A stretch of DNA of 64,000 nucleotides from Klebsiella phage iPHaGe-KPN-11i: sequence record OR637327.1; one strand, written 5' to 3'. The translations under genes and the position numbers were made by a program. How positions within the stretch are numbered: position 1 is the stretch's first letter; each line of letters opens with the position of its first letter. The notes under the pieces are model-generated. The model saw only the letters and a program-made list of their open reading frames with translations, was not told the origin of the DNA and made no database searches. Below, one piece after another: positions 1-64,000 of this stretch.

Positions 1-543
1 GATAGCGCCGGAAGCGATAGCAGTACCGGAAGCGATAGCAGCAAACGCGGTGTTTGCACCTTCACCAGAATACATGGTGTCTGGAGCGAACATCGGATGG
101 AATGCTTCACGAACGTTTGCAGGAGTACCGCCAGCCAGAGGATCTTTACCGTATACAGCACGGAGTGCGAACACCTGACCAGTAGGGCCAGTCATAGGCT
201 GAACACCGCAAATGTCGAATGCGATCAGGTTAGGAATCGCACGGCGAACCATACCGATTACAGCAGGGCCAATGTTGGTGATTGCACCGCTGGATTTACC
301 AGAGGCAATGTTGGTTGCGTCGTAACCGTGATCACCTGCAATTTCAGCTTCCGCCAGGAAACCGCCGAAGGATTCAACGATTTTTTCGTCGCGATATACT
401 GGATCAGTATCAGCATCCTTTTCCTGAGTTTCCAGAATTGCTGCAACCAGTTGTTTTTTGGACTTGGTAGCGATATCCGGTAAACCTTCCTGAGATTCCA
501 GAAGATCGTTCCATTTTTCCATCAATTCGTTTTTCTTAGACAT
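1..543 (-). CDS. gp23: major capsid protein gp23, N-terminal part (gene runs off window start)
   Basis: The reverse-strand translation starts MSKKNELMEKWNDLLESQEGLPDIATKS, similar to the T4 gp23 N-terminus (MTIKTKAELLNKWKPLLEGEGLPEIA), and it sits after gene 22 in T4 order. Confidence 0.85.
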   Translation of the reverse strand, partial: MSKKNELMEKWNDLLESQEGLPDIATKSKKQLVAAILETQEKDADTDPVYRDEKIVESFGGFLAEAEIAGDHGYDATNIASGKSSGAITNIGPAVIGMVRRAIPNLIAFDICGVQPMTGPTGQVFALRAVYGKDPLAGGTPANVREAFHPMFAPDTMYSGEGANTAFAAIASGTAIASGAI

Positions 544-562
544 TGTTTCTTACCTTATAAGA

Positions 563-1357
563 TTAGGAAAGGGCTTTAGCCGCTTGTACATATTTATTGA
601 TCTTCGATTTCTCTGCTGGAGGTGTATTTTCATTCACCGGAACAAAGTCATCTTTAGTGGTTGTCTGAGTAGTGGTACTCTCTTCAACCTGTTTTTCCGC
701 TTTAGTCGCTACCATTTCAACGATTGCGGTCAGTTTGGATTCGAACTTGTCGGAATATTCCAAACCTTCGATCAGGTTCTGAACCTTTTCAATTTGCGAT
801 TCAGTCAGATCTTTTGTTTTTTCCGAAACGATGGTATCGCGTTTCATGTTGGCGATCTCTTTAGCCTGAGCCTGATTAGCTTCGAACAGGCGTTTAACTT
901 CCTGCTGATTCTCGGTCAGTTCATCTTCGAGTTCTGCAACAACATCAACCTGCGCTTCTGGGATAACTACGTTGTGTTCAACGAACAGTTCTTTCATTCC
1001 CATTACCAGAGATTCGAACAGATCGGCCTTGATATCACGGGACACGGCTTCTTTGTTTTCAGAGAGCCATTCCTGCGCGATGTGGTCGAAGTATTTATTC
1101 GCATCTTCGTACAGTTTATTTTCGATTTCGCCAGCTTTTTCGGCAACCTGGGCTTCAACCAGTTCATCGGAGAGTTCCGCGATCTGGGCGATGTGGGTTT
1201 CAGCGAGTTTCGCAGCACCTGCTTTTACAGCTTGTTCGAATACAGTGGTGAAGTTTGCTTTCGCATCATCAGAAAGTTCAACTGATTCGAAAATGCTGTC
1301 TAACTCAACTGGGGTATCCAGGTTCTGGGCTTCTGCCAACAGTTGTTCTTTAAGCAT
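563..1357 (-). CDS. gp22: prohead scaffold protein gp22
   Basis: The N-terminus MLKEQLLAEAQNLDTPVELDSIFESV is close to T4 gp22 (MLKEQLIAEAQKIDASVALDSIFESV), and the protein is an acidic coiled coil. Confidence 0.9.
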   Translation of the reverse strand: MLKEQLLAEAQNLDTPVELDSIFESVELSDDAKANFTTVFEQAVKAGAAKLAETHIAQIAELSDELVEAQVAEKAGEIENKLYEDANKYFDHIAQEWLSENKEAVSRDIKADLFESLVMGMKELFVEHNVVIPEAQVDVVAELEDELTENQQEVKRLFEANQAQAKEIANMKRDTIVSEKTKDLTESQIEKVQNLIEGLEYSDKFESKLTAIVEMVATKAEKQVEESTTTQTTTKDDFVPVNENTPPAEKSKINKYVQAAKALS

Positions 1358-1383
1358 TTCTAAGTTTCCTGTTTGATATGATA

Positions 1384-2043
1384 TTATTTATATAGACTTT
1401 TCAAACGTTCAGAGAGTTTTCTGAAAGCGTCATCATCAGCACTATTATTCTCAACAAGCGTTTTGCTTGACTGAGATTCGGTAATCGGCTTAACGTAAGC
1501 ATCTGGAGCGCTTGGCCCCCAAACAACATCAACGCCTACTGCCAATTTAAACCCTTCTTGTACGATACCGTAACCTTTTCCAGAATCGGAAAGTTTACCC
1601 AGTCCGCGAGAAGAAACACCTGGAACCCAACCTGCGCGAATTAACGCCGCGAGTTTATCCCCATCACCGTTATCACCTTCGACAACAACAGCGCGACCCC
1701 AAACGTCATTACCTTTCCACCACAATTTTTCAATTAGGATGCAAGCATTACGCGGATCGACATTCGGTCGCGGCGGGTGATTCATTTCACCCAGAGCTTG
1801 ACGGGTATTAACCTGAGTTCTGATATAATCGTTTACTGCTTCTTCTAATACTTTTTTCGGATACAGTCGCTTATTGCGGTTGACTTTTTCGGCTTGTAGG
1901 AAAATACCTTCAATCCGAAGTTTACCGTCTTTTTTCGACTCACCGACCGATTCTAAAATTGAATCGGAAATATCCGCACAAGGTAAACCCCATTCCTCGA
2001 TTAGCAGCATATCGCCGTTTTCATTGAGTTGGGATTCATTCAT
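1384..2043 (-). CDS. gp21: prohead protease gp21
   Basis: MNESQL...RLYPKKVLE...GEMNHPPRPNVDP...RAGWVPGVSSRGLG is highly similar to T4 gp21. Confidence 0.9.
   Translation of the reverse strand: MNESQLNENGDMLLIEEWGLPCADISDSILESVGESKKDGKLRIEGIFLQAEKVNRNKRLYPKKVLEEAVNDYIRTQVNTRQALGEMNHPPRPNVDPRNACILIEKLWWKGNDVWGRAVVVEGDNGDGDKLAALIRAGWVPGVSSRGLGKLSDSGKGYGIVQEGFKLAVGVDVVWGPSAPDAYVKPITESQSSKTLVENNSADDDAFRKLSERLKSLYK
1385..1392 (-). promoter_or_regulatory. T4-type late promoter box (TATAAATA on the minus strand) upstream of gene 22
   Basis: The plus strand reads TATTTATA, which is TATAAATA on the minus strand, about 28 nt upstream of the gene 22 start. Confidence 0.6.
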
Positions 2044-2045
2044 AT

Positions 2046-2453
2046 TTATAGCCCTAATGCGGCGCGTTTACGGAGCGCTTTTTTACGCTTACGCTGTGCG
2101 CGGGTTGTAATAGAAGGGTTTGCACGTTTTGTTTTTAGCGCACGACGCGCAATTTGGCGACGTTGAGATTTAGTTAAACCAGTTGTTTGATACGCATTAC
2201 GTTCACGGGTTTTGCGGTCTTTTTTACGTTCCACATTACCGCGCGAATCTACGTGTTTAACAATGACTTCATCTAAACTCAAACCCTCGACAATGGACAT
2301 CATAGCCAGGGCTAAATGAGGTTCATTGTCCGCCAAATTTTCGATGATCTTCACAGTGCCGTCATCGATCCCCAGAACATCAACACGGGCTTTCGCTTCG
2401 GTTAAATGGGGTTCGAGATCTTCGACGCTGATTTCTTCGAGTTCGAGTTGCAT
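2046..2453 (-). CDS. gp68: prohead core protein gp68
   Basis: Its position matches T4 gene 68, and it has a basic Arg/Lys-rich C-terminus typical of core proteins. Confidence 0.6.
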   Translation of the reverse strand: MQLELEEISVEDLEPHLTEAKARVDVLGIDDGTVKIIENLADNEPHLALAMMSIVEGLSLDEVIVKHVDSRGNVERKKDRKTRERNAYQTTGLTKSQRRQIARRALKTKRANPSITTRAQRKRKKALRKRAALGL

Positions 2454-2465
2454 TATTTACACCTC

Positions 2466-2723
2466 TTATTCGTCTTTATCGTCGTCTTTTTTATCAGACG
2501 GCTTTTTGTCTTTGTCGTCGCCTTTATCATCGCCGCCTTTGTCGTCGTCATCGTCATCGTTGTCGTCATCGTCGGTTTCACCTTCGATGCGTACAGCTTC
2601 CGCGAGTTCAACGCGCATTTCTTGGCGAAGGGCTTCGGTACGGTCTTCCATGATGGAATAGAATTGCTTCTTCGCTTCCACCAGATCACCGCTTTTGATT
2701 GCTTCGATAAATTCTTTCATCAA
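2466..2723 (-). CDS. gp67: prohead core protein gp67 (poly-acidic C-terminal tail)
   Basis: MMKEFIEAIKSGDLVEAKK followed by a long D/E/K-rich tail matches the T4 gp67 architecture and position. Confidence 0.7.
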   Translation of the reverse strand: MMKEFIEAIKSGDLVEAKKQFYSIMEDRTEALRQEMRVELAEAVRIEGETDDDDNDDDDDDKGGDDKGDDKDKKPSDKKDDDKDE

Positions 2724-4294
2724 AAGTTTTCCTCTTCCTCTTCGGGATTTTTGAACCGTTCTTCTTTGGATTCTTCTTTGATCTGCTTCGCTTGTTCGTC
2801 AATGTCTTCATCAGACATTCGAAGAATCTCTTTCATGATGTATTTATGGGATACATATTTCCCTACTACACCTTCAACCTGTGACATTAACGTTAGGCGA
2901 CGTTCCATGATCTCAATATCTTTCACTTCTGCGTAATATGAATCTTGCTGGAAAATGAAGGAGATTTTGCTAACGTTCTCTTCCCATTCTTCCTCTGTGA
3001 TGATTTTTTTCGCGATCAGGTTAGTTTTTAACGGATCGGAAAGCACAGGGCTGAACTGAATTTGCAGTGTGCGGATAAACTTACTAAATTTCAGTTCATC
3101 ACGGGTGATTTCGCCACCACCACCAATTTGCATACCCCCATCATCGCGAGGCATACGGCTTAATGGCACACGCAGTGATTCATAGAGCTTACGGTTAAAC
3201 CATTTGATATCATCCATATCAGAGAAGTTAGCACCGCCTGGAAGCGTGTCTACTTCGGTGATAGCTTTACCGTCACGACGCATCAACCAGTAATCTTCTG
3301 TCATTGACAGGTTGTTTTGCTGGTTCTTAACAGTACCCGTTTTAGCATCGTACACAACGCGGTTTTTAAGCCCCTGTGCAATGTTATTTACGTACTGTGT
3401 CGCTTTGGTGCCACCCATCTGACCTACGTCGATGTAGAACACACGGCGTTCAGGTGCGCGGGTGATACGGTAGATGACCATCGCATCTTCCAGTAAACGC
3501 AATTGGTTTGCTGGCTTGACTGCGCGGTGAAGATATCCGATAATGTTGTTACTACAATCTTCCAGACCAGAATGCGCATACACGATAGCGGAGCGCGGGA
3601 TTTTAACCTTCTGGTTATGCTGATAGATTTGCCCGTTGTATGTATAGCCAGATTTAGGAGCGCTATACACGAAAAATTCGCGATAACCACGGAATACTTT
3701 CACGCCACCGTCAAGGGTTTCAGTGATAGATTCACGGATCAGTTCCATCGAACGCGGATCGAGTTGACGCAGTTCACGGATACCTTTGCTTTCGTCTTTA
3801 TGCATGATTTTATGGAAGTAGATACGGGAATCCACATACCAATCACGGAACAGACGCGCACCCATGTTATCAAAGTCATAGATATTTAGAACGTTATCAA
3901 ATTCTTCTACGATTTTGTCTTGAATCGCCTTACTAAAATCTGTTTTGGCAAGATCCAAAGTAATGATATCTTTGCCCTGTTCATTCACGATCGCATCGTC
4001 AATAATTTCAGAAACAGCGTTCTCAACTTCTGGGTAAGACATGATGCCGCGATATGTATTAATTAATTGTTCTTTGTTCTGAATCGCCGGATCTTGTCCA
4101 GAATAAAACTGCTGGAATACGCTTGCGTATTTCTGATTAGTCAGATCAGTTTCGATTTCATAAGCACCATCATTATTTTTAGGAGGCGCGACCGAACCTG
4201 TATCATTTTTTAATTGCTGTTCAAGATCTAATTCGTCCTCACGGGCGAAATTCTTGAAAAAGCTAAGTACATTGCCAAAGCCCAAAAAGTTCAT
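2720..4294 (-). CDS. gp20: portal vertex protein gp20
   Basis: There is strong similarity to T4 gp20 (..IDDAIVNEQGKDI.., YRITRAPERRVFYIDVG, TEDYWLMRRDGKAITEVDTLPG). The likely true start is MNFLGFGN (cf. T4 MKFNVLSLF) at 4294 rather than the table start at 4357. Confidence 0.9.
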   Translation of the reverse strand: MNFLGFGNVLSFFKNFAREDELDLEQQLKNDTGSVAPPKNNDGAYEIETDLTNQKYASVFQQFYSGQDPAIQNKEQLINTYRGIMSYPEVENAVSEIIDDAIVNEQGKDIITLDLAKTDFSKAIQDKIVEEFDNVLNIYDFDNMGARLFRDWYVDSRIYFHKIMHKDESKGIRELRQLDPRSMELIRESITETLDGGVKVFRGYREFFVYSAPKSGYTYNGQIYQHNQKVKIPRSAIVYAHSGLEDCSNNIIGYLHRAVKPANQLRLLEDAMVIYRITRAPERRVFYIDVGQMGGTKATQYVNNIAQGLKNRVVYDAKTGTVKNQQNNLSMTEDYWLMRRDGKAITEVDTLPGGANFSDMDDIKWFNRKLYESLRVPLSRMPRDDGGMQIGGGGEITRDELKFSKFIRTLQIQFSPVLSDPLKTNLIAKKIITEEEWEENVSKISFIFQQDSYYAEVKDIEIMERRLTLMSQVEGVVGKYVSHKYIMKEILRMSDEDIDEQAKQIKEESKEERFKNPEEEEENF

Positions 4295-4335
4295 AGTAAC
4301 TCCGAAAAATAATGATAGGGGTATTGCTACCCCTG

Positions 4336-4343
4336 TATTTATA
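4336..4343 (-). promoter_or_regulatory. T4-type late promoter box (TATAAATA) upstream of gene 20, followed by a hairpin in the leader
   Basis: The plus strand reads TATTTATA, and the stem AGGGGTA/TACCCCT lies immediately downstream on the minus strand, ahead of the GGAG SD of gene 20. Coordinates are approximate. Confidence 0.55.
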
Positions 4344-4347
4344 ACCT

Positions 4348-4833
4348 TTATTCCCACCAGTCCAGCGCGAACGTAACCTCAAAGGTTGACACTTCGTTGT
4401 TGCTGTCCCAGTCCAGGGTAACTTCGCCTACGTTAGTAGGGAACAGCCCGTGGATGGTGTGATCGGCGGTAATTTCATCGTTACGGTTTTTCTGTTTCAC
4501 CGTAGCGGTTTTTTTGTAGTTCGCTGGAATATCACCACTAATCTGATCGCCCATTCCGTGCATCATGTTTGACCATGCTACCAGAGCGTCACGCGTATTA
4601 TGCGCGTCATCGTTATAGATCGTGATTGTCCAGTCATCATAGGTACGGTCACCAGCAACGTTGATTTTGCGGTTTTGGTATCCTACCGGAACTTTTTCAA
4701 CTGTAGCCGCTGGCATGGTTGCCGCTTTACACTTGAATTTAAAGTTTTTGCCCAGATACGGGATCTCTACTTCGAACAGGTTCGGACGTGCGAAATCACC
4801 GGATTCAAAGGCGCGTAAAATGTCAGTAAGCAT
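4348..4833 (-). CDS. gp19: tail tube protein gp19
   Basis: RAFESGDFARPNLFEVEIPYLG...KINVAGDRTYDDWT...GLFPTNVGEVTLDWDSNNEVSTFEVTFALDWWE is near-identical in motifs to T4 gp19. Confidence 0.95.
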   Translation of the reverse strand: MLTDILRAFESGDFARPNLFEVEIPYLGKNFKFKCKAATMPAATVEKVPVGYQNRKINVAGDRTYDDWTITIYNDDAHNTRDALVAWSNMMHGMGDQISGDIPANYKKTATVKQKNRNDEITADHTIHGLFPTNVGEVTLDWDSNNEVSTFEVTFALDWWE

Positions 4834-4837
4834 TTTT

Positions 4838-4878
4838 AACCTCGGATTATTTATGGGGGCTTTTCAGCCCCCTTGACT
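4838..4878 (-). terminator. hairpin GGGGGC-TTTTCA-GCCCCC between genes 18 and 19
   Basis: This is a perfect GC stem lying between the gene 18 stop and the gene 19 start. A clean T-run follows on neither strand, so it may be an attenuator or RNA-stability hairpin. Confidence 0.4.
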
Positions 4879-6870
4879 TTATACGGCTTGCGGCCCTACC
4901 AGTTCATCGAAATCTGCGCCTGTAGACGTTGCTACGAAGTTCAGAGTGATGTAGTTGATAGAACGAGGCGGTTTCACGTAGACCGTTGCTACAAACTCGT
5001 TACGGTCGATTACGTCCGGCGTGTTGTTCGTGGTGTCACAGATTACACGGTAATCGTAGCAACCACCCAGCGCACGAATATTAGTCATGTACTGACCTGT
5101 ATCCATACGGAACGAAGAACGGGTGAAATCGTCGTTGTTTTCAAACAGTTTGTATTTCGCGTTATCACCGATGTCTTTCTTGATCATGTTGAACAAGCGA
5201 CGAACGTTGATACGGTCAAATGGACTCGGTACGTTAGTCAGTGTTTTATCACCGAACAGAACGAAGCCGGAACCACCCGCGAAACCAGTTACCGGGTTAA
5301 TCTGAACCTGATACATTGCGTCACGATGTGCTGTGCGCGGTTCGATAGCCAGTTTGATACAGTTGCGGATCTGACCACGGTTGTAACCTGCTGGAGACAT
5401 CCACGGTTGAGAAACGCTATCAGTGTAAACACACAGGCCAGCGATATCACCTGCCAGCGGAACCCAACGGTTCACGTCATTGTATTTATCATACTGATAT
5501 TTATAGTTACCATCCAGGAAGCCATAGCTTGAACTTACGTTCAGATTGTTATCAACAGCAGCACCACCACTGAGTTTATAGCCAGTACGCCATTCAATCA
5601 TGTTATCAACCGCAGTTGCCAGCGGGATATTCACCAGAAGTGAGCGCGGAGGCGACACAAACACGGTACAATCCTGACGTTCATCACCGATTGAAATAAC
5701 ATGTTTCTGAACGGTAGACATAATCTCTACGGTTTCGCCAGCACACGCACCAGCAATCAACAGAGGCACATGCAGAGCTTCGCGATCAGCGAACATATCC
5801 CAACCATTCATCAGTTCATCAGCGCCTACAGTATCGTTTGAGGACAAACCACCGCCGAACTCCAGGATACCGGAGAAGCCTTTAGGCCAGTTCAGGGAAG
5901 TACCGTAAACGTACTGAGAGCCACCGTTCGCGAAAAAGTCATCCATGAAGATGTTGACACCATAGATATCTTTATCGGTCTTCTCGGTTGACACGATGAA
6001 GGATTCCTGTACAATACCACCACGACGCACAACAAAAGCGTACTGGTTATCGGTCTGTGGCCCGTAGGTCATTACAGAACGACCGCTGTTCTTAACGGAA
6101 ACCCCAGAAGGGTAGCCGGAAATCATAGCGCCAGAATCGTAAGCAGCTTTGGAGATAATCTCCACCTGAACAGTTGAACCCAGTTCACCAGGATACAGAG
6201 CCACAACAGACGGCAACTGATATTTCTGGGTAAGAGTCTGGAAAGCGGTTCCCTGAATTGTTTCTTTTGCAATATCCAGGTTCAACAGAGTGATCCCAGA
6301 ATCGCTTTCGATGCCGTCAATCGTAATCGACGCAGAAACACCGGAAGACTGAGAAACAATTTCGGTAGTCCAGCCAGTAGAAATATCTGGGTAAGTACCA
6401 ATCTGTTTAGCACGGGCAACGATTTTTTCGCTTGGAATGATTACCGAGAGGATCTTGCCGTTACTGTCAACTTTGGACACTTTACCTTTTTCTTCTACAA
6501 CAACGCTGTTGTATTTTACTTTAATAGTATCGTTCACAGTGTAGTTAGAACCCTGTGATGCGATAGTTGTTTTGATCTGGTTAAAAATTGCGCTTGCGTT
6601 TTTAGCGGCATCTTTATCGACAACGCGAACCACACGGAGATCATTACCGTACTGCAAGAAGTTAACAGCACTCATGAAATAGTCAGCGGTCAAGTTGTCT
6701 GGGGAACCAAAATAGTTTACCAGTTCGACTTCGTTAGAAATCTGACGGATCTGATAAGCTGGCCCCCATGAAAATTTACCGACAATGGCAGCGCGACCAG
6801 TTGAATTTCGAACAACGGTAGATTGTACCGATGTTTCTTTGGTTTCAATACCTGGAGATTGTAAAGCCAT
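4879..6870 (-). CDS. gp18: tail sheath protein gp18
   Basis: MALQSPGIETKETSVQSTVV..FMSAVNFLQYGNDLRVVRV...NPVTGFAGGSGFVLFGDKT..SINYITLNFVATSTGADFDEL is collinear with T4 gp18 (659 aa). Confidence 0.95.
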   Translation of the reverse strand: MALQSPGIETKETSVQSTVVRNSTGRAAIVGKFSWGPAYQIRQISNEVELVNYFGSPDNLTADYFMSAVNFLQYGNDLRVVRVVDKDAAKNASAIFNQIKTTIASQGSNYTVNDTIKVKYNSVVVEEKGKVSKVDSNGKILSVIIPSEKIVARAKQIGTYPDISTGWTTEIVSQSSGVSASITIDGIESDSGITLLNLDIAKETIQGTAFQTLTQKYQLPSVVALYPGELGSTVQVEIISKAAYDSGAMISGYPSGVSVKNSGRSVMTYGPQTDNQYAFVVRRGGIVQESFIVSTEKTDKDIYGVNIFMDDFFANGGSQYVYGTSLNWPKGFSGILEFGGGLSSNDTVGADELMNGWDMFADREALHVPLLIAGACAGETVEIMSTVQKHVISIGDERQDCTVFVSPPRSLLVNIPLATAVDNMIEWRTGYKLSGGAAVDNNLNVSSSYGFLDGNYKYQYDKYNDVNRWVPLAGDIAGLCVYTDSVSQPWMSPAGYNRGQIRNCIKLAIEPRTAHRDAMYQVQINPVTGFAGGSGFVLFGDKTLTNVPSPFDRINVRRLFNMIKKDIGDNAKYKLFENNDDFTRSSFRMDTGQYMTNIRALGGCYDYRVICDTTNNTPDVIDRNEFVATVYVKPPRSINYITLNFVATSTGADFDELVGPQAV

Positions 6871-6885
6871 TATAGAATTTCCTCT

Positions 6886-9231
<2,346 letters not shown>

Positions 9232-9235
<4 letters not shown>

Positions 9236-10053
9236 TCCCTCGGCTTAGGAGGTTCATCACCAGACGGGATCGGCTTATCGTGCGAGTACGTCTGAATATA
9301 TTCTTCGCCCGTGTAGTCCTGCATAGGCAAATCTACCGGATCGGCTTGACTATCCACGGATTCAAAGTTATCTTTATCTAACGGGTTCATGTTAGAAAAG
9401 AAATCCGTGTAAACGGTTCTGATTTCGCCCTTAACATCGGTTACAGGCGGGTACAGATAACCCTGTAATTCAAACATGAATGACCACTCAACATGACGGC
9501 GTTGATTTGCATCGCCCTCGAATGTGGTATCCGGTGCAACCGACTGGAGACTGATTTTGATGTCTCGGTCAACTGTGATTTCGTTCTTATGCAGTTCGGT
9601 AATCTTACAGTTGAAGTGTGGTTGAAAATATGGCAAAATCTGTTCTGCGATCTGGAACATATCATCTTCATATCGCGTATACACACCCAGTTCGAAAATA
9701 AGACGATACGGCACAGGGTTAAACTGTGTGATAGTTTTTCGTGGGGTTGCTAACTGTGTCATTTTTTGGTTGACCGCGATACTGGTTTTACGGATTGCGT
9801 TATATTGCAGATCCACCAGTGATAAGTTCATGCGCGGTAAAATGGTTTCGGTCTTTGCAACGTTTTCCTGACTCAACGTGTAGTTGAGTTTGTTCATGGA
9901 AGCGAGAAACTTCTCTTTCGATGCATAGGTGATCGGAACCTTAATGTATTTCTCTTGATCTCCGCGTACTCGTTTAACTTGAATGTGATTAAATAGCGCC
10001 CCCATCAGGACGATATAATTACGCAGAGAACTATTATACCAGTAGCCAAACAT
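9232..10053 (-). CDS. gp15: tail sheath stabiliser / connector gp15
   Basis: MFGYWYNSSLRNY..VPITYASKE...TRYEDDMFQIAEQILPYFQPHFN is similar to T4 gp15. Confidence 0.92.
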
Positions 10054-10072
10054 TTTTATTTTCCTGTATGGG

Positions 10073-10098
10073 TTGTGGGTATAGACTTCCGCCTATAC
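10073..10098 (-). promoter_or_regulatory. hairpin (GGGTATAG..CTATACCC) plus CATAAATA late-promoter-like box between genes 14 and 15
   Basis: An inverted repeat sits in the 58-nt intergenic region, and the minus strand reads CCATAAATACG just upstream of gene 15. Coordinates are approximate. Confidence 0.4.
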
Positions 10099-10111
10099 CC
10101 ATATAACGTAT

Positions 10112-10858
10112 TTATGGCAGACTTGCAAACGGTGAACCGCGTCCGTTGACAACATCAAAAGATTCGATGAATTCATCACCTTCTCTTTCAAATTCTTTGT
10201 CTTCTTCGTACTGTTCAATGTTGATATCAGCCAGACCGTCAAGATTTCGAATCGGTTCGAGATCCAGTTCTGCATCAGGTTCGATATGGATTCCTTCATT
10301 TCGCTGCAATTCAGGAGCCAGTTCTTCACCAGTGTAGATGAATTTCGCCAGGTTGATTTTACGTTGAGGACGATCACCGAACTGATAGAACGGATCGGCT
10401 TCTACCCATGTAACTTCAAAAAGGCTATTATCCATAGGGAAATAAATCAAATCCCCCAGAACAGGAATACCACCATCAGTTTGATGTGCGAACAAACGAG
10501 GATTTATTACCAGCGTCATTTCATCGTTTGAGTTCAAACCAAATTTACTAAAGAAATCTCGTTGCCCTTCATAGTTGGCATACGATTCAATATACGCAGC
10601 AATTTTCCATGACTTCGTAAATTTAGATTCTCGGTCTTCTCCAAGAATCTTATCAATATTCACAAAGTCGCGCCGGACGTAATACATATCAGGCGATTTC
10701 ATCTGGATTGATTCTGCTGTCAATGAATCATGTAGCTGTTGTGTCGGGTTGTATTTGTACCAGTTTACATACGGGTTAGTGACCTGATCCTTTAAGTTAC
10801 GATCAACCCCTTCCCCCGTAGACAACTGAGCGAATAAACTTTCATCCCAGTTTTGCAT
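10112..10858 (-). CDS. gp14: neck protein gp14
   Basis: Position and similarity to T4 gp14 (LFAKL, FPMDNSLFEV.W.E..PF.Q.G). Confidence 0.85.
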   Translation of the reverse strand: MQNWDESLFAQLSTGEGVDRNLKDQVTNPYVNWYKYNPTQQLHDSLTAESIQMKSPDMYYVRRDFVNIDKILGEDRESKFTKSWKIAAYIESYANYEGQRDFFSKFGLNSNDEMTLVINPRLFAHQTDGGIPVLGDLIYFPMDNSLFEVTWVEADPFYQFGDRPQRKINLAKFIYTGEELAPELQRNEGIHIEPDAELDLEPIRNLDGLADINIEQYEEDKEFEREGDEFIESFDVVNGRGSPFASLP

Positions 10859-10866
10859 TATTCCCC

Positions 10867-11790
10867 CTACACCATAATGATCGGTACAGCGTCAGACATC
10901 GAAATCAGTTCATCGCGCAGACTTTGCAGTTTGGTTTCCGCTTCCTGGATCAGTCGCGTACCATCAGGAGCAACACCGCCAGGCAATTGCATCCCCTGGA
11001 ATTTAGCCAGAATTTGTCCGTTGATCTCTTTCACCAATGCGGTAGAGTAGTCTTTTACCCAACGGTTGTTATATGCAGACGTTCCGCCTGTAACAGTTGA
11101 ACCCTGTCCCGCTCGTACACCGCCTACAACCGCGTTATACGGGTTTTCGTAGATGTCGGCTATGGATTGGTCTTCCACTGCGTTAGAACCCGCTGTAGCG
11201 TATCCTGCGACGCTTCCTACGGAGCTAGGAACATCAACGAAGGAACGAACCATCGCTTCAAGAACGAGAATATCGCCTTTGTTAACCTGCCCCCATGCGC
11301 AGAACTGACCAGTATCATCGTTAAACCAGTAATCAGGCAGTGGAGCCAACAGGTCTTGCATTGAGCGTTGATAGGACATCATCTGGGTAAAGTATCCCAT
11401 ATCCGCACCGTATGCGTTCATACCGTACACGCTTGATGCACATCGACCGCCCAGAGAACCACCAGTAAGCCCCATTAGGAAATCGGTAAACCACGGATAA
11501 ACCGCTGTCCCGTCCATTGTGGTCAATGAACCCATGTTTGTGCGCAATACCTTCGTGATCGCGAAGATGTGCTCTTTGCTCAAGTCGAACACGTTGCGCG
11601 GGTTATCGTCGCCCAGAGTCAGAATAATATAACTCTTGTTCGTGCCGTTGTAATGATATTCCGCGTATAAGTCTAAAGCGCGTTGAATACAGTCATAAAT
11701 CTGGTCTTGAGTGACTTCAATTTTGATGATTGGTGCGCCCAGACGACGAAGAATTTCATCTTTCAATTGTTCTGGATTATTCGTAATCAT
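10867..11790 (-). CDS. gp13: neck protein gp13
   Basis: ILRRLGAPIIK.E.T.DQIYDCIQRAL..Y.EYH..G, ..YPWFTDFL.G, NNRWVKDY.TAL.KE.NGQILA are near-identical motifs to T4 gp13. Confidence 0.92.
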   Translation of the reverse strand: MITNNPEQLKDEILRRLGAPIIKIEVTQDQIYDCIQRALDLYAEYHYNGTNKSYIILTLGDDNPRNVFDLSKEHIFAITKVLRTNMGSLTTMDGTAVYPWFTDFLMGLTGGSLGGRCASSVYGMNAYGADMGYFTQMMSYQRSMQDLLAPLPDYWFNDDTGQFCAWGQVNKGDILVLEAMVRSFVDVPSSVGSVAGYATAGSNAVEDQSIADIYENPYNAVVGGVRAGQGSTVTGGTSAYNNRWVKDYSTALVKEINGQILAKFQGMQLPGGVAPDGTRLIQEAETKLQSLRDELISMSDAVPIIMV

Positions 11791-11794
11791 ATGA

Positions 11795-11818
11795 TCCTCA
11801 AAAGGGGCTTTCGCCCCT
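11795..11818 (-). terminator. intrinsic terminator after wac (GGGGCGAAAGCCCC + T-run on minus strand)
   Basis: The plus strand reads AAAAGGGGCTTTCGCCCCTTG, which gives a hairpin followed by UUUU on the minus-strand transcript. Confidence 0.6.
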
Positions 11819-11826
11819 TGTTAAAA

Positions 11827-13866
11827 TTATGCTACCGTTACAGTTACAGTCGCGGTTGCCGAATCGTTGGTACTGTTCATCGCGTCAGTTACGGTTACAT
11901 AGTAATCACCCGCATCTGCGCTGGTTGCAGCAGACTTGACGATCGAAGAACCAGTTTGACCAGTTAATACAGAACCGTCTTTATGCCATACGTAGGTGTA
12001 CGGAGTTTTACCGCCGCTAAACACAACTTCCAGAGTCAGAGGTTCGCCCTCAACGACAGAAACATCACTCAAGTTTGTATCAAACTTAGGAACCGGATAT
12101 ACAGTAATGTCAAGTTCATCAGAAGTAATCACGGTATTTTCAGCGTCAGTTACGACAACTTTATATACAGCGGAATCACTTGAGGTGATATTCTGGATCA
12201 TTACACTTTGCGAATCAGTCCCGATATTTTCAGTTCCTTTCTTCCACTGATACACGTAAGGCAGTTTACCACCCGTAACGGCAACAGATAAAGAAATATT
12301 ATCACCCTCGATATAATCGGTACGACCGACAAGGTTTTGAGTAAATGACAACGGAATTTTCTTCGCTTCGTATTTGGCATCTGCTTCAACTTCCGTAATA
12401 TACGGAACCAGAGAATCAGCAACATCCTGGTGAGAGGCTTTATTCTGTTCCAGATCATTCAGACGTTGTTCAACATTACCACCACCGCCAGCAGCTTCGA
12501 GAGCAGCAACGCGAGTAGTTAGATCAGCGATCAGCTTATAGATACCTGTTTCAGAACCAGCAGTTTTCACACCGATTGCTGTTTTGTTGTCGCGAGCCGT
12601 TTTCTGAATACCATCTTTGAGGAATGGATCAGAACTGGTTGCGTCACCATAAACAGCTTTACCCATTGCGATGTTCGCAGCAACCAAACCACTTGAAGTA
12701 TTACCCACTATTGAGGTAAGATCAACAATAACTTGGTGATCGTCACGTTGGGTGTTTTCTACGTTCAAAAGACGGCCTTTAATGCTGGTAGGCTGGGAGT
12801 CAGTACCAATATCGGTCATCACCTGTGCCATTTCACCGCGCAGACCATCATCACTTGTTTCACCAACGATCATATTCAGATCGCTAATGCTACGTTTCAT
12901 TGTGCTGATATCGTAACGGATACTACCCGGAACCTGCGAGTTACCAACAGCGCTTTCCAGAAGGATTACGCGAGGCAGAACACCAACAACCGGATCATTC
13001 ATCTGGGTTTGCAGAGTAACGATGTTCGTTTCTGCCGCTTTCATGCGTGAATCAATACTACCTGATCCGCCTGTACCCGTGCGCCCGATATACGTGTTGA
13101 TGTTTGACAGTTCGGTGTTGATGCCAGTGATATTGTCACCGATATGGTTCAATCGAACATAAACCGATTCAAACGTTGCTAAATGCTTCGGCCCCATTTC
13201 GTTACGCAGATCCGTAACTTCATCGGTCAAGTGACCTACATCTGAGTTTACCCAGTCATCTTCCAGCTTAGTAATACGTGCTTCGTGGATGGATACCGCC
13301 TGAGCGTTCGCCATTACCTTGTATTTCACGCCGGAGCCAGTAGAGGACGGATCAACATCACCATCTTCGTTGAAGCCTGGATACGCCCCCAGTTCACCTT
13401 TCAGGAAAATGATATCTTTTCGAATCGTGCGATGTTTAGGATCGGTTGTTGCATCCCATACACCAATTTCCTTTTCGATGTCCTGAATTTTCAGAGTGTG
13501 GCTTGCTGTAGTTGCCTGTACAGAAGACATATCTACTTTCAGCACGTCAGCATCAGCGACAACTTTATCCAGTTTGTCGATCACGCTTTCATCAGAGATT
13601 GCCGCGAGGTTTTCGGTAATGAGGTTAACCTGATCGATAACTTCGTTGATTTTTGATGTCTGGGTAGTTGTGTTTGCTTCTAATTGTACCGCGTTCTTTT
13701 GAACCAGAACACTGCATCTGTTTAAAGAACCCTCGTTAGTGGTTTTGGTTTTAGCACCATCGAGAGTTTCGCCGTTAACAATCCAATTGATCTGGGTTTG
13801 TGTGGTGTCCGTAGGGACACCATCAACAAACGGGATCTTTGGTAACGGGTTAAGTTTTGAAATCAT
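11827..13866 (-). CDS. wac: fibritin (whisker/collar, wac) with two C-terminal Ig-like domains
   Basis: The N-terminus NPLPKIPFVDGVPTD...INWIVNGETL matches T4 wac (LNDLPFVDGPP...ISWIKNGEEIL). A long segmented coiled coil follows. The C-terminus carries tandem ~85-aa Ig-like repeats (GGKLPYVYQWKKG.. and GGKTPYTYVWHKDG..) in place of the T4 foldon. Confidence 0.85.
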   Translation of the reverse strand: MISKLNPLPKIPFVDGVPTDTTQTQINWIVNGETLDGAKTKTTNEGSLNRCSVLVQKNAVQLEANTTTQTSKINEVIDQVNLITENLAAISDESVIDKLDKVVADADVLKVDMSSVQATTASHTLKIQDIEKEIGVWDATTDPKHRTIRKDIIFLKGELGAYPGFNEDGDVDPSSTGSGVKYKVMANAQAVSIHEARITKLEDDWVNSDVGHLTDEVTDLRNEMGPKHLATFESVYVRLNHIGDNITGINTELSNINTYIGRTGTGGSGSIDSRMKAAETNIVTLQTQMNDPVVGVLPRVILLESAVGNSQVPGSIRYDISTMKRSISDLNMIVGETSDDGLRGEMAQVMTDIGTDSQPTSIKGRLLNVENTQRDDHQVIVDLTSIVGNTSSGLVAANIAMGKAVYGDATSSDPFLKDGIQKTARDNKTAIGVKTAGSETGIYKLIADLTTRVAALEAAGGGGNVEQRLNDLEQNKASHQDVADSLVPYITEVEADAKYEAKKIPLSFTQNLVGRTDYIEGDNISLSVAVTGGKLPYVYQWKKGTENIGTDSQSVMIQNITSSDSAVYKVVVTDAENTVITSDELDITVYPVPKFDTNLSDVSVVEGEPLTLEVVFSGGKTPYTYVWHKDGSVLTGQTGSSIVKSAATSADAGDYYVTVTDAMNSTNDSATATVTVTVA

Positions 13867-13878
13867 GGATTAACCCCT

Positions 13879-15267
13879 TTATCGTACTCGAATTACATAG
13901 TTGACTGCAACGTTTTTCATTCGCGTTTCGTTTCCGCCAGTTGCCATAGCTTTAGTGTATGCTGGATTCAGTTGCATAATTAACTGGTCGTTCTTTTCTG
14001 AATTTTTCAATTCGTATATTGCTTCGGATGACGGAAGATTACCACCGTTACGATAGATCATCTGTAACTGGTGTTCGTGGGATTTAAACATATCATCCTG
14101 GTAAGTACCGAAACCACGTCCAGGATCTAATCCACGTCCGGCATCGAAACCGCGAGCAGCAACACCGCGCATATCTGGGAGGTTGAAAATATCCCCAGCA
14201 CCGCCGTATGTATACCCGATGCGGGAAAACAGAACAGGATATGTGTTGCGGTTCATTGCGCGTCCGTTACAGATAAAAATATTTCCATAGTCGGAGTTAA
14301 ATGCAGATAGCATCATACAACCGATCGGAATATTTACTTCAACGTCGCTTTGTGTCTGGTATTTATTGTCAGCAACAATAGAACCCTGATACAGCGCACC
14401 GCCAGTGATAGCACTGTTTCTGTTGCTTGGAACTACGTTAGCGCCAGCAGACAACGCGGTATTCGCTAATCCGGTGTTGACATCTGTTGATAATTTAACC
14501 AAACCAAATGCAGAGCCAGAACCCTTCACAGCAGCAAGTTTTTGCGGGGTGATTGCTTTTGTGTTATCAGTACCCGCGTTTACTTCCTCCTGTGTAGCGA
14601 TACGGAGTAAGCCTAAATCGGTTTCTGTTGCAGTCAGACGAATAAACGTGTATGGTGAAATTGCGAAACCGTCGCGGATAGTACCTGCGCGGACTTCGGC
14701 AACTGTTGCCAACTGTACCAAACCGAAATTGCTTTCAGTTGCGTTTGACTGTACCGGAACCATAGCAGCAATTGCTTGCTTCACTTTAAGCGGAGTCATT
14801 GCGGTCGTGTCATCAGTACCAGACGTTGCCTGTGCAGTGGTTGACAGTTTTGCAGAACCCCAGACGTTTTCTTTTGACTGACGGGTGTTAAACACATAGT
14901 TCAATGAACGCGGTGTTAATGAAACCAGATCGTTCGTTACGGTTATTGATTCTGCATCAGTTGCGTAACGGGTGTAACCCCATACGGTTTGTGATGCATG
15001 AGGGTTTTGCAGACGGTATTCCAGCAGAGCCGGAGTTACGATCGTCTGTGTGTCTGTACCTGCATCAATCATTTCCTGTGTAGCAATAGCAGCAATACCA
15101 CGCACACCAGGCGCGGCATTAGGCAAGCCAACATCAGTACGCGCCCATGATCCGATAGATGCAAGCGCTTGCTGAACATTCGTGTACGTGCTAGGCCATT
15201 GCGTACCAGCAGGATCAAATGTCACGTAAACGGATTTATCGCTTACGTGGTTAATTGTGTTGTTCAT
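13879..15267 (-). CDS. gp12: short tail fibre gp12
   Basis: HVSDKSVYVTFDP..AATESNFGLVQLATVAEVRAGT..DGFAISPYTF...PLFSRIGYTYGG...NLPDMRG..RG..NVAVNYVIRV is collinear with T4 gp12. Confidence 0.9.
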   Translation of the reverse strand: MNNTINHVSDKSVYVTFDPAGTQWPSTYTNVQQALASIGSWARTDVGLPNAAPGVRGIAAIATQEMIDAGTDTQTIVTPALLEYRLQNPHASQTVWGYTRYATDAESITVTNDLVSLTPRSLNYVFNTRQSKENVWGSAKLSTTAQATSGTDDTTAMTPLKVKQAIAAMVPVQSNATESNFGLVQLATVAEVRAGTIRDGFAISPYTFIRLTATETDLGLLRIATQEEVNAGTDNTKAITPQKLAAVKGSGSAFGLVKLSTDVNTGLANTALSAGANVVPSNRNSAITGGALYQGSIVADNKYQTQSDVEVNIPIGCMMLSAFNSDYGNIFICNGRAMNRNTYPVLFSRIGYTYGGAGDIFNLPDMRGVAARGFDAGRGLDPGRGFGTYQDDMFKSHEHQLQMIYRNGGNLPSSEAIYELKNSEKNDQLIMQLNPAYTKAMATGGNETRMKNVAVNYVIRVR

Positions 15268-15276
15268 TTATTGTCC

Positions 15277-15939
15277 TTATGCAATACGCTTGAAATAGTA
15301 AACCGTAACAGCAGGAGTAACCGGAAGATCTGCTTGGCCTAATTTCGACCATGTACCATAACCAGATTTAGCCTGTACGTCGATCGTGCCTACCATACTG
15401 ATCCCATTTTCGGAAGTGTTCGTTACAGGATGCGGAACCGCGTCAATAAAACGAACTTCTAGGATCTCCCCATTTAAACCCTTTCGAGTTACCAGATCGA
15501 AATATTTTTCATCGTTCACAAATTCAGTAAATTTGTTATAAACGGTTTCGCATACGGTTGATGCGTTCGTTGTGTTGTCAAAAACAAACGGGAACCCGTA
15601 AACATGAACAGTCGCTTTCGTCTGATCTGGATCTGGGTTCTGAACAGTACCATCAAACGTAATGCTTTCGACCTGCTGAACCGCAGACGGTGAATTATCT
15701 TCTGCCATTGTTACTACCCCATTAATAGGGATTTGTTCAGACAGAGAATATAAGTCATCAATTGCTGATTGTACGTTGGGGTATTCTACCCCTTTTCGAA
15801 GTTGATCGACGTTTGCGCCGCCAATGGTACGTTTACCGCCAATCAGCGGTAATTTCGAACCCATTTCATATTGCAAAAAATCTGCTTCGCGGGAAGGGAC
15901 TTTCGCCCCCTCCCTTGTTTTGGAAATAAACTGTGTCAT
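15277..15939 (-). CDS. gp11: baseplate wedge / STF-binding protein gp11
   Basis: Position and a C-terminus (KSGYGTWSKLG...VTVYYFKR) like T4 gp11 (KPGYGTWNLLG...TVFYHFER). Confidence 0.85.
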   Translation of the reverse strand: MTQFISKTREGAKVPSREADFLQYEMGSKLPLIGGKRTIGGANVDQLRKGVEYPNVQSAIDDLYSLSEQIPINGVVTMAEDNSPSAVQQVESITFDGTVQNPDPDQTKATVHVYGFPFVFDNTTNASTVCETVYNKFTEFVNDEKYFDLVTRKGLNGEILEVRFIDAVPHPVTNTSENGISMVGTIDVQAKSGYGTWSKLGQADLPVTPAVTVYYFKRIA

Positions 15940-17757
15940 TTATGCTACCCTTATCCAGCGGTGAACAGTAATATACGGCGGGAGCGTTTTTAGTTTATCT
16001 GGGGTAGTGTTACCCTGATTTACTTTCAATACATCCTCACGGTATTTAGTGTAACCCGGTCCTGTTGCATCTGGATCAACCTGACAACCACCGATAATAA
16101 TGATCCCGTTGTCATCCTTAATCAGCACCTTATCGGTTGAATGGATTTCAGGAACGTTAATCGGTTTAATTTCATAACCACGTTCGCCACCAGTACCACC
16201 AGAAGTGTGAGTTGGTTGACCTGAACCATCCAGATCGTTGTTGTTCAAACCGAAATCACTATCTGCTTCGTCGGTAGTCCATCCAGCAAGGAACATTCCT
16301 TCCGCATAACGTGTCCATATACCAAAGCCCATATAATCGCCTGGGTTAGCATCGTTGTGCGCGTTTTCGTAGATTGTCCCGATTGGGTGAATAACGTCAA
16401 AGAACGCTTGCAAATCCAGAAGACGACCACTAAACGGTTCTGCGACTTTTCGCGCGGTTTTCTGAGTCGGGTTGTTATAATCGGTGTATTCAATCTGATT
16501 AACCAGCGTTACTTCTTCTTCGTTATTCAGATAAATCTTATCGGTGTGTTCTTTAATACCGCCTACACCGTCCCATTCCATTACAGTGCCGATATCATTG
16601 TTGAACCAGCGAATAGTTACCACATCGCGAGTTTCCAGAGGTTGAGCAAACTTAATACCAGTAACCTCGGAATCAACAAAAATCAGACTGTAATCCTGAC
16701 CAGAAGGAACCCACAAACCGGAGTTTGCAATACAGCTATCTTCGTCATAACCTTCTGCGCCCTCACAAATAAATGTCGGGAGATCCGCATCACCTGCTTT
16801 AACAAGCTGTCGACCGTTCAGCAGCAGTTCGAACGAGTTCGGGTTAACCAGAATTCGCGGACTGATACCAAATTCAGCAGTGGTGAATGTGAGTTTATTC
16901 GGCAGATCGCCAACCCAAATTTCACCAGGGATACTTACCTGTTCGGTGTCACCCGTGTTATATACGCGCATAGTATGCGCTTCATACGTCGCTCGCCATG
17001 CGGCAATACCATCCAGATAGGTAACGAATTGAAGCGTATCACCAGCGTTACACGGGTTTTTAAGACGTATGTTTACACCATCCAGTTCGATCAGTTGTCC
17101 GGCGCTCGCACCAGGTGAACCGTAATCGCTGTTTGATGCATTAAACCCGTTCTTGTCGTCGATGTACAGCAAGTTACCACGATAGTAAACTTCCAGTGCG
17201 CGGACGTTGTAAGAGTTACCAGGGCCAAACACATTCAGGAAGTCAGTTTGTCCCTGAGTCGCGATATAGGTTTCTTTCGCTACAGTAGCCAGATCCGAAG
17301 TTGTGATTTTGTCAACCTGTTTGTTTTCAACATATTCCCAACGACCAGGAGAACAATAAACCAGTTCGACATCCATCAAATCTTTGTACAGTTCTTTGTA
17401 GTTCGGTGAACCTTTGATGGTATCTCCGCTTGCAGGGACGATACGGACGTTGTTTGCCGCCCACTTACCCCATACGTCACGTAAACGAATAACCTTGTTA
17501 TAATCGCTTACGCTGCCTTTAGGAAGGTTTACCGTAATACGGTTGTTGCTTGTGTTCAGCGCCCATGAATCACCAAAGATAGGGGATAGCGTAGGCGCGG
17601 TATGCGTTTTCCACGCACCCGCTGGATGCGGGATACTCCCATCACCCAGCTTATCATACAATTCGGTAAAGTTGGCGTTAGTCTTCTGACCACCACGGCG
17701 CAGATAATCACCTGCGCCATCGTCAACCACGTTACCGATAATAATTTCTTGTTTCAT
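15940..17757 (-). CDS. gp10: baseplate wedge protein gp10
   Basis: Size (605 aa vs 602 in T4) and position between gp9 and gp11. Confidence 0.8.
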   Translation of the reverse strand: MKQEIIIGNVVDDGAGDYLRRGGQKTNANFTELYDKLGDGSIPHPAGAWKTHTAPTLSPIFGDSWALNTSNNRITVNLPKGSVSDYNKVIRLRDVWGKWAANNVRIVPASGDTIKGSPNYKELYKDLMDVELVYCSPGRWEYVENKQVDKITTSDLATVAKETYIATQGQTDFLNVFGPGNSYNVRALEVYYRGNLLYIDDKNGFNASNSDYGSPGASAGQLIELDGVNIRLKNPCNAGDTLQFVTYLDGIAAWRATYEAHTMRVYNTGDTEQVSIPGEIWVGDLPNKLTFTTAEFGISPRILVNPNSFELLLNGRQLVKAGDADLPTFICEGAEGYDEDSCIANSGLWVPSGQDYSLIFVDSEVTGIKFAQPLETRDVVTIRWFNNDIGTVMEWDGVGGIKEHTDKIYLNNEEEVTLVNQIEYTDYNNPTQKTARKVAEPFSGRLLDLQAFFDVIHPIGTIYENAHNDANPGDYMGFGIWTRYAEGMFLAGWTTDEADSDFGLNNNDLDGSGQPTHTSGGTGGERGYEIKPINVPEIHSTDKVLIKDDNGIIIIGGCQVDPDATGPGYTKYREDVLKVNQGNTTPDKLKTLPPYITVHRWIRVA

Positions 17758-18617
17758 GCTGCGATCCCTGATTTGATGGTGTCAACCGCTTTGATCGAGA
17801 ATTTAATACGATCTTCGGTTTTCGATTGCACGTTTGCGTAAACAACATCACCAGCGCCAACAGTAAAATTAAGCGTATACATTTCATCTTCTGTATTTTT
17901 AAGAACTGCGTATTCGGTTGAATAAACGCCCTTAGCCACACGATCGACGGCAAGCAGAATTTCTGCTGTTTTATTGACTGTGCCTGTCATGTTTTCCGCG
18001 TATACGAGAAGTTTAGCGCCGCTAAATTCGCTATATCCAAACATAGGAATAGCCGTTGGTGATGCTTTCAAAATGAGTTTGGTAGTATCAACAGGCATTG
18101 TCTTTGAACCAAACATTGATTCAACAGAATAATCCCATGTAGAAACAGAACCTTCTTTCTTCACACACCAGATTTTAATCTGAGTATATGGAGAGGTTAT
18201 GTAAAGCTGATCCTGAACCCCTTTGATACCATCGCCAACTTGCGGACGGAATACAACAGGACGATCAACAGAAATGCTACCGTTACTATTTATGAAATAG
18301 AACCCTTCGCCGGGTTTACCCGATGGAAGCACGACCGTAATCGGGCCTGTTGAGGTATCCATATCATGCAATGAACCCAGTTCGATCGGGTTGCCTGAAT
18401 AATAGGTTCGTGGTAGTTTCTGGAAATATCCGGTCGCGTGGAGCAGCATTGTACCCACACCATCATTCGCAGTCAACAAACGCACATCACCAAACGCGTT
18501 GTACATGTTGGTGATGATTTCGTTAAGTTTAACACCGCCGTCATACAGCGGGTCACCAGTTGACGGGTTGCCGATCTGCCCCACGTCAATTAATTTTTTA
18601 CCAGTTTGATATGCCAT
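17754..18617 (-). CDS. gp9: baseplate wedge / LTF attachment protein gp9
   Basis: KKLID.G.IGN.STGD.L.DGG.K.N....YNAFGD, HATGY.QK, FINSNGSISV, TSPY..., W.YS.ESMFG are collinear with T4 gp9. Confidence 0.92.
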   Translation of the reverse strand: MAYQTGKKLIDVGQIGNPSTGDPLYDGGVKLNEIITNMYNAFGDVRLLTANDGVGTMLLHATGYFQKLPRTYYSGNPIELGSLHDMDTSTGPITVVLPSGKPGEGFYFINSNGSISVDRPVVFRPQVGDGIKGVQDQLYITSPYTQIKIWCVKKEGSVSTWDYSVESMFGSKTMPVDTTKLILKASPTAIPMFGYSEFSGAKLLVYAENMTGTVNKTAEILLAVDRVAKGVYSTEYAVLKNTEDEMYTLNFTVGAGDVVYANVQSKTEDRIKFSIKAVDTIKSGIAA

Positions 18618-18628
18618 TATGGTTTTCC

Positions 18629-19621
18629 TTAGAATTCGAAAATAATACTGACTTCTTCGGTCTGATCAGGAGAACGAATAATCGGTTGACGGTTTTCCAT
18701 GTAGATCATTTGCCCTGAGTCAAGTTCAAGCTGTTCTTTCGTGTAATACTGCCCCGTTGCTTTTACTTCTGGATCGGTCGGTTGCGCCTTTTTCAGCAAC
18801 GGGTTTACAATTACACTAACCTGACGGAATCCACGGTTGCCAGGTAAAGATGCTTGCGGGAAGAACAGGGAATCCATGTACGCACGGAATCGCATTGAGT
18901 GAACCTTCATTCGGAACACCAAATCATACATATCTGGATACCACTTGATCACGTTGTCATAACCCCAGCGAACCGGATCTTCTTCGAGTTCATTCGGGAA
19001 CGGAACAACGATATGTTCGTTCGTGCATCGGTTAATAACCACATCAGGCGGGATCGTGTAGAGATATTCCCAGATATAGCCGTCACCCATGTCGATACCG
19101 TTCGCTTCTCCGCGTGGAGGTTCGACCGATTCGTGGGTCGGCGTCCAAATGCCACCAATGCGCACACATTCAACTTTACCCGTGATACTGGAGATTGAGC
19201 AAGAACCAATATCAGGAACGTCCACAACGCGATACACCATCCATCCTTTACCGTAATCAGTACGGTTATAAGGAGCGGAGTTTACTACCACGATGTCATT
19301 AATGTAAAAGATTTTTGGGTTAGGATATCGAGTATCGCCCCAGTCTTTACGCGGAACGATTGCATCAATCATTTCGCCTGGTACTTTCGTCATCCCGATC
19401 ATATGCGTCCACATATCAACGATACCATCTGTATCATCGTTAGGATAAGGGGGCGCGAATTCAGGATCGGATTCGTTATCCGCCCATTGTTCAGTACGCC
19501 CGATCGACATATAGATCGAGTTATGATCGGGGTCATCCCCGATCATTTCGCGAAAGTTCATCATGTTTTCCGTGCGGAACTTACCAGTTACAACCGCACG
19601 GTAGATGTTTTGTTGAGCCAT
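18629..19621 (-). CDS. gp8: baseplate wedge protein gp8
   Basis: YRAVVTGKFRTE.M.NF...DMWTHM.G..KV...RKDWGDTRYP.P..F.INDIVV.NSAPYN, DGYIWEYL..IPPDV.INRCTNE.IVVP are near-identical blocks to T4 gp8. Confidence 0.95.
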   Translation of the reverse strand: MAQQNIYRAVVTGKFRTENMMNFREMIGDDPDHNSIYMSIGRTEQWADNESDPEFAPPYPNDDTDGIVDMWTHMIGMTKVPGEMIDAIVPRKDWGDTRYPNPKIFYINDIVVVNSAPYNRTDYGKGWMVYRVVDVPDIGSCSISSITGKVECVRIGGIWTPTHESVEPPRGEANGIDMGDGYIWEYLYTIPPDVVINRCTNEHIVVPFPNELEEDPVRWGYDNVIKWYPDMYDLVFRMKVHSMRFRAYMDSLFFPQASLPGNRGFRQVSVIVNPLLKKAQPTDPEVKATGQYYTKEQLELDSGQMIYMENRQPIIRSPDQTEEVSIIFEF

Positions 19622-22600
19622 TATGCTACCTTTCTCTGAGTCGGTGGATTCGGATCGCGAGGATTACCCGCGTCGTCTTTCAATCGTTTTTCCACTAAGT
19701 TACGGAACTGAGAGTATTTAACCGCAGAACTATCGAACAGAGGACTTTGATCAAATCGACGCGCGGAAGGTAATACACCATTCAGCGGTTGTTCTTCAAC
19801 GTCATATTCTGGTGGAACATCGAACGGTTGCCCCGCTTTAGGGTGTGGTTCGTATAATGCTTCGCCTGTTACGAGGTCAAATGTCTGGTTTCCGTTACCG
19901 TCCAGACGGGCTACACGATCAGGCCAATACTTCGGATAACCGCTATCGAAGCGATAGTTTCGAAGAATATCAATGATCGTTTCGCTATGTGTCATAGACA
20001 AACCGGAGTTAATGAACACCGTTAACATGGTGATCCCGATAAAACCAAAGCCTACCGGATGCACGAATCGTAAAACGTCATCCTTATATCGTGACGCTGG
20101 CAGATTCGAACGAATTTTCATCACATAGTATGAACGCCCACGGTTGAAATAGTCGATCGAGTTGTTCGCCATTTGCTTACCACGCACACCGCGCAGAATA
20201 GTTCCCGTGAAGTTAGTCTTTTCAGACTTGACAACCTGCCCTTCAAGGAAGTTCCCGATCACGTTATGCAGAGTCATTGACCAGCGTAATTGACCGTCAT
20301 CATACTGGCGTTCGATATACGTCACGTTTGCTCTTGCAGTTGGTGTGTAAATCGTCCGGCCTACGATGTCCTGACTAATATTCGTTGACTGAACCAGAAT
20401 ATCATATTCCAGAGTGTTCGAACTTTCGATTTCTACGGTTACATCTTCGTTATACAGCAATTTGAACAGGAATTTATAGCTTGCTTCGATGCCTTTCGTT
20501 GAGTAAAAATCACTGCAACGAGATTCAAAGAAACGTACCACTTGATCGCGCTTCGTTTTATCCAGGTAGATATTACGGCGGTTTACTTCCGACCACAGAT
20601 ATTCTACGCTGTTCTTCTCACGCGGATATTTGTTCCTGATCAGGTTCAGCAGCTTGTTATAGTAGGTGTTTTCACCCAGCGAAACGAACTGCAAATAATA
20701 TTCACCGAACTTCTCAAAATATTGCTGATCCAGATAGCTTTGAGGCGCAAAGCGCGTAATCATATGGCTTAAATCTGGGTCAATCAAACCAGGTGACAGA
20801 TCCGGTGTATACGGTTTTTCGCGTTCCTGCTGAATCAGATCGGCAATCAGCAACGTGTTATCTGGTTTCCAGAAAATAGTTAAGCTGTCACGGGCGCGAT
20901 AACTCAATTCAAAGAACCCAATGATTTCGCCTGAACTCTTATACAACAACACACCGTTCGTATACTTCGTGAATCCGGTAAACTTAATGTTGTTAATGTA
21001 AATCGTAACATGTCCGCGATCCCATACCTCTTTGTTCACACGAAGCGATGACGAAGGGCCAGCACTATCGGTTACAAGGCTGTAGGTGATTTTCGGATAC
21101 ACCACCAGAGGACGGTTATCATTAGTGATCCATGTGCGCACAGAGTCGCGGAAGAACCAGCTATAGTTCGCCTCGTTGTAGTATTCCTGCGCACCAAATT
21201 TCCAAACAGTCGGGTCGTCGATATGAGCGCGAATCGTCGCAAAGTTAATCGCAAGGCTGGCAGTATAGCCAGGACGCAAATCATATTTTACAGCACCAAC
21301 CAGTGCAGGGTTCTCGATCAATAATTCAGGATCGGGAAGTGTGCCTGGATATTTGTAGTTCGCTACGGAAATAAAAATCTCCGTGCCGTTCGTTGACATA
21401 TTGGTGTATTCATGCTGGATATAAAAACGTTCTTCCTCGGTGTTCCCATACAGGCGCACAAAGGTTTTCGTGTTTTCTTGCCATTGATACACACCAGCAG
21501 CAGCGGACGGAACCACGTTAGCGGGTTTTGTAGGATCTTGCAGAGCGGTTTTCACTTCACCCGTTACGAGTGCATAGAGAATACCATCCATCACATCCAT
21601 TTTCTTGACAACGATCTTATCATTTCCAGGGACAACTGTATAGCTGTCAGTATCGAAAATCTTTTCTCCGAACGTTGGAGAACTCGGATCGGTGTCGATC
21701 GGTGTCTGTTTCAGTGCGATACGACGCACAACGTTTTTAGCAACCACATAGAGCCAGTCATCGGAACATGCCATTGCTTCTGCATATTTCGATACGTTAC
21801 CAGGCAGTTTAGCAAATGTGTTGTATGAGTCCACATCGAAATCAAGGCCAGTCTGGTTCCCCAGTTTGGCAAACGTAACGTCATCAGCAGAGAATCGCAC
21901 ATCGTCCGCAGACCAGCGAATATCAGTTGAGGTGCGCCCGTAGAAGATACGATCGTAACCCAGTACATATGTTGTGTTTCGGCTTTGGTACGCAATAGAG
22001 CGCGATACAGGGTTTCCTACGCGGTCGTTAAACGCCTTGTAGTAATGCCATGTTTGTCCTTTGTCGTTTGACACCTTCGCCATGTTCTGAAAACGTTCAA
22101 ACAGGTACAATAAACCGTTTGACGCTACCAGGAAAGTTCTGTTAATGTCATTACAAACGTGTTCAATATGATCCTGGATTTCGTGATAGTTTTCTTGTGT
22201 AAGAATTTTATCGCTGATCTGGGATACGTCAGTGTAAAGTGGAGAAAACACAAAGTCTTCTTTCATCAACGCTGCCATTACCACATCTGTATTAAAGTTA
22301 ACGTAGTTCTGATTATTTTTTGCGAATTTCTCGTTTATGAATGCATCGCTTGGCGTAAATTCACGCATGGTTGAATATGCGTAAGCGTTAAGGGTAAACG
22401 TCCAGAGTTCATCGGTATAAACCCAGTCAGACGGTTCAAAGCCCTTGTGCGTAACCATGACGCGGAACTTGTAAAAATTGTTGGGCTGAACATCGGAAGA
22501 AAACCATTCGTTTACATAAGCATAACCCAACTGGAACCAGGTTAAATCTTCATCTGGAATAGTTACACCACCTACCCCGCGAGTTTCTGCCATTTCCACG

Positions 22601-22713
22601 ACATAGTAAAAATCCATGCCGACGCTATCCCACTTCAAATAAACGAAGTTAGCAGCCAGTTTATCAACGCGCAAACTGGTAATTGACGGCGCTTTAATCA
22701 TATGTTTCTCCAA
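19621..22713 (-). CDS. gp7: baseplate wedge initiator gp7
   Basis: At 1030 aa it is collinear with T4 gp7 (1032 aa): KAPS.TSLR..KL.AN...WD.VG..FYY.VE.AET, VKVSNDKGQTW, GRKSTD.RWSADDVRFS..D.TFAKLG, STKGIEASYKFLFK.LYNE.V..EIES, FVHPVGFGFI.IT.LT.FIN.GL. Confidence 0.95.
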   Translation of the reverse strand: MEKHMIKAPSITSLRVDKLAANFVYLKWDSVGMDFYYVVEMAETRGVGGVTIPDEDLTWFQLGYAYVNEWFSSDVQPNNFYKFRVMVTHKGFEPSDWVYTDELWTFTLNAYAYSTMREFTPSDAFINEKFAKNNQNYVNFNTDVVMAALMKEDFVFSPLYTDVSQISDKILTQENYHEIQDHIEHVCNDINRTFLVASNGLLYLFERFQNMAKVSNDKGQTWHYYKAFNDRVGNPVSRSIAYQSRNTTYVLGYDRIFYGRTSTDIRWSADDVRFSADDVTFAKLGNQTGLDFDVDSYNTFAKLPGNVSKYAEAMACSDDWLYVVAKNVVRRIALKQTPIDTDPSSPTFGEKIFDTDSYTVVPGNDKIVVKKMDVMDGILYALVTGEVKTALQDPTKPANVVPSAAAGVYQWQENTKTFVRLYGNTEEERFYIQHEYTNMSTNGTEIFISVANYKYPGTLPDPELLIENPALVGAVKYDLRPGYTASLAINFATIRAHIDDPTVWKFGAQEYYNEANYSWFFRDSVRTWITNDNRPLVVYPKITYSLVTDSAGPSSSLRVNKEVWDRGHVTIYINNIKFTGFTKYTNGVLLYKSSGEIIGFFELSYRARDSLTIFWKPDNTLLIADLIQQEREKPYTPDLSPGLIDPDLSHMITRFAPQSYLDQQYFEKFGEYYLQFVSLGENTYYNKLLNLIRNKYPREKNSVEYLWSEVNRRNIYLDKTKRDQVVRFFESRCSDFYSTKGIEASYKFLFKLLYNEDVTVEIESSNTLEYDILVQSTNISQDIVGRTIYTPTARANVTYIERQYDDGQLRWSMTLHNVIGNFLEGQVVKSEKTNFTGTILRGVRGKQMANNSIDYFNRGRSYYVMKIRSNLPASRYKDDVLRFVHPVGFGFIGITMLTVFINSGLSMTHSETIIDILRNYRFDSGYPKYWPDRVARLDGNGNQTFDLVTGEALYEPHPKAGQPFDVPPEYDVEEQPLNGVLPSARRFDQSPLFDSSAVKYSQFRNLVEKRLKDDAGNPRDPNPPTQRKVA

Positions 22714-22741
22714 ATTTGCGTTTTACTTATATCCCATATTT

Positions 22742-22770
22742 AGCAAACAAAAAACCCCTGCCAAATGACA
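22742..22770 (-). terminator. intrinsic terminator between genes 6 and 7 (minus strand) plus late-promoter-like TATAAGTA
   Basis: The minus strand reads AACCCCTGTCATTTGGCAGGGGTTTTTTG, followed by ..GGATATAAGTAAAAC upstream of gene 7. Coordinates are approximate. Confidence 0.6.
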
Positions 22771-22781
22771 GGGGTTGTAAA

Positions 22782-24698
22782 TTATTGACTGATTGGATTC
22801 ATCGTCAACGTTGTATATTGAGGACGTAGATCGTTTTCAAATACAATCAGAGAACCATCACGGGTGAAAATGTTCTCTTCCAGAGGTGTACCAGTCAGTT
22901 CGATGTAAGCAGCGCTGAATCGCTCGGATGGAACGTTCAGGACACCAAGATCGAAACTAATGAAATCATTAAAATGTTCCACATAGCCGACTTCGTAATA
23001 TTTATCACGATCGGTTACTCCAGGATATTTATCAAAATCGTTTCCTGTATAGGCTGCGATACCGATATCACCGTTTTTGAATGGCCCGATAACCATTTTC
23101 GCGAGTCCGGTCGTGGTGTTCATATCTGTTGACGCATAGCGCACATCATACGAATCACCAGCAGCATTTGTGTACTTGAACCCATTCGAAACAACAGAAC
23201 GTGATTTCACCTGGTTTAAGAAGTGAATACCAGACATCGGGGCGCTGTAATAGTTATCCAGTTCACGCAATAGCTGAATAGTCGCAGAAGAACCAATGAT
23301 CGACACGTCCGCGTTATCAACATAAGTCAACATCTTGGATTTACTGAAAGATTTGTTGAAAATTTCAACGTTATCTGTGTAGTATCTGTCAATTTCATTG
23401 ATTACTTGACCACGCAACCATTCCTCAGACTCGATCAACTTACTGATATCATACGTTACTTTAACGCTTTGTACAATATACAGGTAGTTCGGGTCAAGGA
23501 TCGACGGCGTAATAGTCGCCAGGTTATACTTCGCCAGATAGTTTTGCATGTCCTCTTTTTGAACAGAGGTTAAGCGCAACCCTGATTTCGGTTTAACAGC
23601 GATGAACGCATAGCCAGGTTTTTCTTTATCAGTAAAGCACTGAACCGCCTGAATAACAGAACCGAAACGGTGAGACAGGAACGATTCATAATCCGATGCA
23701 GTAACACAACGGCGCTGTGTCTCACGCATAATAGGCGCGAGTTCACGAATACGTTCGATATCTTCCGGTTCACCACCACCATCAGCGCCTACATAGTCCG
23801 CTGAATCAGTCGGGTTCTCAACAATATTCGTAATGCTAATGTTTGTCAACGTATCCACGTAGACAAAGTTTTCAGCACCGTTTGCTTCTTCTCCGTTGGT
23901 TGAAATATATTCAATAACAACGGTTGAACCGTTTGCAGGTTTCAAGCCACCGATGTAATCCGCAGTCAGAGCACCACCTGCGACCTGTTGGCTGGTTTCG
24001 CCTTCACCAAAGTAAACTTCGGTATGTCCATCCACAGTTTCACGCATGTAGAAAATTGTTGATGCGCCCGTTGCGTTTACGATACTTTCGTTTGTCCAGT
24101 CATCCCATTGAGCGCCGTTGACAGTAACGCGAACCTGACTACGGTCGATGTTAGGATCTCGAATCAGGATCGTAGAACCATCAAAGATGACTTCGGTACG
24201 GACTAAACGCCCCTGTACGATGTTCAACATCGAAACATAGTTATTGTCTTTATCACGAACAATCACCACGTCATCGGATACGACGAACGGGAAACTGTTT
24301 GTTTCTTTCACTGTACCAATGAATTTCGTACCGCGTGGAATACGGATCGATGTCGGGTTCAGTGGGTTCTTCGCAGTGATCAGGATCGCAGTATTTGCAG
24401 CGGTACGGGAGTCCGGCATATAGCCCAAATCCTGAGCCTGTTGGACAACAGAACTACGCAATGCAGCGGTACGAATAAACGATTCGAACAGTGCGGTGTT
24501 ACTCATTTGCTGAATGTACAGTGTACAGTATGATAACAGATCCACAAGTACGTTCATGCGCGAGCCGGAGAAATCATAATCCTTGAATTCGTCCTGACCT
24601 CGGAGCCAGTTGATTAAGTCAGATTTGATTTCGTCAAAAGTAGCCCCGACAAAGATATCGGGGATCTGATTAATTTGCTTACGAGTTGTAGCCATCAT
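22782..24698 (-). CDS. gp6: baseplate wedge protein gp6
   Basis: Size (638 aa vs 660 in T4) and position between gp5.x and gp7. Confidence 0.85.
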   Translation of the reverse strand: MMATTRKQINQIPDIFVGATFDEIKSDLINWLRGQDEFKDYDFSGSRMNVLVDLLSYCTLYIQQMSNTALFESFIRTAALRSSVVQQAQDLGYMPDSRTAANTAILITAKNPLNPTSIRIPRGTKFIGTVKETNSFPFVVSDDVVIVRDKDNNYVSMLNIVQGRLVRTEVIFDGSTILIRDPNIDRSQVRVTVNGAQWDDWTNESIVNATGASTIFYMRETVDGHTEVYFGEGETSQQVAGGALTADYIGGLKPANGSTVVIEYISTNGEEANGAENFVYVDTLTNISITNIVENPTDSADYVGADGGGEPEDIERIRELAPIMRETQRRCVTASDYESFLSHRFGSVIQAVQCFTDKEKPGYAFIAVKPKSGLRLTSVQKEDMQNYLAKYNLATITPSILDPNYLYIVQSVKVTYDISKLIESEEWLRGQVINEIDRYYTDNVEIFNKSFSKSKMLTYVDNADVSIIGSSATIQLLRELDNYYSAPMSGIHFLNQVKSRSVVSNGFKYTNAAGDSYDVRYASTDMNTTTGLAKMVIGPFKNGDIGIAAYTGNDFDKYPGVTDRDKYYEVGYVEHFNDFISFDLGVLNVPSERFSAAYIELTGTPLEENIFTRDGSLIVFENDLRPQYTTLTMNPISQ

Positions 24699-25372
24699 GG
24701 TTTCCTATATTTGCAGTTGTCGAAATGAAACCTCACCATATTTCCTTTGCTGTTACTTTCTAACCCGCAATATGGACATTTGATGATTGGCTGATTTTTA
24801 ATAGCCTCACTAAGTTTCTTTCTTTTTTCGATTGATGGAGAAGGTAACTTTTTACCCAGAGTAGGAGGTGTTTGTCTCTTCCGTGACTCAGACATTTTCT
24901 GTTTCGTCTCCTGAGTATGTTTATATCCTTTCTTCGATTCAGACATTTTCTGTTTCGTTTCCTGAGTATGCGTTTTCCCTTTACGTCCTTCAGCTATGCG
25001 TTTTCTTCGTTGTTCTGTACAAGGCTTTCCGTATAATGGATGTAATTTCCCAGAAAACAATATACTTCTTTCATTGGCTACCCGTTTTTTGGCTAACTCA
25101 TATATTCGAGAAGTAGGGACAACGCCTTTCGCGCTACTTGATCCACGCCCACACATCATAGCAACAGCAAACCACATCTTACCACCATGTATACGAGCGA
25201 GTAAAAGATGCGCAACGAAATGTTCTCTCGCTGTCAAATACACCATATTATCAAAATCATCACTACCGCCCATAGATTTAGGAATGATGTGATGATGTTC
25301 CTTATATCCGTCTTTAAGCGGAGTTTTCCTCCGCTTATCTATAAGAGCTTTATATATCCTATCGTAATTCAT
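24695..25372 (-). CDS. free-standing HNH homing endonuclease with tandem NUMOD3 DNA-binding repeats
   Basis: It has the HNH core (EHHHIIPKSMGG...FDNMVYLTAREH) and two near-identical repeats (KTHTQETKQKMSESKKG / KHTQETKQKMSESRKR). It is inserted between gene 6 and the gene-5 region, and its stop overlaps the gp6 start. Confidence 0.85.
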   Translation of the reverse strand: MNYDRIYKALIDKRRKTPLKDGYKEHHHIIPKSMGGSDDFDNMVYLTAREHFVAHLLLARIHGGKMWFAVAMMCGRGSSSAKGVVPTSRIYELAKKRVANERSILFSGKLHPLYGKPCTEQRRKRIAEGRKGKTHTQETKQKMSESKKGYKHTQETKQKMSESRKRQTPPTLGKKLPSPSIEKRKKLSEAIKNQPIIKCPYCGLESNSKGNMVRFHFDNCKYRKP

Positions 25373-25395
25373 TATTACCCCTCGTTATCGGGTAT

Positions 25396-27483
25396 TTAGT
25401 ATTGAACCATAGGGACGCAAACACTAATTGAACCGAATGTGATCGCGAGTCCGATTAATGACAATAATTTGTTTACGTATTGAGTTACCTTACTTAGAGC
25501 AAGCGTACAAATCTGGTTATAAATCACCTTGCATGTGTCCTTAAACGAGCGGGAACTGTCAACAAAGTTTTTATATAGCGATTGTGCGCCCGTCAGCGCG
25601 TTCTCATACGTTTTTAACAGGTCATCGAATGCAACCCCACAGTAACCTAAGAACTGGTTAATCTGAGCCATTACAGGCAGTTTCTTGAGTTCATCCATTG
25701 CCATGCTGTAGGTGTCTTTCATCCCATTTTGCAGATTAGCAATCTGTGCTTTGATTCCCTCATATGCGGCCTTAGTCGCATTCACAGCAGCGTTAGCGGC
25801 ATCAAGTGCAGCCTGATAAGCAGCAGTCGTTGCTTCCTTTACAGGTTCCCACATCCAGTTTAGGTACTGATCGAATTTACGTTTAATCGAATCCCTTTCC
25901 TGTGTCTGTGCTTTCAGGGTTTTGAATAATTCTTGTCCCTGATCATACAGTGCGGAGATCTGCGCATAGGATGCGTCAATGAACGCTTTCACTTTCGCTT
26001 GTGCTTGCTGATACAGATCCATTGCTGTAAACCCTGGGAAGTTACCGCCCAGAATCACATCAAGAGGTTTAATCTGTTTCATGATGTTACGGATAGCCAG
26101 CACCGCAGACCAAAGCGGGTTTGGTGTTTCTGGAGGCATTGACCAGATCTGCATCATGCGCCCGTACAAATCTACCAAAGCAACGCAACCGTTTTGGAAC
26201 ATAGTCAAACACCAGTCAAATAACGCGCTACAAGCGTCTACAAGGTCGCGAGCGCCAGCCTTGACATATTCAACGGCGTAGTTGTAAGAACTGCCTATAG
26301 CCCCGTATATTGCGTTTATGACGCTTTCATACGTCTGTGCGCCGGAATCAATCAGAGCCTGGAAAGAATCTTTCAGGGATTGAACCGAACTATCACCAAA
26401 CACCAGATCGTAAATGTTGATCGCAACACCCATGATCGCAACAGTCGGGAGGAAATTCTTGATCAAATCCCACGCCCCGCCCACGATGTTAAACGCAGAG
26501 CTAATGATCTGTCGGAATACCTTCATTGCGGTTTGCCATGCTTGCTGTGACAATGCAAGAGCACCCGCTGTGATTTCTTCCATCCCGATCGAAAGCCCGT
26601 CAAACATCGTCGCAATGCCCTTACCGTTCTTAATCGTACCCGTCAGCATATCAAAAGCCAGCTTGAACGTTTTACGAGTCTCGTTCCACGCAGACAGCAT
26701 AGCATCACTGATATTTGTATACGGGAACCCTACGGTCGCCGGAATACAGCCCAATCCAGAACGAGCAGAAAATAATCTGGCTTCACTCGGTAGCGCCCCA
26801 TACGTTGACGGGAGAGCAGGAGGAACCGGAGGAATGCTGGTATCTGCGTTCGTGTTTACTGACATCCCTGTATATTTGCACTGGTGCGCGGGGGATTCGT
26901 CGTGTTTCATGTACGCAATACGATTACCATTCCAGTAATAATCAATGCTGGTAAACGCGCCTGTAGTCTGATTGTATACCTGTCGGATTCGCTGATCGCA
27001 ACGGGGACCAGAAGTCAGCAAATAACCACCGGAGTTTTCCACCTTGTACATCGCGAGTTCGCCAGGGTTCTTGAACAGATTCGCTTTTGACAGATCCGCC
27101 CCATACCAGTCATTACCCGCGAGCTTAGTAGCCCCGATAGATTCGATATAGGCATCAATATCCGCTTGAGTGGCGAAATAATAACCAATCTTCGTAACCA
27201 AAATGTCAGTAGAAACTCCAGGGCTTCCATCTGGATTTGTGGGTACGTTTGGAGAGTTCACCACCGGAAGCGGATCGCTTTTCTGCCCGAAAGGGGAACT
27301 CATATACAGGTGAGTTCCGATCGGGATGATTTCGGTCGCCCATTCTACCCCAACAGCGGGGTAATTTTCTGTGTGTCCCTGCCAGATAACGCGTCGGTAA
27401 TATCCAGCGGGGATCTCAGCATCGCAAGGATGCTGAAAATTTTGCATAATCCCATCAATGATGGTTTCATAATCCATGATCAT
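25396..27483 (-). CDS. 695-aa protein of unknown function in the gp5.4 (spike-tip) position; helical C-terminal half with hydrophobic/TM-like helices
   Basis: It starts 3 nt after the gene-5 stop (ATGATCATGA overlap). I recognise no T4 homologue, and it has no PAAR-like G/A-rich repeats. The C-terminal ~450 aa is A/Q/L-rich and predicted alpha-helical, with hydrophobic stretches (PTVAIMGVAINIYDLVF, LLSLIGLAITFGSISVCVPMV). Confidence 0.75.
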   Translation of the reverse strand: MIMDYETIIDGIMQNFQHPCDAEIPAGYYRRVIWQGHTENYPAVGVEWATEIIPIGTHLYMSSPFGQKSDPLPVVNSPNVPTNPDGSPGVSTDILVTKIGYYFATQADIDAYIESIGATKLAGNDWYGADLSKANLFKNPGELAMYKVENSGGYLLTSGPRCDQRIRQVYNQTTGAFTSIDYYWNGNRIAYMKHDESPAHQCKYTGMSVNTNADTSIPPVPPALPSTYGALPSEARLFSARSGLGCIPATVGFPYTNISDAMLSAWNETRKTFKLAFDMLTGTIKNGKGIATMFDGLSIGMEEITAGALALSQQAWQTAMKVFRQIISSAFNIVGGAWDLIKNFLPTVAIMGVAINIYDLVFGDSSVQSLKDSFQALIDSGAQTYESVINAIYGAIGSSYNYAVEYVKAGARDLVDACSALFDWCLTMFQNGCVALVDLYGRMMQIWSMPPETPNPLWSAVLAIRNIMKQIKPLDVILGGNFPGFTAMDLYQQAQAKVKAFIDASYAQISALYDQGQELFKTLKAQTQERDSIKRKFDQYLNWMWEPVKEATTAAYQAALDAANAAVNATKAAYEGIKAQIANLQNGMKDTYSMAMDELKKLPVMAQINQFLGYCGVAFDDLLKTYENALTGAQSLYKNFVDSSRSFKDTCKVIYNQICTLALSKVTQYVNKLLSLIGLAITFGSISVCVPMVQY

Positions 27484-27485
27484 GA

Positions 27486-29252
27486 TTAACCTACCTGGAC
27501 TGTTCCGCCAGTGATCTTAGTCAGTGCGCCGGAATCAATGAAAGTATTATTCGATGCTCGCATGTTGATATTACGTGCGCCAATATCCAAATCTTGCTCA
27601 ATATCAATCAGAGCATTTTTTGCGGTAATTGTTGCATCCTCAGTTACGGCAACGGTTGCATTCTGTTTAACGTTAGCCATTAAATTCTGATTCACGTTTA
27701 CGGTTGCATCTTTTTCAACGGTTAATTCTGCGTTGCCTTTAATCAGCCCCACATATTCACCTTCAACGGTTTGATTCACGTTACCGCGCACGAACTCGGT
27801 CACGTTACCATCAACGGTCTGTTGAACGTTACCCATATTGTAAATGAATGCGTCACCTTCGATAACGACCTGTAAATTACCCTTGACGTTTAATTTACGG
27901 CCCTGCATGACGATTTGATAATCATCACCGACAATTTTAACAACACGGGTTCCATCAGGGCGAATTTCTTCGTATGATCCTGCTGGGTGAACACGGTTAT
28001 AACGTTCAAAGCCTGGGGTATCGTCGAATTCCTGAATGTGTCCAGAACGCGATTCAAATACCATGTTATATGGATATTCAGCGTTGTATGCTGATTTAGG
28101 TTCTTCGAACATTACGCGAGTATCACCAGGAACAAACGGATCTTCTGGGTTGCTTGCTTGCAGAACTACCCCATTATAAGCAGCACTTAGCGATCGCCCT
28201 TCTGGATCTGGAACCTGAACACCATATGATTCAAGGTTGCCCGTCAGCACGATTTTAGATACGCGTGAAGAACGTCCTGGTGTCTGGTTAGCCCATGTTG
28301 AGTTTCGCAGTTCGTTATATGCGGTTTGCCAGTCCTGACGCTTCATAGCAGCCAGAGCTTTCGTAAATTTCGCGACACCACCAACACCCATCTGGAATGA
28401 CATATTTTCGATTGCCATTTGACGAGGACGGTTTAGCGTCACATACACTTCCCGAACTTTGCTATTATTCTGAATATCGTTATGAACTTTAGCTAAATCC
28501 TGCTGAAATAAAACACTCGCTTCATCAGCAGTGATTGATCCAGGAACACCAGTAACCGTTCTGCCAATTTGTCTAGATAACGCAGCGTTAACAACTGCTG
28601 GGTCTGTTCCTTGTGGTGCGGTCAAGAAAAAGTGTCCGATCCCGATGGTATAACCTTTAACATCATAATACCACGTCAATCTAATACCTTCATCACCACG
28701 GATCATTTTTTCTATCGTAAACCCACCAGTATCAGGTCGGTTATCTTCTGGAATCTCGTCCAATGGGCGATCGTCTGGGTTGACTGCTAATGAACTGTTT
28801 GCATCACGGATAGTGACGCTCGAAGAACCGCGCCCTTCTGCGCCACCGCGAGCCAGAACGTTAACATCGTTACCCACATAACGAGGATACTCACCAAACG
28901 GGTCACAGAAACCTTTCTGGGTGTCCGGTTTCTCTCGGTACTCACCAGCAAAGGTTCCCAGTATAACGCCGTCCTGGTGCCATTTATCGCGCCAGTAACC
29001 GATAACGAAACTACCGCGCGTGATACCAGTCGGAGAAAAACCAACACCGGAAATAGCGGCGCTGCGAATATCCTGAATAGGCATCATCCACGGCAATTCC
29101 TCAACCGGAATACCGATAGTTTCAGATTTTTGTTTCTGTGCCGGATGCTCACCAAATACACGCACCTGAACACGCCCCAGTAGACGAGGATCATCAACGT
29201 TTTCGACCACCCCCTCAAAGAAAGGGGAATGCATATTTCCACCGAATTTCAT
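27486..29252 (-). CDS. gp5: baseplate hub / cell-puncturing device with lysozyme domain gp5
   Basis: The N-terminal OB domain (FEGVVENVDDPRLLGRVQVRVFGEHP) matches T4 FVGVVEDVMDPSLIGRVRIRVVGLHP. There is a T4-lysozyme-like middle domain (DEGIRLTWYYDVKGYTIGIGHF) and a C-terminal beta-helix of VxGNxxxxV repeats. Confidence 0.93.
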   Translation of the reverse strand: MKFGGNMHSPFFEGVVENVDDPRLLGRVQVRVFGEHPAQKQKSETIGIPVEELPWMMPIQDIRSAAISGVGFSPTGITRGSFVIGYWRDKWHQDGVILGTFAGEYREKPDTQKGFCDPFGEYPRYVGNDVNVLARGGAEGRGSSSVTIRDANSSLAVNPDDRPLDEIPEDNRPDTGGFTIEKMIRGDEGIRLTWYYDVKGYTIGIGHFFLTAPQGTDPAVVNAALSRQIGRTVTGVPGSITADEASVLFQQDLAKVHNDIQNNSKVREVYVTLNRPRQMAIENMSFQMGVGGVAKFTKALAAMKRQDWQTAYNELRNSTWANQTPGRSSRVSKIVLTGNLESYGVQVPDPEGRSLSAAYNGVVLQASNPEDPFVPGDTRVMFEEPKSAYNAEYPYNMVFESRSGHIQEFDDTPGFERYNRVHPAGSYEEIRPDGTRVVKIVGDDYQIVMQGRKLNVKGNLQVVIEGDAFIYNMGNVQQTVDGNVTEFVRGNVNQTVEGEYVGLIKGNAELTVEKDATVNVNQNLMANVKQNATVAVTEDATITAKNALIDIEQDLDIGARNINMRASNNTFIDSGALTKITGGTVQVG

Positions 29253-29803
29253 AGATTCGCCTTTTCCATTTCCTTGATATAATCGCTTACGAACGATTGA
29301 ATATCAGAGGGGTTAATAATCTTGATGGTTCGTTTTGCTTCATTTTGAAGCACTGCATCTTCATAAATATCTACAGGGACTAATGTTCCCTGGTACTGCA
29401 AATAACGCATGTTCTTATCGCCTTTGTCATACCAATGACCGGGATTCGTAGGGTCTTCAACCAAATTGTAATAACGGTTGCCCTTACCATCCATATGATA
29501 AAGAACTTGTTCACCACCTGCTTTTGAATAACGCTGGATAGCGCATTGATAAGCCGTTTCCTGATCGGTAATCCATCCGTAAAACGGATCGTAATTATCG
29601 TTAAGCATCAGGATAACCCAGTAGTATTGCTGGTTTCCGTATAGCGTTTCCGCTAATTGTTCGGGTCTTAATGAACCTGTCAGTTGATATGTACGTGGCT
29701 TATAATTCCTGATCACGCGGTTAAAGTAAAAACGATAATCGCGGTAGATATCAGTAGTTGGTGTGCCTTTGTAATCAACTGGTGGAAAGAACGAAAATAA
29801 CAT
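29249..29803 (-). CDS. gp53: baseplate wedge protein gp53
   Basis: MLFSFFPPVDY...RTYQLTGSLRPEQLAETLYGNQQYYWVILMLNDNYDPFYGWIT is similar to T4 gp53. Confidence 0.9.
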   Translation of the reverse strand: MLFSFFPPVDYKGTPTTDIYRDYRFYFNRVIRNYKPRTYQLTGSLRPEQLAETLYGNQQYYWVILMLNDNYDPFYGWITDQETAYQCAIQRYSKAGGEQVLYHMDGKGNRYYNLVEDPTNPGHWYDKGDKNMRYLQYQGTLVPVDIYEDAVLQNEAKRTIKIINPSDIQSFVSDYIKEMEKANL

Positions 29804-29846
29804 TGTAATTTCCCCTATCTAATGTTTACTATATTTAGGATCTAAA

Positions 29847-30314
29847 ATGGCTGGAAGACAGACATACAAGGGGTCTTTTATGCCCCAGAACATACAGAAA
29901 TATAAGGGAGACCCGCGAAAGATAACGTATCGTTCAAGCTGGGAAAAATATATTATGAACTGGCTTGATAAAAACCCGCATGTGAAACGCTGGAACAGTG
30001 AAGAGGTTGTGATCCCTTATTTCAGCAACGCAGACGGAAAGCGACGGCGCTACTTCATGGATTTCTATGTTGAAATGGATAACGGTGTGACCTACCTTTG
30101 GGAAGTCAAACCGATGAAAGAAACGTTGCCCCCACCTAAGCCAGCGAACAACAACGTTCACAACAAAAAGAAATTTGTTGATGCGCTGTATACTTATGCG
30201 GTAAACATTGACAAATGGAAAGCCGCGAATGCAGCAGCAAAACAAAAGGGCTGGGAGTTCAAGATCATCACAGAGGACACATTGAAACGTGTGTTCGGAT
30301 GGAAAGGGCAATAA
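29847..30314 (+). CDS. gp4: head completion protein gp4
   Basis: The MAGRQTYKG start, the ~150 aa size and the position divergent from gene 53 match T4 gene 4 (gp50/65-family head completion protein). Confidence 0.75.
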   Translation: MAGRQTYKGSFMPQNIQKYKGDPRKITYRSSWEKYIMNWLDKNPHVKRWNSEEVVIPYFSNADGKRRRYFMDFYVEMDNGVTYLWEVKPMKETLPPPKPANNNVHNKKKFVDALYTYAVNIDKWKAANAAAKQKGWEFKIITEDTLKRVFGWKGQ

Positions 30315-30317
30315 ATA
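30310..30317 (+). promoter_or_regulatory. late-promoter-like AATAAATA box upstream of gene 2
   Basis: GGGCAATAAATACCCTAAACGGAGGGAATTATG is 7/8 to TATAAATA and lies about 20 nt upstream of the ATG. Confidence 0.4.
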
Positions 30318-30335
30318 CCCTAAACGGAGGGAATT

Positions 30336-31190
30336 ATGAGTTTTATTTTTGAGTTCGAGATCATCGCAGAAGAAGACAAGCCAAAACCGCCACCGAAGCG
30401 AAAGCTGGGTGAATGGGTTGAACTTGGTATCAAATTCCGACGCGCAAAATTAAAAGGCATGACAGCCAAAAAGTTCGCGGACGAAAACGGGATTGCATAC
30501 GCAACGTTCACAAAGTCTATGCACCGCTACAAGCAGCAGATTGATGATGAAATCGAACGCCGTACAGCAGAAACCGAAGCCCGACGCAAACGTAACGACT
30601 ATCGCAAAAAACACGCGGTTGATATCGTAAACGATTTCCGAAACAGTTTGAAGAAAATGACTGTTGGTGTAACCGCTGCGAAACGTCAGAAGGATTCGAC
30701 CGATTGGTTTGGTGATTTCATCAAAACCAGCATTAAGACGCACAGGGTTGCGAAACCAGCAACGGGTCGCTTGTATACGTTCATCTACGATGCGAAATAC
30801 AAAGACACCCTGCCATACTGGGATCGGTTCCCGCTGATCATTTTCCTGGGTTCAGGACGTTCGAAAGCGGGTAACTTGGTTCTTTACGGGCTGAACTTGC
30901 ACTATGCGCCACCGCGAGCACGTCAAGAGTTTTTAGAAGAACTCCTGAAACGTGGCTACGGATCAACAGATCGACTTTCTAACAAAACCAGACTGAAAAT
31001 CAACTGGAACAACGTGAAGGGAATGCGCGGGGCTGATCAAATGATCAAAGCCTATCTGCCAGCCCATCTACGTTCACCACTTGCAGAGATCGCCCCAAAA
31101 GATTGGGCGAAAGCAGTTTGGTTGCCTACACAGGCTTTCCAGTCCAAAGGAAAACCATACAGCGCGAAGAAAGTTTGGAACAGATATTAA
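30336..31190 (+). CDS. gp2: DNA end-protector protein gp2
   Basis: Position between genes 4 and 3, the size (284 vs 274 aa) and a basic N-terminal region match T4 gp2. Confidence 0.75.
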   Translation: MSFIFEFEIIAEEDKPKPPPKRKLGEWVELGIKFRRAKLKGMTAKKFADENGIAYATFTKSMHRYKQQIDDEIERRTAETEARRKRNDYRKKHAVDIVNDFRNSLKKMTVGVTAAKRQKDSTDWFGDFIKTSIKTHRVAKPATGRLYTFIYDAKYKDTLPYWDRFPLIIFLGSGRSKAGNLVLYGLNLHYAPPRARQEFLEELLKRGYGSTDRLSNKTRLKINWNNVKGMRGADQMIKAYLPAHLRSPLAEIAPKDWAKAVWLPTQAFQSKGKPYSAKKVWNRY

Positions 31191-31191
31191 C

Positions 31192-31230
31192 AAAAAAGCC
31201 CCAACCGAAAGGAAGGGGCTTTATTTTTAC
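31192..31230. terminator. bidirectional intrinsic terminator between convergent gene 2 (+) and ORF 31227-32018 (-)
   Basis: AAAAAAGCCCC-AACCGAAAGGAA-GGGGCTTTATTTTT has an A-run upstream and a T-run downstream of a GC hairpin. Confidence 0.7.
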
Positions 31231-32018
31231 AGGATACTCACGATTTCCGCGAGTTTGCCAGGGGTTGCGCCAGGTCGAACCTTCATCGCATCTTTCAGGT
31301 TTTTATCAACCATCTTTTCTGCGTCTTTTTCGTTAAACCCACGTTTCACCAACACAGCAATAACTTTTTCGCGAATACCTTTAGCGGCTTCGTTCAAATC
31401 TTCTGATTCAGCTAGAACCAGTTTAGACAGAACATCACCTTTATATTCCTGGGTAAAGCGTTTACCCGATACCAGACGAGGCTTACCAGAGGCATCTACA
31501 ACCGTAAACACGGCGTATTCGCCTGTAGCTTTGGTTTTGGTACGTCCGGTATACAACAAACACATATCGTTGCATGGGAGCTTGTACACCTTTCCTTTCA
31601 CCAGTGCTTCATCCAGAGGCAGATCAATTTCGAAATCTTCCGCCAACTGATTATACAGATCCAGATTTTCTTCGGCTTCTTTGTACAGGGAAGCGCCTTT
31701 GAATTTCAGCGGCTTGTCAAATTTAAGGTCATCAGCAGGATCACCGCTGTAGAATGAAACAGTGCCTTTCGCCCAGTCAATATACGCTGCCTGGGTTTTT
31801 CCAGTGGTTTTACCTTTCAGGCGGACAACACCTTTACCGAAGTAAGCGAGATCGTGGGAATCCGGCGCATATACATCGTAATCAGCACCGTGAGCAAAAT
31901 GCAGGAAACCGATCTGACCTTTTGATGGGGCAACGCCATTGCGATCAACAAGTTCAACGGTCTTAGCAAATTTTTTGTTCTGAACAGATTCAGAAAGAAG
32001 TTCTTTGAATGATTTCAT
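31227..32018 (-). CDS. hypothetical protein (263 aa), reverse-oriented insertion between T4 genes 2 and 3
   Basis: It is a long ORF on the strand opposite its neighbours, with an AAAGAG SD 8 nt before the ATG at 32018. The table ORF starts earlier, at 32075. It has no recognisable family, and its C-terminus is K/E-rich. Confidence 0.6.
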   Translation of the reverse strand: MKSFKELLSESVQNKKFAKTVELVDRNGVAPSKGQIGFLHFAHGADYDVYAPDSHDLAYFGKGVVRLKGKTTGKTQAAYIDWAKGTVSFYSGDPADDLKFDKPLKFKGASLYKEAEENLDLYNQLAEDFEIDLPLDEALVKGKVYKLPCNDMCLLYTGRTKTKATGEYAVFTVVDASGKPRLVSGKRFTQEYKGDVLSKLVLAESEDLNEAAKGIREKVIAVLVKRGFNEKDAEKMVDKNLKDAMKVRPGATPGKLAEIVSIL

Positions 32019-32093
32019 GTTTTCAATCTCTTTTGAAAGTATGGGTATGATATACCTATTTATTGAATAGATCAACTAAATTATTCAAGGTTA

Positions 32094-32264
32094 CGAGCGA
32101 AGCGAGTTCCGTCAAGCGAAGCGAAGACGGATAGTTAACAACTGTTCAAAAACTAGTCTAAAAACTACAGTTTTCTCTATATATAAAATATAAAAATATA
32201 ATAATGTAGTTCTGTAGTTTAGTTACCCAACACTCACTTCGTTCGTGTGTTCGCTTCGCTCACG
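32094..32264. repeat. imperfect long inverted repeat (GAGCGAAGCGA.../...TCGCTTCGCTC and AAAACTACAG/CTGTAGTTT) flanking a ~30-bp pure A/T core
   Basis: CGAGCGAAGCGAG and CAAGCGAAGCGAAG lie at 32094-32126, and their reverse complement GTTCGCTTCGCTCACG at 32249-32264. A nested pair AAAACTACAG (32161) / CTGTAGTTT (32212) surrounds the core TCTATATATAAAATATAAAAATATAATAATG. Confidence 0.7.
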
Positions 32265-32298
32265 GTCTAACCTAAATATCTATAAAATGGAGATCATC

Positions 32299-32838
32299 AT
32301 GAATACAACTGCTATGATCCTGAACCAGATTTCACCTACTAACTTCATGTTAGATATTCCTGACAATGATTATGTAAAAGGGTTGAAACTACAAGTTCAG
32401 GGTGTTACACTACCTTCTATCAACATTCCAATTACGGATGTCCCACTGAACCCAATGATTCGAGGGAAGATCCCTGGATCTGCAATGGAGTTCGATCCAC
32501 TGACTATTCGTTTTGCTGTTGATGAAGAACTGCGATCGTATCTTGGGGTTTACCTTTGGATGCTCGGTACTGTCGATTTCAATACCTTCGAGTCTGTGCG
32601 CTGGAGTGAACCACAACAGGCAATGGCCTTGCATATTCTGGATAACTCGCAATCAAAAACTGTAGCGACATTTCGCTTCTATGGCGCTTGGCCCTCCAAC
32701 CTCGGAGAGCTTGAGCTTATGTATACTAATGATTCGGATGAAGCCGTATCCTGTATGACGATGTTCAACTTTGCACACATGGAAATTGAAATCGACGGAA
32801 AGGTGATCGTGCCGACTCCACGGAAAACGCAAAAATGA
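32299..32838 (+). CDS. gp3: tail tube terminator / tail completion protein gp3
   Basis: VTLPSINIPITDVPLNP...FRFYGAWPSNLGELELMYTNDSDEAVSCMTMFNFAHMEI resembles T4 gp3 (ILPDIEIPQLQIP...LGSLELK...QLSCQVGFKYAYY). Position also fits. The start is at MNTT (32299) or MEIIM (32287). Confidence 0.8.
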   Translation: MNTTAMILNQISPTNFMLDIPDNDYVKGLKLQVQGVTLPSINIPITDVPLNPMIRGKIPGSAMEFDPLTIRFAVDEELRSYLGVYLWMLGTVDFNTFESVRWSEPQQAMALHILDNSQSKTVATFRFYGAWPSNLGELELMYTNDSDEAVSCMTMFNFAHMEIEIDGKVIVPTPRKTQK

Positions 32839-33503
32839 TTTATGGTATTTGTGGTAAAAAGCGAACGGGTAAAGATACCGTTGCTCAAATGGTTGTGCAT
32901 AACTTCCGCAATGTTGAAGTTATCGCGTTAGCCGACGAAATCAAAGCTATCCTGAAACGTTCTATGGAACATCATGATAACAGGCAATTGCGAGAACTGG
33001 CAGCGAAGAACCCGTTTTATGATGGTGACCGTGAAGCCCCGCTGGTGATGTCAAATAACGACGCATACGCGCTGTTTTCTAGCGGTATCAAAAAATTAAG
33101 TTCTCGTGGGTTCTTCATGAGTAACGCAGATGTTATCGCTCATAAAATTTGCGAAGAAAACAGCCAGCCCTGGACGATTCGCCGTTTGATGCAGGTGTTC
33201 GGGACTGATATTGTTTGTAAAATAGATCCGTCTATCTGGACTTCAATTACGCTTCAAAAAATGTTGAAATCCTACTCGGATCACTTTATCATTACCGATG
33301 TGCGTCAACCGCATGAATATAAATACCTGAGCAAGTTCGGGACTCGCTTTGTGTTCCTTGAACGTGAAACTGGTATTGAAGATAATCATTCAACGGAGAA
33401 AGGTTTGACACCTGGCTTGAGTGATTATACAATCCTAAATAATGGTACGTTAGACGATTTGAAACGCAACGTGCTTAATGTATTCAATCTTTTAAGAGTG
33501 TAA
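32835..33503 (+). CDS. gp1: deoxynucleoside monophosphate kinase gp1
   Basis: The P-loop GKKRTGKDT (T4 GVKRSGKDT) and WTIRRLMQVFGTD (T4 WSVRRLMQALGTD) are present, with the C-terminus LNNGTLDDL..NVL matching T4 TNDGSLEEL. Confidence 0.92.
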   Translation: MIYGICGKKRTGKDTVAQMVVHNFRNVEVIALADEIKAILKRSMEHHDNRQLRELAAKNPFYDGDREAPLVMSNNDAYALFSSGIKKLSSRGFFMSNADVIAHKICEENSQPWTIRRLMQVFGTDIVCKIDPSIWTSITLQKMLKSYSDHFIITDVRQPHEYKYLSKFGTRFVFLERETGIEDNHSTEKGLTPGLSDYTILNNGTLDDLKRNVLNVFNLLRV

Positions 33504-33506
33504 ACA

Positions 33507-33773
33507 ATGACTGAACAAAACCAAACCCAACAGCTTCAAAACGATGTCCTGATCCTGAAAGCCCGTGTATTCGACCTGAACGAAATCATTCAGGGTAAAG
33601 AACAAGAACTGGCAAATCACCGTCAACTCGTAGGCCAGATTTGCGGTCTTCTGGAAATCGACGGTTCGCAGGGTGTATCCCCTGATGCCCTGATCGGCGC
33701 GATCAAAGCACTTCTGCCAGCAACAGTAGAAATCGCTGGTGATAATGAAGCGATTGATGCATCAAAAGCATAA
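33507..33773 (+). CDS. gp57A: tail fibre assembly chaperone gp57A
   Basis: It is a small coiled-coil protein (MTEQNQTQQLQNDVLILKARVFDL) like T4 gp57A (MSEQTIEQKLSAEIVTLKSRILD), and position fits. Confidence 0.85.
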   Translation: MTEQNQTQQLQNDVLILKARVFDLNEIIQGKEQELANHRQLVGQICGLLEIDGSQGVSPDALIGAIKALLPATVEIAGDNEAIDASKA

Positions 33774-33796
33774 TTAACGCTTAGGCGTTTAACCAC

Positions 33797-33817
33797 TGGG
33801 GGCGAAAGCCCCTTTTT
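33797..33817 (+). terminator. intrinsic terminator (GGGGGCGAAAGCCCC + TTTTT) between 57A and 57B
   Basis: A GC hairpin followed by a T5 run. Confidence 0.7.
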
Positions 33818-33831
33818 CATTTGGAGTACAC

Positions 33832-34455
33832 ATGAAAAGTTTTCTTGAAGTAGCGAAACCCGTAGTTGATTCGGGGATCTATATGTGTGCGAAGTTCGAT
33901 CAGGCTTCCTGTGAAGCGCTCGCGAAGGTGCAAAAACTTCTTGGTGTAGAGAATCCTGTTTCCGCTGCAAAACTGCATACAACGATTGTGTATAGCCGTA
34001 AGACGGTTGATCTGTTCCCTGCCTCCGGTATCTCTGAACCTGCCCGACTGGTTGACGTGGAGAAGTGGGACACGAAATACGGTAATACGATCGTGGGCGT
34101 TCTGGAATCTGATTATCTCCATAGCCGCTTCAAAGATGCAATGGATGCTGGAGCAACATACGATTATGACGATTACAAACCACACGTAACGCTCGCATAT
34201 GATTCCCGCATCGAAGATATCAGCGGAGTTAAAAGACTGTTGACACTGCCCGTAGATTTGACTATTATCGAGGAAGATGCTGAACCGCTGGATCTTGATA
34301 AGAAAGTTGAAGACATCACGGAGCACATCGAACATCGCGGCGATAAATGGGTTATTCTGAACCACGATCGCACAAAAGAACTTGGTGAATATGACTCGAA
34401 GGAAGCCGCCGAAAAACGGTTATGCCAGATTGAGTTCTTCAAACATAATGGGTGA
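33832..34455 (+). CDS. 57B: 2H phosphoesterase-family protein (T4 57B-like) with C-terminal extension
   Basis: Two H-x-T/S-x motifs (HTTIVYS and HVTLAY) are spaced as in the LigT/2H superfamily, and T4 57B at this locus is a 2H family member. Confidence 0.7.
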   Translation: MKSFLEVAKPVVDSGIYMCAKFDQASCEALAKVQKLLGVENPVSAAKLHTTIVYSRKTVDLFPASGISEPARLVDVEKWDTKYGNTIVGVLESDYLHSRFKDAMDAGATYDYDDYKPHVTLAYDSRIEDISGVKRLLTLPVDLTIIEEDAEPLDLDKKVEDITEHIEHRGDKWVILNHDRTKELGEYDSKEAAEKRLCQIEFFKHNG

Positions 34456-34458
34456 TTT

Positions 34459-35016
34459 ATGAACAGAGCACGATTGATGTATGTTATCAATAACTTACGC
34501 AGAGAAGTTAACCAAAATTTCAGTAAAGCGTTAAGTGATTGGTATGTGACAAAGGTTTCAATGACTACAGATCACATCGCAGACCGATTCCTGGATCGTT
34601 CCGCGTCAGTCAAAAAAGACTTTGCGATCTACAGTGAAATTCTTAATAGTCTCGCTAAACATTATTCGTGTAACGTTCTGTATTACGCGGTGAAAGCGAA
34701 AAACGAAGGTATGCAGGAAGTCATTGCATATCGCCGGATTAATGGCAAAGTGTTTGCCTGTGCGTTCACCGTCCAGATGTTCGAAAACATGGATGATTCT
34801 GTTGCTCACGAAAAGCCAGTGATTGCTTTACGATTCCGAACCGTTATCCCTGAGTATACGTTGAGCCTGAACACGCGAAACGCGATCCATGTGAATTACA
34901 TCGCACCTAAAATCAAGTTCGAGTATGACGGCTACAGACGCGTTATGTCACGCCTGGATCGCCTGATTGCTTCAAAAGATTGTCCGCCTCAACTACACAT
35001 GTTGAAAAATATTTGA
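34459..35016 (+). CDS. hypothetical protein
   Basis: A 185-aa ORF, tightly packed (4 nt after the 57B stop). Confidence 0.6.
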   Translation: MNRARLMYVINNLRREVNQNFSKALSDWYVTKVSMTTDHIADRFLDRSASVKKDFAIYSEILNSLAKHYSCNVLYYAVKAKNEGMQEVIAYRRINGKVFACAFTVQMFENMDDSVAHEKPVIALRFRTVIPEYTLSLNTRNAIHVNYIAPKIKFEYDGYRRVMSRLDRLIASKDCPPQLHMLKNI

Positions 35017-35056
35017 AAAAAGCCCTTGCATTCGTGCAGGGGCTTTTGTTATATTA
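35017..35056 (+). promoter_or_regulatory. PeSL-like cassette A: terminator stem-loop (AGCCCTTGCA..TGCAGGGGCT) containing a TTGCAT -35 and extended -10 TGtTATATT
   Basis: AAAAAAGCCCTTGCATTCGTGCAGGGGCTTTTGTTATATTAGGGG. The hairpin plus T-run forms the terminator, and -35 TTGCAT and -10 TATATT are 17-18 nt apart spanning the stem. Confidence 0.6.
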
Positions 35057-35082
35057 GGGGTGTCGAAACAAAGGAGGCAATC

Positions 35083-35223
35083 ATGAAACTTTACTGGCTG
35101 GTGTTCTCAAACGGGTTTGTAATGAAAGGCACTGTTCACTGTGCGAAAACTTATTGCAAATGGAATGAATGCTCTTTCCGTATCCTGAGCGTTGCATCTT
35201 CTCAACCTGTAGGGGATTACTAA
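35083..35223 (+). CDS. small Cys-rich protein (46 aa)
   Basis: AAAGGAGG SD, then the ATG at 35083 giving MKLYWLVFSNGFVMKGTVHCAKTYCKWNEC... Confidence 0.5.
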   Translation: MKLYWLVFSNGFVMKGTVHCAKTYCKWNECSFRILSVASSQPVGDY

Positions 35224-35297
35224 TGACTGGTGATAAGTGGGTTGATAAAACTTTGTTGTTGACAGTAATCTACTTTCTGGTAAAATACCTGGTGTAG
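35223..35297 (+). CDS. possible 24-aa hydrophobic peptide
   Basis: TAATG overlap with the previous stop gives MTGDKWVDKTLLLTVIYFLVKYLV. It overlaps a strong sigma70 promoter, so it may be non-coding. Confidence 0.25.
   Translation: MTGDKWVDKTLLLTVIYFLVKYLV
35259..35286 (+). promoter_or_regulatory. sigma70 early promoter TTGACA-N16-TAAAAT
   Basis: TTGACAGTAATCTACTTTCTGGTAAAAT lies upstream of the small membrane-protein gene at 35313. Confidence 0.6.
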
Positions 35298-35312
35298 ACA
35301 AAGGAGGGAGTT

Positions 35313-35453
35313 ATGAGAAACTTACTGAATATCGCGGAAATCTTTTGCTATGGTGTCGCTGTGTATGTCCTGTTTAACGGTGACGGCGCGGGATACTGGA
35401 TCATGTTCGGTGGTGGATTGTTCCTCTCTTTCCTCAAACGATTCTTTAAGTGA
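35313..35453 (+). CDS. small membrane protein (46 aa, two hydrophobic segments)
   Basis: AAGGAGGGAG SD 5 nt before the ATG, giving MRNLLNIAEIFCYGVAVYVLFNGDGAGYWIMFGGGLFLSFLKRFFK. Confidence 0.55.
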   Translation: MRNLLNIAEIFCYGVAVYVLFNGDGAGYWIMFGGGLFLSFLKRFFK

Positions 35454-35460
35454 GAAATAT

Positions 35461-35784
35461 ATGATGAAAAAATTTAGTGTGATCACCCCTGCTGATCTGA
35501 GAATTCTCGATCTGCGTCAATTATGTGCGGTATTTGGTGGCGAGAAAACGTTGCGTCAGATCTCCGATGAACTGAAAGCGAAATATCCGCACCAATGCCC
35601 GAAATGTGAGGGTAAAGGGTTCGAAGTCAAACGTGTTAACACGTATCCTTCTGGCTTGCCGGATTCTGGCTGGGTTGATCAGATGGAAGATATCAGTTAC
35701 GTGTGTGATATCTGTAACGGGCAAGGCTTCACCAAAGAACGCCTTATCGCAAAACCTGTCAAAGTGGAATATGTACCCGCATGA
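35461..35784 (+). CDS. zinc-ribbon protein (CPKCEGKG...CDICNGQG)
   Basis: MMKKFSVITPADL..; two CxxC pairs. The table ORF extends upstream, and the ATGATG lies at 35461. Confidence 0.6.
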   Translation: MMKKFSVITPADLRILDLRQLCAVFGGEKTLRQISDELKAKYPHQCPKCEGKGFEVKRVNTYPSGLPDSGWVDQMEDISYVCDICNGQGFTKERLIAKPVKVEYVPA

Positions 35785-36083
35785 AAATTACCGATCTCGT
35801 AAAGGCGGCTAATGCGCTGGTAACAAGCGATCATTACGTCAACTACTGCGAGCAATACCCTGTTCCCCTGGAACGCGCGATTGCTCAATCCGGTTATGAC
35901 GGTATCAGTACCGTAACCGTTGAAAACCTGAAAACGTTCATCGTGTTTGCTAACACGTTCTGGATGTACTTACCCGATAATATCGGAATCCGCCAGCCTA
36001 CTTTTTTCACGCTGTGCATGTTCTGTGAAACTTATCTCCCTGAATGCGATGACTACGAAGAACATTATGGAAAAAGTGAATAA
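35781..36083 (+). CDS. hypothetical protein
   Basis: 100-aa ORF with an ATGA overlap with the upstream gene. Confidence 0.6.
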   Translation: MKITDLVKAANALVTSDHYVNYCEQYPVPLERAIAQSGYDGISTVTVENLKTFIVFANTFWMYLPDNIGIRQPTFFTLCMFCETYLPECDDYEEHYGKSE

Positions 36084-36333
36084 AGTATCCCTGATATTCT
36101 TCGATCCGAAACTCGGTATCACGTTCTGTAACGGATTCGCGCCGAACGCCGAAGAAATGTTCAGGATTGCATTTAGCAATGAACCTGACAAACTCGATAA
36201 AGAAGTGTTGGCAGAGATAAACAAAACTGGTACGCTGTATTATGCCCGACGCAACGACATTGTGAACGGCATTCAGTACCAATCAACCCTTGAAAAACTC
36301 AAAACTGAACTGAAAGAAATAGGTGAATTATGA
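36067..36333 (+). CDS. hypothetical protein
   Basis: MEKVNKVSLIFFDP..; start chosen to minimise overlap (the table ORF begins at 35947). Confidence 0.5.
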   Translation: MEKVNKVSLIFFDPKLGITFCNGFAPNAEEMFRIAFSNEPDKLDKEVLAEINKTGTLYYARRNDIVNGIQYQSTLEKLKTELKEIGEL

Positions 36334-36575
36334 CTTCTACAGCTATTCAACAACAAACCATTGATCATGATGCTGAATTCGCACAACTGATCAAAGAACA
36401 TAACGCTTTTGCGGCTTCTCGCGTCAATGAAGAAAGCGAACAGACCCGCCGATCCCTCTGGGTTGCCATTTACCGCGAAGTGTTCAGCGAGAAATCCGCT
36501 AACAAACACACTCAGGCAGTTGATGCAGCAGATAAAGCGCTGGCAGCATACGATCGTAAGTTCGGAGCACAGTAA
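36330..36575 (+). CDS. hypothetical protein
   Basis: 81-aa ORF with an ATGA overlap. Confidence 0.55.
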   Translation: MTSTAIQQQTIDHDAEFAQLIKEHNAFAASRVNEESEQTRRSLWVAIYREVFSEKSANKHTQAVDAADKALAAYDRKFGAQ

Positions 36576-36988
36576 TGGAACGGTCTGCTGGTATTCTCTT
36601 CCTGAATAACGGCAGCGTTTTAATGGGCCACGCAACCGAAACGCCTCATTGGGACATCCCAAAGGGGCATATCGAAAAAGGCGAAGAACCTATTCACGCT
36701 GCGATCCGTGAGTGCTTCGAAGAAACCGGAGTTCTTGTTGAACCGCACGAACTGGAAAGCCTCGGAAGACTGGATTATACCAGTAAAAAAGAGCTTTACT
36801 TATTCGTGTATAAAGGCAATAATTACCCCGAAGCCGATAAATGCTTCTGTGCGTCAACGTTCGTGAAGAACGGGCGAACCATCACAGAAATGGACGGTTT
36901 CAAATATGTTCCGTATAGCCAGATCCGCGATCATGCGCGTAAGACTATGGGACAACTTCTATCTAAACTTGTGGGATATACATCATGA
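36575..36988 (+). CDS. Nudix hydrolase
   Basis: Complete Nudix box GHIEKGEEPIHAAIRECFEETGV (G-x5-E-x7-REUxEExGU). Confidence 0.85.
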   Translation: MERSAGILFLNNGSVLMGHATETPHWDIPKGHIEKGEEPIHAAIRECFEETGVLVEPHELESLGRLDYTSKKELYLFVYKGNNYPEADKCFCASTFVKNGRTITEMDGFKYVPYSQIRDHARKTMGQLLSKLVGYTS

Positions 36989-37365
36989 AAGCAACTACTT
37001 TCCAAATCTGCCAAATGATCCTTCTGGCTACCGCAACCCGCGCCGCTGAACCTATCGCGTATCAGTCATGGGGTGATTCATTCACCGTGAAAAATATTCG
37101 CGATCTGCCTGGACGCCTTTACGCTTCCCCTGATTTCGAACCCGTCGATCCGAATGATTTGACGCTGGAAGAAATGAAAAATCTGGGCTTCCGTAAGTGG
37201 AGCGACGATTCAAACATGATGCTGATCCCTCTGTATCTGTTGCCATACCTGAAAGACGGTTTCCGCGCTATCAGTATCAGCGGTGAAGAATTTGAATTCA
37301 GCACTGGTGAATCAGATAACGATCATCGTATGGGGCTGCTGTCTTTCGGGGCATTGCCTAAATGA
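36985..37365 (+). CDS. hypothetical protein
   Basis: 126-aa ORF, overlapping starts. Confidence 0.55.
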   Translation: MKATTFQICQMILLATATRAAEPIAYQSWGDSFTVKNIRDLPGRLYASPDFEPVDPNDLTLEEMKNLGFRKWSDDSNMMLIPLYLLPYLKDGFRAISISGEEFEFSTGESDNDHRMGLLSFGALPK

Positions 37366-37622
37366 GTCACGTTGATTTCAACACCTTATCTCAATTGGGG
37401 CTGATTTGGAAAATCAATAAAGATATCCTGCATCCCCTGGGGCTGGCGTTGACGCGTGATCCTGAAACTGGCGTATCAATCGGTGCGCTGGTTTCCGATG
37501 ATGGTGTCTGGTCGTTCAGCGAAAAATCAGACTTTGAAAACATCGCAAAGTTGAATAAACTTTATGCTTTACAGGCCGAAGGAAAGCTGTTAGAGTTCCT
37601 ACAACAAAACGTGAAAGAGTGA
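37362..37622 (+). CDS. hypothetical protein
   Basis: 86-aa ORF. Confidence 0.55.
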   Translation: MSHVDFNTLSQLGLIWKINKDILHPLGLALTRDPETGVSIGALVSDDGVWSFSEKSDFENIAKLNKLYALQAEGKLLEFLQQNVKE

Positions 37623-37628
37623 TATATT

Positions 37629-37967
37629 ATGACTTACAAAGCTGGCGATCGTGTAGTAACCGTTAAGGATGGTAAGTTTGCCAAAGCCGGAACGCACGGA
37701 ATTGTCAATACCGACCGTGATGGTATTCTGGGTGTGGTTGGGCCGGATCATGGAAAATCAACATTATTCGAAACAGACAAAGTGCGTATCGCAACCGCTG
37801 CTGATCCTGGTTACTATGGAACCCGCGACGAGTTCGAAAGTGAAAAGGATCAGGAGATCGCAGAACTGAAAACTAAAGTTCATAACGCGCGGGTGTTGGC
37901 GGTGATTTGCCTTACCGTTGCGGCTATCAATACTGGTTTGTTGGGTTGGGTGGTGAATCATGTCTAA
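37629..37967 (+). CDS. hypothetical protein with C-terminal TM helix
   Basis: 112 aa, with the hydrophobic C-terminus VLAVICLTVAAINTGLLGWVV. Confidence 0.55.
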   Translation: MTYKAGDRVVTVKDGKFAKAGTHGIVNTDRDGILGVVGPDHGKSTLFETDKVRIATAADPGYYGTRDEFESEKDQEIAELKTKVHNARVLAVICLTVAAINTGLLGWVVNHV

Positions 37968-38493
37968 AGATGATATTCCGGTTCATAACCGTATCCGCGA
38001 TCAGTTAACTTTTCGCAGTCGCGATCACGCGATCATGGTTGGGAGTTATCTGCATTGGTGGAAGAATAAAGATCTGGATCTGAATCCATCTTATCAGCGC
38101 CCCTATGTGTGGACGCAGAAAGAGCAAGATGCGTTTCTGACTACCCTGATCAGTGGTTTCCCTTGCGGTATCATCGCGATCGCGGTTGATAGCCAGTTCA
38201 ACGAAACTCACTGGGTAGAAGTCATCGACGGTAAACAACGCCTGACGACGATTATCAAAGTCTACGAAGGTGAAATTGGGATTCCTATGCCGGACGGTTC
38301 CCGTTTGTTCTGGGACGAAATGCCACGACACGAACAGCGAGCCTTTGAAAACATTTCATTACCTGCCCTGGGGCTGGATGAATGCACCAAAAAGGATCGT
38401 CTGGAATTCTTCATCAAACTGAACTTCGCGGGTGTGCCTCAATCTCAAGATCACATGAACCGCGTCCTGGAAATGTATAAGGCTGCAAAATGA
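37960..38493 (+). CDS. DUF262 / ParB-like nuclease-domain protein (GmrSD N-terminal-like)
   Basis: It has the IDGKQRLTTI motif (the DGQQR signature of DUF262/ParB-Srx) preceded by a conserved hydrophobic core, in a 177-aa stand-alone domain. Confidence 0.65.
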   Translation: MSKDDIPVHNRIRDQLTFRSRDHAIMVGSYLHWWKNKDLDLNPSYQRPYVWTQKEQDAFLTTLISGFPCGIIAIAVDSQFNETHWVEVIDGKQRLTTIIKVYEGEIGIPMPDGSRLFWDEMPRHEQRAFENISLPALGLDECTKKDRLEFFIKLNFAGVPQSQDHMNRVLEMYKAAK

Positions 38494-38798
38494 ACAAAGA
38501 CGAAGAACTGTATATGGATTCAGCAGAACCAAACCAGTTTATCATCGGCAAAGAAGATCATGAACTGTTGCAAGCGGTTAAAAACTTGCTGGCGTATTCT
38601 CATATCCGCGTACCGAATGGCGATAATGCAAAACTGGAAATCTCGTGTTCTGGTTATGGTTACACCGCTACCGCTGATAAACTCATTAGCTATTCCGCAT
38701 CAAGAACCCGTGAACTGGTTCATTACCGCGATAAATTGAGTGAAGAAATCCATCAAACTCAGGTAATTGTAGACCAGTTGCCAGAAAAATTCGATTAA
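38490..38798 (+). CDS. hypothetical protein
   Basis: 102-aa ORF. Confidence 0.55.
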   Translation: MNKDEELYMDSAEPNQFIIGKEDHELLQAVKNLLAYSHIRVPNGDNAKLEISCSGYGYTATADKLISYSASRTRELVHYRDKLSEEIHQTQVIVDQLPEKFD

Positions 38799-38802
38799 AG
38801 TG

Positions 38803-38842
38803 AAAAAAGCCCTTGCAGCAATGCAGGGGCTTTGTTATATTA
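38803..38842 (+). promoter_or_regulatory. PeSL-like cassette B (terminator hairpin AGCCCTTGCA-GCAA-TGCAGGGGCT; -35 TTGCAG, 17-nt spacer, ext. -10 TGtTATATT) followed by the conserved leader CACACATCGAAACGAAAC
   Basis: AAAAAAGCCCTTGCAGCAATGCAGGGGCTTTGTTATATTACACACATCGAAACGAAACAGAGAAAGGAAAACATCATG. Confidence 0.6.
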
Positions 38843-38877
38843 CACACATCGAAACGAAACAGAGAAAGGAAAACATC

Positions 38878-39081
38878 ATGAACATGAACAAAAACATTGC
38901 TTCTGTAGTTGGTTGTGAAGTTTCTAACGCAGAACGTTATGACAACGGTTTCTCTTTCTGTGTTCCGACTGAACTCGATGCGTACAAAGCCGCATACAAA
39001 TACCGCACTATGCCGATGGTGAACGTTACTTACTCACCGAACATCGAAATGTGGGTTGTTCAGGTTTACAACAAAGTATGA
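38878..39081 (+). CDS. hypothetical small protein (67 aa)
   Basis: It sits downstream of PeSL-like cassette B and starts MNMNKNIASVVG... Confidence 0.55.
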   Translation: MNMNKNIASVVGCEVSNAERYDNGFSFCVPTELDAYKAAYKYRTMPMVNVTYSPNIEMWVVQVYNKV

Positions 39082-39272
39082 ACTTCCACGAACGCAAGGC
39101 CGCACGAACCGATTATTATATGCGGTTCGTGTATGGCTGGAAATTACGGAAATGTGTTGCATGTAATGGATCTGGGCGATATGATAGCGACCGATCTCCG
39201 AAATGCAGTTCATGTAATGGAACCGGAAAAGAACGCTTTAAACCTGTGAGGAATATATTATGCAACATGTGA
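39078..39272 (+). CDS. mini-protein with DnaJ-type zinc finger (2x CxxCxGxG)
   Basis: CVACNGSGRYD...CSSCNGTGKE. Confidence 0.55.
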   Translation: MNFHERKAARTDYYMRFVYGWKLRKCVACNGSGRYDSDRSPKCSSCNGTGKERFKPVRNILCNM

Positions 39273-39676
39273 ATCTCAACCCAAAAATGGAAAAGTATCT
39301 GAATCGCCGTCATGACAACCAGGCGCAAAGGGATCAGGAACGCGCAATCAACATTGAAACGGCTAAACTCCTTACCCAGATGTTCCGTAAGTTTCCTAGC
39401 AAATTCCCATGCAATTCTATGCATTCAAGTAACTGTATCAGCGTAGAACTGGCTGATAAGCGTTGTATCAGGGTTAACCTGGCTTACGGGTTATCCGAAG
39501 ACGGATATAACCTGGTGATGGGCTGGACATCAATGATTGGCAACTTCGTTGAACAGAACAATATTGAGTTCAATATGATGCGCTCTGATTTGTTCCAGTG
39601 TCCGGTCGATTCAATCAATATCGGTAGCCTTTACGCTATCCTTCGCGCACAATATGATTTGTGGAGTACAAAATGA
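39260..39676 (+). CDS. hypothetical protein
   Basis: 138-aa ORF. Confidence 0.55.
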   Translation: MQHVNLNPKMEKYLNRRHDNQAQRDQERAINIETAKLLTQMFRKFPSKFPCNSMHSSNCISVELADKRCIRVNLAYGLSEDGYNLVMGWTSMIGNFVEQNNIEFNMMRSDLFQCPVDSINIGSLYAILRAQYDLWSTK

Positions 39677-40263
39677 AAGTAACAAGTGAAAAACTTGAAG
39701 AAATTGAAAAATCAGCCCGTTCGATTTCTTTTATGATGGGTAGTAAGTGGACTCTCGTTGAAAATATGAGCATCCAGGGAAATCAGGAATATGGTTTCAG
39801 GGGCAAAGAGTATAAACGCGCGTTCTCATATGGTGTTCCATATGGCGACAGCCCTACACAGATTAAAAGCTGGGAAGAGGGTCTCGGAAAATATCTGGAA
39901 ACCGTAGATCCGCAAACGGTTCTGGATCTGGTTAGCGATCTGTCACTCGCGCTTCGAGACAAGCAAAAAGCAGAATCAGAAGCCGCACACTGGAAAGCAA
40001 ATCATGAATGTGAAGTATCCCGCGCCCGTGTCCTCAAAGAGCGTCCTGATATGCCGCTGGAGCGCGTCAACGCATACAACCGTATGGTTGAGTTAGAAGA
40101 GGAAAACAAAGCCTTAAAACAGCGTATAGCGAGCCTGGAGGATGTCAATCAAACCCGCATGATGTTGCAGATGATTCAGGGTATGGTGATTGATACCCAA
40201 AACATGAACCGCGAACAACTGCGCTACTGGCAAACACATTTCCGCAATCCTAACGGGTGGTAA
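39673..40263 (+). CDS. hypothetical coiled-coil protein
   Basis: MKVTSEKLEEIEK..., with a GGAG SD. The table ORF starts at 39661. Confidence 0.55.
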   Translation: MKVTSEKLEEIEKSARSISFMMGSKWTLVENMSIQGNQEYGFRGKEYKRAFSYGVPYGDSPTQIKSWEEGLGKYLETVDPQTVLDLVSDLSLALRDKQKAESEAAHWKANHECEVSRARVLKERPDMPLERVNAYNRMVELEEENKALKQRIASLEDVNQTRMMLQMIQGMVIDTQNMNREQLRYWQTHFRNPNGW

Positions 40264-40264
40264 T

Positions 40265-40513
40265 ATGTTCGGACGAAAACGAGAATGTAAACATGTTGCT
40301 ACCGGATGGATGCGGGGAACTCCTTACGCCTGGATGCATCATTCCGTAACCGATGGGATCGGGCGTATACATGGCGATATGTATGCAACATGCGACAAGT
40401 GCGGGGAGAAGTTTTTGATGTGTAAGATACACGTTGACCACGCGATCCGTGAGCTGGCAAAACATCCAATCACCCGCGCCGAAATCCTTCGAATCCTCGA
40501 AGAAACAAAATAG
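40265..40513 (+). CDS. hypothetical protein
   Basis: 82-aa ORF. Confidence 0.5.
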   Translation: MFGRKRECKHVATGWMRGTPYAWMHHSVTDGIGRIHGDMYATCDKCGEKFLMCKIHVDHAIRELAKHPITRAEILRILEETK

Positions 40514-40526
40514 CACTTTTTGTTTA

Positions 40527-49235: not shown

Positions 49236-49347
49236 AACGCTGAATTTATCGCGAACAGACTACGTGCGGCGAAACCCATTTAAAAATGTTGCATAAATAA
49301 TAAGACGAGGGTATCATAGCCCTCTCTTGTTACAAATAGGTATTACA

Positions 49348-49995
49348 ATGAAGAAAATTATCTTTGCTGCCAGCATTTTCTTATGCTCTTTTTCTGGCAA
49401 CGCGGCGACTGATCCGTTAGGAGAGTTTATCCAAACACTCCCCGCTGTGAAGTCAACTTTACCGCTACAACAAGCAACAGTAATGAAGAAAGCGCCAGCC
49501 AATGCCCCCAGCTATGTTAAGGAATTGGATGATATTACACCAAAGCAGAAAAAGGTTTTGGAGTACGCTTTCAGGATCGGAAATGAGTACGATCGCAAAA
49601 CTGCAAAGCCAGTTGAATCGGAAACATCGAAACGTTTGGGATATCATTTAGCGGCTATTGCCTGGATCGAGTCTCGCGCATGTGAGAACGTAGGGAAAGG
49701 CAAAAAGAATCATCATGCTTATGGTTGTTTTCAAGTAACAGCCCGTAGCGCGTCCGCACGAATGGATAAATCATATTCCAAACGCGTAGTAATCAATAAG
49801 CTCGAAACCCTTCGGGGTGGTTCCAAGTACGCACTTCACGAACTGGAATACTGGCTTGATTACCACAAAGGCGACTTAAAAAAGGCGCTGGCGAGTTATA
49901 ACGCGGGGTTCAAGTATGGAAAGAAAGAAGCCCGTGAGTATGCTCGCATGGTTAACCATACCGCGAAGCTGTTAGAAGAAAAACGCATTATCTGA
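49348..49995 (+). CDS. secreted lytic transglycosylase-like protein (SLT domain)
   Basis: It has the signal peptide MKKIIFAASIFLCSFSGNAA and an ES...GxxQ core (AIAWIESRACEN...AYGCFQVT). Confidence 0.6.
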   Translation: MKKIIFAASIFLCSFSGNAATDPLGEFIQTLPAVKSTLPLQQATVMKKAPANAPSYVKELDDITPKQKKVLEYAFRIGNEYDRKTAKPVESETSKRLGYHLAAIAWIESRACENVGKGKKNHHAYGCFQVTARSASARMDKSYSKRVVINKLETLRGGSKYALHELEYWLDYHKGDLKKALASYNAGFKYGKKEAREYARMVNHTAKLLEEKRII

Positions 49996-49996
49996 T

Positions 49997-50040
49997 AAAA
50001 AGCCCTTGCGAAATTGCAAGGGCTTTTTTATTATGTGTGT
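49997..50040 (+). promoter_or_regulatory. PeSL-like cassette E (hairpin AGCCCTTGCGAAATTGCAAGGGCT; -35 TTGCGA; -10 TATTAT)
   Basis: AAAAAGCCCTTGCGAAATTGCAAGGGCTTTTTTATTATGTGTGT has a 17-nt spacer spanning the stem. Confidence 0.6.
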
Positions 50041-50062
50041 ACCAACTATTGAGGATTAAATC

Positions 50063-50467
50063 ATGAGTACATCACATCGAGTTATTACCAGTCACCCGAC
50101 TATCATCAAGCCGAACATGCTACACATCATTCAGGGTGTGCTGGACGAACTGAACAAAGATCCAAAGGTTAAAGTAGACACCATCACGGTCGATCGTCAT
50201 CGCATGGAATCTTTCAGCATTTACTTCGCATATGGTGAAGAAAAACGCAAACTGTTTATCTGTGAAAGTCAAGATATGTATCTTGACGTTGATGATAACA
50301 CAATTCATAGCGGTGGCGTTTACTTCAACCTGAACGTGTGGGGTAGCAACAAAGAGATCATGGATATCGTGAAAGTGGGTATTCGTAAGCACGTCCCGAA
50401 TGACGTTAGCATTTACGAATGTGTTAATGATGCAATTGAAGATCGCTTTGTGCGTGTGGGGGCGTAA
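50063..50467 (+). CDS. hypothetical protein
   Basis: 134-aa ORF downstream of cassette E. Confidence 0.6.
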   Translation: MSTSHRVITSHPTIIKPNMLHIIQGVLDELNKDPKVKVDTITVDRHRMESFSIYFAYGEEKRKLFICESQDMYLDVDDNTIHSGGVYFNLNVWGSNKEIMDIVKVGIRKHVPNDVSIYECVNDAIEDRFVRVGA

Positions 50468-51078
50468 TGGAAACTAAACTGACACCAGAACAGCAGTTAG
50501 TAATTATTGATGAACGTATCGACGAGATCAGGGCGGTAATGAAACCCTATCAGGAAAAGCTGAGTGGGTTGCTGAAAGCCCGTCAGGAGGTCAAAGACGA
50601 GATCGACAAGGCTACCGCGTCCCGCGTCCGTGCGATGACTCCAAAGAAACGCATGGAGTTTTACATCAATTCACCGAACAGCGGACATGAAATTTTCAGT
50701 GATGCGACTAAGTTCTTCCAGGATATGGGGCTGGGGATCGACGGGTACAACCCAGAAATAAATCAGCATATCCTCCGTATAGCGATGAATGAGGATCGTA
50801 GCAATCTCGAATCAGTCCTGAAATCGCTTCAACGCGTGAAACCATATGTGAAACCGATCGGCGGTAAACTACTATTCGATATCTTCGAACATACATGTTC
50901 ACAGTTCAACACGTATTGGTTAGCCTTTGACGTTGCAGAAGAACGCTGGATGTGCTTCACTGGCTGGAGCCTGAAACGCAATCAAAAGCCGGAATTTGAA
51001 AGCGATAGTTTGCGATCAGTGCTTGCGTATGTCTGCGAAACCCATTATTATAACCCTATCGAAAACGATTCATACTAA
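50467..51078 (+). CDS. hypothetical protein
   Basis: 203-aa ORF. Confidence 0.6.
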   Translation: METKLTPEQQLVIIDERIDEIRAVMKPYQEKLSGLLKARQEVKDEIDKATASRVRAMTPKKRMEFYINSPNSGHEIFSDATKFFQDMGLGIDGYNPEINQHILRIAMNEDRSNLESVLKSLQRVKPYVKPIGGKLLFDIFEHTCSQFNTYWLAFDVAEERWMCFTGWSLKRNQKPEFESDSLRSVLAYVCETHYYNPIENDSY

Positions 51079-51087
51079 GGTAAAACG

Positions 51088-51408
51088 ATGAAAAAACTTG
51101 CGCTGTTACTCACTCTGTTCGCTGGCTTCGCTCATGCTGATGATCGACTGGCTGAACTCTGCAATAATCGTGACATTAAAGACGTTGCGGTATGTGAACA
51201 GGTGATTGCCGAACAACTGGACGCGGCTTATGTGTGGGGAGAAGAAAACGCGCACCTCTTCAAGCGTCAGAAGCTGGTTAAACAGCGTGAGTTTTTGCAG
51301 TCTGAACCGATGATGACCCTCTGCACCAAAGCGCCAAATAAGGAACGTTGTGAAAAACTCCGTACTTACCTGGTTGAAGAATATAACGCTGGTATAGGAT
51401 TATACTGA
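51088..51408 (+). CDS. secreted protein (signal peptide MKKLALLLTLFAGFAHA)
   Basis: 106 aa, with 4 Cys in the mature part. Confidence 0.6.
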   Translation: MKKLALLLTLFAGFAHADDRLAELCNNRDIKDVAVCEQVIAEQLDAAYVWGEENAHLFKRQKLVKQREFLQSEPMMTLCTKAPNKERCEKLRTYLVEEYNAGIGLY

Positions 51409-51554
51409 TGATGGGATTAGTGATCTTTTATGGGTGTGTGATTGCTGCTGCAATCATTATCTGGTATTACGTTAAAAAGCCAAACGAAAGCTCGTTCCCT
51501 GTATATGATGACGAGTTGGAAGCGTGGCAAAGATGGGACGACGAATTTAAATGA
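51408..51554 (+). CDS. small membrane protein (48 aa)
   Basis: ATGATG overlaps the preceding TGA and gives MMGLVIFYGCVIAAAIIIWYYVKKP... Coordinates approximate. Confidence 0.4.
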   Translation: MMGLVIFYGCVIAAAIIIWYYVKKPNESSFPVYDDELEAWQRWDDEFK

Positions 51555-51649
51555 ACACAGGTTATATCTTAATGTGTGTTATTGTTGTGATCGCGGGGCT
51601 GGCTGTGCTGGCTTACCGCCACTATACAGGTGATGAAAATGATTATTAA
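51551..51649 (+). CDS. small membrane peptide (32 aa)
   Basis: MNTGYILMCVIVVIAGLAVLAYRHYTGDENDY, with an ATGA overlap. Confidence 0.35.
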   Translation: MNTGYILMCVIVVIAGLAVLAYRHYTGDENDY

Positions 51650-52157
51650 CAAGGAGAAAGAAACCGATTACACTCTTTCTCTTCTACGGGAATCTTTCTC
51701 GTATAATAAAGATACGGGTATCTTTACTTGTATAAACAAGAAAGCAAAACGATATTTTGGGAAACCTGCCGGAACGTTACATAACAGTGGGTATATCCGA
51801 TTAGGCATTCGTGTAGATGGAAAGCCAGTATTATATCTTGCTCAACGTGTTGCGTGGGCTTTTGTTACTGGAAGTTGGCCTGAAAATATGATTGACCATA
51901 AAGATACGATTAAACAAAACAACGCTTTTGATAATCTACGAGAGGCTACACGTTCAATCAATGCGTATAATTATCGACGGATAAGCAACGCAAATGCTTC
52001 TGGATATAGGGGTGTTCATGTTGATTCTCGTGGAAATCGTGTACGATATGGTGCATATTATGGGAAAACGAGATTAGGTACTTTTGACAGTGCCGAAGAA
52101 GCACACGAAGCATATATGAAATATGTTAAATCTATTCATGAGGTTGTGATTGAATGA
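51633..52157 (+). CDS. HNH-AP2 homing endonuclease (copy 2)
   Basis: YLAQRVAWAFVTGSWPENMIDHKDTIKQNNAFDNL (HNH_3) plus GYRGVHVDSRGNRVRYGAYYGKTRLGTFDSAEEAHEAY (AP2). The table start at 51630 is a GTG. Confidence 0.8.
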   Translation: MKMIINKEKETDYTLSLLRESFSYNKDTGIFTCINKKAKRYFGKPAGTLHNSGYIRLGIRVDGKPVLYLAQRVAWAFVTGSWPENMIDHKDTIKQNNAFDNLREATRSINAYNYRRISNANASGYRGVHVDSRGNRVRYGAYYGKTRLGTFDSAEEAHEAYMKYVKSIHEVVIE

Positions 52158-52366
52158 GACCGCAAGAACAAAAGCTGTTAAAACACAAGCTGAAACAACT
52201 GGGAGAAGCGTATCAGGATTATGCCGAAGATGATGATCCTGATTCACGTAACTACAATCAATCCTGTATCGACGATATTACAGCGGATATCCTGGATTTC
52301 GTTGAAAATGAAATCACCGATGCTGTTCGTGATGCGGTAGCAGTGGAGCGAGCTAATCATGACTGA
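52154..52366 (+). CDS. hypothetical acidic protein
   Basis: 70-aa ORF. Confidence 0.5.
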   Translation: MRPQEQKLLKHKLKQLGEAYQDYAEDDDPDSRNYNQSCIDDITADILDFVENEITDAVRDAVAVERANHD

Positions 52367-52574
52367 CAAAATCAAAGCTAAAGCAATGAAGGTGATTGCG
52401 ACATACGGAACACTCCGTTGGTGTAACGCGCAGGTGTGCGGGTGTATGGGTTGCGCAAATCATACTATGACGAAAGAAGAGTATGATATTGCTATCCAGA
52501 TACCGGAAATCAAAGAGCATCTTGCGCGACATAATGAAAAACTCATGGGTAAAGGATGGTTTTCAATTGGCTAA
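52359..52574 (+). CDS. hypothetical protein
   Basis: 71-aa ORF. Confidence 0.5.
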   Translation: MTDKIKAKAMKVIATYGTLRWCNAQVCGCMGCANHTMTKEEYDIAIQIPEIKEHLARHNEKLMGKGWFSIG

Positions 52575-52764
52575 CGCACACATTATAGAAAAAGTTCGTT
52601 GTCGGGATTGTCATTTTCCTTTGATTTGCGTCATGAACATTGACAAACCCCCTTACGACGAGTGGGATTGGTGGATATACTGTTCAAACAAAACATGCAA
52701 AAACCATGAAGGTGAGGGCAAATTCCAGAATCATATTAAGTTTGTGGAGCGTGTCAATGGCTAA
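52534..52764 (+). CDS. possible small Cys-rich protein
   Basis: MKNSWVKDG...CRDCHFPLICV..., with no clear SD, overlapping its neighbours by ~40 nt. Confidence 0.3.
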   Translation: MKNSWVKDGFQLANAHIIEKVRCRDCHFPLICVMNIDKPPYDEWDWWIYCSNKTCKNHEGEGKFQNHIKFVERVNG

Positions 52765-53341
52765 ATTGTATTATCACTATGCATCCATGAACGCTGGCAA
52801 AAGTGCGCGACTATTGACGGACGCGCACAATTACAAAGAGCGCGGTATGCGAGTTGTAATCTATAAGCCAGCAATCGACACCCGCACATCAAACACAGTG
52901 AGTTCGCGTATCGGGCTGAACGAAAAGTGTGAATTGATTGCGCCTGATATGGATCTGTTCTGGGACATTCAGCGCCGGAATAAAATTGCTTGCATCTTCG
53001 TTGACGAGGCGCAATTCCTTTCGAAGAAAAACGTTTTCGATCTATGTCGCGTTGTTGATGAACTCGAAATCCCTGTAATGGCTTACGGTCTGCGTACTGA
53101 TTTTCAGTTGAATCTGTTCGAGGGTTCTTACTGGTTGCTGGCCTGGGCAGACGAGATCCGAGAACTGCGCGGAATGTGTCACTGTGGGCGTAAAGCAACT
53201 ACGGTTGCACGTATCGACGCACAAGGCAACTTCGTAACCGAAGGGGCGCAGGTTGAGATCGGAGCCGAAGACAAATACGTTTCGCTCTGTCGCAAACATT
53301 ATCACGAAAAACTTCTTGATAATGTTGGTCTGAACTGTTAA
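52757..53341 (+). CDS. tk: thymidine kinase
   Basis: YASMNAGKSARLLTDAHNYKERGMRV (T4: YAAMNAGKSASLLIAAHNYKERGMSV), FVDEAQFL, VMAYGLRTDF and CHCGRKAT...SLCRKH. Confidence 0.93.
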   Translation: MAKLYYHYASMNAGKSARLLTDAHNYKERGMRVVIYKPAIDTRTSNTVSSRIGLNEKCELIAPDMDLFWDIQRRNKIACIFVDEAQFLSKKNVFDLCRVVDELEIPVMAYGLRTDFQLNLFEGSYWLLAWADEIRELRGMCHCGRKATTVARIDAQGNFVTEGAQVEIGAEDKYVSLCRKHYHEKLLDNVGLNC

Positions 53342-53371
53342 GGTGTATTCAGACAAACAAAGGAGAACACT

Positions 53372-53764
53372 ATGAGCCGTACTTACCGTAAGAAATATGT
53401 TCCAGTCCGTGATAAGTCCTCTATCGAACAAATCGAAGAGACAAAAGCATTTTCACAGTATTATGCACAGCACGGAGAAAGCCCTGATGGTATTCGTTGG
53501 TACTCAACCAACTGGAAACACAAATCAGGTTGCGCATATATCCGGTTCGATAAAAACCTGAATCGCGACGGTAACAAAGCTCATCGTGATATCTCCGCGA
53601 TGCTTTCAATCGCTGTGAAAAAGATTGATTCGAAAGTACGCGCTAAAATGCGTCAGGAATTACGCCGGATGAAAGCTGGCGTAATTGGATGGGATGAAAA
53701 TATCGAGAACGCAAATAAGATCCGCGCTTTTGAGCGTAGCTTATGCTGGTATGAGATAACTTGA
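53372..53764 (+). CDS. hypothetical protein
   Basis: 130-aa ORF preceded by an AAAGGAGAA SD. Confidence 0.6.
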   Translation: MSRTYRKKYVPVRDKSSIEQIEETKAFSQYYAQHGESPDGIRWYSTNWKHKSGCAYIRFDKNLNRDGNKAHRDISAMLSIAVKKIDSKVRAKMRQELRRMKAGVIGWDENIENANKIRAFERSLCWYEIT

Positions 53765-53788
53765 TGTATTTTTAGACTAATTTTACAT

Positions 53789-53821
53789 AAGGGGCGATTC
53801 GCCCCTTTTTTGCTATAAATA
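53789..53821 (+). promoter_or_regulatory. intrinsic terminator (AAGGGGCGATTCGCCCCTTTTTT) immediately followed by an exact T4 late-promoter box TATAAATA
   Basis: GGGGCGATTCGCCCC + T6, then GCTATAAATATATAC on the plus strand, upstream of the ORF at 53872. Confidence 0.6.
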
Positions 53822-53871
53822 TATACAGGAACGGATCTATTGTTGATCCGTAAGCACGTAGAGAATTGCTT

Positions 53872-54156
53872 ATGAACATTAAACGCATATCTAAAGCGCT
53901 GATGTTTGGTTTGTTAATCTTGTCTCCGTCATCACATGCTGATGATAGGTCAGTAGTCGCCAAAGAGTTCGATTACTATATCAATGCGGCGCTACAGGTA
54001 TATCTTGACACCATCCCTCCCAGCGTAAATACCAGTGAACTATTCTATAATTACATGGAACGAAAATGGCAGCAGAAGCAATGTAAATCCGAACCCGAAT
54101 GTAAACGTTTAGGGCTACGGGTTGCAAGTGAATTCGCCGCTATTCATCGTTCATAA
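53872..54156 (+). CDS. secreted protein (signal peptide)
   Basis: MNIKRISKALMFGLLILSPSSHADD... Confidence 0.55.
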   Translation: MNIKRISKALMFGLLILSPSSHADDRSVVAKEFDYYINAALQVYLDTIPPSVNTSELFYNYMERKWQQKQCKSEPECKRLGLRVASEFAAIHRS

Positions 54157-54159
54157 GGG

Positions 54160-54549
54160 ATGAAGATGCAGACGTTTAACGAAGTAACAGAACGCGATAC
54201 CGCGAGTAAAATTGATGCCTTTATTGGCACTTGCTTAATGTCTGTAACCTATATGCACAGCGCACATTTTGCGACTGGTTCATATTCACAGCATAAAGCA
54301 TTTGAAGGGTTTTACGAAGATATGCAGGATTTGGTTGATAAATTCACCGAAATCCATATAGGCATTACTGGTCGATACAAACCCGTATTAAAAACAGAAA
54401 ATGTGCTTGACACGGTCGCGTATCTCCGTAAAATAGCCGATGAAGCCAACGAAATCTATGATTCAGTAGATAGTTCATTGAAGAACGTCCTGGACGAGAT
54501 CAAAGGCTTGTGCTATCAAACGATTTACAAGCTGACAAAACTTTCTTAA
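54160..54549 (+). CDS. hypothetical protein
   Basis: 129-aa ORF. Confidence 0.55.
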   Translation: MKMQTFNEVTERDTASKIDAFIGTCLMSVTYMHSAHFATGSYSQHKAFEGFYEDMQDLVDKFTEIHIGITGRYKPVLKTENVLDTVAYLRKIADEANEIYDSVDSSLKNVLDEIKGLCYQTIYKLTKLS

Positions 54550-54556
54550 AAAGAGT

Positions 54557-54584
54557 TTGACAAGCGAAAAAGTGATGATAGAAT
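54557..54584 (+). promoter_or_regulatory. sigma70 early promoter TTGACA-N16-TGaTAGAAT
   Basis: TTGACAAGCGAAAAAGTGATGATAGAAT; coordinates approximate. Confidence 0.6.
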
Positions 54585-54610
54585 AACTATCGAATTGAAA
54601 CATAAACCCA

Positions 54611-55537
54611 ATGGAAATAATGATGAACTTAAACACTATCGTAAACAACCCGAAGAAAACCACACTGATCGCTCTGGGCGTAATCGCCGCTCTGTGGCTG
54701 GTTCCGAACTCGTACACTATCGTTCAGGATGGTACGGTAAAAACTCAAACCTTCATGGGTAAAGTTTCACCGAAGCCTGTTCTGCCTGGTTTCCACCTGG
54801 TAAATCCACTGGCTGATTTCGAGGTGTTCAACACCAAAGACATCGCAATGAAGTTCGACAAGTTGCAGGTTCCGTCCCAGGATAAATTCAAATCCACTGT
54901 GGATATGACCGTGATGTTACAGTTCGATGGTAGCAAAGCCCCGATCAACCGTATCAATGCGGGTAGTCAGGATCAGGCGCTGGATAAATATGTGACTGAA
55001 AAACTTCTGTCAACTGTCCGTGAGTTCGGTAAATCTGTACCGAAAGCACAGGATCTGTATAATGCAGAAGTTCAAAGCCAGCTACAGATCGCGATTCAGC
55101 AGGAAGTAGAAGAGTATGCCCGTCCTTACGGTTACACCGTGAAACAGGTATTCTTGCAGGATATCGACCTGCCGGAAGCGATCAAGAAGCAGGTTGAAAA
55201 CACGAAAATTCGTGAAGAACAGGTGAACGCAGAAAAAGCAGAACTTGCGCGTAAAGAGCAAATCGCTCAACAGGCGGTTGTTCAGGCAGTAGCCGACAAA
55301 GAAGCCCGTAGCAACGCTGCACAAGCTAACGAACGTGATGCTGATGCCCGTCTGTATGCGGCTAAGAAAGAAGCCGAAGCAAACGCCATTCTGCAACGCA
55401 CAATCACCCCAGAAATGATCCGCTGGAAAGAACTTGATGTTCAGCAGACCATCGCGGAAAAATATCAGGGCGGTGTACCTCAAACTGTCATGGGTTCTGA
55501 TTACGCTGGTAAAGTGATTTTCGATTCTCGTAAATAA
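54611..55537 (+). CDS. SPFH / Band-7 (stomatin-prohibitin-HflK/C-like) membrane protein
   Basis: It has an N-terminal TM (LIALGVIAALWLV), an SPFH core with an ..FDS.. C-terminus, and an A/E/Q-rich coiled coil (EEQVNAEKAELARKEQIAQQAVVQ...). The start is 54611, or 54620-54623. Confidence 0.7.
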   Translation: MEIMMNLNTIVNNPKKTTLIALGVIAALWLVPNSYTIVQDGTVKTQTFMGKVSPKPVLPGFHLVNPLADFEVFNTKDIAMKFDKLQVPSQDKFKSTVDMTVMLQFDGSKAPINRINAGSQDQALDKYVTEKLLSTVREFGKSVPKAQDLYNAEVQSQLQIAIQQEVEEYARPYGYTVKQVFLQDIDLPEAIKKQVENTKIREEQVNAEKAELARKEQIAQQAVVQAVADKEARSNAAQANERDADARLYAAKKEAEANAILQRTITPEMIRWKELDVQQTIAEKYQGGVPQTVMGSDYAGKVIFDSRK

Positions 55538-55543
55538 GGGTTT

Positions 55544-55570
55544 AAAGCCCCCAGAGCGGGGGCTTTCTCC
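55544..55570 (+). terminator. intrinsic terminator AAAGCCCCC-AGAGC-GGGGGCTTTCTCC
   Basis: A GC hairpin plus a U-rich tail. Confidence 0.6.
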
Positions 55571-55586
55571 GAACGAGAATACTACA

Positions 55587-55685
55587 ATGAACATAAAACA
55601 GATCATCCTTACTATCTTCATTTCGCTATTCTTCGGCTTTATTGGCGGTTTTCTTGGTGTATTGGTGATTGCGTCTGTTTTATGA
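55587..55685 (+). CDS. possible 32-aa hydrophobic peptide
   Basis: MNIKQIILTIFISLFFGFIGGFLGVLVIASVL, with a weak SD. Confidence 0.3.
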   Translation: MNIKQIILTIFISLFFGFIGGFLGVLVIASVL

Positions 55686-55710
55686 TTAACCTTTAAACGT
55701 GGAGCACGTT

Positions 55711-56766
55711 ATGAAACAATTTGATAAAGCTGTCGTAATTGGCAGATTCCAACCCTTCCATAATGGTCATGCAGCAATGGTGCGTAAAGCACTCGGAGAA
55801 GCAAAGATCGTTTACATCCTTCTGGGTTCAGCATATGCTTACCCTAACGTTTTAAACCCGCTGACGGCGCGTGAGCGTCAAACCATGATCTTCTCATGGC
55901 TTAATGCTAACTTCCCGATCGAAGATGTTGTTCGTGTTCAGTTTGAGAACATTCCAGATTATCTTTACAACGAAGAGAAATGGAAAACCTCTGTTCGTAC
56001 TGCTATCAGGGAAACCAAAGGCGACAAAATCGCTATCTACGGTTACGAAAAAGATGCAGGTTCATACTGGCTTAAAGCGTTCGGATGGACACACGTACCA
56101 GTTCCACCTGTCCAGATTAACGGCAAGGATCTATCAGCAACCGATCTTCGTCCGATTATCTTTAACCATAAAAACGGGTGGGATAAGCAACTGTTGCGCT
56201 TTGTTCCTCAAACAACAGTCAATTATATTGACAAATGGATGATGGAAGACACGTTCTGGCGTTTATTCTACGAATACGAGAAATGGGAGAGCGAATTGGA
56301 GAAATTCAAAAACTACCCATACCCCGACGCGCTGAACTGCTGCACGGGTGATAGCGTGGTTGTGTGTAACAATCACCTGCTAGTAATTCGTCGTAAGTTC
56401 GCCCCAGGTAAAGACGCGTTAGCCCTTCCCGGCGGACACAAAAACGCAAATGAAACGTTCCTGGATTGTGCGATCCGTGAACTGCTCGAAGAGGTGCGGA
56501 TCAAAGTTCCTGAAAAGGTTATCCGTGGTTCAATCCGCAATTCGATGTTGTTCGATCATCCGAAGCGTTCCGTACACTTCTCAAAACCGACTGTGGCGCA
56601 GTACATCAAGTTAGAGCCTAACAATGATGGAAGTCTGCCCCGTATTATGGGCGGTTCTGACGATGCGTTAGAGGCGTTCTGGATGCCCTTACATGAGGTC
56701 GTGCAACGACAAGGGGAATTCTTCGATGACCACTATCAAATCGTTGTAGCTTTCACGGGACTCTGA
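55711..56766 (+). CDS. bifunctional nicotinamide-mononucleotide adenylyltransferase / Nudix hydrolase (NatV/NadM-Nudix-like)
   Basis: An N-terminal HxGH nucleotidyltransferase motif (VIGRFQPFHNGHAAMV) and a C-terminal Nudix box (GGHKNANETFLDCAIRELLEEVRI). The table start at 55699 is a GTG; the ATG is at 55711. Confidence 0.8.
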   Translation: MKQFDKAVVIGRFQPFHNGHAAMVRKALGEAKIVYILLGSAYAYPNVLNPLTARERQTMIFSWLNANFPIEDVVRVQFENIPDYLYNEEKWKTSVRTAIRETKGDKIAIYGYEKDAGSYWLKAFGWTHVPVPPVQINGKDLSATDLRPIIFNHKNGWDKQLLRFVPQTTVNYIDKWMMEDTFWRLFYEYEKWESELEKFKNYPYPDALNCCTGDSVVVCNNHLLVIRRKFAPGKDALALPGGHKNANETFLDCAIRELLEEVRIKVPEKVIRGSIRNSMLFDHPKRSVHFSKPTVAQYIKLEPNNDGSLPRIMGGSDDALEAFWMPLHEVVQRQGEFFDDHYQIVVAFTGL

Positions 56767-56777
56767 TAAAAGATTAA

Positions 56778-56818
56778 AAAAGCCCTTGCGTTCGCGTGAG
56801 GGCTTTTGTATTATATAC
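56778..56818 (+). promoter_or_regulatory. PeSL-like cassette F (hairpin AGCCCTTGCGTTCGCGTGAGGGCT; -35 TTGCGT; -10 TATTAT)
   Basis: AAAAAAGCCCTTGCGTTCGCGTGAGGGCTTTTGTATTATATACACATACC. Confidence 0.55.
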
Positions 56819-56850
56819 ACATACCGCATGAATAATGAAAAGGAAGAAAA

Positions 56851-57045
56851 ATGAATACGATCAACGTTTCTAAAGCTGATGTTATGAAAGCAACGATTAT
56901 TGCTACCGAAGCCATTTCATTCATGGCTAAGAAAGCAGGAGTTGATGGTGCTGTTATCCTGATGGAGATTACAAACAACCCAGAAGGCAACACCGCAAGG
57001 TATTTCAAAGATCTTACTTCCTATGCAATGGAAGAATTTAAATGA
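56851..57045 (+). CDS. hypothetical protein
   Basis: 64-aa ORF downstream of cassette F. Confidence 0.55.
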   Translation: MNTINVSKADVMKATIIATEAISFMAKKAGVDGAVILMEITNNPEGNTARYFKDLTSYAMEEFK

Positions 57046-57314
57046 TTAAACGTCCTTACTGCCTCGTAAACCGTCCGATCTGTGCGGGTGGTTTACCCGT
57101 CAACTGCTGGCAGTTGGTTGAAACAGGTGAAGCGTTCCTGAATAAACGCGGTGATAAAGTATTCGTCTATGGTGTGGACTCGATCGAGAATGAAACGATG
57201 GTGATCACCGACGAGAAAACAAAAGAAAAATATACGTTGACTTCCGACCACGATTGCCGTAACTTCAACGTGTACTGGAAATCTAATGAAGACTTTGAAG
57301 GAATTAAATCATGA
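57042..57314 (+). CDS. hypothetical protein
   Basis: 90-aa ORF. Confidence 0.55.
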   Translation: MIKRPYCLVNRPICAGGLPVNCWQLVETGEAFLNKRGDKVFVYGVDSIENETMVITDEKTKEKYTLTSDHDCRNFNVYWKSNEDFEGIKS

Positions 57315-57868
57315 AAGTAGCAACCCTTAGCGGTATATCTGATGTAAAATGTCGTATGTCGCTGGAACCCGGTAATCGTGTAGGAATCAAACACACGGGT
57401 TCAGTAGGTACGAAGAATTTTACTTTGCAATCTGTTGCGCGTGATAAAAACGATATGGTTTATGTGTTTGTTACAGAACCGATGTCAAATAATATCCGTC
57501 AAACACTGGTGATGAAACTGGGAACCAAAGATCCGGCAATGCTGATCGGTGGAACTGTAGAGCCTGTTACTGTTGCGAGCGTCACACATAAGGGCATTGA
57601 ATGCGCCGTAGACGGCAACGGCAAACTGTCCTACGAAGGGACTAAACGCCAGAATGTCGATCGTCCGGTTGTTGTTGGTGATGTGTTTACGTCAGAACGC
57701 CGTGAATACCATGTTGAATACATAGCACAGGATGGTTCTCTGGTTTGTCGCATGTACTCCCGTAAGAGCACAGACGATAACAAATACATGGGATTGACCA
57801 TCATTGATGGACGTGATGCGATCCTGCTGGATTCACTGAATGTTAAAATTAAGTTTGCATACTCATGA
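57311..57868 (+). CDS. hypothetical protein
   Basis: 185-aa ORF. Confidence 0.6.
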   Translation: MKVATLSGISDVKCRMSLEPGNRVGIKHTGSVGTKNFTLQSVARDKNDMVYVFVTEPMSNNIRQTLVMKLGTKDPAMLIGGTVEPVTVASVTHKGIECAVDGNGKLSYEGTKRQNVDRPVVVGDVFTSERREYHVEYIAQDGSLVCRMYSRKSTDDNKYMGLTIIDGRDAILLDSLNVKIKFAYS

Positions 57869-58116
57869 TTCACACAATTAGCGTTATTATGGGTGATGTC
57901 GTAAACATCAATGGACACGATTACTACGTAGCGGAAATCAATACAAAGGGTAATCGTGAGATCTTGGAACTGGACATTGTAAGGCCGTCCGAAGGGCAAT
58001 CCCTTACAATCGAAGTGGTTCATAACACGAACACAGGGGAAGACGTAGTGAAGCCAGTTCTGGCCCGTCTTCCGGTGTTCTACTGTGAAAAGTCAAAACG
58101 TTGGAAAATGAAATGA
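57865..58116 (+). CDS. hypothetical protein
   Basis: 83-aa ORF. Confidence 0.55.
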   Translation: MIHTISVIMGDVVNINGHDYYVAEINTKGNREILELDIVRPSEGQSLTIEVVHNTNTGEDVVKPVLARLPVFYCEKSKRWKMK

Positions 58117-58508
58117 ATCCGAAAGATTTAACTGATGTGAAAGTGGGTGATACCCTTTACGATCCTGGCGAAAGGTTATACAATACCCGTAAAACAGCAA
58201 ACCCTCGCGAATTTCACGTTCTAAAGGTTGCGCGTCAATATCTGTATGCATCCACTGATAAAGACGCTGATTTGAAAAGCTGGAACATCGAGAAAGTCGA
58301 TCGTAAGACTGGATTGACTTCTGGTAGTGGCGGGGGCTGGGGCGGATTTTATATGTATCGCAGCGAAGCGGTATACAAAGAAATCCAGTATCGTGCTGAA
58401 CTGAGTGAAAAGATCCGAAAAGAGTTCGGTTCTCACGCTGTTGTTGTTCCTGAAATCACTACCGCTGAACTGCGCGGTATCGCAAAAACCCTGGGGGTTA
58501 AATTTTGA
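58113..58508 (+). CDS. hypothetical protein
   Basis: MNPKDLTDVKVG.. The table start at 58101 is a TTG. Confidence 0.5.
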   Translation: MNPKDLTDVKVGDTLYDPGERLYNTRKTANPREFHVLKVARQYLYASTDKDADLKSWNIEKVDRKTGLTSGSGGGWGGFYMYRSEAVYKEIQYRAELSEKIRKEFGSHAVVVPEITTAELRGIAKTLGVKF

Positions 58509-58516
58509 AAACTGTA

Positions 58517-59491
58517 ATGGAAACCGTGTTTGGTTCTCACCTGTATGGACTGAACACACCGACAAGCGATAAAGACTATAAAGGGATCTTTCTCCCGCAC
58601 CCGCGCGATATTCTCCTGGGGAAAGCCCCAAAGACTATCGACACCAGCACGGGCGATAAAAGCTCTAAAAACACCGTAGACGACGTTGATCGTCAGTTGT
58701 ATAGTCTGACTAAGTTTATCAGCCTTGCGTGTGATGGTGATACCGTAGCGCTAGATATGCTTCACGCTTCGGATGACAAGCTGATCGCTAACTCTGAAAT
58801 CTGGCAATATATCCGCGCTAACCGCTGGCGTTTTTACACCACTGAACTAACTGGCCTGTTCGGTTATGTTCGTAAGCAAGCCGCGAAATATGGCGTGAAG
58901 GGTTCCCGACTGGCTGCACTGCGCGAAGTGTACGATGTGTTGCAAAAAACCGACAACTCGCACTATGATGAAAATGCTACGTCGCTGGTCAATACAAAAG
59001 TCAGTGACATTGTGGATAAACTACCAACCAATGAATTCTGTCGTGCTATCCTGCACTATAGCGAAAAGGGCGGTATGCAGAACTTCTATGAAGTGCTGGG
59101 GCGTAAATTCCAGTATACGATCACCATAGCGGAAATGAAAAAGTCAGTGTATAAACTCTGGGATGAATACGGAGAACGCGCACGACAAGCAGAAGCCAAC
59201 AACGGGATCGACTGGAAAGCATTAAGTCACGCGTTGCGCGGTGGTATGCAGTTGATCCAGATTTACAAAGATGGTGATATCGTTTATCCTCTGCCTGATA
59301 GCGCATTCCTGAAACTGGTTAAATCTGGCGGCGTACCGTTCACAACCGTACAGGAAAAGCTGGAAGAAGTCATGGGTGAAGTCGAACGCCTTGCAGCGAT
59401 TTCAACATATCCGAAAGAAGTTGATCGCGAATTCTGGAACGATTTCATCGAACGCGTATACCGTGATCATGTTGTGGGGTATTACAAATGA
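58517..59491 (+). CDS. Pol-beta-superfamily nucleotidyltransferase (PF10127 'RNA-repair-associated NTase'-like)
   Basis: METVFGSHLYGLNTPTSDKDYKGIF gives the G-S..x9..D-x-D NTase signature at the extreme N-terminus. The table start at 58505 is a TTG. Confidence 0.6.
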   Translation: METVFGSHLYGLNTPTSDKDYKGIFLPHPRDILLGKAPKTIDTSTGDKSSKNTVDDVDRQLYSLTKFISLACDGDTVALDMLHASDDKLIANSEIWQYIRANRWRFYTTELTGLFGYVRKQAAKYGVKGSRLAALREVYDVLQKTDNSHYDENATSLVNTKVSDIVDKLPTNEFCRAILHYSEKGGMQNFYEVLGRKFQYTITIAEMKKSVYKLWDEYGERARQAEANNGIDWKALSHALRGGMQLIQIYKDGDIVYPLPDSAFLKLVKSGGVPFTTVQEKLEEVMGEVERLAAISTYPKEVDREFWNDFIERVYRDHVVGYYK

Positions 59492-59730
59492 TGTATCCTA
59501 AATTGTCCGGCGCTGAAATTGATGTTCTGTATAAACTTTACGGATACGCAACTAAAGTGCTAGACTTAGATTTCAATGACGTACCCAGCAAATCAGGGCG
59601 TGATTCCCTGATTCAAAAAGGTTACGCTCGAAGAGTAACGGGTTATCACGATAATTCGAAAGCATGGTTGCTGATTACCCCACTGGGGATTGACGCATAC
59701 CGACACGGTATTAAAACGGAGTGGCACTAA
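59488..59730 (+). CDS. hypothetical protein
   Basis: 80-aa ORF. Confidence 0.5.
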   Translation: MMYPKLSGAEIDVLYKLYGYATKVLDLDFNDVPSKSGRDSLIQKGYARRVTGYHDNSKAWLLITPLGIDAYRHGIKTEWH

Positions 59731-59990
59731 TGACTGATGTTATTTTGAAAGTTAAAGATGTTGTACTGGGCGATACCAAAAACCCAGACGCGGTTACACT
59801 GGAACAGGCTGTTGTTCAGATCATGCGCGATAGCCTCCGCCTGGAAGTTACTGAACGCACCGAAAGCAATTACACGGGCGGAATTGATGGTCGCCAGTTG
59901 TACGAAGATAACAAACACGTTAATGTAACCCTATGGGCGGACATTGACGAAAACTCATACAAAATTGACGAGATTGATTTTGACGTATGA
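59730..59990 (+). CDS. hypothetical protein
   Basis: MTDVILKVKD.. The table start at 59721 is a GTG. Confidence 0.5.
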   Translation: MTDVILKVKDVVLGDTKNPDAVTLEQAVVQIMRDSLRLEVTERTESNYTGGIDGRQLYEDNKHVNVTLWADIDENSYKIDEIDFDV

Positions 59991-60910
59991 AAATAATTGA
60001 CCTCTGTGCTGGTGTGGGCGGGGTTCGATTAGGATTTGATAAGGCATTCGGCGGTGTCGAATGCCTTTTAACGTCTGAAATCGACAAGTTCGCACAGCAA
60101 ACATATATCGAAAACTGGGGCGATGATAACCTACAGGGTGATCTATTCGCCATTGATGAAAACAAAGTGCCGGATCATGATATCCTGCTGGCGGGGTTCC
60201 CGTGTCAGGCGTTCAGTAAAGCCGGATTGAAACTGGGCTTTGACGATGTGCGCGGTACGGTGTTCTTTGAAATCCTCCGCATTATACGCGCTAAAAAGCC
60301 CCGTGTACTGTTCTTTGAGAACGTGCCTGAACTGCTAACCCATGACAAGGGGAAGACGTTTAAAACGATTTACGGGCTTCTGGAGGCCGAAGGATATAAC
60401 GTATTCTATCAACGCCTGAACACAAAGGATTTCGGACTACCCCAAAGACGGGAACGCGTGTTTATTGTCTGCTTCCTGGATGATGTATTCTTTTCGTTTC
60501 CGGTTCCCCCGCGTACCCCTACACGCGTAGGCGACATCCTCGAAGATGCTGATGATTCATTCACCCTCTCAGATAACGCATGGAAAGGCTTTAGAGAGCG
60601 TAAGGAACGAAATAAGGCAAACGGTAAGGGTTTCGGTTATCAGGCCGTCACAAGCGATTCTGCGCACACTGGGACTATCACTGCAAATTACTATAAAGAT
60701 GGTGTTCAATGTCTGGTATTGCAGGAAGGAAAGAACCCCCGAAGACTTACTCCCCGTGAGTGTTTTCGTTTGCAGGGTTTCCCAGATTCGTTTATTATCA
60801 ACAAAAGCAAGATGCAAGCGTATAAACAAGCAGGTAATTCTGTTTCAATACCAGTCATCGAGGCTATAGCAAAACAAATCAAGAAGGTGTTATGTCACAC
60901 AACGGACTAA
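59987..60910 (+). CDS. dcm: DNA (cytosine-5)-methyltransferase
   Basis: Motif I IDLCAGVGGVRLGF, motif IV GFPCQAFS (catalytic Cys), motif VI ENV, motif VIII QRRERVF and motif X AGNSVSIPV. Confidence 0.92.
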   Translation: MKIIDLCAGVGGVRLGFDKAFGGVECLLTSEIDKFAQQTYIENWGDDNLQGDLFAIDENKVPDHDILLAGFPCQAFSKAGLKLGFDDVRGTVFFEILRIIRAKKPRVLFFENVPELLTHDKGKTFKTIYGLLEAEGYNVFYQRLNTKDFGLPQRRERVFIVCFLDDVFFSFPVPPRTPTRVGDILEDADDSFTLSDNAWKGFRERKERNKANGKGFGYQAVTSDSAHTGTITANYYKDGVQCLVLQEGKNPRRLTPRECFRLQGFPDSFIINKSKMQAYKQAGNSVSIPVIEAIAKQIKKVLCHTTD

Positions 60911-61428
60911 GAACAATCGAAGAAGAACAGAAAGGAATTGACGAATTCCTTAAAACTGTTTCTGTTGATATACAAACGGGGACAATTATACGAACGTCAC
61001 ACAAACGTTCTGACTTGATCGGAAAGGAAATAGGTTCGAAGATTAAAGGAGGATATACCCGCGTTTATTTCAAAAGCAAAGGATATCTACGTCATCGAAT
61101 CATCTACTACGTTGCAACCGGAAAACTGCCTGATGTGATTGATCACAAAAATGGTGTTGAGGCTGGCGACGGGATTTATAACTTGCGTGAAGCGGATCAA
61201 TCCCGAAACTGTCAGAACCGGACTAAACGAAGAGTAGCAACCAGTCGATTCAAGGGTGTATGTGTACGTGATCAACCTACTGGAATACGTTACATTGCAC
61301 AGATAAAGATTGACGGCAAGGTTAAACATATCGGTTCCTATCGTGACGAATACGAGGCTGCAAAAGCATACGATCGGGAAGCGATAAAACATTTTGGTAA
61401 ATTTGCAAAATTAAACATTGCATACTGA
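60892..61428 (+). CDS. HNH-AP2 homing endonuclease (copy 3), overlapping the 3' end of dcm
   Basis: YLRHRIIYYVATGKLPDVIDHKNGVEAGDGIYNL (HNH_3) plus FKGVCVRDQPTGIRYIAQIKIDGKVKHIGSYRDEYEAAKAYD (AP2), with a strong AAGAAGGTG SD. Confidence 0.8.
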   Translation: MSHNGLRTIEEEQKGIDEFLKTVSVDIQTGTIIRTSHKRSDLIGKEIGSKIKGGYTRVYFKSKGYLRHRIIYYVATGKLPDVIDHKNGVEAGDGIYNLREADQSRNCQNRTKRRVATSRFKGVCVRDQPTGIRYIAQIKIDGKVKHIGSYRDEYEAAKAYDREAIKHFGKFAKLNIAY

Positions 61429-61481
61429 CCAGGATAGTGATACATTATCTTTACCGAAACGAAACTGAAAAGGAACATACC

Positions 61482-61760
61482 ATGACTTTTAATGACCTGT
61501 TTAACGGATGTACTGGCGCTGGTGCGAAATTCAATCTACTGAAAGATTACCCGCTGGGTTCTAATCCAGGTTACGTGATGGTTGAAGTGCGTAACGGTGA
61601 ATACTACAACGTGTTCATGTGGGATCGTTCTTTCTCTTACTGCTGGTTCGGTGCGAAATACAAACCAGATTACATCCTGGAACAAATCGAAACAGTGAAA
61701 GCGAAAAACCCTGAACTGTACGCGTTCGCAGAGTCTATTCGTGGTGTGTTCGGACACTGA
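61482..61760 (+). CDS. hypothetical protein
   Basis: MTFNDLFNGC.. downstream of a partial conserved leader (CGAAACGAAACTGAAAAGGAAC). Confidence 0.55.
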   Translation: MTFNDLFNGCTGAGAKFNLLKDYPLGSNPGYVMVEVRNGEYYNVFMWDRSFSYCWFGAKYKPDYILEQIETVKAKNPELYAFAESIRGVFGH

Positions 61761-61766
61761 TTAATC

Positions 61767-61790
61767 AAGCCCCGAAAGGGGCTTTTTCGT
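61767..61790 (+). terminator. intrinsic terminator AGCCCCGAAAGGGGCT + T5
   Basis: The same hairpin as at 45194. Confidence 0.7.
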
Positions 61791-61802
61791 GAGGAAATTA
61801 TT

Positions 61803-62075
61803 ATGATTTACACTGTTGAATGTTTGGTTGATTATGAACCTTGTAATCTGATCTGCGCGTCTGATACCGTTATGGACTGCATCGACGCGGTGAACAATCA
61901 CGAAACCTTCCCGTATGTTGCGGATAATCTGCATTTCACTGCGTGGAAAGACGGCAAGAAAGTTGCGGTTGCTTCTTTAGTAGGAAACAGAGTAGGCGAT
62001 ACAATAGGCGCTAACGGTTATGAACCGAACCCTGTGACCTATGAAGAAGTCATTGGTAAAATGGAGGCGGTATGA
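61803..62075 (+). CDS. hypothetical protein
   Basis: 90-aa ORF. Confidence 0.55.
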   Translation: MIYTVECLVDYEPCNLICASDTVMDCIDAVNNHETFPYVADNLHFTAWKDGKKVAVASLVGNRVGDTIGANGYEPNPVTYEEVIGKMEAV

Positions 62076-62314
62076 AGGTTAAAAACGCCGAACGCGGGGA
62101 GAATACCAACGAAATGTTCTTCATTCGTTGCAACCGTAAGCCTCTCAAATGCGGGTATGACGACATAGACGAAGCCCTGAGCAAGTTTAACGAAATCATC
62201 CGTTCATCCGTCTACCGTAGCGGGGAACATCCTGGCGACCTGTGGGAACTGGTAGCAAAAGATCCTTACAGTAACATCGTCCTGAAATCCGAAACAAAGG
62301 GTAAAGTATCATGA
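62072..62314 (+). CDS. hypothetical protein
   Basis: 80-aa ORF. Confidence 0.55.
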   Translation: MKVKNAERGENTNEMFFIRCNRKPLKCGYDDIDEALSKFNEIIRSSVYRSGEHPGDLWELVAKDPYSNIVLKSETKGKVS

Positions 62315-62544
62315 AAATTTATACTGTTGAAAGTTTAAGCGAAGATTACTATACATTTAGTGATTTGGTTGGTTCTACCGTATCGCTGGAACGTGCGATT
62401 GAAATGGCTAAACCTTTTGACTGGGTGAGTATCACTGAATGCGACGGCTTTACTGGCGAACGTCTGCGCATAGTAACACTGAGCAACGAAAAAGCCGTTG
62501 CGAACGCAACCAAAGAAAACTTACAATTTGAGGATGTAAAATGA
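62311..62544 (+). CDS. hypothetical protein
   Basis: 77-aa ORF. Confidence 0.55.
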   Translation: MKIYTVESLSEDYYTFSDLVGSTVSLERAIEMAKPFDWVSITECDGFTGERLRIVTLSNEKAVANATKENLQFEDVK

Positions 62545-63053
62545 AAATACGTTCTGGTTTTGTGAGCAACAGTTCATCAAGTAGTTTCATCGTCCGGTTC
62601 CCGAAAGATCCGACTAATATCGACAACCTGCGCGAAATGATGGGCGATTGCGTCCCTGATTGTGGTTACTACGATCCGCCGTTGACAGCGGAAGAAGTGG
62701 TCAATCACGTTCATCGTGACTTAGGCGGTCATCTGGGTAATAGCTTTGAATCGTTCTACGACGATAAACGCTATGACTGGGAAACCGAAGAAAGCGCAGA
62801 AACCCGCTACCGTTCAAACCCTCAAATTGCGCTTGCGTATGACGGGCGAGACTGGTACGATCTGGACACAGAAGAGAAAGACGCTCTGATCAAAATGTGG
62901 TTGTATGAAGAGTACAACACGAAGTATGGCAATCAGGACGGCGTGTTTATCTATGAATTCACGTACTCCGATGAATGCGGCCCGATCGGAACTCAACTGG
63001 AACATGGAAACATCTTCCGTAACCTTGAACACACATCAAAGAGTCATCACTGA
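62541..63053 (+). CDS. hypothetical protein
   Basis: 170-aa ORF. Confidence 0.6.
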   Translation: MKIRSGFVSNSSSSSFIVRFPKDPTNIDNLREMMGDCVPDCGYYDPPLTAEEVVNHVHRDLGGHLGNSFESFYDDKRYDWETEESAETRYRSNPQIALAYDGRDWYDLDTEEKDALIKMWLYEEYNTKYGNQDGVFIYEFTYSDECGPIGTQLEHGNIFRNLEHTSKSHH

Positions 63054-63388
63054 TGGATAAGTTAAAAACCGAAGTCTGTGTTGTTATGCCTCGCTATGCA
63101 TTAGGGGATTCGATCCCCTTTAGCCAGGATCGCCCCGCACCGTTTGATGTATTTTCTTTGCGAAAATATCTTGAACGTTTTGAACTGAACGAGTATACTC
63201 TCCAAATCGTTCGGGTATGGAATCCGGTAATGTATGCGCTTGCGTTTGACATTGCAGAATCCAAACTCACTACGATGGATGAATACGTTGAACTCCTGGC
63301 GCGTAAGTTCGGGTGTGATCGTACAGTCGAAGCAGTAAGCAATAAAGTTAACGAAATTTTAGAAAAATTCAAATACGAGAAAATTTAA
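63053..63388 (+). CDS. hypothetical protein
   Basis: 111-aa ORF. Confidence 0.55.
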   Translation: MDKLKTEVCVVMPRYALGDSIPFSQDRPAPFDVFSLRKYLERFELNEYTLQIVRVWNPVMYALAFDIAESKLTTMDEYVELLARKFGCDRTVEAVSNKVNEILEKFKYEKI

Positions 63389-64000
63389 ATGTCAATAACA
63401 AATATCGAATTCAAAAACGCTGTATCGAAGCCAACCCCGACAAACCACGTTTTCGTGTGTGACGTATCCGGTTCAATGTATAACGAACTGCCTAAGATCC
63501 GTAAACACCTGAAAGCAAATCTGGCGAGTCTGGTTAAACAGGATGACACTGTTTCGATCCTGTACTTCTCCAGCAAAGGCGATTACGGCACGGTGTTCCG
63601 TGGTGAGAAGGTTAGCAATGTCTCTGACCTGTCTAACATCTGCGCGGCTATCGACCGTTACCTGAAACCTACTGGTTGTACTGGCTTCGTTGAGCCGTTG
63701 AATCTGGCTGCGGAAATCGCTACAGATCTGCAATCCGAAAACGGCAACCTGAACAGCCTGATCTTCCTGACAGACGGTTATGATAACTGCTGGCGTACCG
63801 ATGACATCCTGAAAGCGTGTGCGGTTCTGCCACTGACTTTCAACAGTATCGCGTTCCTGGAATACGGTTATTACGTGAATCGTCCTCTGCTGGAAAAAAT
63901 GGCAGAAGCAACCAACGCATTACACAAATTCGTTGAAGGTTTCGACGCATACGAACCAGCATTTGCCGAAATCATCACTGCGCAAACTTCTGCACGTATC
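63389..64000 (+). CDS. von Willebrand factor A (VWA) domain protein, N-terminal part (runs off window end)
   Basis: The MIDAS motif HVFVCDVSGSM (DxSxS) lies 20 aa from the start, with a downstream T and D (LIFLTDGYD) consistent with the VWA fold. The reading frame is open to position 64000. Confidence 0.7.
   Translation, partial: MSITNIEFKNAVSKPTPTNHVFVCDVSGSMYNELPKIRKHLKANLASLVKQDDTVSILYFSSKGDYGTVFRGEKVSNVSDLSNICAAIDRYLKPTGCTGFVEPLNLAAEIATDLQSENGNLNSLIFLTDGYDNCWRTDDILKACAVLPLTFNSIAFLEYGYYVNRPLLEKMAEATNALHKFVEGFDAYEPAFAEIITAQTSARI

Follow-up and report, generated by a model that had tools for sequence, protein, structure and literature searches.

What stands at the end of a phage neck whisker when the foldon of T4 fibritin is missing, and what might that end do? 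The question is raised by wac (fibritin, neck whisker), an ATG-to-stop open reading frame of 679 codons and a stop at 11827..13866 on the minus strand of the window, the 64,000-nucleotide stretch of DNA analysed here. Its 679-aa product is T4 fibritin (gpwac) in its RB43-type form, encoded by a Pseudotevenvirus-like phage with Klebsiella, Cronobacter or Enterobacter as host. The replacement of the foldon by Ig-like domains is already known; it was reported in 2005 and again in 2013, and GenBank already holds an annotated identical gene. Letarov and Krisch 2013 (PMC3797505) described RB43-type fibritins in which one or three Ig-like domains replace the foldon. An RB43-type fibritin with Ig-like domains was also the subject of Letarov et al. 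2005 (J Bacteriol 187:1055), as cited in PMC3797505. Here we describe how the protein is built between shaft and tip, how its Ig modules vary in the family and what they may do.

Identity and position of wac

The first-pass annotation named this gene wac, and synteny, Pfam, PHROG and sequence records agree with the name. Its neighbour on one side encodes a gp12-like short tail fibre (13879..15267, with Pfam Collar); on the other side lie gp13 (10867..11790) and gp14 (10112..10858), with Pfam T4_neck-protein. The nucleotide sequence of wac is 100% identical to the "fibritin neck whisker" gene of Klebsiella phage phi1_146002 and 99.5% identical to that of Cronobacter phage GAP161. The product matches PHROG 1056, fibritin, with an E-value of 2e-179, and RB43 wac is 81% identical to it in amino acids over aa 1-669.

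Between wac and gp13 there is an intrinsic-terminator-like hairpin (AAGGGGC-GAAA-GCCCCTTTT; 11800..11819, minus strand), which was recognised by visual inspection and folding (-14.8 kcal/mol, z -3.6). A GAGG ribosome-binding site comes after it, and the record of Citrobacter phage Margaery annotates the same site as a terminator. A scan for sigma-70 promoters and terminators around wac gave none above chance.

The T4-like part of the protein

The N-terminal neck-attachment domain (aa 1-60; 13687..13866, minus strand) was assigned from matches to structures of N-terminal fragments of T4 fibritin. Residues 9-72 match 1ox3 (E 4e-8) and 2ibl (E 6e-8), and this domain is the most conserved region of the family, with 73-98% identity. 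In T4, the N-terminal domain of fibritin binds the neck (gp13/gp14) and not gp12. The N-terminus had been annotated as gp12/neck-binding; by the T4 precedent, neck attachment would be the part that applies.

The segmented coiled-coil shaft follows (aa 61-459; 12490..13686, minus strand) and is colinear with T4 fibritin. A phmmer search against PDB aligned residues 7-458 of T4 fibritin with aa 9-460 (E 4e-48), which bears out the T4-like N-terminal region and segmented coiled coil of the first reading; the alignment goes no further than the Gly with which the T4 foldon starts. Pfam Fibritin_C matches from aa 374 and scores 69.8 bits (cut-off 21). The dN/dS ratio of the shaft is 0.08. Thus, the protein shares with T4 fibritin (PDB 2bsg, 3j2o, 1aa0) the N-terminal domain, the segmented coiled coil and the gp12-wac-gp13 synteny. 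The two differ at the C-terminus, where our protein has 219 extra residues and, instead of a complete foldon, only Y-I-x-E...D-x-K-Y-x-x-K-K.

What is left of the foldon

The claim that the protein lacks the foldon is right for the complete foldon, as judged by phmmer, AF2, regex and tblastn, and needs qualifying for its arm. The T4/JS98-type foldon consists of an arm and a beta-hairpin with a D-G-x-W-V turn and strand, and this complete unit was not found. Regex and tblastn searches revealed no foldon hairpin in the gene or in the window, and the AF2 model has helices only between aa 441 and 498, with no foldon hairpin or other foldon-like fold. What is retained is YITEVEADAKYEAKK, which is conserved and gives a gapless match to the N-terminal arm and first strand of the foldon (YIEDAPSDGKFYVRK in Mosigvirus PhAPEC2). 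The turn and the Trp strand of the foldon are absent. A search for foldon-bearing fibritins with the T4 C-terminus as query returned only 10 matches, which were short or engineered.

A cryptic foldon was considered because the Fibritin_C envelope of Pfam extends to position 92 in a profile of 93, and T4 fibritin mapped onto this profile places the foldon in its last part. The envelopes of relatives end at 60-67, and neither AF2 nor regex nor tblastn gave a hairpin; this candidate was ruled out.

The junction between shaft and Ig domains

Between the shaft and the first Ig domain lies a junction of 44 residues (aa 460-503; 12358..12489, minus strand), which was delimited by family conservation, AF2 helix breaks and BLASTP. 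It begins with a GGGG hinge, continues with an extra coiled-coil segment (VEQRLNDLEQ) and ends with NKAS-HQDVADSLVP-YIT-EVEADAKYEAKK. Apart from the short foldon-arm-like motif, it has no counterpart in T4. The motif from KAS to YITEVEADAKYEAKK is conserved across the family, and the BLASTP alignment to PhAPEC2 continues through the junction. The AF2 monomer breaks its helix at NKAS (475-478) and at LVPYIT (486-491), with a pLDDT of only 52-75.

Hartmann 2016 (PMC4786415) gave LxxKADKxxVYTKxE as the consensus of tandem beta-layers, listed G-YIP-E of T4 fibritin as a beta-layer and reported that GCN4-N16V became trimeric with beta-layer inserts. The junctions of two relatives, P0047 and P0049, fit this consensus, whereas the window version is split by a 6-aa insert (KAS-HQDV-ADSLVP-YIT). 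The P0047 junction matches the tandem beta-layer protein NadA (4cjd) at a marginal E-value of 0.005, and it matches GCN4 beta-layer fusions too; beta-layer matches in PDB are marginal throughout (E 0.005-0.5), and the family profile gives 0.2. Compared by sequence with the tandem beta-layer modules of NadA and of the prophage tail-fibre hyaluronidase 2C3F, family junctions such as LQSKANVSDVYTRTQADNKF are alike in fitting the consensus, while the window protein differs in the six extra residues between its motifs, and the similarity is marginal. The NKAS/YIT part is thus a putative split tandem beta-layer together with a relic of the foldon arm. Resembling as it does both the N-terminal arm of the foldon and the tandem beta-layer of trimeric coiled coils, the junction is plausibly a candidate trimer clamp.

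Two I-set domains at the C-terminus

Two tandem Ig-like modules had been seen in the last ~170 residues. They are there, in 176 residues and behind the 44-aa junction. Domain 1 (aa 504-590; 12097..12357, minus strand) and domain 2 (aa 591-679; 11830..12096, minus strand) were both assigned as I-set type by Pfam, AF2 and Foldseek. The signature GGK.PY.Y.W occurs exactly twice, once per module and 86 aa apart, as GGKLPYVYQW at aa 532 and GGKTPYTYVW at aa 618. Between the two modules, identity is ~40% (tblastn E 7e-10 and 2e-10). Pfam finds the Ig-like fold in two stretches with each of Ig_3 (56.4 bits, cut-off 30), I-set (40.6, cut-off 23.7) and Ig_2 (39.6, cut-off 27). AF2 predicts two beta-sandwiches with a pLDDT of 94-98, and Foldseek matches them at E ~1e-11 to tandem I-set Ig pairs of titin, Robo, DCC, contactin and RB49 Hoc. 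Big_2, which had been offered as a possible domain type, gave no Pfam match at E up to 1 in the wac protein and was dismissed in favour of the I-set/Ig_3 type.

The same Ig subtype is found on other virion proteins. Domain 2 shares 47% identity with the Ig domain of the T5 decoration protein pb10 (PDB 5lxk, E 2e-15), and the subtype also matches phrog_2973 (E 2e-37) and 9ncf (E 2e-28), being shared with Felixounavirus tail/Ig-like proteins of PDB 9c2d and 9ncf. The Felixounavirus Hoc-like decoration protein carries 1-4 Ig domains (PMC12609058). Hoc-like proteins (T4/RB49 Hoc 3shs; T5 pb10 5lxk; 9c2d, 9ncf) are alike in Ig subtype and in exposure on the virion; they differ in being monomeric and in having a domain that anchors them to the capsid, whereas in wac a neck fibre carries the Ig domains, fused to its end. 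Comparison with the Hoc of the same phage, proposed by the first-pass annotation, gave no relationship: this Hoc-like protein of 167 aa, whose gene is situated outside the window (PP889458 16719-17222), has no similarity to the wac Ig domains (E 0.18). The window holds no further Ig copy, and an origin of the wac domains by copying from the phage's own Hoc was rejected.

Gain and loss of modules in the family

RB43-type fibritins have 0 to 5 Ig modules per protein, with lengths of ~493, 571-587, 663-679, 759-770, 851-853 and 941 aa, respectively. The modules are present in 118 of 120 cluster representatives. A full-protein search of the representatives returned mostly giant bacterial Ig-repeat proteins, as well as three further fibritin types. 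RB43 fibritin itself is alike in gene, position, T4-like N-terminal domain and shaft, Ig-like domains for the foldon and junction motif; unlike our protein, it has three Ig modules (762 aa versus 679 aa), a difference of a 252-nt in-frame indel. KP15-type (Slopekvirus) relatives differ in having one module.

DNA alignment with Citrobacter phage Margaery L002 placed the junction of this indel against 3-Ig relatives at 11836..11850 (minus strand), at ACTGTAACTGTA/ACG (T-V-T-V/T). The indel is clean, in frame and located at a TVTV microhomology, and wac finishes, over its last three codons and stop, in the same way as Ig3 of Margaery. Both modules of the window protein are orthologous to Ig1 and Ig2 of RB43-like 3-Ig proteins, and Ig1 likewise in 4-Ig relatives. 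Individual modules have been kept or lost independently: the window gene retains Ig1 and Ig2, the 1-Ig relative P0037 only an Ig3-type module. A natural 0-Ig gene, whose sole source is one contig assembled from one sequencing run, is complete, lies between gp12 and gp13 and ends directly after the junction motif. Divergence is faster at the tip than along the shaft; in the comparison with relative P0034, identity is 81% for the shaft and 45% for the Ig domains. Purifying selection acts on the modules, with a dN/dS of 0.10-0.15 for Ig1 and 0.11-0.19 for Ig2.

A model of the whisker and its alternatives

We propose that this protein forms an RB43-type trimeric whisker with a clamp at the junction, exchangeable Ig cassettes and weak adhesion to glycans, and we give this reading as a whole a probability of roughly 70%. 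By analogy with T4, the whisker would be a parallel trimer. Its three chains may be held together through the junction, where the Gly hinge, the further coiled-coil segment and the beta-layer-type KAS and YIT motifs would act in place of the full foldon; the YIT motif would correspond to the beta-layer with which the T4 foldon begins. Past K503, each chain would bear its own two-domain Ig arm, giving six Ig domains per whisker. The modules would be exchangeable cassettes, and the third one was probably lost here when the TVTV ends of neighbouring modules recombined. To judge from related systems, they are likeliest to serve weak, multivalent and reversible adhesion to surface polysaccharide, be it the capsule or LPS of the host or the glycans of mucus. 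Such adhesion would supplement tail-fibre binding and not replace it, as proposed for Hoc and RB43 fibritin; an accessory-adhesin role for RB43-type fibritin was already put forward in PMC3797505. The sharper version, in which a half-foldon and a tandem beta-layer clamp set the register of the trimer and leave the Ig modules (0-5 per chain) as swappable multivalent adhesin cassettes, is more tentative, and we hold it to be somewhat less than even.

The tip of T4 fibritin contacts the long tail fibres. The Ig domains might accordingly be a docking surface for the long tail fibres of the phage, replacing the surface of the T4 foldon region, which aids fibre attachment and keeps the fibres retracted, and having no role with host or mucus glycans. 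In T4, the wac trimers touch the long tail fibres in the collar conformation as well as in the whisker conformation (PMC12609058), and the RB43 record labels wac "facilitate long tail fiber attach". Furthermore, the C-terminal type of fibritin follows the core-genome phylogeny, unlike adhesins (PMC3797505), as is expected for the partner of another virion protein, and the purifying selection on the modules fits such a role as well. However, close relatives have 0 to 5 modules and different ones are kept in each lineage, which is hard to square with a specific protein-protein interface. The fast divergence of the tip relative to the shaft also speaks against docking, as does the presence of this Ig subtype on decoration proteins of the capsid, which lack a fibre partner. 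We consider fibre docking unlikely.

It is less likely still that the Ig domains nucleate folding and trimerisation in the foldon's place, folding first and setting the register of the chains. The T4 C-terminal domain nucleates folding, and non-T4 fibritins require expanded C-terminal domain sequences to fold and trimerise (Letarov and Krisch, PMC3797505). But tandem I-set domains are typically monomeric beads, as in titin, Robo and Hoc, which match in fold; the 0-Ig gene is complete in a normal gene context, the modules that are present are interchangeable, and a conserved trimer-type motif stands immediately upstream of them. The required C-terminal sequences of PMC3797505 could include the Ig modules, which counts against our preferred model.

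That the domains are functionally neutral passengers or spacers, merely lengthening or stabilising the whisker tip, would agree with the highly variable copy number, with the 0-Ig variant and with the variable Ig number of Hoc-like proteins, which has no established function (PMC12609058), but is just as improbable, because the dN/dS of 0.10-0.19 is clear purifying selection and the modules are kept in nearly all cluster representatives.

Implications for phage Ig domains

Exchangeable adhesin cassettes behind a trimer clamp are thus our preferred reading. For annotators, the Ig domains carried by wac are unrelated to those of Hoc in such phages. The junction motif could account for whisker trimerisation without a full foldon. 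If the clamp and cassettes are as proposed, the family would offer a minimal trimerisation tag that does without the foldon, as well as a natural copy-number series with which to probe the function of phage Ig domains. The natural series of 0 to 5 modules on one scaffold is a handy system for testing phage Ig domains as accessory adhesins.

Gene and neighbourhood

The fibritin (neck whisker) gene wac is an ORF of 679 codons, ATG to stop, on the minus strand of the window (11827..13866), exactly where the first-pass annotation had placed it. Upstream lies a gene for a gp12-like short tail fibre of 462 aa (13879..15267; Pfam Collar, PHROG 910), and downstream are gp13 (10867..11790) and gp14 (10112..10858; Pfam T4_neck-protein, E 9e-87). 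The order gp12-wac-gp13-gp14 is that of T4. At the DNA level, wac is 100% identical to the 'fibritin neck whisker' gene of Klebsiella phage phi1_146002, 99.5% identical to that of Cronobacter phage GAP161 and ~91.6% identical to those of many Citrobacter, Cronobacter and Enterobacter phages, among them Citrobacter phage Margaery, which is classified as a Pseudotevenvirus. Its product shares 81% of residues with RB43 Wac across aa 1-669.

The 36 nt that separate the wac stop from the gp13 start contain a strong hairpin, AAGGGGC-GAAA-GCCCCTTTT (11800-11819, minus strand; -14.8 kcal/mol, z -3.6), followed by a GAGG ribosome-binding site. A consensus terminator scan missed it because its T-run consists of only four T; a terminator is annotated at the equivalent site in the Margaery record. 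In record PP889458, which covers DNA outside the window, a homing endonuclease gene (9837-10472), annotated just past the left end of the window, separates two 'major head protein' genes. In the same record, the gene labelled 'collagen like minor tail' (16119-16691) matches Pfam HAD_SAK_2 (E 2e-29) and carries a DnaJ-type zinc-ribbon motif; the label is probably a GenBank misannotation.

Two Ig-like domains at the C-terminus

It had been proposed that the N-terminal part and the coiled coil are T4-like and that the protein ends in two tandem Ig-like modules and not in a foldon. This reading of the sequence is correct, and its structural interpretation holds. A phmmer search against PDB sequences aligned aa 9-460 with residues 7-458 of T4 fibritin (E 4e-48), and the alignment stops at the Gly that starts the T4 foldon. 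The GGK.PY.Y.W signature is present at aa 532 and 618, a spacing of 86 aa. Pfam Ig_3 (56.4 bits, cut-off 30), I-set (40.6, 23.7) and Ig_2 (39.6, 27) were all above cut-off, each in two stretches. An AF2 monomer model of aa 420-679, with 30 family sequences as input, showed two beta-sandwiches with pLDDT 94-98 over aa 504-679. The presence of two Ig-like domains is far beyond chance.

In Foldseek searches of PDB, the model matched tandem I-set pairs at E ~1e-11 (titin I67-I69, Robo2, DCC, contactins, MuSK and RB49 Hoc 3shs); in BFVD, it matched a 676-aa viral protein, 60% identical in the aligned part, as well as phage decoration and tail proteins. The module type had been suggested to be Hoc-type or Big_2. 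The Pfam profile search found no Big_2 in the window fibritin.

Relatives of the modules

This phage also has a Hoc-like protein, a candidate relative, which is unrelated to the wac modules; here, I-set modules of this subtype are therefore carried by the whiskers and not by Hoc. The Hoc-like gene (PP889458 16719-17222) falls just beyond the window and encodes 167 aa, a capsid-binding domain at the N-terminus (ESRNG motif) and then ~85 residues, with no Pfam match. No further copy of the wac module was found within the window. The closest solved relatives of the Ig pair are repeats of GhpA, the grappling-hook protein of Aureispira (9flp, E 5e-40), followed by 9ncf (E 2e-28) and 9c2d (E 9e-21), with chains named 'Immunoglobulin-like domain protein' and 'Tail protein', and T5 pb10 (5lxk, E 2e-15). 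The Ig domain of pb10 is 47% identical to Ig2 (aa 591-679), a sign that unrelated phages may have exchanged modules. In an exhaustive search (7538 hits at E<=1e-10), giant surface proteins of bacteria were found by the thousand to carry the module in 10-40 repeats.

Module number and turnover

We scanned 120 cluster representatives from a protein search with an HMM built from the two window modules. Most (77) have one module (571-587 aa; KP15, Miro and other Slopekvirus-like phages). Two modules are found in nine (663-679 aa; the window, the GAP161 group and Yersinia phage JC221), three in 23 (759-770 aa; RB43 with 762 aa, Margaery, leE, IME-CF2), four in eight (851-853 aa) and five in one (P0043, 941 aa). 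An additional 440-aa fragment has three. The remaining two have none: P0042 (462 aa) looks truncated at the Gly hinge, whereas the gene of P0057 (493 aa) is complete, flanked by gp12 and gp13 (31.6-kb contig, Logan SRR31860671, 3001-4482), and its stop directly follows the junction motif (...YYTKVESDAKFQPKAV*). The Felixounavirus Hoc-like decoration protein also varies in Ig number, from 1 to 4 (PMC12609058). Module clustering gave orthology groups A+B in the window, A+B+C in Margaery and RB43, A+B+C+D in four-module forms, C only in the one-module P0037 and C+D in P0040. These groups are retained or lost independently of one another.

Window and Margaery DNA differ by a single clean in-frame indel of 252 nt (84 codons), flanked by ACTGT(A/G)AC(T/G)GTA, which encodes T-V-T-V. 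The last three codons, stop and downstream terminator of window wac are identical to the end of Margaery Ig3. Because group-B modules are internal in all other proteins examined and all terminal modules end in TVA*, the two-module state is most simply read as a deletion of Ig3, in which neighbouring modules would have recombined at their G-strand ends.

Nei-Gojobori dN/dS against Margaery and RB43 was 0.08 and 0.08 for the shaft (aa 61-459), 0.15 and 0.10 for Ig1 (aa 504-590) and 0.11 and 0.19 for Ig2. The low values of Ig1 and Ig2 indicate purifying selection on the modules, which are therefore not junk. The relative P0034 is 81% identical to the window protein in the shaft and 45% in the Ig domains. 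Over larger distances, the tip diverges, or is swapped, much faster than the shaft.

The junction

The complete foldon is absent from the window fibritin. The D-G-x-W-V foldon hairpin was found neither in wac nor elsewhere in the window, and aa 441-498 of the AF2 monomer are helices only. The 44-aa junction (aa 460-503) is kept across the family and contains GGGG, VEQRLNDLEQ and NKAS-HQDVADSLVP-YIT-EVEADAKYEAKK in sequence. BLASTP aligned it without gaps to the fibritin of Mosigvirus PhAPEC2 across YITEVEADAKYEAKK / YIEDAPSDGKFYVRK, the N-terminal arm and first strand of the foldon; the Ig linker begins where the hairpin turn would be, and MAFFT aligned the T4 foldon segment in the same manner. 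In more distant relatives the junction is LQSKANVSDVYTRTQADNKF or ISTKANNTDVYSKVESDARY, which agrees with the consensus LxxKADKxxVYTKxE for tandem beta-layers (Hartmann et al. 2016, PMC4786415). The junction of one relative, P0047, matches the trimeric adhesin NadA (4cjd, KKANSADVYTKAEVYTKQESDNRFV; marginal E 0.005) and GCN4 fusion constructs, e.g., 7o9v (GCN4-OMM_04225). G-YIP-E of T4 fibritin is counted as a beta-layer, and beta-layer inserts made GCN4-N16V trimeric (PMC4786415). The AF2 helices break at NKAS (475-478) and LVPYIT (486-491). The arm-like alignment, beta-layer likeness and helix breaks, together with the natural variant lacking Ig modules, suggest, at a confidence that is low to moderate, an alpha/beta coiled-coil clamp: the junction would specify the trimer, and the Ig arms would be appendages. 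The low junction pLDDT (52-75) and marginal E-values count against this, as does the report that non-T4 fibritins require expanded C-terminal domain sequences to fold (PMC3797505). In other fibritin types, P0232 (589 aa) and P0261 (588 aa), a foldon-like hairpin (P0232: DDGFHYLRKRGEWVQV) precedes a ~120-aa C-terminal domain; therefore, the foldon hairpin can be internal in other lineages.

Function and significance

The modules may serve as a Hoc-type accessory adhesin that binds weakly and multivalently, a reading to which we give a probability of about 0.4; this role was already proposed for RB43-type fibritin in 2013 (Letarov & Krisch, PMC3797505). We favour it because the position is exposed, to judge from T4, because capsid decoration proteins share the Ig subtype, and because the modules are under purifying selection, turn over fast and vary in copy number. 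In the main rival reading, the modules would dock the phage's own long tail fibres, as the tip of T4 fibritin does. That the modules are interchangeable and deletable makes a specific docking interface less likely.

Every distant fibritin has alien sequences in place of the C-terminal domain (Letarov & Krisch 2013, PMC3797505, citing Letarov et al. 2005). RB43-type fibritins with Ig-like domains in the foldon's place had been described, and the gene had been annotated. What is added is incremental: a two-module deletion variant, a series of 0-5 modules, modules unrelated to Hoc of this phage, and a putative half-foldon/beta-layer junction.

What the first reader, a model, noticed from the sequence alone, without database searches (positions are those of the whole stretch)
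25396..27483. Large non-T4 protein in the baseplate spike-tip (gp5.4/PAAR) slot
In T4 the locus between gene 5 and gene 6 holds small genes, including gp5.4, the PAAR protein that caps the gp5 beta-helix. Here the gene-5 stop is followed 3 nt later by a 695-aa ORF. I see no PAAR-like ORF anywhere between genes 5 and 6. The 695-aa protein has a ~230-aa N-terminal domain and a ~450-aa helical A/Q/L-rich C-terminal half that ends in a hydrophobic, TM-like helix. The T6SS analogy (PAAR or VgrG tips carrying toxin or membrane-active cargo) suggests a virion-delivered, possibly membrane-inserting, ejected protein or spike-tip cargo.
Basis: partly seen in the sequence, partly recalled or inferred. 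Interest (0 to 1): 0.8.

Follow-up and report, generated by a model that had tools for sequence, protein, structure and literature searches.

The report
Large non-PAAR phage spike-tip protein
This 695-residue gene, which sits just after the tail-spike gene of an RB43-like T4 relative, most likely encodes a large protein unrelated to PAAR that caps the spike in place of T4's small tip protein; the idea has been published for RB43, but no experiment has yet shown what the protein does.

Summary
The ORF is real: window 25396..27483, minus strand, 695 aa, starting 2 nt after the gene 5 stop. Gene 6 follows, after an inserted homing endonuclease. The window is a GAP161/RB16/RB43-like Pseudotevenvirus. 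The protein is 80% identical to RB43 orf205w. A 2025 preprint from the Leiman and Belin groups proposes orf205w as the RB43 spike tip, based on a larger tip density in a 17.7 A cryo-EM map. A 2026 paper makes the same proposal for phage Helios gp203. The central idea is therefore already in print, though it remains unproven.

My tests agree with it.
- I found no gp5.4 or PAAR and no gp5.1 in the window or in the complete GAP161 genome.
- Across 14 phages, the last ~60 residues of gp5 follow the type of tip gene, not the phylogeny of the rest of gp5.
- The swapped unit is the end of gene 5 plus the tip gene(s).

The spike-tip reading is supported; the membrane-inserting or cargo reading is not. 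No virion proteomics were found.

The parts
25396..27483 (-). 695-aa ORF: putative spike-tip protein of the RB43 orf205w / phrog_5296 family
   Evidence: ORF listing. Full-length phrog_5296 match, 1272 bits. 80.6% identical to RB43 orf205w and 99.6% to Klebsiella phage phi1_146002. AF2 model with pLDDT 88.4.
26659..27483 (-). N-terminal alpha/beta domain, residues ~1-275, with invariant C20, R30, W48 and the NDWYGADLSK motif at 124-133; no known fold
26482..26586 (-). Core helix 1 (residues 300-334) of a three-helix bundle formed by a single chain
   Evidence: AF2 secondary structure. Matches the Helios gp203 'triple coiled-coil core' segment 287-327 (PMC13611949).
26143..26256 (-). Core helix 2 (residues 410-447)
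   Evidence: Mean conservation 0.69. Corresponds to Helios gp203 398-440.
25684..26025 (-). Long, variable, A/Q-rich helical hairpin (residues 487-600). It is the least conserved part and the source of the spurious 'tape measure' hits.
   Evidence: Helices 487-541 and 550-600. Conservation 0.48. The tape-measure PHROG, SMC and apolipoprotein-like matches mostly fall on or overlap this hairpin.
25456..25557 (-). Core helix 3 (residues 643-676), the most conserved segment (IYNQICTLALSKVTQWVNKLL)
   Evidence: Conservation 0.79-0.84.. Corresponds to Helios gp203 631-670.
25399..25467 (-). Hydrophobic C-terminal segment (residues 673-695): helix end, a loop rich in Pro and Gly, then a beta-strand at 685-694. 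Not a conserved TM helix.
   Evidence: KD19 of 2.04. E, P or PP inside the segment in homologues. Beta-strand in the AF2 model.
27486..29252 (-). Gene 5: baseplate hub, tail lysozyme and beta-helical spike (588 aa)
   Evidence: Pfam Gp5_OB 6.7e-62, Phage_lysozyme and Gp5_C; phrog_430 3.5e-222.
27489..27668 (-). Last ~60 codons of gene 5: the tail of the beta-helix, whose sequence is specific to the tip type and ends in ...IDSGALTKITGGTVQVG
   Evidence: In 14 gp5 proteins, identity in this tail is 47% among phages with the big gene, 44% among PAAR-type phages and 22% between the two groups (maximum 29.5%). Identity in the rest of gp5 ignores tip type. Breakpoints are mapped.
27484..27500 (-). 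Junction of gene 5 and the tip gene: AGGTAGG Shine-Dalgarno-like run, TAA stop, 2-nt spacer, ATG (suggests translational coupling)
   Evidence: Sequence read directly. No TATAAATA late-promoter match between the two genes.
24695..25372 (-). HNH/NUMOD3 homing endonuclease inserted between the tip gene and gene 6. It is a passenger, not part of the spike.
   Evidence: Pfam NUMOD3 3e-15 and HNH 2.7e-05; phrog_655 1.1e-60. Absent at this position in GAP161 and present in RB16.
22782..24698 (-). Gene 6, baseplate wedge: the downstream boundary of the slot
   Evidence: Five Gp6 Pfam domains. In SP18 versus Kosakonia phage 305, the first 50 residues of gp6 are back to 90% identity.

Best explanation
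The 695-aa protein is the spike-tip protein of this RB43/GAP161-type T4 relative. Probably one copy sits on the blunt C-terminal end of the trimeric gp5 beta-helix, in the position that gp5.4 (PAAR) holds in T4. It replaces both small genes 5.1 and 5.4 without being related to either.

Proposed architecture: a conserved three-helix bundle made from a single chain (helices 300-334, 410-447 and 643-676) continues the threefold axis of the spike. A family-specific N-terminal alpha/beta domain and a variable helical hairpin about 80 A long complete a tip much larger than PAAR.

Proposed action: the gene is probably translated together with gene 5 late in infection, and the protein is built into the baseplate hub. 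On sheath contraction it is the first part of the virion driven into the outer membrane. It reaches the periplasm with gp5 and leaves with the spike so that the tube opens.

Shown here:
- The gene's position and its 2-nt spacing from the gene 5 stop.
- Family conservation across several genera.
- Absence of any PAAR/gp5.4 or gp5.1 in the closely related GAP161 genome.
- Strict co-variation of the gp5 tail with the type of tip gene.
- No detectable similarity to gp5.4, gp5.1 or tape measure proteins.

Taken from the literature: RB43 virions carry a larger tip density, and AlphaFold complex models place the bundle on the last gp5 strand.

Inferred only: that the density is this protein, the 1:3 stoichiometry, and the role in penetration.
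For: Synteny:
- Gene 5 is followed directly by this gene and then gene 6 in Pseudotevenvirus, Slopekvirus, Gaprivervirus, Dhakavirus, Bragavirus, Morganella and Providencia phages.
- A divergent 764-aa member in a metagenome contig also follows the gp5 C-terminus.
- All six gp5.4-bearing loci examined instead carry a 5.1-like gene plus 5.4 next to gene 5; five have them between genes 5 and 6, and the Aeromonas SW69-9 locus is rearranged.

No alternative tip protein:
- tblastn with gp5.4 and gp5.1 finds nothing in the window or the 178-kb GAP161 genome.
- A Pfam scan of 148 GAP161 ORFs of 70-190 aa finds no PAAR_motif or DUF4280.
- hmmsearch --max with gp5.4 and gp5.1 profiles over all six-frame ORFs gives a best E of 0.9; positive controls score 1e-56 to 1e-79.

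Module co-variation:
- The gp5 body of SP18 and WG01 is 66-74% identical to T4 and Kosakonia phage 305, and 45-47% to the RB43-type phages (window, RB43, KP1).
- In the last ~60 residues, identity is 47% within the big-gene group and 22% between groups, with no overlap.
- Breakpoints lie about 80-90 codons before the gene 5 stop and at the start of gene 6.

Structure: a confident, compact model (pLDDT 88.4, pTM 0.79), with the most conserved segments in the bundle.

Literature:
- PMC12407873: RB43, RB16 and Lw1 lack gene 5.4, and a 17.7 A cryo-EM map shows a larger tip 'possibly encoded by orf205w'.
- PMC13611949: an AF3 model of the gp5 trimer with Helios gp203.
Against: - No direct evidence shows that the protein is in the virion. 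I found no proteomics for any member. The one T4-like proteome I checked (Morganella MP1, PMC5384007) reported neither gp5 nor its neighbouring genes, so it is uninformative.
- The preprint authors could not produce a complex of the RB43 protein with a gp5 beta-helix fragment, and they call their own AlphaFold model low-confidence.
- The cryo-EM map is 17.7 A with C6 symmetry imposed, so the density cannot be assigned to a chain.
- I could not run a complex prediction.
- Co-variation shows co-inheritance, but it could also arise from simple linkage within one recombination cassette.
- The whole-genome PAAR check was done on GAP161, not on the window's own complete genome. For the Tevenvirinae members I checked only the locus.
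Confidence: 0.7

Rival explanations
1. Delivered membrane-active protein. The protein rides on or in the spike and, once in the periplasm, unfolds its helical hairpins and inserts into the inner membrane. There it forms or primes a conduit for DNA, or acts as a toxin-like effector in the way of T6SS PAAR/VgrG cargo. This could coexist with the tip role.
For: - The C-terminal 19-mer is hydrophobic (KD 2.04), and a second segment at 344-362 has KD 1.78.
- The published P2 experiments place the spike in the periplasm after infection, and the same is inferred for T4-type spikes (PMC12407873).
Against: - Both hydrophobic segments carry conserved charged residues or prolines in homologues. AF2 builds them partly as beta-strands in a compact fold.
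- Pfam, NCBIfam and PDB searches find no toxin, enzyme or pore-forming family.
Confidence: 0.12
2. Non-virion assembly factor. The protein helps fold or cap the RB43-type gp5 beta-helix, or helps assemble the hub, and is not retained in the particle. The larger tip density in RB43 would then come from something else.
For: - No member has virion proteomics on record.
- The gene co-varies with the gp5 tail, which a dedicated chaperone would also do.
- T4 has several non-structural assembly factors for hub and fibres (gp51, gp57A; established knowledge).
Against: - RB43 virions do carry extra tip mass, and no other candidate gene lies in the slot.
- At 77 kDa, with full-length conservation and a rigid-looking compact fold, it is large for a chaperone of a ~60-residue tail.
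- In T4 the corresponding slot encodes a structural tip protein (PMC12407873).
Confidence: 0.12
3. Second tape measure or tail-lumen protein, as several GenBank records annotate it ('tail length tape measure protein').
For: - Weak matches to 11 PHROG tape-measure families, with E from 1e-11 to 3.5e-3.
- Some records carry that label.
- The deep HMM search reaches real tape measure proteins at E 2e-6 to 5e-5.
Against: - In the deep search the matches lie only in the A/Q-rich coiled-coil region of those proteins, not in their PhageMin_Tail domain.
- The closely related GAP161 genome has its own 582-aa protein in the gp29 slot, between gp28 and gp48. hhalign of the family against it gives probability 1%.
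- The AF2 model is a compact multi-helix fold with pTM 0.79, not an extended rod.
- The gene lies in the spike slot, not the hub or tube-initiator cluster.
Confidence: 0.03

Closest known systems
RB43 orf205w and Helios gp203 (phrog_5296): putative spike-tip protein of RB43-like Straboviridae (Mattenberger et al., bioRxiv 2025, PMC12407873; Viruses 2026;18:942, PMC13611949)
   Same: Same family: 80.6% identity to RB43 orf205w over the full length. It shares the slot after gene 5, a length of ~690 aa, the layout of an N-terminal alpha/beta region followed by a helical region, and the three core helices.
   Different: Nothing substantive. The window's copy is followed by an HNH homing endonuclease that RB43 and GAP161 lack. 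My AF2 model with a 44-sequence alignment is high-confidence (pLDDT 88.4), whereas the preprint calls its own model low-confidence.
T4 gp5.4 and T6SS PAAR-repeat proteins (PF05488; PDB 4KU0, 4JIV)
   Same: Same genomic slot and, by inference, the same position and job: a single asymmetric protein that caps the blunt end of a trimeric beta-helical spike and leads membrane penetration.
T4 gp5.1 (conserved partner gene of 5.4; function unknown)
   Same: It is replaced together with 5.4. Every gp5.4 locus examined also has a 5.1-like gene. The Helios paper speculates that the large protein is a structural analogue of a gp5.1-gp5.4 complex.
   Different: hhalign probability 0.11%. No evidence that gp5.1 is in the T4 virion.
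Phage P1 UpfB alpha-helical tripod on the PAAR protein UpfC (PDB 9VZK, as cited in PMC13611949)
   Same: An alpha-helical extension at the distal end of a myovirus spike, with a terminal loop.
   Different: In P1, three copies of a separate helical protein sit on a true PAAR. Here a single chain replaces PAAR altogether. I did not test the similarity directly; it is taken from the paper.
Phage tape measure proteins (PhageMin_Tail and the tape-measure PHROGs)
   Same: A/Q/L-rich long helices give weak profile matches.
   Different: The resemblance is compositional only, and there is a separate protein in the gp29 slot.

Membership tests
RB43 orf205w / phrog_5296 family | Full-length sequence match to the family profile | tested here: met
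   phrog_5296: E = 0, 1272 bits, residues 3-695 against profile positions 1-685 of 685. 80.6% identity to RB43 orf205w.
RB43 orf205w / phrog_5296 family | Position immediately downstream of gene 5 and upstream of gene 6, with no 5.1 or 5.4 genes | tested here: met
   The window adds only a homing endonuclease.
RB43 orf205w / phrog_5296 family | Physical location at the tip of the gp5 spike in the virion | not testable with these tools
   Known only from the 17.7 A RB43 map and AlphaFold fits in the literature. My indirect support is the co-variation of the gp5 tail.
PAAR-repeat proteins (PF05488) / T4 gp5.4 | PAAR motifs or a match to the family profile | tested here: not met
   No PF05488 at E <= 0.1. 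hhalign against a six-sequence gp5.4 profile gives probability 0.04%.
PAAR-repeat proteins (PF05488) / T4 gp5.4 | Small conical beta-structure fold | tested here: not met
PAAR-repeat proteins (PF05488) / T4 gp5.4 | Binds the blunt C-terminal end of a trimeric beta-helix spike as a monomer | not testable with these tools
Published AF3 models suggest such binding.
Tape measure proteins | Tape-measure domain (for example PhageMin_Tail) or homology to the phage's own gp29 | tested here: not met
   No tape-measure Pfam domain. hhalign against the GAP161 gp29-slot protein gives probability 1%. Weak hits lie only in coiled-coil regions.
Tape measure proteins | Encoded in the hub / tube-initiator cluster as the only such gene | tested here: not met
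   GAP161_095 occupies the slot between gp28 and gp48. This gene lies between genes 5 and 6.
T6SS-type spike cargo or effector (toxin domain fused to the tip) | Recognisable toxin or enzymatic domain | tested here: not met
   No significant Pfam, NCBIfam or PDB sequence match and no specific fold match.
Alpha-helical pore-formers / T3SS translocators | Conserved hydrophobic transmembrane hairpin | tested here: inconclusive

The most novel reading that the evidence does not exclude
The large tip is more than a passive point. After it is driven through the outer membrane, its variable ~80 A helical hairpin and hydrophobic C-terminus rearrange to engage or insert into the inner membrane, or bind an inner-membrane or periplasmic host protein as T4's tip contacts PpiD. 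It would thereby set up the site where the tube docks for DNA transfer. That would make it a phage spike tip with a post-penetration function, exchangeable between lineages as a cassette together with the matching end of gp5.
Probability: 0.1. Interest if true: 0.75.

Novelty: already known. Interest (0 to 1): 0.35.

Why it matters
PAAR cones are treated as the near-universal tip of contractile injection systems, so a 77-kDa, mostly helical tip unrelated to PAAR shows that this position can be filled by an entirely different fold. Working out how a single asymmetric chain mates with a threefold beta-helix, and what the extra mass does during envelope penetration, bears directly on how T4-like phages cross the outer membrane. 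The family occurs in many therapeutic candidate phages of Klebsiella, Enterobacter and Cronobacter. In T4, gp5.4 determines infection of hosts with truncated LPS, so the type of tip may influence host range and resistance. The cassette-like exchange of the end of gene 5 together with the tip gene is a clear case of modular evolution inside a single structural protein. None of this is new in principle: the proposal is already published. The value of this work is independent comparative support and correction of the 'tape measure' annotations.

Tried and rejected
Rejected after tblastn, a Pfam scan of 148 concatenated small ORFs and six-frame profile searches of the window and the whole GAP161 genome.
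- **Fusion or remote homologue of gp5.1 plus gp5.4.** Rejected: hhalign probabilities 0.11% and 0.04%.
- **Tape measure.** Rejected.
- **More distant relatives.** The profile search of 1.84 billion representatives found only 8 full-length representatives plus fragments.
- **Virion proteomics.** Six literature searches found no dataset for a phage with this gene. The Morganella MP1 proteome lists neither gp5 nor its neighbours. PMC13119998 concerns Jiaodavirus, which carries gp5.4. PMC9960720 used mass spectrometry only for bacterial typing.
- **Tools unavailable.** The AFDB50 fold library was not on the machine.
- **Late promoter.** No T4 late-promoter consensus (TATAAATA) lies near the gene, so the promoter of the gene 53-5-tip-6 unit was not identified.
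Full report
**Observation.**
The ORF exists exactly as stated: window 25396..27483, minus strand, 695 aa, ATG start. Its neighbours are securely identified by Pfam and PHROGs:
- gp53 at 29249..29803.
- gp5 at 27486..29252 (Gp5_OB 6.7e-62, lysozyme, Gp5_C repeats).
- An HNH/NUMOD3 homing endonuclease at 24695..25372.
- gp6 at 22782..24698.
- gp7 at 19621..22713.

All lie on the minus strand. The gene 5 stop (TAA) is separated from the ATG by 2 nt. An AGGTAGG Shine-Dalgarno-like run lies inside the end of gene 5. No late-promoter consensus lies between the two genes. A strong terminator-like hairpin follows gene 6. The gene therefore looks like part of the gene 53-5-X-6 structural unit.

**Source and distribution.**
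The window is a Pseudotevenvirus: 98.9% nucleotide identity to Cronobacter phage GAP161 and 91.9% to RB16 across this locus.

The protein matches phrog_5296 ('unknown function') end to end. tblastn finds it in 216 phage records:
- 99.6% identity in Klebsiella phage phi1_146002.
- 80.6% in RB43.
- About 79% in Slopekvirus.
- 54% in Morganella phage vB_Mm5.
- 41-44% in SP18, WG01, Proteus phiP4-3 and Providencia PSTCR6.

The large protein database holds 52 clusters, nearly all 668-717 aa (one truncated at 580 aa). An exhaustive profile search of 1.84 billion representatives adds only two more divergent full-length members plus fragments. One of these, 764 aa long, sits in the order gp5 C-terminus, X, gp25, gp6, gp7, gp8 in a metagenome contig. 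This is a narrow family specific to T4-like phages and conserved over its full length (alignment A1).

**Prior literature.**
The idea is already published.
- Mattenberger, Leiman, Belin and colleagues (bioRxiv 2025, PMC12407873) state that RB43, RB16 and Lw1 have no gene 5.4 orthologue. They report that the 5.1-5.4 locus is occupied by orf205w, about 690 aa, with residues 1-220 mixed alpha/beta and the rest helical.
- They report that orf205w 'can fit' that density. They also report that they failed to produce the complex and that their AlphaFold model was low-confidence.
- A 2026 paper (PMC13611949) identifies Helios gp203 as the same kind of protein. It shows an AF3 model of the gp5 trimer with gp203 in which a three-helix core (287-327, 398-440, 631-670) sits on the last gp5 strand. 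It states that the function has 'not been established experimentally'.

**Is there a PAAR protein elsewhere?**
- T4 gp5.4 and gp5.1 find nothing by tblastn in the window (best E 0.28, inside a 545-aa ORF).
- They find nothing in the complete 178,193-bp GAP161 genome, which I assembled from four fetches (best E 0.77).
- A Pfam scan of all 148 greedily chosen GAP161 ORFs of 70-190 aa gave no PAAR_motif and no DUF4280.
- Profiles built from six diverse gp5.4 and six gp5.1 sequences (A4, A3) were searched with filters off against every six-frame ORF of at least 40 aa. The targets were the window, the GAP161 genome and eight loci carrying the large gene. The profiles recovered the positive controls at 1e-56 to 1e-79 and nothing else (best E 0.9).

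**Own comparative test.**
I compared 14 gp5 proteins: 8 from phages with the large gene and 6 from phages with 5.1 plus 5.4.

Over the body of gp5, identity ignores tip type. SP18 and WG01 (Tevenvirinae) are 66-74% identical to T4, phi1_146043 and Kosakonia phage 305, but only 45-47% to the RB43-type phages (window, RB43, KP1). The window is closest to the PAAR-type Krischvirus phiS (59%).

Over the last ~60 residues the grouping is strictly by tip type. Mean identity is 47% within the big-gene group, 44% within the PAAR-type group and 22% between them, with a between-group maximum of 29.5%. The terminal motifs differ...DSGxLTKITGGxVQVG against ...YTIDGSRIDIG.

Finer windows place the breakpoints:
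- SP18 against Kosakonia phage 305: gp5 is 68-93% identical up to about SP18 residue 515, then 19-29%.
- The first 50 residues of gp6 are back to 90%.
- The window against phiS: 80-83% up to about residue 494, then 12-45%.

The exchanged unit is therefore the last ~80-90 codons of gene 5 plus the tip gene or genes. This is what one expects if the tip protein must match the end of the beta-helix. Linkage inside a single recombination cassette could contribute to the pattern as well.

**What the protein is not.**
- *Not PAAR.* Pfam finds no PAAR and hhalign against the gp5.4 profile gives probability 0.04%.
- *Not gp5.1.* hhalign probability is 0.11%.
- *Not a tape measure,* despite that label in several GenBank records and weak PHROG matches.
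  - GAP161 has its own 582-aa protein in the gp29 slot, between gp28 and gp48.
  - hhalign of the family against that protein gives probability 1%.
  - The weak deep-search hits are true tape measure proteins matched only in their apolipoprotein-like coiled coil, not in the PhageMin_Tail domain.
- *No toxin, enzyme or defence-related family appears* in Pfam, NCBIfam or PDB sequence searches.

**Structure.**
With the 44-sequence alignment, AF2 gives a confident compact model (pLDDT 88.4, pTM 0.79). Its elements are:
- An alpha/beta region at residues 1-275.
- Helices at 300-334, 410-447 and 643-676. These are the same three as the Helios 'triple coiled-coil core' and are among the most conserved segments (0.66-0.79).
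- A long variable hairpin at 487-600 (conservation 0.48).
- A C-terminal beta-strand at 685-694.

In homologues it is interrupted by E, P or PP, and in the model it is partly beta-strand.

**Mechanism.**
The best-supported reading (confidence about 0.7) is a single-copy tip unrelated to PAAR. Its pseudo-threefold three-helix bundle caps the cognate gp5 beta-helix end, making a longer and bulkier spike point that leads outer-membrane penetration and leaves with the spike.

Rival readings:
- A delivered membrane-active protein (about 0.12, and compatible with the tip role).
- A non-virion assembly factor (about 0.12).
- A tape measure (about 0.03).

The main gap is direct evidence of virion location. 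I found no proteomics for any member. The Morganella MP1 virion proteome lists neither gp5 nor the neighbouring genes, so it says nothing either way.

**Verdict.**
- Novelty: already known as a published hypothesis for an 80%-identical orthologue.
- This work adds independent negative searches for PAAR, the co-variation of the gp5 tail with tip type and the cassette boundaries. It also adds a high-confidence monomer model with no known fold, and evidence that the 'tape measure' annotations are compositional artefacts.

Noticed in passing
window 24695-25372 (-): An HNH/NUMOD3 (Mob-like) homing endonuclease sits between the tip gene and gene 6. RB16 has it, but GAP161, phi1_146002 and RB43 do not. 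T4 carries a different homing endonuclease (GIY-YIG segC) in the same gene 5-gene 6 slot, so the slot is a recurrent landing site for such genes.
   Followed up: partly
window 29847-31190 (+); L002 13204-15181: GAP161 has a GIY-YIG Seg-like endonuclease between gp4 and gp2. In the window, gp4 (29847..30314) is followed directly by gp2 (30336..31190). The window's phage therefore differs from its closest relative mainly in homing-endonuclease content around the spike locus.
   Followed up: partly
window 27489-27750 (-) and loci L009, L015, L016: Gene 5 is mosaic. Its last ~80-90 codons switch phylogenetic affinity together with the downstream tip gene, and the start of gene 6 switches back. Homing endonucleases in the slot could drive this cassette exchange, but that is untested speculation.
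   Followed up: yes
loci L003, L012-L016: Every gp5.4-bearing locus examined also carries a gp5.1-like gene of 150-190 aa next to gene 5, even where the order is rearranged (Aeromonas SW69-9). Both genes are lost together wherever the large gene is present. This suggests that gp5.1 works with the spike tip.
   Followed up: partly
window 22753-22776 (-): A strong intrinsic-terminator-like hairpin (10-bp stem, 6 GC pairs, T-run) lies between gene 6 and gene 7. It suggests that the gene 53-5-tip-6 unit ends here.
   Followed up: no
GenBank records PP889458, PP889464, PQ657795, PQ657830, PP782000: Orthologues are annotated as 'tail length tape measure protein' or 'baseplate hub structural protein'. 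The tape-measure label looks like a coiled-coil compositional artefact.
   Followed up: yes
L004 10071-10352 (GAP161_018): A 93-aa ORF in the early region next to dexA is annotated 'tail protein'. It fell within the size range of the ORFs I scanned against Pfam, and no PAAR or tail-related family was reported in that chunk. I did not check whether my ORF picker selected it. The annotation looks doubtful.
   Followed up: no

Follow-up and report, generated by a model that had tools for sequence, protein, structure and literature searches.

PeSLs were described in the T4-like phages RB49 and phi1 as intergenic elements of the hyperplastic early region, present in many copies (approximately 50) per genome (Arbiol et al. 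2010, PMC2839356). Each combines sigma70-like -35 and -10 hexamers with a GC-rich stem-loop, often located between the two, with an A/T-rich tract on the upstream side and an SD sequence and start codon downstream. In lacZ fusions these elements showed strong promoter and terminator activity, and ORFs lying between adjacent copies are deleted when these recombine (PMC2839356). Lineage-specific variants of the same composite (i.e. PeSLs/PmSLs) occur in T4/PST and KVP40/nt-1, and include 'half' PeSLs and, in nt-1, stems of the form A3-4G3-loop-C3T3-4 (Comeau et al. 2014, PMC4122927). The morons of lambdoid phages are likewise genes flanked by a promoter and a terminator of their own.

The 64-kb stretch of DNA analysed here (i.e. 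the window) belongs to a T4-like phage of the genus Pseudotevenvirus (RB43/GAP161/leB group) and had been predicted to carry five recurring modules resembling PeSLs. All five were found in place, as strong + strand copies starting at 35016, 38803, 40526, 49997 and 56776. An HMM built from these copies produced exactly five strong + strand matches in 64 kb (E 5e-12 to 5e-15), the next-best match (31195-31222, E 0.017) being a plain bidirectional terminator, and the relaxed pattern AAGCCCNTGC-N4-12-GGGCTTT had 4 sites in the window as compared to 0 in 100 shuffles. Rfam covariance models used at the gathering score gave no matches in window positions 30000-64000. The cassettes are confined to the long rightward accessory region that extends from 57A/57B to the baseplate genes (i.e. 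57A to gp25), with none in the window's 30 kb of structural genes. In 5/5 cases the cassette follows the orientation of the genes, with a stop codon upstream and the next start codon downstream. A sixth orthologous copy is present in relatives just past the window end, and the closely related genome EcL22g contains approximately 12-13 family members. The features of each copy are collected in Table 1.

Table 1. Positions of the cassettes, their component parts and adjoining genes in the window
Feature	Position	Strand	Remarks
Cassette 1	35016..35082	+	between stop 35014-35016 and ATG 35083
Cassette 1 A-run and hairpin	35016-35047	+	loop TTCG
Cassette 1 -35-like TTGCAT	35026-35031	+	spacer 18 nt
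Cassette 1 -10, TGt-TATATT	35050-35055	+	then leader, SD AAGGAGG
Gene after cassette 1	ATG 35083	+	46 aa, phrog_7770
Cassette 2	38803..38877	+	leader ACACACATCGAAACGAAACAG, ATG 38878 next
Cassette 2 hairpin	38803-38833	+	loop GCAA
Cassette 2 -35-like TTGCAG	38813-38818	+	spacer 17 nt
Cassette 2 -10 TATATT	38836-38841	+	
Gene after cassette 2	ATG 38878	+	67 aa, phrog_7982
Interval, cassettes 2 to 3	38878..40513	+	5 small genes, PHROG families of unknown function
Cassette 3	40511..40602	+	leader as in cassette 2, ATG 40603 next
Cassette 3 upstream box TAGCACTTTTTGTTT	40511-40525	+	
Cassette 3 hairpin	40526-40556	+	
Cassette 3 -35-like TTGCAA	40536-40541	+	spacer 17 nt
Cassette 3 -10 TATATT	40559-40564	+	
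Gene after cassette 3	ATG 40603	+	92 aa, DUF5417 / Frd.1-like
'Half cassette'	40882..40952	+	without GC hairpin; ATG 40953 next
Half cassette box TAGCACGAATTGCTA	40883-40897	+	22 nt before -10
Half cassette -10 TATTGT	40920-40925	+	leader ACACACATCGAAACGAAGGAGG
Cassette 4	49997..50062	+	ATG 50063 next
Cassette 4 hairpin	49997-50029	+	perfect, 14 pairs
Cassette 4 -35-like TTGCGA	50006-50011	+	spacer 17 nt
Cassette 4 -10 TATTAT	50029-50034	+	
Gene after cassette 4	ATG 50063	+	134 aa, phrog_8072
Cassette 5	56776..56850	+	ATG 56851 next
Cassette 5 hairpin	56776-56807	+	loop TTCG, two G·U pairs
Cassette 5 -35-like TTGCGT	56786-56791	+	spacer 17 nt
Cassette 5 -10 TATTAT	56809-56814	+	
Gene after cassette 5	ATG 56851	+	64 aa, phrog_14073

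As judged from the sequence, the likeness to PeSLs noted in the original prediction is upheld, with a spaced -35/-10 pair, stem-loop, A/T tract, stop codon, SD with start codon and accessory location all found. The cassettes are PeSL-type elements, a kind already described in other T4-like phages, and in this respect the finding, though real, is mostly unremarkable. Several differences from the RB49/phi1 elements were observed. The RB43 group is a separate lineage, the consensus is AAAAAGCCCTTGC-loop-GCAGGGGCTTTTGTTATATT, whose left arm contains the -35, and the stem-loop overlaps the -35 and fills the spacer. There are approximately 12 copies per genome, their positions are kept across genera and a small minority of indels involve them. 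Overlap with the -35 also distinguishes them from the T4/PST and KVP40/nt-1 sets, where the stem-loop is usually found immediately before the promoter, although the nt-1 stems resemble the A-run/GCCC...GGGC/T-run found here and the hairpin-less copy is comparable to a 'half' PeSL (PMC4122927). Unlike lambdoid morons, whose signals are not conserved repeats, the units here are multi-gene and syntenic. The cassette 3 motif had been annotated before, at the orthologous site in the GenBank record of KP15 (Slopekvirus), but as two separate predictions (i.e. a 'putative middle promoter (MEME)' overlapping a 'putative terminator (ARNold)') and as 'middle'; neither a composite nor a recombination role is discussed in the KP15 paper (PMC5219037).

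All cassettes have the same order of parts, namely an A-run, a GC-rich hairpin of 9-13 bp, a T-run and a -10 hexamer (TATATT or TATTAT), with the A5-6 run abutting or overlapping the stop codon and 27-38 nt separating the -10 from the SD and ATG. A TTGC(A/G)N hexamer is located within the left arm in 5/5 copies and, in agreement with the original prediction, is 17-18 nt upstream of the -10 (spacers of 18, 17, 17, 17 and 17 nt). The parts of the proposed terminator and sigma70 promoter composite are thus recognisable, as putative signals, in each element. Other details required correction. A TTGCA sequence is present in copies 1-3 (TTGCAT, TTGCAG and TTGCAA) but reads TTGCGA and TTGCGT in copies 4 and 5, and the hexamers agree with TTGACA at 4/6 positions only. 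The reported stem, AGCCCTTGC...GCAAGGGCT, occurs literally in copy 4 but not in the other four, where the right arm is GCAGGGGC, CCAGGGGC or GTGAGGGC and pairs via G·U wobbles; the stem of copy 3, with GCCCC, is shorter and imperfect. A module length of ~40 bp was an underestimate, as copies 2 and 3 (38804-38882 and 40526-40607) are 87% identical over ~80 bp, including the leader ACACACATCGAAACGAAACAG, SD and ATCATG. Predicted energies of the + strand RNA hairpins are -18.9 to -21.7 kcal/mol (z-scores -4.6 to -6.6). Because of G·U pairs, these hairpins are more stable than their - strand counterparts in 5/5 copies, though by a margin of only 0.8-0.9 kcal/mol in copies 3 and 4. The U-run of copy 2 is short (TTTG). 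The A-run before each stem could base-pair with the U-run, and this may make termination less efficient.

Each cassette is probably (at a probability of about 0.8) a composite of a terminator and a host sigma70 promoter for early units, a reading that we infer as regards termination, initiation and early timing. For polymerase arriving from upstream, the transcript would form the GC-rich hairpin with its trailing U-run, producing intrinsic termination, while the double-stranded DNA of the same sequence would serve as a host sigma70 promoter, with the -35 (TTGCNN) supplied by the left arm and a TGn-extended or plain -10 located 17-18 nt on, right after the T-run. Transcription would restart ~7 nt downstream of the -10 and hence past the hairpin, so that the new mRNA would lack the hairpin and begin with the conserved leader and SD. 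The five copies, and the sixth past the window, would insulate and re-prime successive early units of 1.7-11 kb. As these direct repeats are near-identical over 30-80 bp and in the same orientation, they also undergo homologous exchange, seen in the occasional loss of an interval and in gene conversion between copies. Early promoters of RB43 favour a G at -33 (PMC1524935), and a literature search on this phage group found no transcript data. Stand-alone promoter predictions (35259-35286, 44857-44884 and 54557-54584) and stand-alone hairpins (33798, 45194, 48829, 55547 and 61768) are also present in the region, indicating that the composite is one option among several. For phages of the RB43 and KP15 groups, among them many therapy candidates against Klebsiella, Enterobacter and Cronobacter, the cassettes could serve as a ready operon map of the accessory early region.

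Were these elements terminators or mRNA 3'-end stabilisers only, the -35/-10 likeness would be a by-product of A/T-rich flanks and the downstream genes would be expressed via read-through or other promoters. A GCCCC...GGGGC stem with a T-run is a generic terminator form here, shared by the stand-alone hairpins above and the site at 31195, most of which have no adjacent -10, and promoter-like matches show a modest excess in this AT-rich region (47 as compared to 36.6 ± 6.6 in shuffled sequence). The substitution pattern across the family argues against this explanation. Among 26 distinct family members, T-12, A-11, T-10 and T-7 of the -10 were invariant, as were both T residues of the TTG located 17-18 nt away, with the G present in at least 90%, whereas neighbouring positions vary. 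These are the positions most conserved in sigma70 promoters. Pairing was found in 97.9% of stem cells for 16 same-register copies as compared to 24-64% in slid registers. A left arm that doubles as the -35 predicts that substitutions should fall in the right arm only. In the same 16 copies, T10, T11 and G12 of the left arm exhibited zero variation and every one-sided change at the TTG pairs was in the right arm (U-A to U-G or G-C to G-U), while the two loop-proximal pairs exhibited compensatory changes (C-G to A-U; A-U to C-G or G-C). Variants keep or better the hexamer (e.g. TTGACT in mtp5 and at EcL22g 123685). This variation is consistent with a dual-use element (i.e. terminator plus -35), in which one 45-nt sequence would meet RNA-level and DNA-level constraints at once, and the asymmetric substitutions constitute a clean natural experiment on this dual constraint. 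With a common leader and SD at constant distance and a hairpin-less half cassette that retains its -10 and leader, a purely terminating or stabilising function is unlikely.

A further explanation is that the promoter part is activator-dependent or acts in a middle mode, helped by a phage or host factor. The imperfect -35 hexamers and the 'putative middle promoter' label of KP15 point in this direction, as does a palindromic box, TAGCA-N5-TG(C/T)T(A/T), on copy 3 and the half cassette. Unexpectedly, both copy 3 and the DUF5417 gene that follows it proved to have counterparts by homology in T1-like Drexlerviridae (Webervirus mtp25, IMGroot and Alina; Veterinaerplatzvirus), in which the corresponding motif (i.e. 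TAGCA-N5-TGCTA, 22 nt often containing a hairpin, TATTAT and CATCGAAACGAA) is present in at least 15 copies per genome. In these phages the box is a constant 22 nt from the -10, with its centre near -42, a geometry like that of class II activators. However, the box is absent from 4/5 window copies, and a TTG at 17 nt combined with a TGn-extended -10 should suffice, by established promoter rules, for the sigma70 holoenzyme. As RB43 also lacks motA and a detectable middle-promoter consensus (PMC1524935), dependence on an activator is very unlikely. A MotA-dependent middle promoter was specifically rejected, since the Mot box, (a/t)(a/t)(a/t)TGCTTtA centred at -30, is missing in the cassettes and motA is missing in RB43.

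Cassette 3 and the T1-like motif are 75-78% identical over ~100 nt, with the TAGCA-N5-TGCTA box, a TGnTAT -10, the CATCGAAACGAA leader and ATCATG present in both and a AAAAGCCCC...GGGCTTTT hairpin in some T1-like copies. One T1-like copy precedes a DUF5417 gene that shares 64% identity with the one downstream of cassette 3. In contrast, the T1-like hairpin is shorter and has no TTGCA hexamer, suggesting that a -35 may be dispensable given a TGn-extended -10; the distance from box to -10 is 22 nt as compared to 33 nt in cassette 3, and the flanking genes are otherwise unrelated. It is possible, albeit tentatively, that the copy-3 promoter, leader, hairpin and DUF5417 gene form a regulatory module shared with T1-like Drexlerviridae of the same hosts, in which case the family would reach beyond T4-like phages. 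Were this due to horizontal exchange of promoter cassettes between unrelated phage families or to a shared factor binding the palindromic box at approximately -42, the PeSL idea would extend from exchange inside one lineage to a cross-family currency of regulatory modules, and this promoter homology is the part of the analysis that could lead somewhere new.

The cassettes, together with the genes directly following them, were found at the same sites in 8/8 Pseudotevenvirus relatives examined, and orthologous cassettes precede the same genes in Slopekvirus mtp5. Each stands at the front of a unit of several genes (units of 1.7-11 kb) instead of one gene, and the suggestion that the small genes downstream are all shuffled cargo was not borne out, as cassettes and following genes are syntenic. 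Recombination between two copies was directly visible in one clear case. Phages leB and Banach lack the 1.65-kb interval between cassettes 2 and 3 and have one chimeric cassette, in which the left flank of copy 2 runs into the loop, right arm and gene of copy 3, with crossovers inside the left arm or A-run; no other interval was lost through cassette-to-cassette recombination. Breakpoints in general were not enriched, since 24 indel/replacement events with 41 breakpoints in the region placed 3/41 in cassettes, approximately the share expected from 5/77 gene junctions, and most indels were at overlapping stop/start junctions or were themselves homing-endonuclease genes. On present evidence, recombination at the cassettes is a side effect rather than their chief function. 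The PeSL 'shuffling' model is tempered accordingly, with the cassettes being stable landmarks that explain little of the gene-content variation.

Recombination between copies is also reflected in the leader of copy 3, which is of the copy-2 type in phi1_146002, EC-W2, ENT3 and EcL22g. Hairpin loops are inverted between relatives. A selfish or mobile repeat (MITE/REP-like) or specific-recombinase site with gene movement as its main role, as in a strong form of the PeSL mini-circle model, could account for this mosaicism, the inverted loops, the leB/Banach deletion and a related cassette in an unrelated phage family, and mini-circles were detected experimentally for RB49/phi1 PeSLs (PMC2839356), but it is highly improbable given positions that are kept in both genera, an orientation that always matches the genes, a cargo interval found at a single syntenic site in each genome among 169 records, the breakpoint and indel distribution above and the lack of target-site duplications. 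Two further changes to the cassette 2-3 interval were observed, a partial replacement in GAP161 that ends 19 nt before copy 3 and a partial deletion in EC-W2 by another route.

All five sites of the original prediction were present on the + strand, each in an intergenic space of a long series of + strand genes, with a stop codon before it and a start codon after it. The promoter-like parts of each copy were checked base by base and are listed in the table below. The stem originally described (AGCCCTTGC/GCAAGGGCT) occurs literally in copy 4 only, the other copies having a different right arm that pairs through G·U wobbles; an exact-stem search, which recovers that copy alone, was therefore dropped and relaxed patterns and an HMM were used. 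The relaxed cassette pattern had no matches in 100 shuffles, and an HMM built from the five copies recovered exactly these five sites in the 64 kb (E = 5e-12 to 5e-15), confirming the predicted copy number. The cassettes are real, well outside what chance would give. The repeat exceeds the ~40 bp first proposed, as copies 2 and 3 are 87% identical over ~80 bp, a stretch that takes in the leader ACACACATCGAAACGAAACAG, the SD and ATCATG. The next-best HMM match (31195-31222; AAAGCCCCAACCGAAAGGAAGGGGCTTT) was an ordinary bidirectional terminator between convergent genes (i.e. gene 2, the DNA end protector, and a - strand gene) with the A-run/GCCCC/T-run plan of the cassettes and no promoter.

Cassettes, stand-alone elements of the cassette region and homologues of cassette 3 in T1-like phages (positions in the window unless a locus is named)
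Feature	Position	-35-like hexamer	Spacer	-10 hexamer
Copy 1	35016	TTGCAT	18 nt	TATATT preceded by TGt
Copy 2	38803	TTGCAG	17 nt	TATATT preceded by TGt
Copy 3	40526	TTGCAA	17 nt	TATATT preceded by TGt
Copy 4	49997	TTGCGA	17 nt	TATTAT
Copy 5	56776	TTGCGT	17 nt	TATTAT
Stand-alone promoters	35259-35286, 44857-44884, 54557-54584			
Stand-alone hairpins	33798, 45194, 48829, 55547, 61768			
Drexlerviridae homologue, locus L011	~1490-1585			
Drexlerviridae homologue, locus L012	~1490-1580			
Drexlerviridae homologue, locus L013	~1465-1562			

The five copies lie within an accessory early-type region that extends from genes 3/1/57A/57B towards baseplate gene 25 and carries nudE, a radical-SAM gene, an endolysin, phoH, vs.1, tk, rI, an NMN adenylyltransferase, a cytosine methyltransferase and many ORFs of unknown function. 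This region is 95-98% identical to Pseudotevenvirus phages of Enterobacter, Cronobacter and Klebsiella (the RB43/RB16/GAP161/leB group) and 80-90% identical to Klebsiella Slopekvirus (the KP15 group). A sixth orthologous cassette was found just beyond the window end in every relative, and the complete genome of a close relative, EcL22g, contained ~12-13 family members; wherever the downstream sequence of an EcL22g copy was printed, an SD and ATG came next on the same strand. As regards a host origin, a search of 5,426 complete E. coli genomes gave no match; Rfam gave none for the cassette region either. A 16-mer (CATCGAAACGAAACAG) searched against bacterial genome contigs (596 Gb) produced scattered matches in unrelated taxa at chance level, which are uninformative.

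Constraint on the hairpin was examined by folding and by sequence variation. The + strand RNA hairpins of the five copies had stabilities of -18.9 to -21.7 kcal/mol (z -4.6 to -6.6). On the - strand all five were less stable, since the G·U pairs turn into A·C mismatches there; for copies 3 and 4 the difference was just 0.8-0.9 kcal/mol. This strand asymmetry points to selection on the rightward transcript. The variation analysis covered 26 distinct cassettes, taken from the window, from eight relatives and from further genomic sites. Across this set the GCCC/GGG core and the T-run were invariant, as were the first two bases of the left-arm TTG, whose G was present in at least 90%, and, in the -10 hexamer, T, A, T and the last T. 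Outside the stem core, the invariant columns are the positions most conserved in sigma70 promoters. For 16 copies in the same register, 97.9% of pair cells were standard pairs as compared to 24-64% in slid registers. Two loop-proximal pairs exhibited compensatory changes (C-G to A-U; A-U to C-G or G-C) in these copies, and at the three pairs involving TTG of the left arm, only right-arm bases had changed (U-A to U-G, G-C to G-U) and the left arm was constant. Such a one-sided pattern would be expected of a left arm that has to remain a -35 in a stem for which RNA pairing is enough. Variant cassettes elsewhere retained or improved the -35 hexamer (e.g. TTGACT), and copy 3 of GAP161 and Slopekvirus exhibited a double change of the closing pair from G-C to A-U.

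The cassette is best read as an intrinsic terminator fused with a host-sigma70 early promoter, a function predicted from sequence. This composite, as originally proposed, is well supported at that level by the anatomy of the copies and by the informative substitution pattern. Upstream transcripts would end at the hairpin and U-run, and new transcripts would start a few bases past the -10, so that they would exclude the hairpin and carry a short conserved leader and SD. Literature searches found no transcript maps of Pseudotevenvirus or Slopekvirus. Phage RB43 has neither motA nor middle promoters, and G at -33 is favoured in its predicted early promoters (PMC1524935), a preference that fits the cassette TTG; a MotA/middle-promoter reading of the cassettes was rejected on this literature. 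In the GenBank record of KP15 (GU295964; locus L014, 608-645), the site orthologous to copy 3 carries an ARNold terminator and a MEME promoter motif labelled 'putative middle promoter', an overlap left undiscussed in the accompanying paper. 'Middle' is probably the wrong name for what would be an early sigma70-type promoter, because the RB43 group is without motA and the motif is without a Mot box. The textbook sigma54 consensus has an invariant GG and N5 spacing, and a sigma54 reading of the TAGCAC-N-TTGC box was rejected on comparison with it, the box having AG at the GG position and a spacing of N3.

Stand-alone promoters and hairpins are also present in the cassette region (table). At 53791-53821, a GC hairpin (GGGGCGATTCGCCCC) and T-run are followed after 8 nt by TATAAATA, a T4-type late-promoter motif, upstream of an rI-like gene of lysis inhibition (53872-54156), in an arrangement that resembles a composite of terminator and late promoter. 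Given these elements, the composite cassette is one of several phage solutions.

The original prediction likened the cassettes to promoter early stem-loops (PeSLs), composite elements of T4-like phages. By definition, a PeSL is a sigma70-like promoter that has an A/T-rich tract upstream, an SD and start codon downstream and a GC-rich stem-loop, most commonly either overlapping the -10 or lying between it and the -35, and that is repeated in hyperplastic regions; both promoter and terminator activity were shown, as were mini-circles arising by recombination between neighbouring copies (Arbiol et al., PMC2839356). The concept was later extended to T4/PST and KVP40/nt-1 (Comeau et al., PMC4122927), and RB43 was named in the 2010 paper solely for "PeSL-like sequences" near gene 43 (PMC2839356). 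All of the sequence-level features of this definition are present in the cassettes, bearing out the proposed match, and the cassettes qualify at this level as a putative lineage-specific PeSL family. They would therefore belong to an already known kind, and in KP15 they are partly annotated.

The further proposal that the cassettes are recombination hot spots was upheld in part. Phages leB and Banach have a single cassette in place of copies 2 and 3 and 1.65 kb of the window; in alignments its upstream flank is that of copy 2, and its loop, right arm and downstream gene are those of copy 3, the switch lying within the left arm or A-run. Between leB and Banach there are slight differences in the exact switch point and in the copy-3 allele. 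A copy-3 leader of the copy-2 type was found in phi1_146002, EC-W2, ENT3 and EcL22g, which indicates conversion between copies. Against a general hot-spot role, only 3 of 41 breakpoints (24 indel or replacement events versus eight relatives) were located in cassettes, about the same share as that of cassettes among gene junctions (5/77). Many of the other indel events were at overlapping stop/start junctions, and homing-endonuclease genes were involved in at least three events: those at 46880-47455 and 60892-61428, and a replacement in Banach (57299-58526). Such genes (HNH and others), which some relatives have and others lack (compared locus L004, 27829-28587), account for several regional indels independently of cassettes. 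A cassette junction was considered for a 164-bp insertion at 40881 and rejected, the actual join being a TAA microhomology. In EC-W2, a 2,974-bp deletion (window 37044-40019 versus 9324-9331 of its locus, L006) has both ends inside genes, removes copy 2 and leaves two ORFs joined as a 303-bp CDS; cassette 3 of this phage has the copy-2-type leader despite the loss of cassette 2.

The view that each cassette marks a single shuffled gene was not borne out. The cassettes and the genes directly behind them occupied the same positions in all eight Pseudotevenvirus relatives and in Slopekvirus mtp5. The copy 2/3 interval was present in 169 phage records, always as one occurrence in syntenic position. 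The first genes behind the cassettes belong to PHROG families of unknown function, as predicted, but the units that the cassettes head hold 5 to ~25 genes and not one small gene. The cassettes are stable unit boundaries with occasional recombination. One gene of the copy 2/3 interval (39078-39272, 64 aa) encodes a CxxC-type zinc-ribbon-like motif and has weak matches to DnaJ_CXXCXGXG and to the Q-like antitermination PHROG phrog_6060 (E 3e-6).

Exchanges within hairpins were also observed. The leB copy 4 hairpin is the exact reverse complement of that at 49997-50029 (loop GAAATT versus AATTTC), and copy 1 of phi1_146002 has the loop CGAA versus TTCG at 35016-35047; in each of these flipped hairpins (loci L002, 19518, and L003, 5409) TTG was still in the left arm. 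These flips suggest intrastrand template switching or arm exchange at the DNA level. Cassettes 5 (56776-56807) and 6 (locus L001, 39805), 11 kb apart, have identical 22-nt hairpins (GCCCTTGCGTTCGCGTGAGGGC) despite different -10/leader parts, and the copy-1 hairpin is present in copy 2 of mtp5. Such sharing points to concerted evolution between copies.

The most novel lead is homology with T1-like phages. A blastn search with copy 3 found matches in T1-like Drexlerviridae (Webervirus, Veterinaerplatzvirus and others), whose loci are 75-78% identical to cassette 3 (40511-40606) over ~100 nt. The homologous stretch comprises AAATAGCACTTTTTGTT, a hairpin (AAAAGCCCC...GGGCTTTT) that is shorter in Drexlerviridae, a TGnTAT -10, the leader CATCGAAACGAA and ATCATG. 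Comparison of the 3-kb Drexlerviridae loci by tblastx revealed nothing in common beyond the cassette, the flanking genes being unrelated. The Webervirus version of the cassette matched 828 phage records, and Webervirus mtp25 contained at least 15 copies of TAGCA-N5-TGCTA, 22 nt (often a hairpin), TATTAT and CATCGAAACGAA. Searches of the literature with these motif strings found no paper describing them. The gene behind copy 3 (40603-40881) encodes a DUF5417 protein (PF17438, Frd.1-like), and its mtp25 homologue (locus L137, 396-677; 64% identical) is directly behind a box promoter and CAACGAAACGAA leader, at a promoter copy other than the cassette-matching 3-kb loci. With DUF5417 behind the box promoter and leader in both, a promoter-leader-gene module is common to two phage families. 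Co-transfer of the gene upstream of copy 3 (82 aa, 40265-40513) was rejected, this gene being restricted to Pseudotevenvirus and Slopekvirus. The cross-family similarity may reflect either horizontal exchange of promoter-gene modules or a common factor.

The palindromic TAGCA-N5-TGCTA box could be a factor-binding site or an unusual -35. In T1-like promoters it always precedes the -10 by 22 nt (centre ~-42), and at copy 3 (40511-40525) it lies 33 nt upstream, 11 nt further than in those phages. The box also occurs at a hairpin-less promoter/leader, or half cassette, at 40882-40952 (box 40883-40897) and at three other EcL22g sites.

Follow-up and report, generated by a model that had tools for sequence, protein, structure and literature searches.

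Among the phage pathways for NAD+ resynthesis described so far, the closest to the locus reported here is that of KVP40. According to a citing paper, it was first described as an NAD+ salvage pathway composed of NadV and NatV (Lee, Li & Miller 2017); papers citing the same work also credit KVP40 NatV with two reported activities, those of NMN adenylyltransferase and ADP-ribose pyrophosphatase. The pair of KVP40 Nampt (NadV) and Nmnat, designated NARP2, overcomes NAD+-depleting defences (Osterman et al. 2024, bioRxiv 10.1101/2024.02.11.579819), rescuing phages from Thoeris, DSR, and SIR2-HerA (Osterman et al. 2024). It also cancels the aRES defence in E. coli, which NARP1 does not (aRES preprint 2026). 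Nmnat is also encoded by 94% of the phages possessing a KVP40-type Nampt (Osterman et al. 2024, 10.1101/2024.02.11.579819), and the genes JN882287_00240 (GAP161), HM134276_00238 (RB16), and GU295964_00238 (KP15) are catalogued in Table S2 of the same paper as “Nmnat-associated” (Osterman et al. 2024).

Two other pathways resemble NARP2 in part. The end result of NARP1 (Adps + Namat), i.e., the resynthesis of NAD+ against its depletion, is the same, and Namat and Nampt are distant homologs. However, NARP1 operates by ADPR-PP chemistry, requires the Prs-like Adps, and lacks NMNAT, whereas Nampt of the lineage considered here is of the KVP40 type (its identity is ca. 50% to the vibriophage, KVP40-type Nampt vs. 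25-31% to Namat-type proteins encoded by NARP1 phages). NARP3, comprising a PnuC-like transporter and a NadR-like RNK-NMNAT (Yan et al. 2026, PMC13464706), likewise ends with the adenylation of NMN by an NMNAT domain and is also present in phages of Enterobacteriaceae, but in it a ribosylnicotinamide kinase, and not Nudix, is the fusion partner of NMNAT, and imported nicotinamide riboside serves as the starting compound. Neither PnuC nor NadR is annotated in GAP161, a relative of the source phage.

The window, i.e., the whole 64-kb stretch of DNA analysed, belongs to a Pseudotevenvirus, a T4-like representative of Straboviridae of the RB43/RB16/GAP161 type. Bar a few small indels, it is colinear with GAP161 68,969-133,180 read on the reverse strand, and its DNA is matched by 175-178 records. 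The megablast search with the natV locus yielded 175 matching phage records, the hosts being Klebsiella, Enterobacter, Cronobacter, Citrobacter, and Escherichia, and NatV proteins with at least 60% identity were found in 176 phage records. The closest relative is Klebsiella phage phi1_146002 (PP889458.1), with 98.6% nucleotide identity and a NatV which is 100% identical at the amino acid level. For the most variable 16 kb of the window, the best match among the phage records reached 98.0% identity over 97% of the query. As a separate observation, five stretches of the window (24699-25369, 39677-40507, 43974-44545, 51650-52153, and 60889-61432) gave no megablast match to GAP161; these are insertions or replacements relative to GAP161, located at plasticity spots typical of T4-like phages.

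The initial annotation placed at 55711-56766 a NatV-like gene for a bifunctional NMNAT/Nudix enzyme, and this assignment is borne out by Pfam, NCBIfam, PHROG, and PDB, all of which match far beyond chance. The gene resides in the open reading frame 55699-56766 (plus strand) from the ORF list of the window. Its ATG at 55711 is also the annotated start of the 1056-nt orthologue GAP161_126 in GAP161, which was annotated already in 2012 as [quoted passage not shown], and the start annotated for natV of the Slopekvirus phiKp_1 falls at the equivalent position. The features of the gene and its product are as follows:

55711-56766 (stop codon included), plus strand: natV-like coding sequence for a 351-aa bifunctional NMN adenylyltransferase/Nudix (ADP-ribose pyrophosphatase-type) protein, assigned from the ORF list, Pfam, NCBIfam, PHROG, and PDB
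55701-55704, plus strand: Shine-Dalgarno sequence GGAG, read from the sequence, with a 6-nt spacer to the natV ATG
55711-56277, plus strand: predicted N-terminal NadM-type NMN adenylyltransferase domain, aa 1-189 (NCBIfam NF010365, nicotinate-nicotinamide nucleotide adenylyltransferase, aligned over aa 1-189; Pfam CTP_transf_like; 1f9a/1ej2)
55759-55770, plus strand: HxGH nucleotidyltransferase motif, H17-N-G-H20 within GRFQPFHNGH; H17, G19, and H20 invariant in an eight-sequence alignment
56134-56151, plus strand: second NMNAT signature, ISSTxxR-like, S142-A-T-D-L-R147; T144 and R147 invariant in the same alignment
56353-56718, plus strand: C-terminal Nudix domain, aa 215-336 (Pfam PF00293, NUDIX, E 5.6e-14, 52.7 bits vs. 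a cutoff of 21.1)
56434-56502, plus strand: Nudix box, G242-x5-E248-x7-R256-E257-L258-x-E260-E261-x-R263-I264; G242, E248, R256, E257, L258, E260, and E261 invariant in the same alignment

The alignment comprised NatV of the window, its homologs from the KVP40-type vibriophages VH7D and nt-1, Aeromonas phage 44RR2.8t, Ralstonia phage RSL1, and Sinorhizobium phage phiM19, and the proteins of the PDB entries 2qjo and 2qjt. The check for a loss of the HxGH and Nudix catalytic residues found all of them intact and invariant in the eight sequences; the invariant positions also include G11-R-F13 and G241 next to G242. The counterpart of the stretch S142-A-T-D-L-R147 is SSTAIR in 2qjo and NATEFR in 2qjt, and the Arg occupying the position of the canonical Gly in the Nudix box is likewise present in Synechocystis slr0787.

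Over its entire length, NatV is matched by PDB 2qjo (“Bifunctional NMN adenylyltransferase/Nudix hydrolase” of Synechocystis; E 2.2e-53, aa 4-349 vs. 7-338) and by 2qjt, NadM-Nudix of Francisella (E 1.2e-45, NatV aa 3-346), and full-length homology to these two crystal structures settles the predicted fold of the protein. End-to-end alignments were also obtained with the PRK05379 models of NCBIfam for bifunctional nicotinamide-nucleotide adenylyltransferase/Nudix proteins (E 1.6e-73) and with PHROG 395 (E 2.6e-96). At the level of sequence, the product of natV is thus confirmed as a bifunctional NMN adenylyltransferase and Nudix hydrolase of the NadM/NatV type, and it would be expected to display the corresponding enzymatic activities in the source phage. 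The similarity to the bacterial NadM-Nudix proteins (slr0787/2qjo and Francisella tularensis NadM, 2qjt/2r5w) includes full-length colinearity, as well as the HxGH, SxTxxR, and Nudix-box residues, but the identity amounts only to 33-36%, and the setting is that of a phage, not of cellular NAD+ homeostasis. The curated equivalog cutoffs of the PRK05379 bacterial models were all missed (the best score being 247.9 bits vs. 397). Therefore, NatV represents a diverged phage branch and is filed under the broader NadM-Nudix architecture and PHROG 395 and not under any single bacterial equivalog.

The comparison with NatV/NARP2 of KVP40 reveals the same two-domain architecture of NMNAT and Nudix in a gene hosted, in both cases, by T4-like Straboviridae. 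The identity of the window NatV to the KVP40-type homologs of VH7D and nt-1 is ca. 38-41% over more than 98% of the length. At the same time, the window NatV is diverged in sequence, and the host range is enterobacterial.

A different name is attached to the gene in many records: both RefSeq and the pharokka annotations of relatives, as well as PHROG 395, label it as a cytidyltransferase, and the name of the Pfam family, CTP_transf_like (aa 9-63, E 6.6e-8, above the gathering score), reads similarly, which would imply a CTP-dependent enzyme unrelated to NAD+. Yet cytidyltransferase is a label of the superfamily, whereas the specific best matches are invariably NMN adenylyltransferases, i.e., NadM-Nudix, the NCBIfam models, and the archaeal NMNAT (the structures 1f9a/1ej2 match NatV aa 7-67 in the PDB search), so a CTP-dependent function has a negligible probability. 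The main value of the present analysis is in the correct annotation, as the gene in related phages is often mislabelled as “cytidyltransferase” or “hypothetical protein”.

In its reading of the gene as one half of the NadV+NatV module, the initial annotation had stated that Nampt (NadV) is absent from the window. This holds true: the tblastn search of the 64-kb window with phage Nampt found none, the best match having an E of only 0.017 and being a 112-aa fragment of low identity. The partner was found in relatives of the source phage. In GAP161, it is GAP161_237 (149,632-151,065; 477 aa), annotated as “putative nicotinate phosphoribosyltransferase”. The Pfam domains of this protein are NAMPT_N and NAPRTase, its score with NCBIfam PRK09198 is 460 bits at a cutoff of 405, and each of its top PDB matches is either a nicotinamide phosphoribosyltransferase or a PBEF-related protein (E 1e-105 to 1e-85); judging from these matches, GAP161_237 is a true protein of the Nampt family. 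In PP889458.1, the gene (25,168-26,601) is annotated as “nicotinamide phosphoribosyl transferase”, and its product is 98.5% identical to that of GAP161. The synteny of the Nampt locus is common to both genomes: rnlB ... nampt - hyp - dam - nrdC - gp49 - nrdD. In all sequenced relatives, the gene occupies this setting, ca. 73 kb from natV. By colinearity, the locus is predicted ca. 16.5 kb beyond the left edge of the window and ca. 73 kb from natV, so Nampt is probably carried by the source phage itself, as it is by its relatives.

Among phage records, 179 contain Nampt with at least 60% identity (the identity being 92.9% for RB43). Since the 176 records with NatV and the 179 records with Nampt match the 175-178 records of the lineage, the two genes appear to be effectively fixed together. 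The distance between them has a parallel in the KVP40-type phages, as no nadV was found within 12 kb on either side of natV in vibriophage nt-1 (vs. ca. 73 kb in GAP161). By contrast, the genes for NatV and Nampt lie side by side or with a single gene between them in RSL1 and phiM19, and this proximity supports their functional link. The view of natV as half of the NadV+NatV module is therefore sustained by the partner present in the relatives and by the “Nmnat-associated” status of the Nampt genes catalogued for the lineage.

The initial annotation had left two options for the missing partner: its location elsewhere or a variant pathway. The former stands, with Nampt found in the relatives and placed outside of the window by colinearity; the latter is unneeded. 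In its most explicit form, a variant pathway would mean that the source phage is devoid of Nampt, and a solo NatV re-adenylates NMN made by the host (e.g., from the turnover of NAD+-dependent LigA or from the host salvage) and clears ADP-ribose. The absence of Nampt from the 64-kb window agrees with this scenario, but the predicted Nampt locus falls outside the window, and GAP161, RB43, the closest relative, and ca. 179 records of the lineage all possess the gene. Moreover, according to Iyer et al. (2022), NadV accompanies NadM in every NadM phage, no example lacking NadV having been found by these authors. A solo NatV is highly improbable on these grounds, and this candidate was rejected in view of Nampt in all close relatives.

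The domain architecture, catalytic motifs, homology, and the partner gene in relatives make it very likely that NatV and the unlinked phage Nampt constitute the known NAD+ salvage of the NARP2/KVP40 type, blunting NAD+-depleting defences. In such a pathway, Nampt/NadV would convert Nam and PRPP into NMN, and the N-terminal domain of NatV, a nucleotidyltransferase of the HIGH family, would combine NMN with ATP to form NAD+. The Nudix domain, in turn, would split ADP-ribose (possibly also NAD(H)) into AMP and ribose-5-phosphate, and the latter could be returned to PRPP by the host Prs. A source of PRPP in the phage itself was sought in GAP161, where no Prs/Adps-like gene is annotated and ten large unannotated proteins lack a Prs-type Pfam match (only DnaJ, VWA, and Zeta-toxin-type domains were detected in them); hence, PRPP is presumed to come from the host. 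Within the same scope, the lack of an Adps partner sets the pathway apart from NARP1. The rebuilding or over-production of NAD+ in the course of infection would be expected to blunt Thoeris I, DSR1/2, SIR2-HerA, and aRES, and natV would presumably be expressed early. The anti-defence role in the Pseudotevenvirus lineage is suggested by analogy with the experiments on KVP40 NARP2. Experimental work on NatV/NadV of Pseudotevenvirus or Slopekvirus was not found in the literature searched; both the gene and the NARP2 status of this phage group are already published, and no new biology is implied. For practice, it is of importance that phages of Klebsiella, Enterobacter, and Cronobacter are candidates for therapy, and the presence of NARP2 helps to predict their performance on hosts with Thoeris, DSR, SIR2-HerA, or aRES.

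The survey of the large unannotated GAP161 proteins also drew attention to GAP161_224, situated outside the window (positions 42743-43573 of locus L004, minus strand): this 277-aa “hypothetical protein” possesses a P-loop kinase domain of the Zeta-toxin type (E 5e-8), and its counterpart in PP889458.1 is labelled “head morphogenesis protein”.

Resistance to defence systems might not be the main benefit of the module. NARP2 yields excess NAD+ even in defence-free cells (Osterman et al. 2024; aRES preprint 2026); hence, anti-defence need not be the sole or the main function under selection. One can therefore conceive of NadV+NatV as mainly an auxiliary metabolic module boosting NAD+ for the redox reactions of nucleotide synthesis and for NAD+-consuming enzymes of the phage or host regardless of defence, with anti-defence as a side benefit. 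Such a role does not exclude the former one, and it is in line with the designation of the pathway as NAD+ salvage in the original KVP40 work, as the citing literature relates it, with the retention of both genes in ca. 176-179 lineage records, and with the position of natV. The latter is core-like and conserved (tk - rI - SPFH - natV - nrdC.11) in Pseudotevenvirus and Slopekvirus, and is not that of a variable anti-defence islet; in full, the block shared by the two groups reads tk - rI - rI.-1 (DUF5856) - SPFH/Band 7 - natV - small ORFs - ProQ-C-like - nrdC.11 (RlaP) - Dcm methylase. On the other hand, phages are measurably rescued by KVP40 NARP2 from Thoeris, DSR, SIR2-HerA, and aRES, and NARP2 is described as metabolically costly or toxic (Osterman et al. 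2024; Yan et al. 2026, PMC13464706; aRES preprint 2026), so that a strong and specific advantage would be needed to offset this burden. On balance, a predominantly metabolic role is a possibility to be entertained only tentatively. The surroundings of natV in the window include the following features:

54557-54584, plus strand: putative sigma70-like promoter TTGACA-16-TAGAAT with TG (11/12), the best one upstream, located before the SPFH gene; a consensus match only
54611-55537, plus strand: SPFH/Band 7 domain protein, 308 aa, directly upstream of natV; position kept in Pseudotevenvirus and Slopekvirus
55544-55566, plus strand: hairpin AAAGCCCCC-AGAGC-GGGGGCTTT 3' of the SPFH gene; it lacks a T-run and was not scored as a terminator
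55587-55685, plus strand: hydrophobic ORF of 32 aa (MNIKQIILTIFISLFFGFIGGFLGVLVIASVL) between the SPFH gene and natV, unannotated in the GAP161 and phiKp_1 records
56778-56807, plus strand: GC-rich hairpin with a 13 bp stem, 12 nt past the natV stop, putatively terminator-like in function; the same hairpin occurs in phiKp_1
58101-58508, plus strand: protein with a phage ProQ C-terminal-like domain (E 1e-19), downstream of natV
58505-59491, plus strand: NrdC.11/RlaP-type nucleotidyltransferase, downstream of natV
59987-60910, plus strand: C-5 cytosine DNA methylase, full-length (E 3e-92), downstream of natV

The Nudix half of NatV deserves separate consideration in view of another enzyme encoded in the window:

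36575-36988, plus strand: NudE-like Nudix hydrolase, 137 aa, orthologous to GAP161_171 “NudE” (Pfam NUDIX, E 7.5e-16)

The phage thus appears to possess two ADPR-type Nudix enzymes, the domain of NatV and the NudE-like protein. The latter is the homolog of T4 NudE (e.1), which is reported to be active on ADP-ribose, FAD, and Ap3A, as summarised by Iyer et al. (2022). Like T4 NudE, NatV would be an ADP-ribose-active Nudix enzyme, but the NudE homolog in the window is a stand-alone protein of another clade, without an NMNAT domain. Two hydrolases of the ADPR type might have diverged in role and, together with the strict conservation of the Nudix catalytic residues, this could mean that the Nudix half is the key function of NatV, acting on gcADPR-type immune signals or NAD-capped RNA, and that its NMNAT is secondary. 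However, 2qjo and 2qjt have their ADPR-pyrophosphatase domains in colinear alignment with this half, the NMNAT motifs are conserved equally, and the strict co-occurrence with Nampt points to NAD+ synthesis as the function under selection, so the priority of the Nudix half seems improbable. Another version, in which Nudix of NatV in enterobacterial T4-like phages would also degrade ADPR-derived immune signals or non-canonical products of NAD+ cleavage, e.g., ADPR-1''-phosphate, is given little credence as well. If true, it would render NatV a dual counter-defence enzyme combining the removal of the signal or product with the rebuilding of NAD+, and could help explain why a costly module is fixed across Pseudotevenvirus/Slopekvirus alongside a second Nudix of the NudE type.

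As for the transcription of natV as part of the NARP2-type salvage, the putative promoter at 54557-54584 possibly drives the transcription of the SPFH gene, the small ORF, and natV, although sigma70-like sites are no more numerous in this region than expected from shuffling. The hairpin at 55544-55566 would delimit the natV intergenic region at its 5' end. Just past this upstream hairpin, GAP161 (positions 27175-27351 of locus L002) and phiKp_1 (positions 2816-2991 of locus L012) harbour a near-consensus TTGACT/TTGACA-16-TATAAT, whose -10 overlaps the ATG of the small ORF. By comparison with these phages, the window (55560-55592) has lost the -35 owing to a short deletion and has TACAAT as the -10. 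Hence, the local promoter of natV in the window looks degraded, and the gene may depend on read-through from the promoter at 54557-54584.

The 25 nt immediately 5' of the natV ATG (55686-55710, TTAACCTTTAAACGTGGAGCACGTT) are 100% identical to those of the diverged Slopekvirus phiKp_1, unlike the adjacent coding sequence, where many synonymous changes separate the two phages; this stretch may represent a conserved translation-initiation or regulatory element. In the 32-aa ORF, 11 codons differ from phiKp_1 by synonymous changes only and 5 carry conservative replacements, a pattern of purifying selection suggesting that the ORF encodes a real small membrane peptide.

Follow-up and report, generated by a model that had tools for sequence, protein, structure and literature searches.

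The 64,000-nt stretch of DNA analysed here, from Klebsiella phage iPHaGe-KPN-11i (record OR637327.1; hereafter the window), carries a gene for a C5-cytosine DNA methyltransferase overlapped at its 3' end by a homing endonuclease gene. This arrangement raises the question of which cytosine chemistry the phage uses, which sequence the methylase would mark and to what end, and which part of the locus is mobile. Taken together, our results make it likely that the locus belongs to a plain-cytosine Pseudotevenvirus in which an orphan methylase of the SsoII lineage acts against restriction, a homing endonuclease having been inserted at the 3' end of its gene. Both genes have already been annotated and discussed in this phage group, and the case is an ordinary one.

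Results

Phage type and cytosine chemistry

The source of the window is a Pseudotevenvirus (Straboviridae), that is, a T4 relative of the RB16/RB43/GAP161 type ("pseudo-T-even") with ordinary cytosine in its DNA. The window and the Enterobacter phage EC-F1 are colinear over 94% of the window, with a mean identity of 93.5%, and the DNA identity is 97.6% across the methylase-endonuclease locus. The initial annotation had compared the phage with the classical T-even phages, a frame that does not apply to a Pseudotevenvirus; a C5 methylase has been reported in this group since 2006 (RB43ORF127c, PMC1524935), and the feature is thus expected rather than surprising. The other part of that reading, namely DNA with plain cytosine and no hydroxymethyl-cytosine, is upheld by homologue searches, by the literature and by the purge of restriction sites. 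Using tblastn, T4 gp42, alpha-gt and beta-gt, whose search had been proposed as a check, gave no match anywhere in the 64-kb window. In the complete EC-F1 genome, alpha-gt and beta-gt were not found, and the sole gp42 match (22% identity) was discarded as a hydroxymethylase, as the gene scores as a thymidylate synthase (TIGR03284, 308 bits). T4 gp43, UvsX, gp56 and Dam, included as positive controls, were all recovered. Neither the window nor EC-F1 thus holds the T-even hydroxymethyl-cytosine/glucosylation system (gp42 plus alpha-/beta-glucosyltransferase); the window covers 64 kb of the phage genome, and the absence of gene 42 from the other ~114 kb is deduced from the relatives. The hydroxymethyl-cytosine pathway is absent from RB16/RB43 (PMC2993671, Table 4) and likewise from KP15/KP27 (PMC3620542), and a dedicated search in the KP15 group returned no TET/JBP proteins, glycosyltransferases or hydroxymethylases (PMC5219037). 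These comparisons indicate that the pathway is missing in this phage type; the methylase and the missing gene 42 and glucosyltransferases of the group were published in 2006-2010 and are already known.

The content of restriction sites provided an independent argument for cytosines free of hypermodification, since palindromic sites are purged in bulk. In EC-F1, 28 of the 64 palindromic hexamers are absent, compared with 18 of the 4032 non-palindromic ones; in the window, the corresponding figures are 27/64 and 42/4032. GGWCC is found 6 times genome-wide against 246 expected, and GATC 1168 times (observed/expected 1.72), with no purge. Regarding the sites relevant to the methylase, CCSGG is observed 14 times in EC-F1 against 200 expected under a zero-order model or 130 under a Markov model, and 8 times in the window, while the 311 CCWGG sites of EC-F1 (observed/expected 1.26 zero-order, 0.72 Markov) show no purge. 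This pattern fits unmodified cytosine DNA guarded by site avoidance and a few methylases. Our literature search on palindrome purging in RB43-type phages yielded general papers only, with no prior description.

An intact methylase without partner

The methylase gene (59987..60910, + strand) encodes 307 aa, starting at an ATG in a 4-nt overlap with the stop of ORF 59721-59990 upstream. PF00145 spans it over the full profile (1-324/324; E 3e-92; 310 bits, cut-off 22), and the TIGR00675 'dcm' model matches with 317.5 bits (cut-off 100.65). Catalytic motifs were assessed by a residue-by-residue alignment with M.HhaI, considering motifs I (FxGxG, SAM binding), IV (PCQ, nucleophilic Cys), VI (ENV), VIII (QxRxR), IX and X (GN). 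All six were located: motif I as DLCAGVGG (aa 5-12), motif IV as GFPCQAFS (aa 70-77, with catalytic Cys73), motif VI as ENV (111-113), motif VIII as QRRER (153-157), motif IX as TPRE (255-258) and motif X as GNSV (283-286). The ORF displays no frameshift and no internal stop; accordingly with the claim of a full-length m5C methyltransferase made at first reading, the profile match runs end to end in an intact frame, and the enzyme appears complete and looks active. The overlap of 19 nt with the endonuclease gene was also confirmed (60892-60910, from the endonuclease start to the end of the methylase stop, stop codon counted).

The methylase shares 99.7% identity with its UPEC03 counterpart and 98% with GAP161_117, and it is found in the same genomic position in ~175-200 related genomes from two genera. 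An SsoII-type restriction gene and Vsr were searched for in the window and in EC-F1, and neither was found; this rules out that the methylase has a Vsr partner or is paired with a restriction enzyme in the phage, and no Ecl18kI/SsoII-type restriction endonuclease adjoins the gene in either sequence. The sequence data describe the methylase as an orphan, stand-alone, single-domain enzyme. The missing restriction partner is compatible with the family, in which M.NlaX-like orphans exist; M.NlaX has ~313 aa, and the phage methylase is of a similar single-domain size. No dioxygenase or glycosyltransferase domains were detected in the neighbouring genes (Pfam, PHROG). The C5 methylases of KP15 and KP27 have been reported before (PMC3620542, PMC5219037), and the GenBank note on KP15_105 reads 'similar to cytosine methylase NlaX; methylase ScrFIA'.

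Target-recognition domain and predicted specificity

Alignments place the target-recognition domain (TRD) in the interval between motifs VIII and IX (aa 169-252; 60491..60742, + strand) and assign it to the M.SsoII/M.NlaX/M.SpyI (CCNGG) type. It is colinear with, and similar to, the characterised CCNGG-type enzymes, with 55% identity and 1 gap to M.Kpn2kI (SsoII-type, from pKPN2) and 46% and 1 gap to M.SpyI, compared with 31% and 29 gaps to E. coli Dcm and 24% and 19 gaps to M.HhaI. The closest solved structure to the whole methylase is M.HhaI (2e-63), which is also the nearest among solved structures to M.SsoII and M.NlaX, at 41% identity (PMC3978073); an M.HhaI-like (GCGC) specificity, prompted by this best PDB match, was rejected. 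The top plasmid matches to the methylase lie on the 4.2-kb SsoII/Kpn2kI plasmids, with alignments that cover 98% of the protein at 54% identity. Bacterial homologues are 57-61% identical in the TRD (P0110, 52%), and two of them adjoin Ecl18kI-like restriction genes. One homologue (P0097, 58-59% identical) is located in a controller-restriction-methylase operon, the restriction enzyme having R.Ecl18kI (CCNGG) as its best match (6.6e-36), and another (P0028, 61% identical) adjoins a truncated Ecl18kI-like ORF. The latter is distinct from M.MmnI, the experimentally characterised CCNGG methylase of Morganella, as the N-terminus derived from the primers used to clone M.MmnI (MILKKHP...) does not match.

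The methylation product of M.SsoII and M.NlaX is C(m5C)NGG (PMC3978073), and M.SpyI methylates CCNGG, that is, CCAGG, CCTGG, CCCGG and CCGGG (PMC10082018). From the alignments, the predicted target of the phage methylase is most likely the inner C of CCNGG, at least of the CCWGG subset. The TRD block YTNTISARYYKDGSEILI of all characterised CCNGG/CCWGG enzymes has become HTGTITA(N/Q)YYKDGVQCLVL in the phage clade; relative to the form YTNT(I/L)SARYYKDG(S/A)EILI, common to the CCNGG enzymes and Dcm, the YYKDG core is kept and its flanks are replaced.

An HNH-AP2 endonuclease at the 3' end

The second gene (60892..61428, + strand) encodes a 178-aa protein from an ATG preceded by a Shine-Dalgarno-like AAGGTG (60884-60889, + strand), with an HNH region at ~aa 65-106 (nt 61084-61209, + strand) and an AP2-like DNA-binding region at ~aa 117-175 (nt 61240-61416, + strand). 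It matches PHROG_99 'HNH endonuclease' (E 9e-47); Pfam HNH_3 scored 23.2 bits on the single sequence, just under the cut-off of 24.8. The HNH motif reads DHKNG...NLR...NCQN, with D84, H85, N97 and N106 invariant in 7 family members. Pfam AP2 gave no match to the endonuclease alone even at E 10, and the single sequence scored 1.9e-4 for an AP2-type domain; this weak signal was settled by a family profile, built from the endonuclease with its orthologues and paralogues and run against the PDB, which matched AP2 domains (WRI1 3.9e-12, TEM1 2.6e-6, ERF096/AtERF1 0.007-0.016) as well as the HNH homing endonuclease I-HmuI (3.3e-4). A paralogue at 46880-47455 matches Pfam AP2 at 3.6e-5. The protein thus combines an HNH nuclease motif with a C-terminal AP2-type DNA-binding domain, the latter assigned by profile.

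Relative to the empty site, the insert measures 527 nt (60890..61416, + strand), with boundaries read from KP27, phT4A and the window. The empty site of KP27 reads ...AAAGCG then CTTGCATAG, and the filled site of phT4A reads ...AAGGCG then TTATGTCAC...TTAAAT then CTTGCATAG, which locates the insertion point 9 nt ahead of where the methylase gene used to end. In the window, the displaced relic of that end (61417..61428, + strand) reads ATTGCATAC, its ancestral form being CTTGCATAG, and now forms the 3'-terminal codons of the endonuclease gene, ahead of its TGA stop. The window, EC-F1, leE, Banach and phT4A share this layout, with a methylase gene of 924 nt whose stop is preceded at 19 nt by the endonuclease ATG. 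The methylase of the insert allele has 307 aa and ends in LCHTTD, and those of the endonuclease-less alleles have 302-303 aa (308 aa in KP15). The endonuclease is present in 21 of ~176 related records, overlapping the methylase gene in every one, and its insertion point is identical in two genera.

The flank of the insert is also polymorphic. Against the endonuclease-less GAP161, identity is 95-100% up to 60655, falls to 85, 82, 75 and 77% in successive 60-nt bins up to the insert, and is back to 100% from 61449; the divergent methylase 3' tract (60656..60889, + strand; ~240 nt), presumably a co-conversion tract carried with the endonuclease, is 100% identical in the endonuclease-carrying EC-F1. 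One exact site is thus found filled or empty, with divergent flanking sequence. The initial annotation had marked the locus as mobile; the methylase is fixed in ~175-200 genomes and only the 527-nt insert and ~240 nt of flank are polymorphic, so that, as judged from these alignments, the mobile part is the endonuclease and not the methylase. Patchy spread, a single insertion point in two genera, the divergent flank and multiple paralogues per genome constitute the classic signature of a free-standing homing endonuclease.

Downstream, a conserved gene of the RB16p116/PHROG_7752 family (61482..61760, + strand; 92 aa from its ATG) forms the right-hand anchor of a variable slot. It is 99-100% identical in GAP161 and EC-F1, and PHROG_7752 matches with 6.6e-58 over aa 16-107 of the listed ORF. 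In 43 records the slot is occupied by ORF116 (the GAP161_116 ORF), never together with the endonuclease in the sampled genomes. Insertion of the endonuclease beside ORF116, followed by decay of the latter, was discarded, as no endonuclease-carrying genome holds an ORF116 remnant; the two are therefore alternative cargoes. The EC-F1 copy of the endonuclease bears the label 'putative homing endonuclease RB16 6', from which a copy behind the RB16 methylase was expected, wrongly: in RB16 that place is taken by two other small ORFs, and an endonuclease is located upstream of nrdC.11 instead. No promoter or terminator signals above chance were detected in 57.5-62.5 kb, and a scan for the T4 late promoter TATAAATA gave nothing above chance near the locus.

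Discussion

From these comparisons we infer which sequence is methylated, that the methylase counters restriction, and that the endonuclease homes actively. In the ordinary-cytosine DNA of this phage, the methylase would most likely mark the inner C of CCNGG (at least CCWGG) on replicating phage DNA, so that progeny DNA could resist enzymes of the SsoII/Ecl18kI/Kpn2kI and EcoRII types, common on small plasmids of enterobacterial hosts. The methylase appears to work beside the phage Dam methylase (54% identity between T4 Dam and its EC-F1 homologue) and a near-complete loss of six-base palindromes. The insert gives the methylase six new C-terminal residues and a stop, the displaced methylase codons serving as the end of the endonuclease gene. 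The endonuclease probably cuts endonuclease-less alleles in mixed infections and is copied in by recombinational repair, taking ~240 nt of methylase 3' sequence along.

The point at which this reading can most reasonably be questioned is the target. It is possible, if rather doubtful, that the methylase has narrowed to a Dcm-like CCWGG specificity mimicking host Dcm, the unprotected CCSGG being purged for that reason. CCSGG is indeed scarce in EC-F1 and in the window and CCWGG plentiful; the ~ten-fold purge of the former with retention of the latter is unexpected if every CCNGG is efficiently protected, and the phage TRD departs from all CCNGG enzymes at conserved residues. Furthermore, the DNA of the relatives KP15 and KP27 (279 and 276 CCWGG sites) resists EcoRII (PMC3620542), in line with either target; however, a siphovirus without cytosine methylase was equally resistant in the same study (PMC3620542), so the resistance could come from host Dcm. 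E. coli Dcm has the very residues that the phage enzyme changed, and the changes are not Dcm-ward; TRD identity favours the CCNGG enzymes by a wide margin (55%, 1 gap, versus 31%, 29 gaps, for Dcm), and the CCSGG purge could equally come from BcnI/SmaI-type enzymes or from type IV restriction of C(m5C)GG. A broader proposal, which we make tentatively and hold somewhat more doubtful, is that the phage-clade methylase has shifted off the ancestral CCNGG to CCWGG only or to an altered pentanucleotide, with the changes SAR to TA(N/Q) and SEILI to VQCLV as the cause and the CCSGG purge as the footprint. As the endonuclease-linked recombination tract begins within the TRD, homing would, if the proposal is true, also exchange specificity determinants among phages.

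The roles of both proteins may also be read differently. The methylase could serve a mainly phage-internal epigenetic function (transcription, replication, packaging timing) or manipulate host Dcm-dependent processes, the latter a suggestion of the initial annotation for which we found nothing in support. Conservation in ~200 genomes of two genera would suit such a role, as would the lack of a restriction partner, shared with bacterial regulatory orphan methylases; we nevertheless consider it quite unlikely, given that no positional or motif sign of regulation is seen in the 57.5-62.5 kb scanned, that site purging together with retained methylatable sites points to restriction pressure, and that the nearest relatives are restriction-modification methylases on the host's own plasmids. 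C5 methylases occur together with TET/JBP dioxygenases in some phages, and m5C could then be the first step to a hypermodified base, for instance by TET-like oxidation to 5hmC and glycosylation. The unexplained resistance of KP27 DNA to several enzymes (PMC5219037) speaks for this, but the domain content of the neighbouring genes, the outcome of the dedicated KP15-group search (PMC5219037) and the massive avoidance of restriction sites, which speaks against bulk hypermodification, render it highly improbable. Regarding the endonuclease, its translational embedding in the methylase 3' end, with a Shine-Dalgarno-like sequence of its own, might suggest domestication without active homing, either as a regulator or helper of DNA modification, a role put forward for the KP27 endonucleases, or as a nuclease against competing phages. 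This is unlikely, since its presence in 21 of ~176 records, the same site in two genera, the divergent flank and the paralogues compose a homing signature, and most relatives manage without it.

Among known systems, the closest are the 'Dcm-like' methylases RB43ORF127c, RB16p119, GAP161_117, KP15_105 and KP27_137 of Pseudotevenvirus and Slopekvirus, which are orthologues in the same position with 85-99.7% protein identity, and from which the window allele differs in its endonuclease insert and its 307 aa ending in LCHTTD. Further away are M.NlaX of Neisseria lactamica and the methyltransferase domain of M.SsoII, M.Kpn2kI and M.Ecl18kI, specific for C(m5C)NGG, with M.Kpn2kI 54-56% identical overall and 55% in the colinear TRD. 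Compared with this group, the phage methylase has no partner restriction enzyme and no N-terminal helix-turn-helix regulatory region, and it carries substitutions at conserved TRD residues, its specificity being a predicted one. M.SpyI, from the Streptococcus prophage phi1207.3 (CCNGG), is of the same lineage, borne by a phage or element and 54-55% identical, but is 408 aa long and forms part of a restriction-modification cassette whose restriction subunits are of the LlaJI type (PMC4260502). T4 Dam and other anti-restriction orphan methylases of phages follow the same logic, in which progeny DNA is pre-protected, although T4 Dam modifies N6-adenine instead of C5-cytosine and T4 adds glucosyl-hydroxymethyl-cytosine, absent in this phage type. 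The endonuclease shares its two-domain architecture and its phage group with the free-standing HNH-AP2 genes of RB16, RB43, RB49 and KP15 (Petrov 2010, Table 5; Magnani 2004); the window copy lies within the final 9 nt of a coding sequence and not in an intergenic spacer, and the RB16 site is empty of endonuclease.

Beyond annotation, the finding is of little importance. It confirms that RB43-type relatives of T4 have plain cytosine under a double guard of site purging and a few orphan methylases, and the new detail comprises the TRD type, the CCNGG/CCWGG prediction, the orphan status, the site purge, the insert boundaries and the divergent tract. The predicted CCNGG/CCWGG target is useful for picking cloning or typing enzymes, as well as for host-range reasoning in phage therapy of Klebsiella, Enterobacter and Cronobacter with Kpn2kI/Ecl18kI/EcoRII-type systems. 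Finally, with its nucleotide-exact insertion, the locus offers filled and empty alleles as a clean natural pair in which to study intron-less homing.

Phage affiliation and integrity of the methylase gene

At the methylase locus, Enterobacter phage EC-F1 and Escherichia phage UPEC03 displayed 97.6% and 97.1% identity to the window, respectively, and the whole window is colinear with positions 123,392-178,070 plus 1-9,229 of the EC-F1 genome (94% covered, mean identity 93.5%). The locus is common to 176 phage records of the family Straboviridae, assigned to Pseudotevenvirus or, for the more distant ones (~85% protein identity), to Slopekvirus, with no Tevenvirinae among their classifications; the G+C content is 44-46%. 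The phage thus belongs to the RB16/RB43 "pseudo-T-even" group, and the comparison with classical T-even phages from which the initial annotation started is inapplicable.

Both genes were recovered where that annotation placed them, namely the C5-cytosine methylase at 59987-60910 (+ strand, 307 aa) and the HNH-AP2 homing endonuclease at 60892-61428 (+ strand, 178 aa), with a 19-nt overlap. The methylase is covered end to end by PF00145 (profile positions 1-324 of 324, E 3e-92), scores 317 bits with TIGR00675, and carries motifs I (DLCAGVGG), IV (GFPCQAFS, with Cys73), VI (ENV), VIII (QRRER), IX (TPRE) and X (GNSV). No frameshift or truncation was found in the ORF, which answers the concern that the gene might be frameshifted. 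It belongs to a series of ORFs in the same direction whose stops overlap the following starts (59488-59730, 59721-59990, 59987-60910 and 60892-61428), near which promoter and terminator scans gave no signal above chance.

Just upstream of this cluster are a ProQ C-terminal-like phage protein (58101-58508, +; 1e-19) and an NrdC.11/RlaP-family nucleotidyltransferase (58505-59491, +; PHROG_388, 4.6e-120), the latter wrongly annotated as "thioredoxin" in several relatives. Two genes upstream of the methylase, EC-F1 and Banach harbor an extra 92-aa ORF (ECF1_0195; L001 4245-4523), missing from the window (junction 59726-59732) and from GAP161, which is another small indel cassette of the hypervariable early region. 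Elsewhere in the window, a 422-aa ORF (41704-42972, +) displays a SPASM iron-sulfur domain, its EC-F1 counterpart (ECF1_0232) being annotated as a radical SAM superfamily protein, and a PIN-PhoH fusion protein (47478-48824, +; PhoH 4e-35, PIN_4 3.5e-15) matches the type that Nolan 2006 described as RB43ORF157c.

Cytosine state and restriction-site avoidance

The expectation that the phage carries unmodified cytosine was supported by gene searches and by base composition. The T4 record supplied gp42, beta-gt and alpha-gt as tblastn queries against the window and the complete EC-F1 genome, with gp43, UvsX, gp56 and Dam as positive controls, all of which were recovered. None of the three queries matched in the window, and the sole gp42 match in EC-F1 was a 22%-identical gene that NCBIfam identifies as a thymidylate synthase (TIGR03284, 308 bits vs. 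a cut-off of 108). RB16 and RB43 are not among the gene-42 phages tabulated by Petrov et al. 2010 (Table 4; PMC2993671), and KP15 and KP27 have been reported to contain no hydroxymethylase, glucosyltransferase or TET/JBP genes (Kesik-Szeloch 2013, PMC3620542; Maciejewska 2016, PMC5219037).

Base composition provides a line of evidence independent of these searches. Of the 64 palindromic hexamers, 28 are missing from EC-F1, where each was expected 22-52 times, and 27 from the window, including the PstI, BamHI, HindIII, SacI, KpnI, XhoI, SmaI and SphI sites; the corresponding non-palindromic counts are 18 and 42 of 4032. GGWCC occurs 6 times in EC-F1 against 246 expected, and CTAG is likewise nearly eliminated in the window and EC-F1. 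CCSGG is purged about ten-fold (14 observed vs. 200 expected in EC-F1; 8 sites in the window), CCWGG is retained (311 sites in EC-F1, 120 in the window; observed/expected ~1.3), and GATC is retained and over-represented (1168 sites in EC-F1). Such a purge is expected of DNA readable by type II restriction enzymes, that is, containing ordinary cytosine with a few short motifs methylated.

Recognition domain and predicted target

The top plasmid matches of the methylase (54% identity over 98%) were 4.2-kb SsoII/Kpn2kI-type restriction-modification plasmids from Shigella, E. coli and Klebsiella, among which pKPN2 is annotated with the methylase adjoining a type II restriction gene; the top match among phages other than T4-like ones was M.SpyI of Streptococcus prophage phi1207.3 (54%). 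The target-recognition domain (aa 169-252) aligned with one gap to M.Kpn2kI (55%) and M.SpyI (46%), and to E. coli Dcm at 31% with 29 gaps. The closest solved structure to the methylase was M.HhaI (2e-63); an M.HhaI-like recognition domain was considered and rejected (24% identity with 19 gaps).

Bacterial homologues of 307-324 aa were 57-61% identical (52% for P0110). Among five examined, P0097 belongs to a controller-restriction-methylase operon whose restriction enzyme (289 aa) has R.Ecl18kI as its best match (6.6e-36) and keeps the SRRSRxGK and KTxLRERWQE motifs, and P0028 is carried by a P2-like prophage of Morganella, adjoining a truncated Ecl18kI-like ORF (1.7e-26). Several ~60%-identical homologues are orphans that directly follow a modification-dependent (type IV) restriction gene of the GmrSD type, and another adjoins a HATPase_c_3 protein and an unknown 372-aa protein (loci L019 and L020 1990-3984; L013 3531-3926).

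In CCNGG, M.SsoII methylates the second C, and M.NlaX is its natural N-terminally truncated equivalent with the same specificity, both being 41% identical to M.HhaI (PMC3978073); M.SpyI methylates CCAGG, CCTGG, CCCGG and CCGGG (PMC10082018). The KP15 GenBank record itself notes "similar to cytosine methylase NlaX; methylase ScrFIA". By sequence comparison, the recognition domain is of the SsoII/NlaX/SpyI type, for which reason C(m5C)NGG is the best prediction of the target.

Two features keep this target a prediction. Residues common to all CCNGG enzymes and Dcm are changed in the phage clade, from YTNTISARYYKDGSEILI to HTGTITA(N/Q)YYKDGVQCLVL, and a purge of CCSGG with CCWGG kept would be unnecessary if all CCNGG sites were protected. 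It is possible that the specificity has narrowed to CCWGG, or that methylated CCSGG is a liability, for which McrA-type restriction of C(m5C)GG would be an example. EcoRII leaves KP15 and KP27 DNA uncut despite 279 and 276 CCWGG sites, a resistance also explicable by host Dcm, as for a siphovirus of that study without a cytosine methylase (PMC3620542).

A mobile endonuclease next to a stable methylase

The endonuclease matched PHROG_99, "HNH endonuclease", at 9e-47; as a single sequence it scored just under the Pfam HNH_3 cut-off (23.2 vs. 24.8 bits) and had no Pfam AP2 match. A family profile comprising the endonuclease, its orthologues and paralogues matched the plant AP2 domains of WRI1 (3.9e-12) and TEM1 (2.6e-6) and the HNH homing endonuclease I-HmuI (3.3e-4), with D84, H85, N97 and N106 invariant in the family alignment. 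The window also contains a 38%-identical HNH-AP2 paralogue (46880-47455, +; Pfam AP2 3.6e-5, HNH_3 2e-4) and an HNH_3 homing-endonuclease-like gene (51630-52157, +; HNH_3 2.8e-14), and further copies occur elsewhere in EC-F1.

The endonuclease is present in 21 of the 176 related records. In the window, EC-F1, leE, Banach and phT4A (Slopekvirus), the methylase gene is 924 nt long, with the endonuclease ATG 19 nt ahead of its stop, whereas alleles lacking the endonuclease measure 909-912 nt. The empty site of KP27 reads ...AAAGCG|CTTGCATAG, followed by 58 nt until the next gene, and the filled site of phT4A reads ...AAGGCG|TTATGTCAC...TTAAAT|CTTGCATAG; their comparison defines a 527-nt insert (60890-61416, +), placed 9 nt before the original methylase end. 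The insert supplies a new methylase tail, LCH(T/I)(T/M)(D/G) plus stop, and the endonuclease frame terminates on the displaced methylase codons, the relic ATTGCATAC (61417-61425, +) followed by TGA.

Compared with GAP161, which has no endonuclease, DNA identity is 95-100% over most of the methylase gene, drops to 75-85% over the last ~240 nt (60656-60895), a tract in which EC-F1 is identical to the window, and is 100% right after the endonuclease. Taken together, the divergence of only one flank, an insertion point that is the same in two genera and the existence of paralogues bear the hallmark of a free-standing homing endonuclease, which would spread by recombinational repair. The initial annotation had regarded the locus as mobile; these comparisons instead point to mobility of the endonuclease only, the methylase being a stable, conserved gene.

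The site is empty in KP15 (L028 2227-3153), where a mutated methylase stop (TAG to CAG) lengthens the protein by 5 residues, and the 3' tract of this methylase allele matches that of the endonuclease-carrying phT4A despite the empty site, suggesting past endonuclease loss or recombination. What occupies the slot downstream of the methylase generally varies: an unrelated 146-aa ORF (GAP161_116) fills it in 43 records and two small ORFs in RB16, and in KP27 it is empty. The endonuclease and ORF116 never co-occurred among the sampled genomes.

Proposed role of the methylase

Earlier work on these phages had already dealt with the methylase (2006, 2013, 2016; listed as C5 cytosine methylase RB43ORF127c by Nolan et al. 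2006, PMC1524935), with the missing hydroxymethyl-cytosine genes (2010, 2013) and with the HNH-AP2 endonucleases of RB16, RB43 and KP15 (2006, 2010). Our analysis adds the placement of the recognition domain in the SsoII/NlaX/SpyI lineage, together with a predicted target, the finding that the methylase is an orphan, the structure of the endonuclease insert at nucleotide resolution with its presumably co-converted flank, and the striking palindrome purge with CCWGG retained, additions that would not surprise a specialist.

Neither an SsoII-type restriction gene nor Vsr was found in the window or EC-F1, and the methylase is therefore an orphan. In EC-F1, a T4 Dam homologue (54% identical) is adjacent to a second methylase gene (L004 27213-28900, outside the window), annotated as "N4-methylcytosine methyltransferase (group beta)" and with weak NCBIfam matches to adenine methylases only. 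Plasmids with EcoRII and SsoII/Ecl18kI/Kpn2kI enzymes come from exactly the genera that these phages infect. We propose that the methylase would be produced during infection and act on CC(N/W)GG of the replicating DNA, so that the progeny would be protected from these enzymes, and that it may be joined in this by the T4-like Dam and second amino-methyltransferase (together EC-F1 genes 0040 and 0041) and by site purging. The CCWGG/CCSGG asymmetry is relevant either to the true specificity of the methylase or to C(m5C)GG restriction by type IV enzymes.
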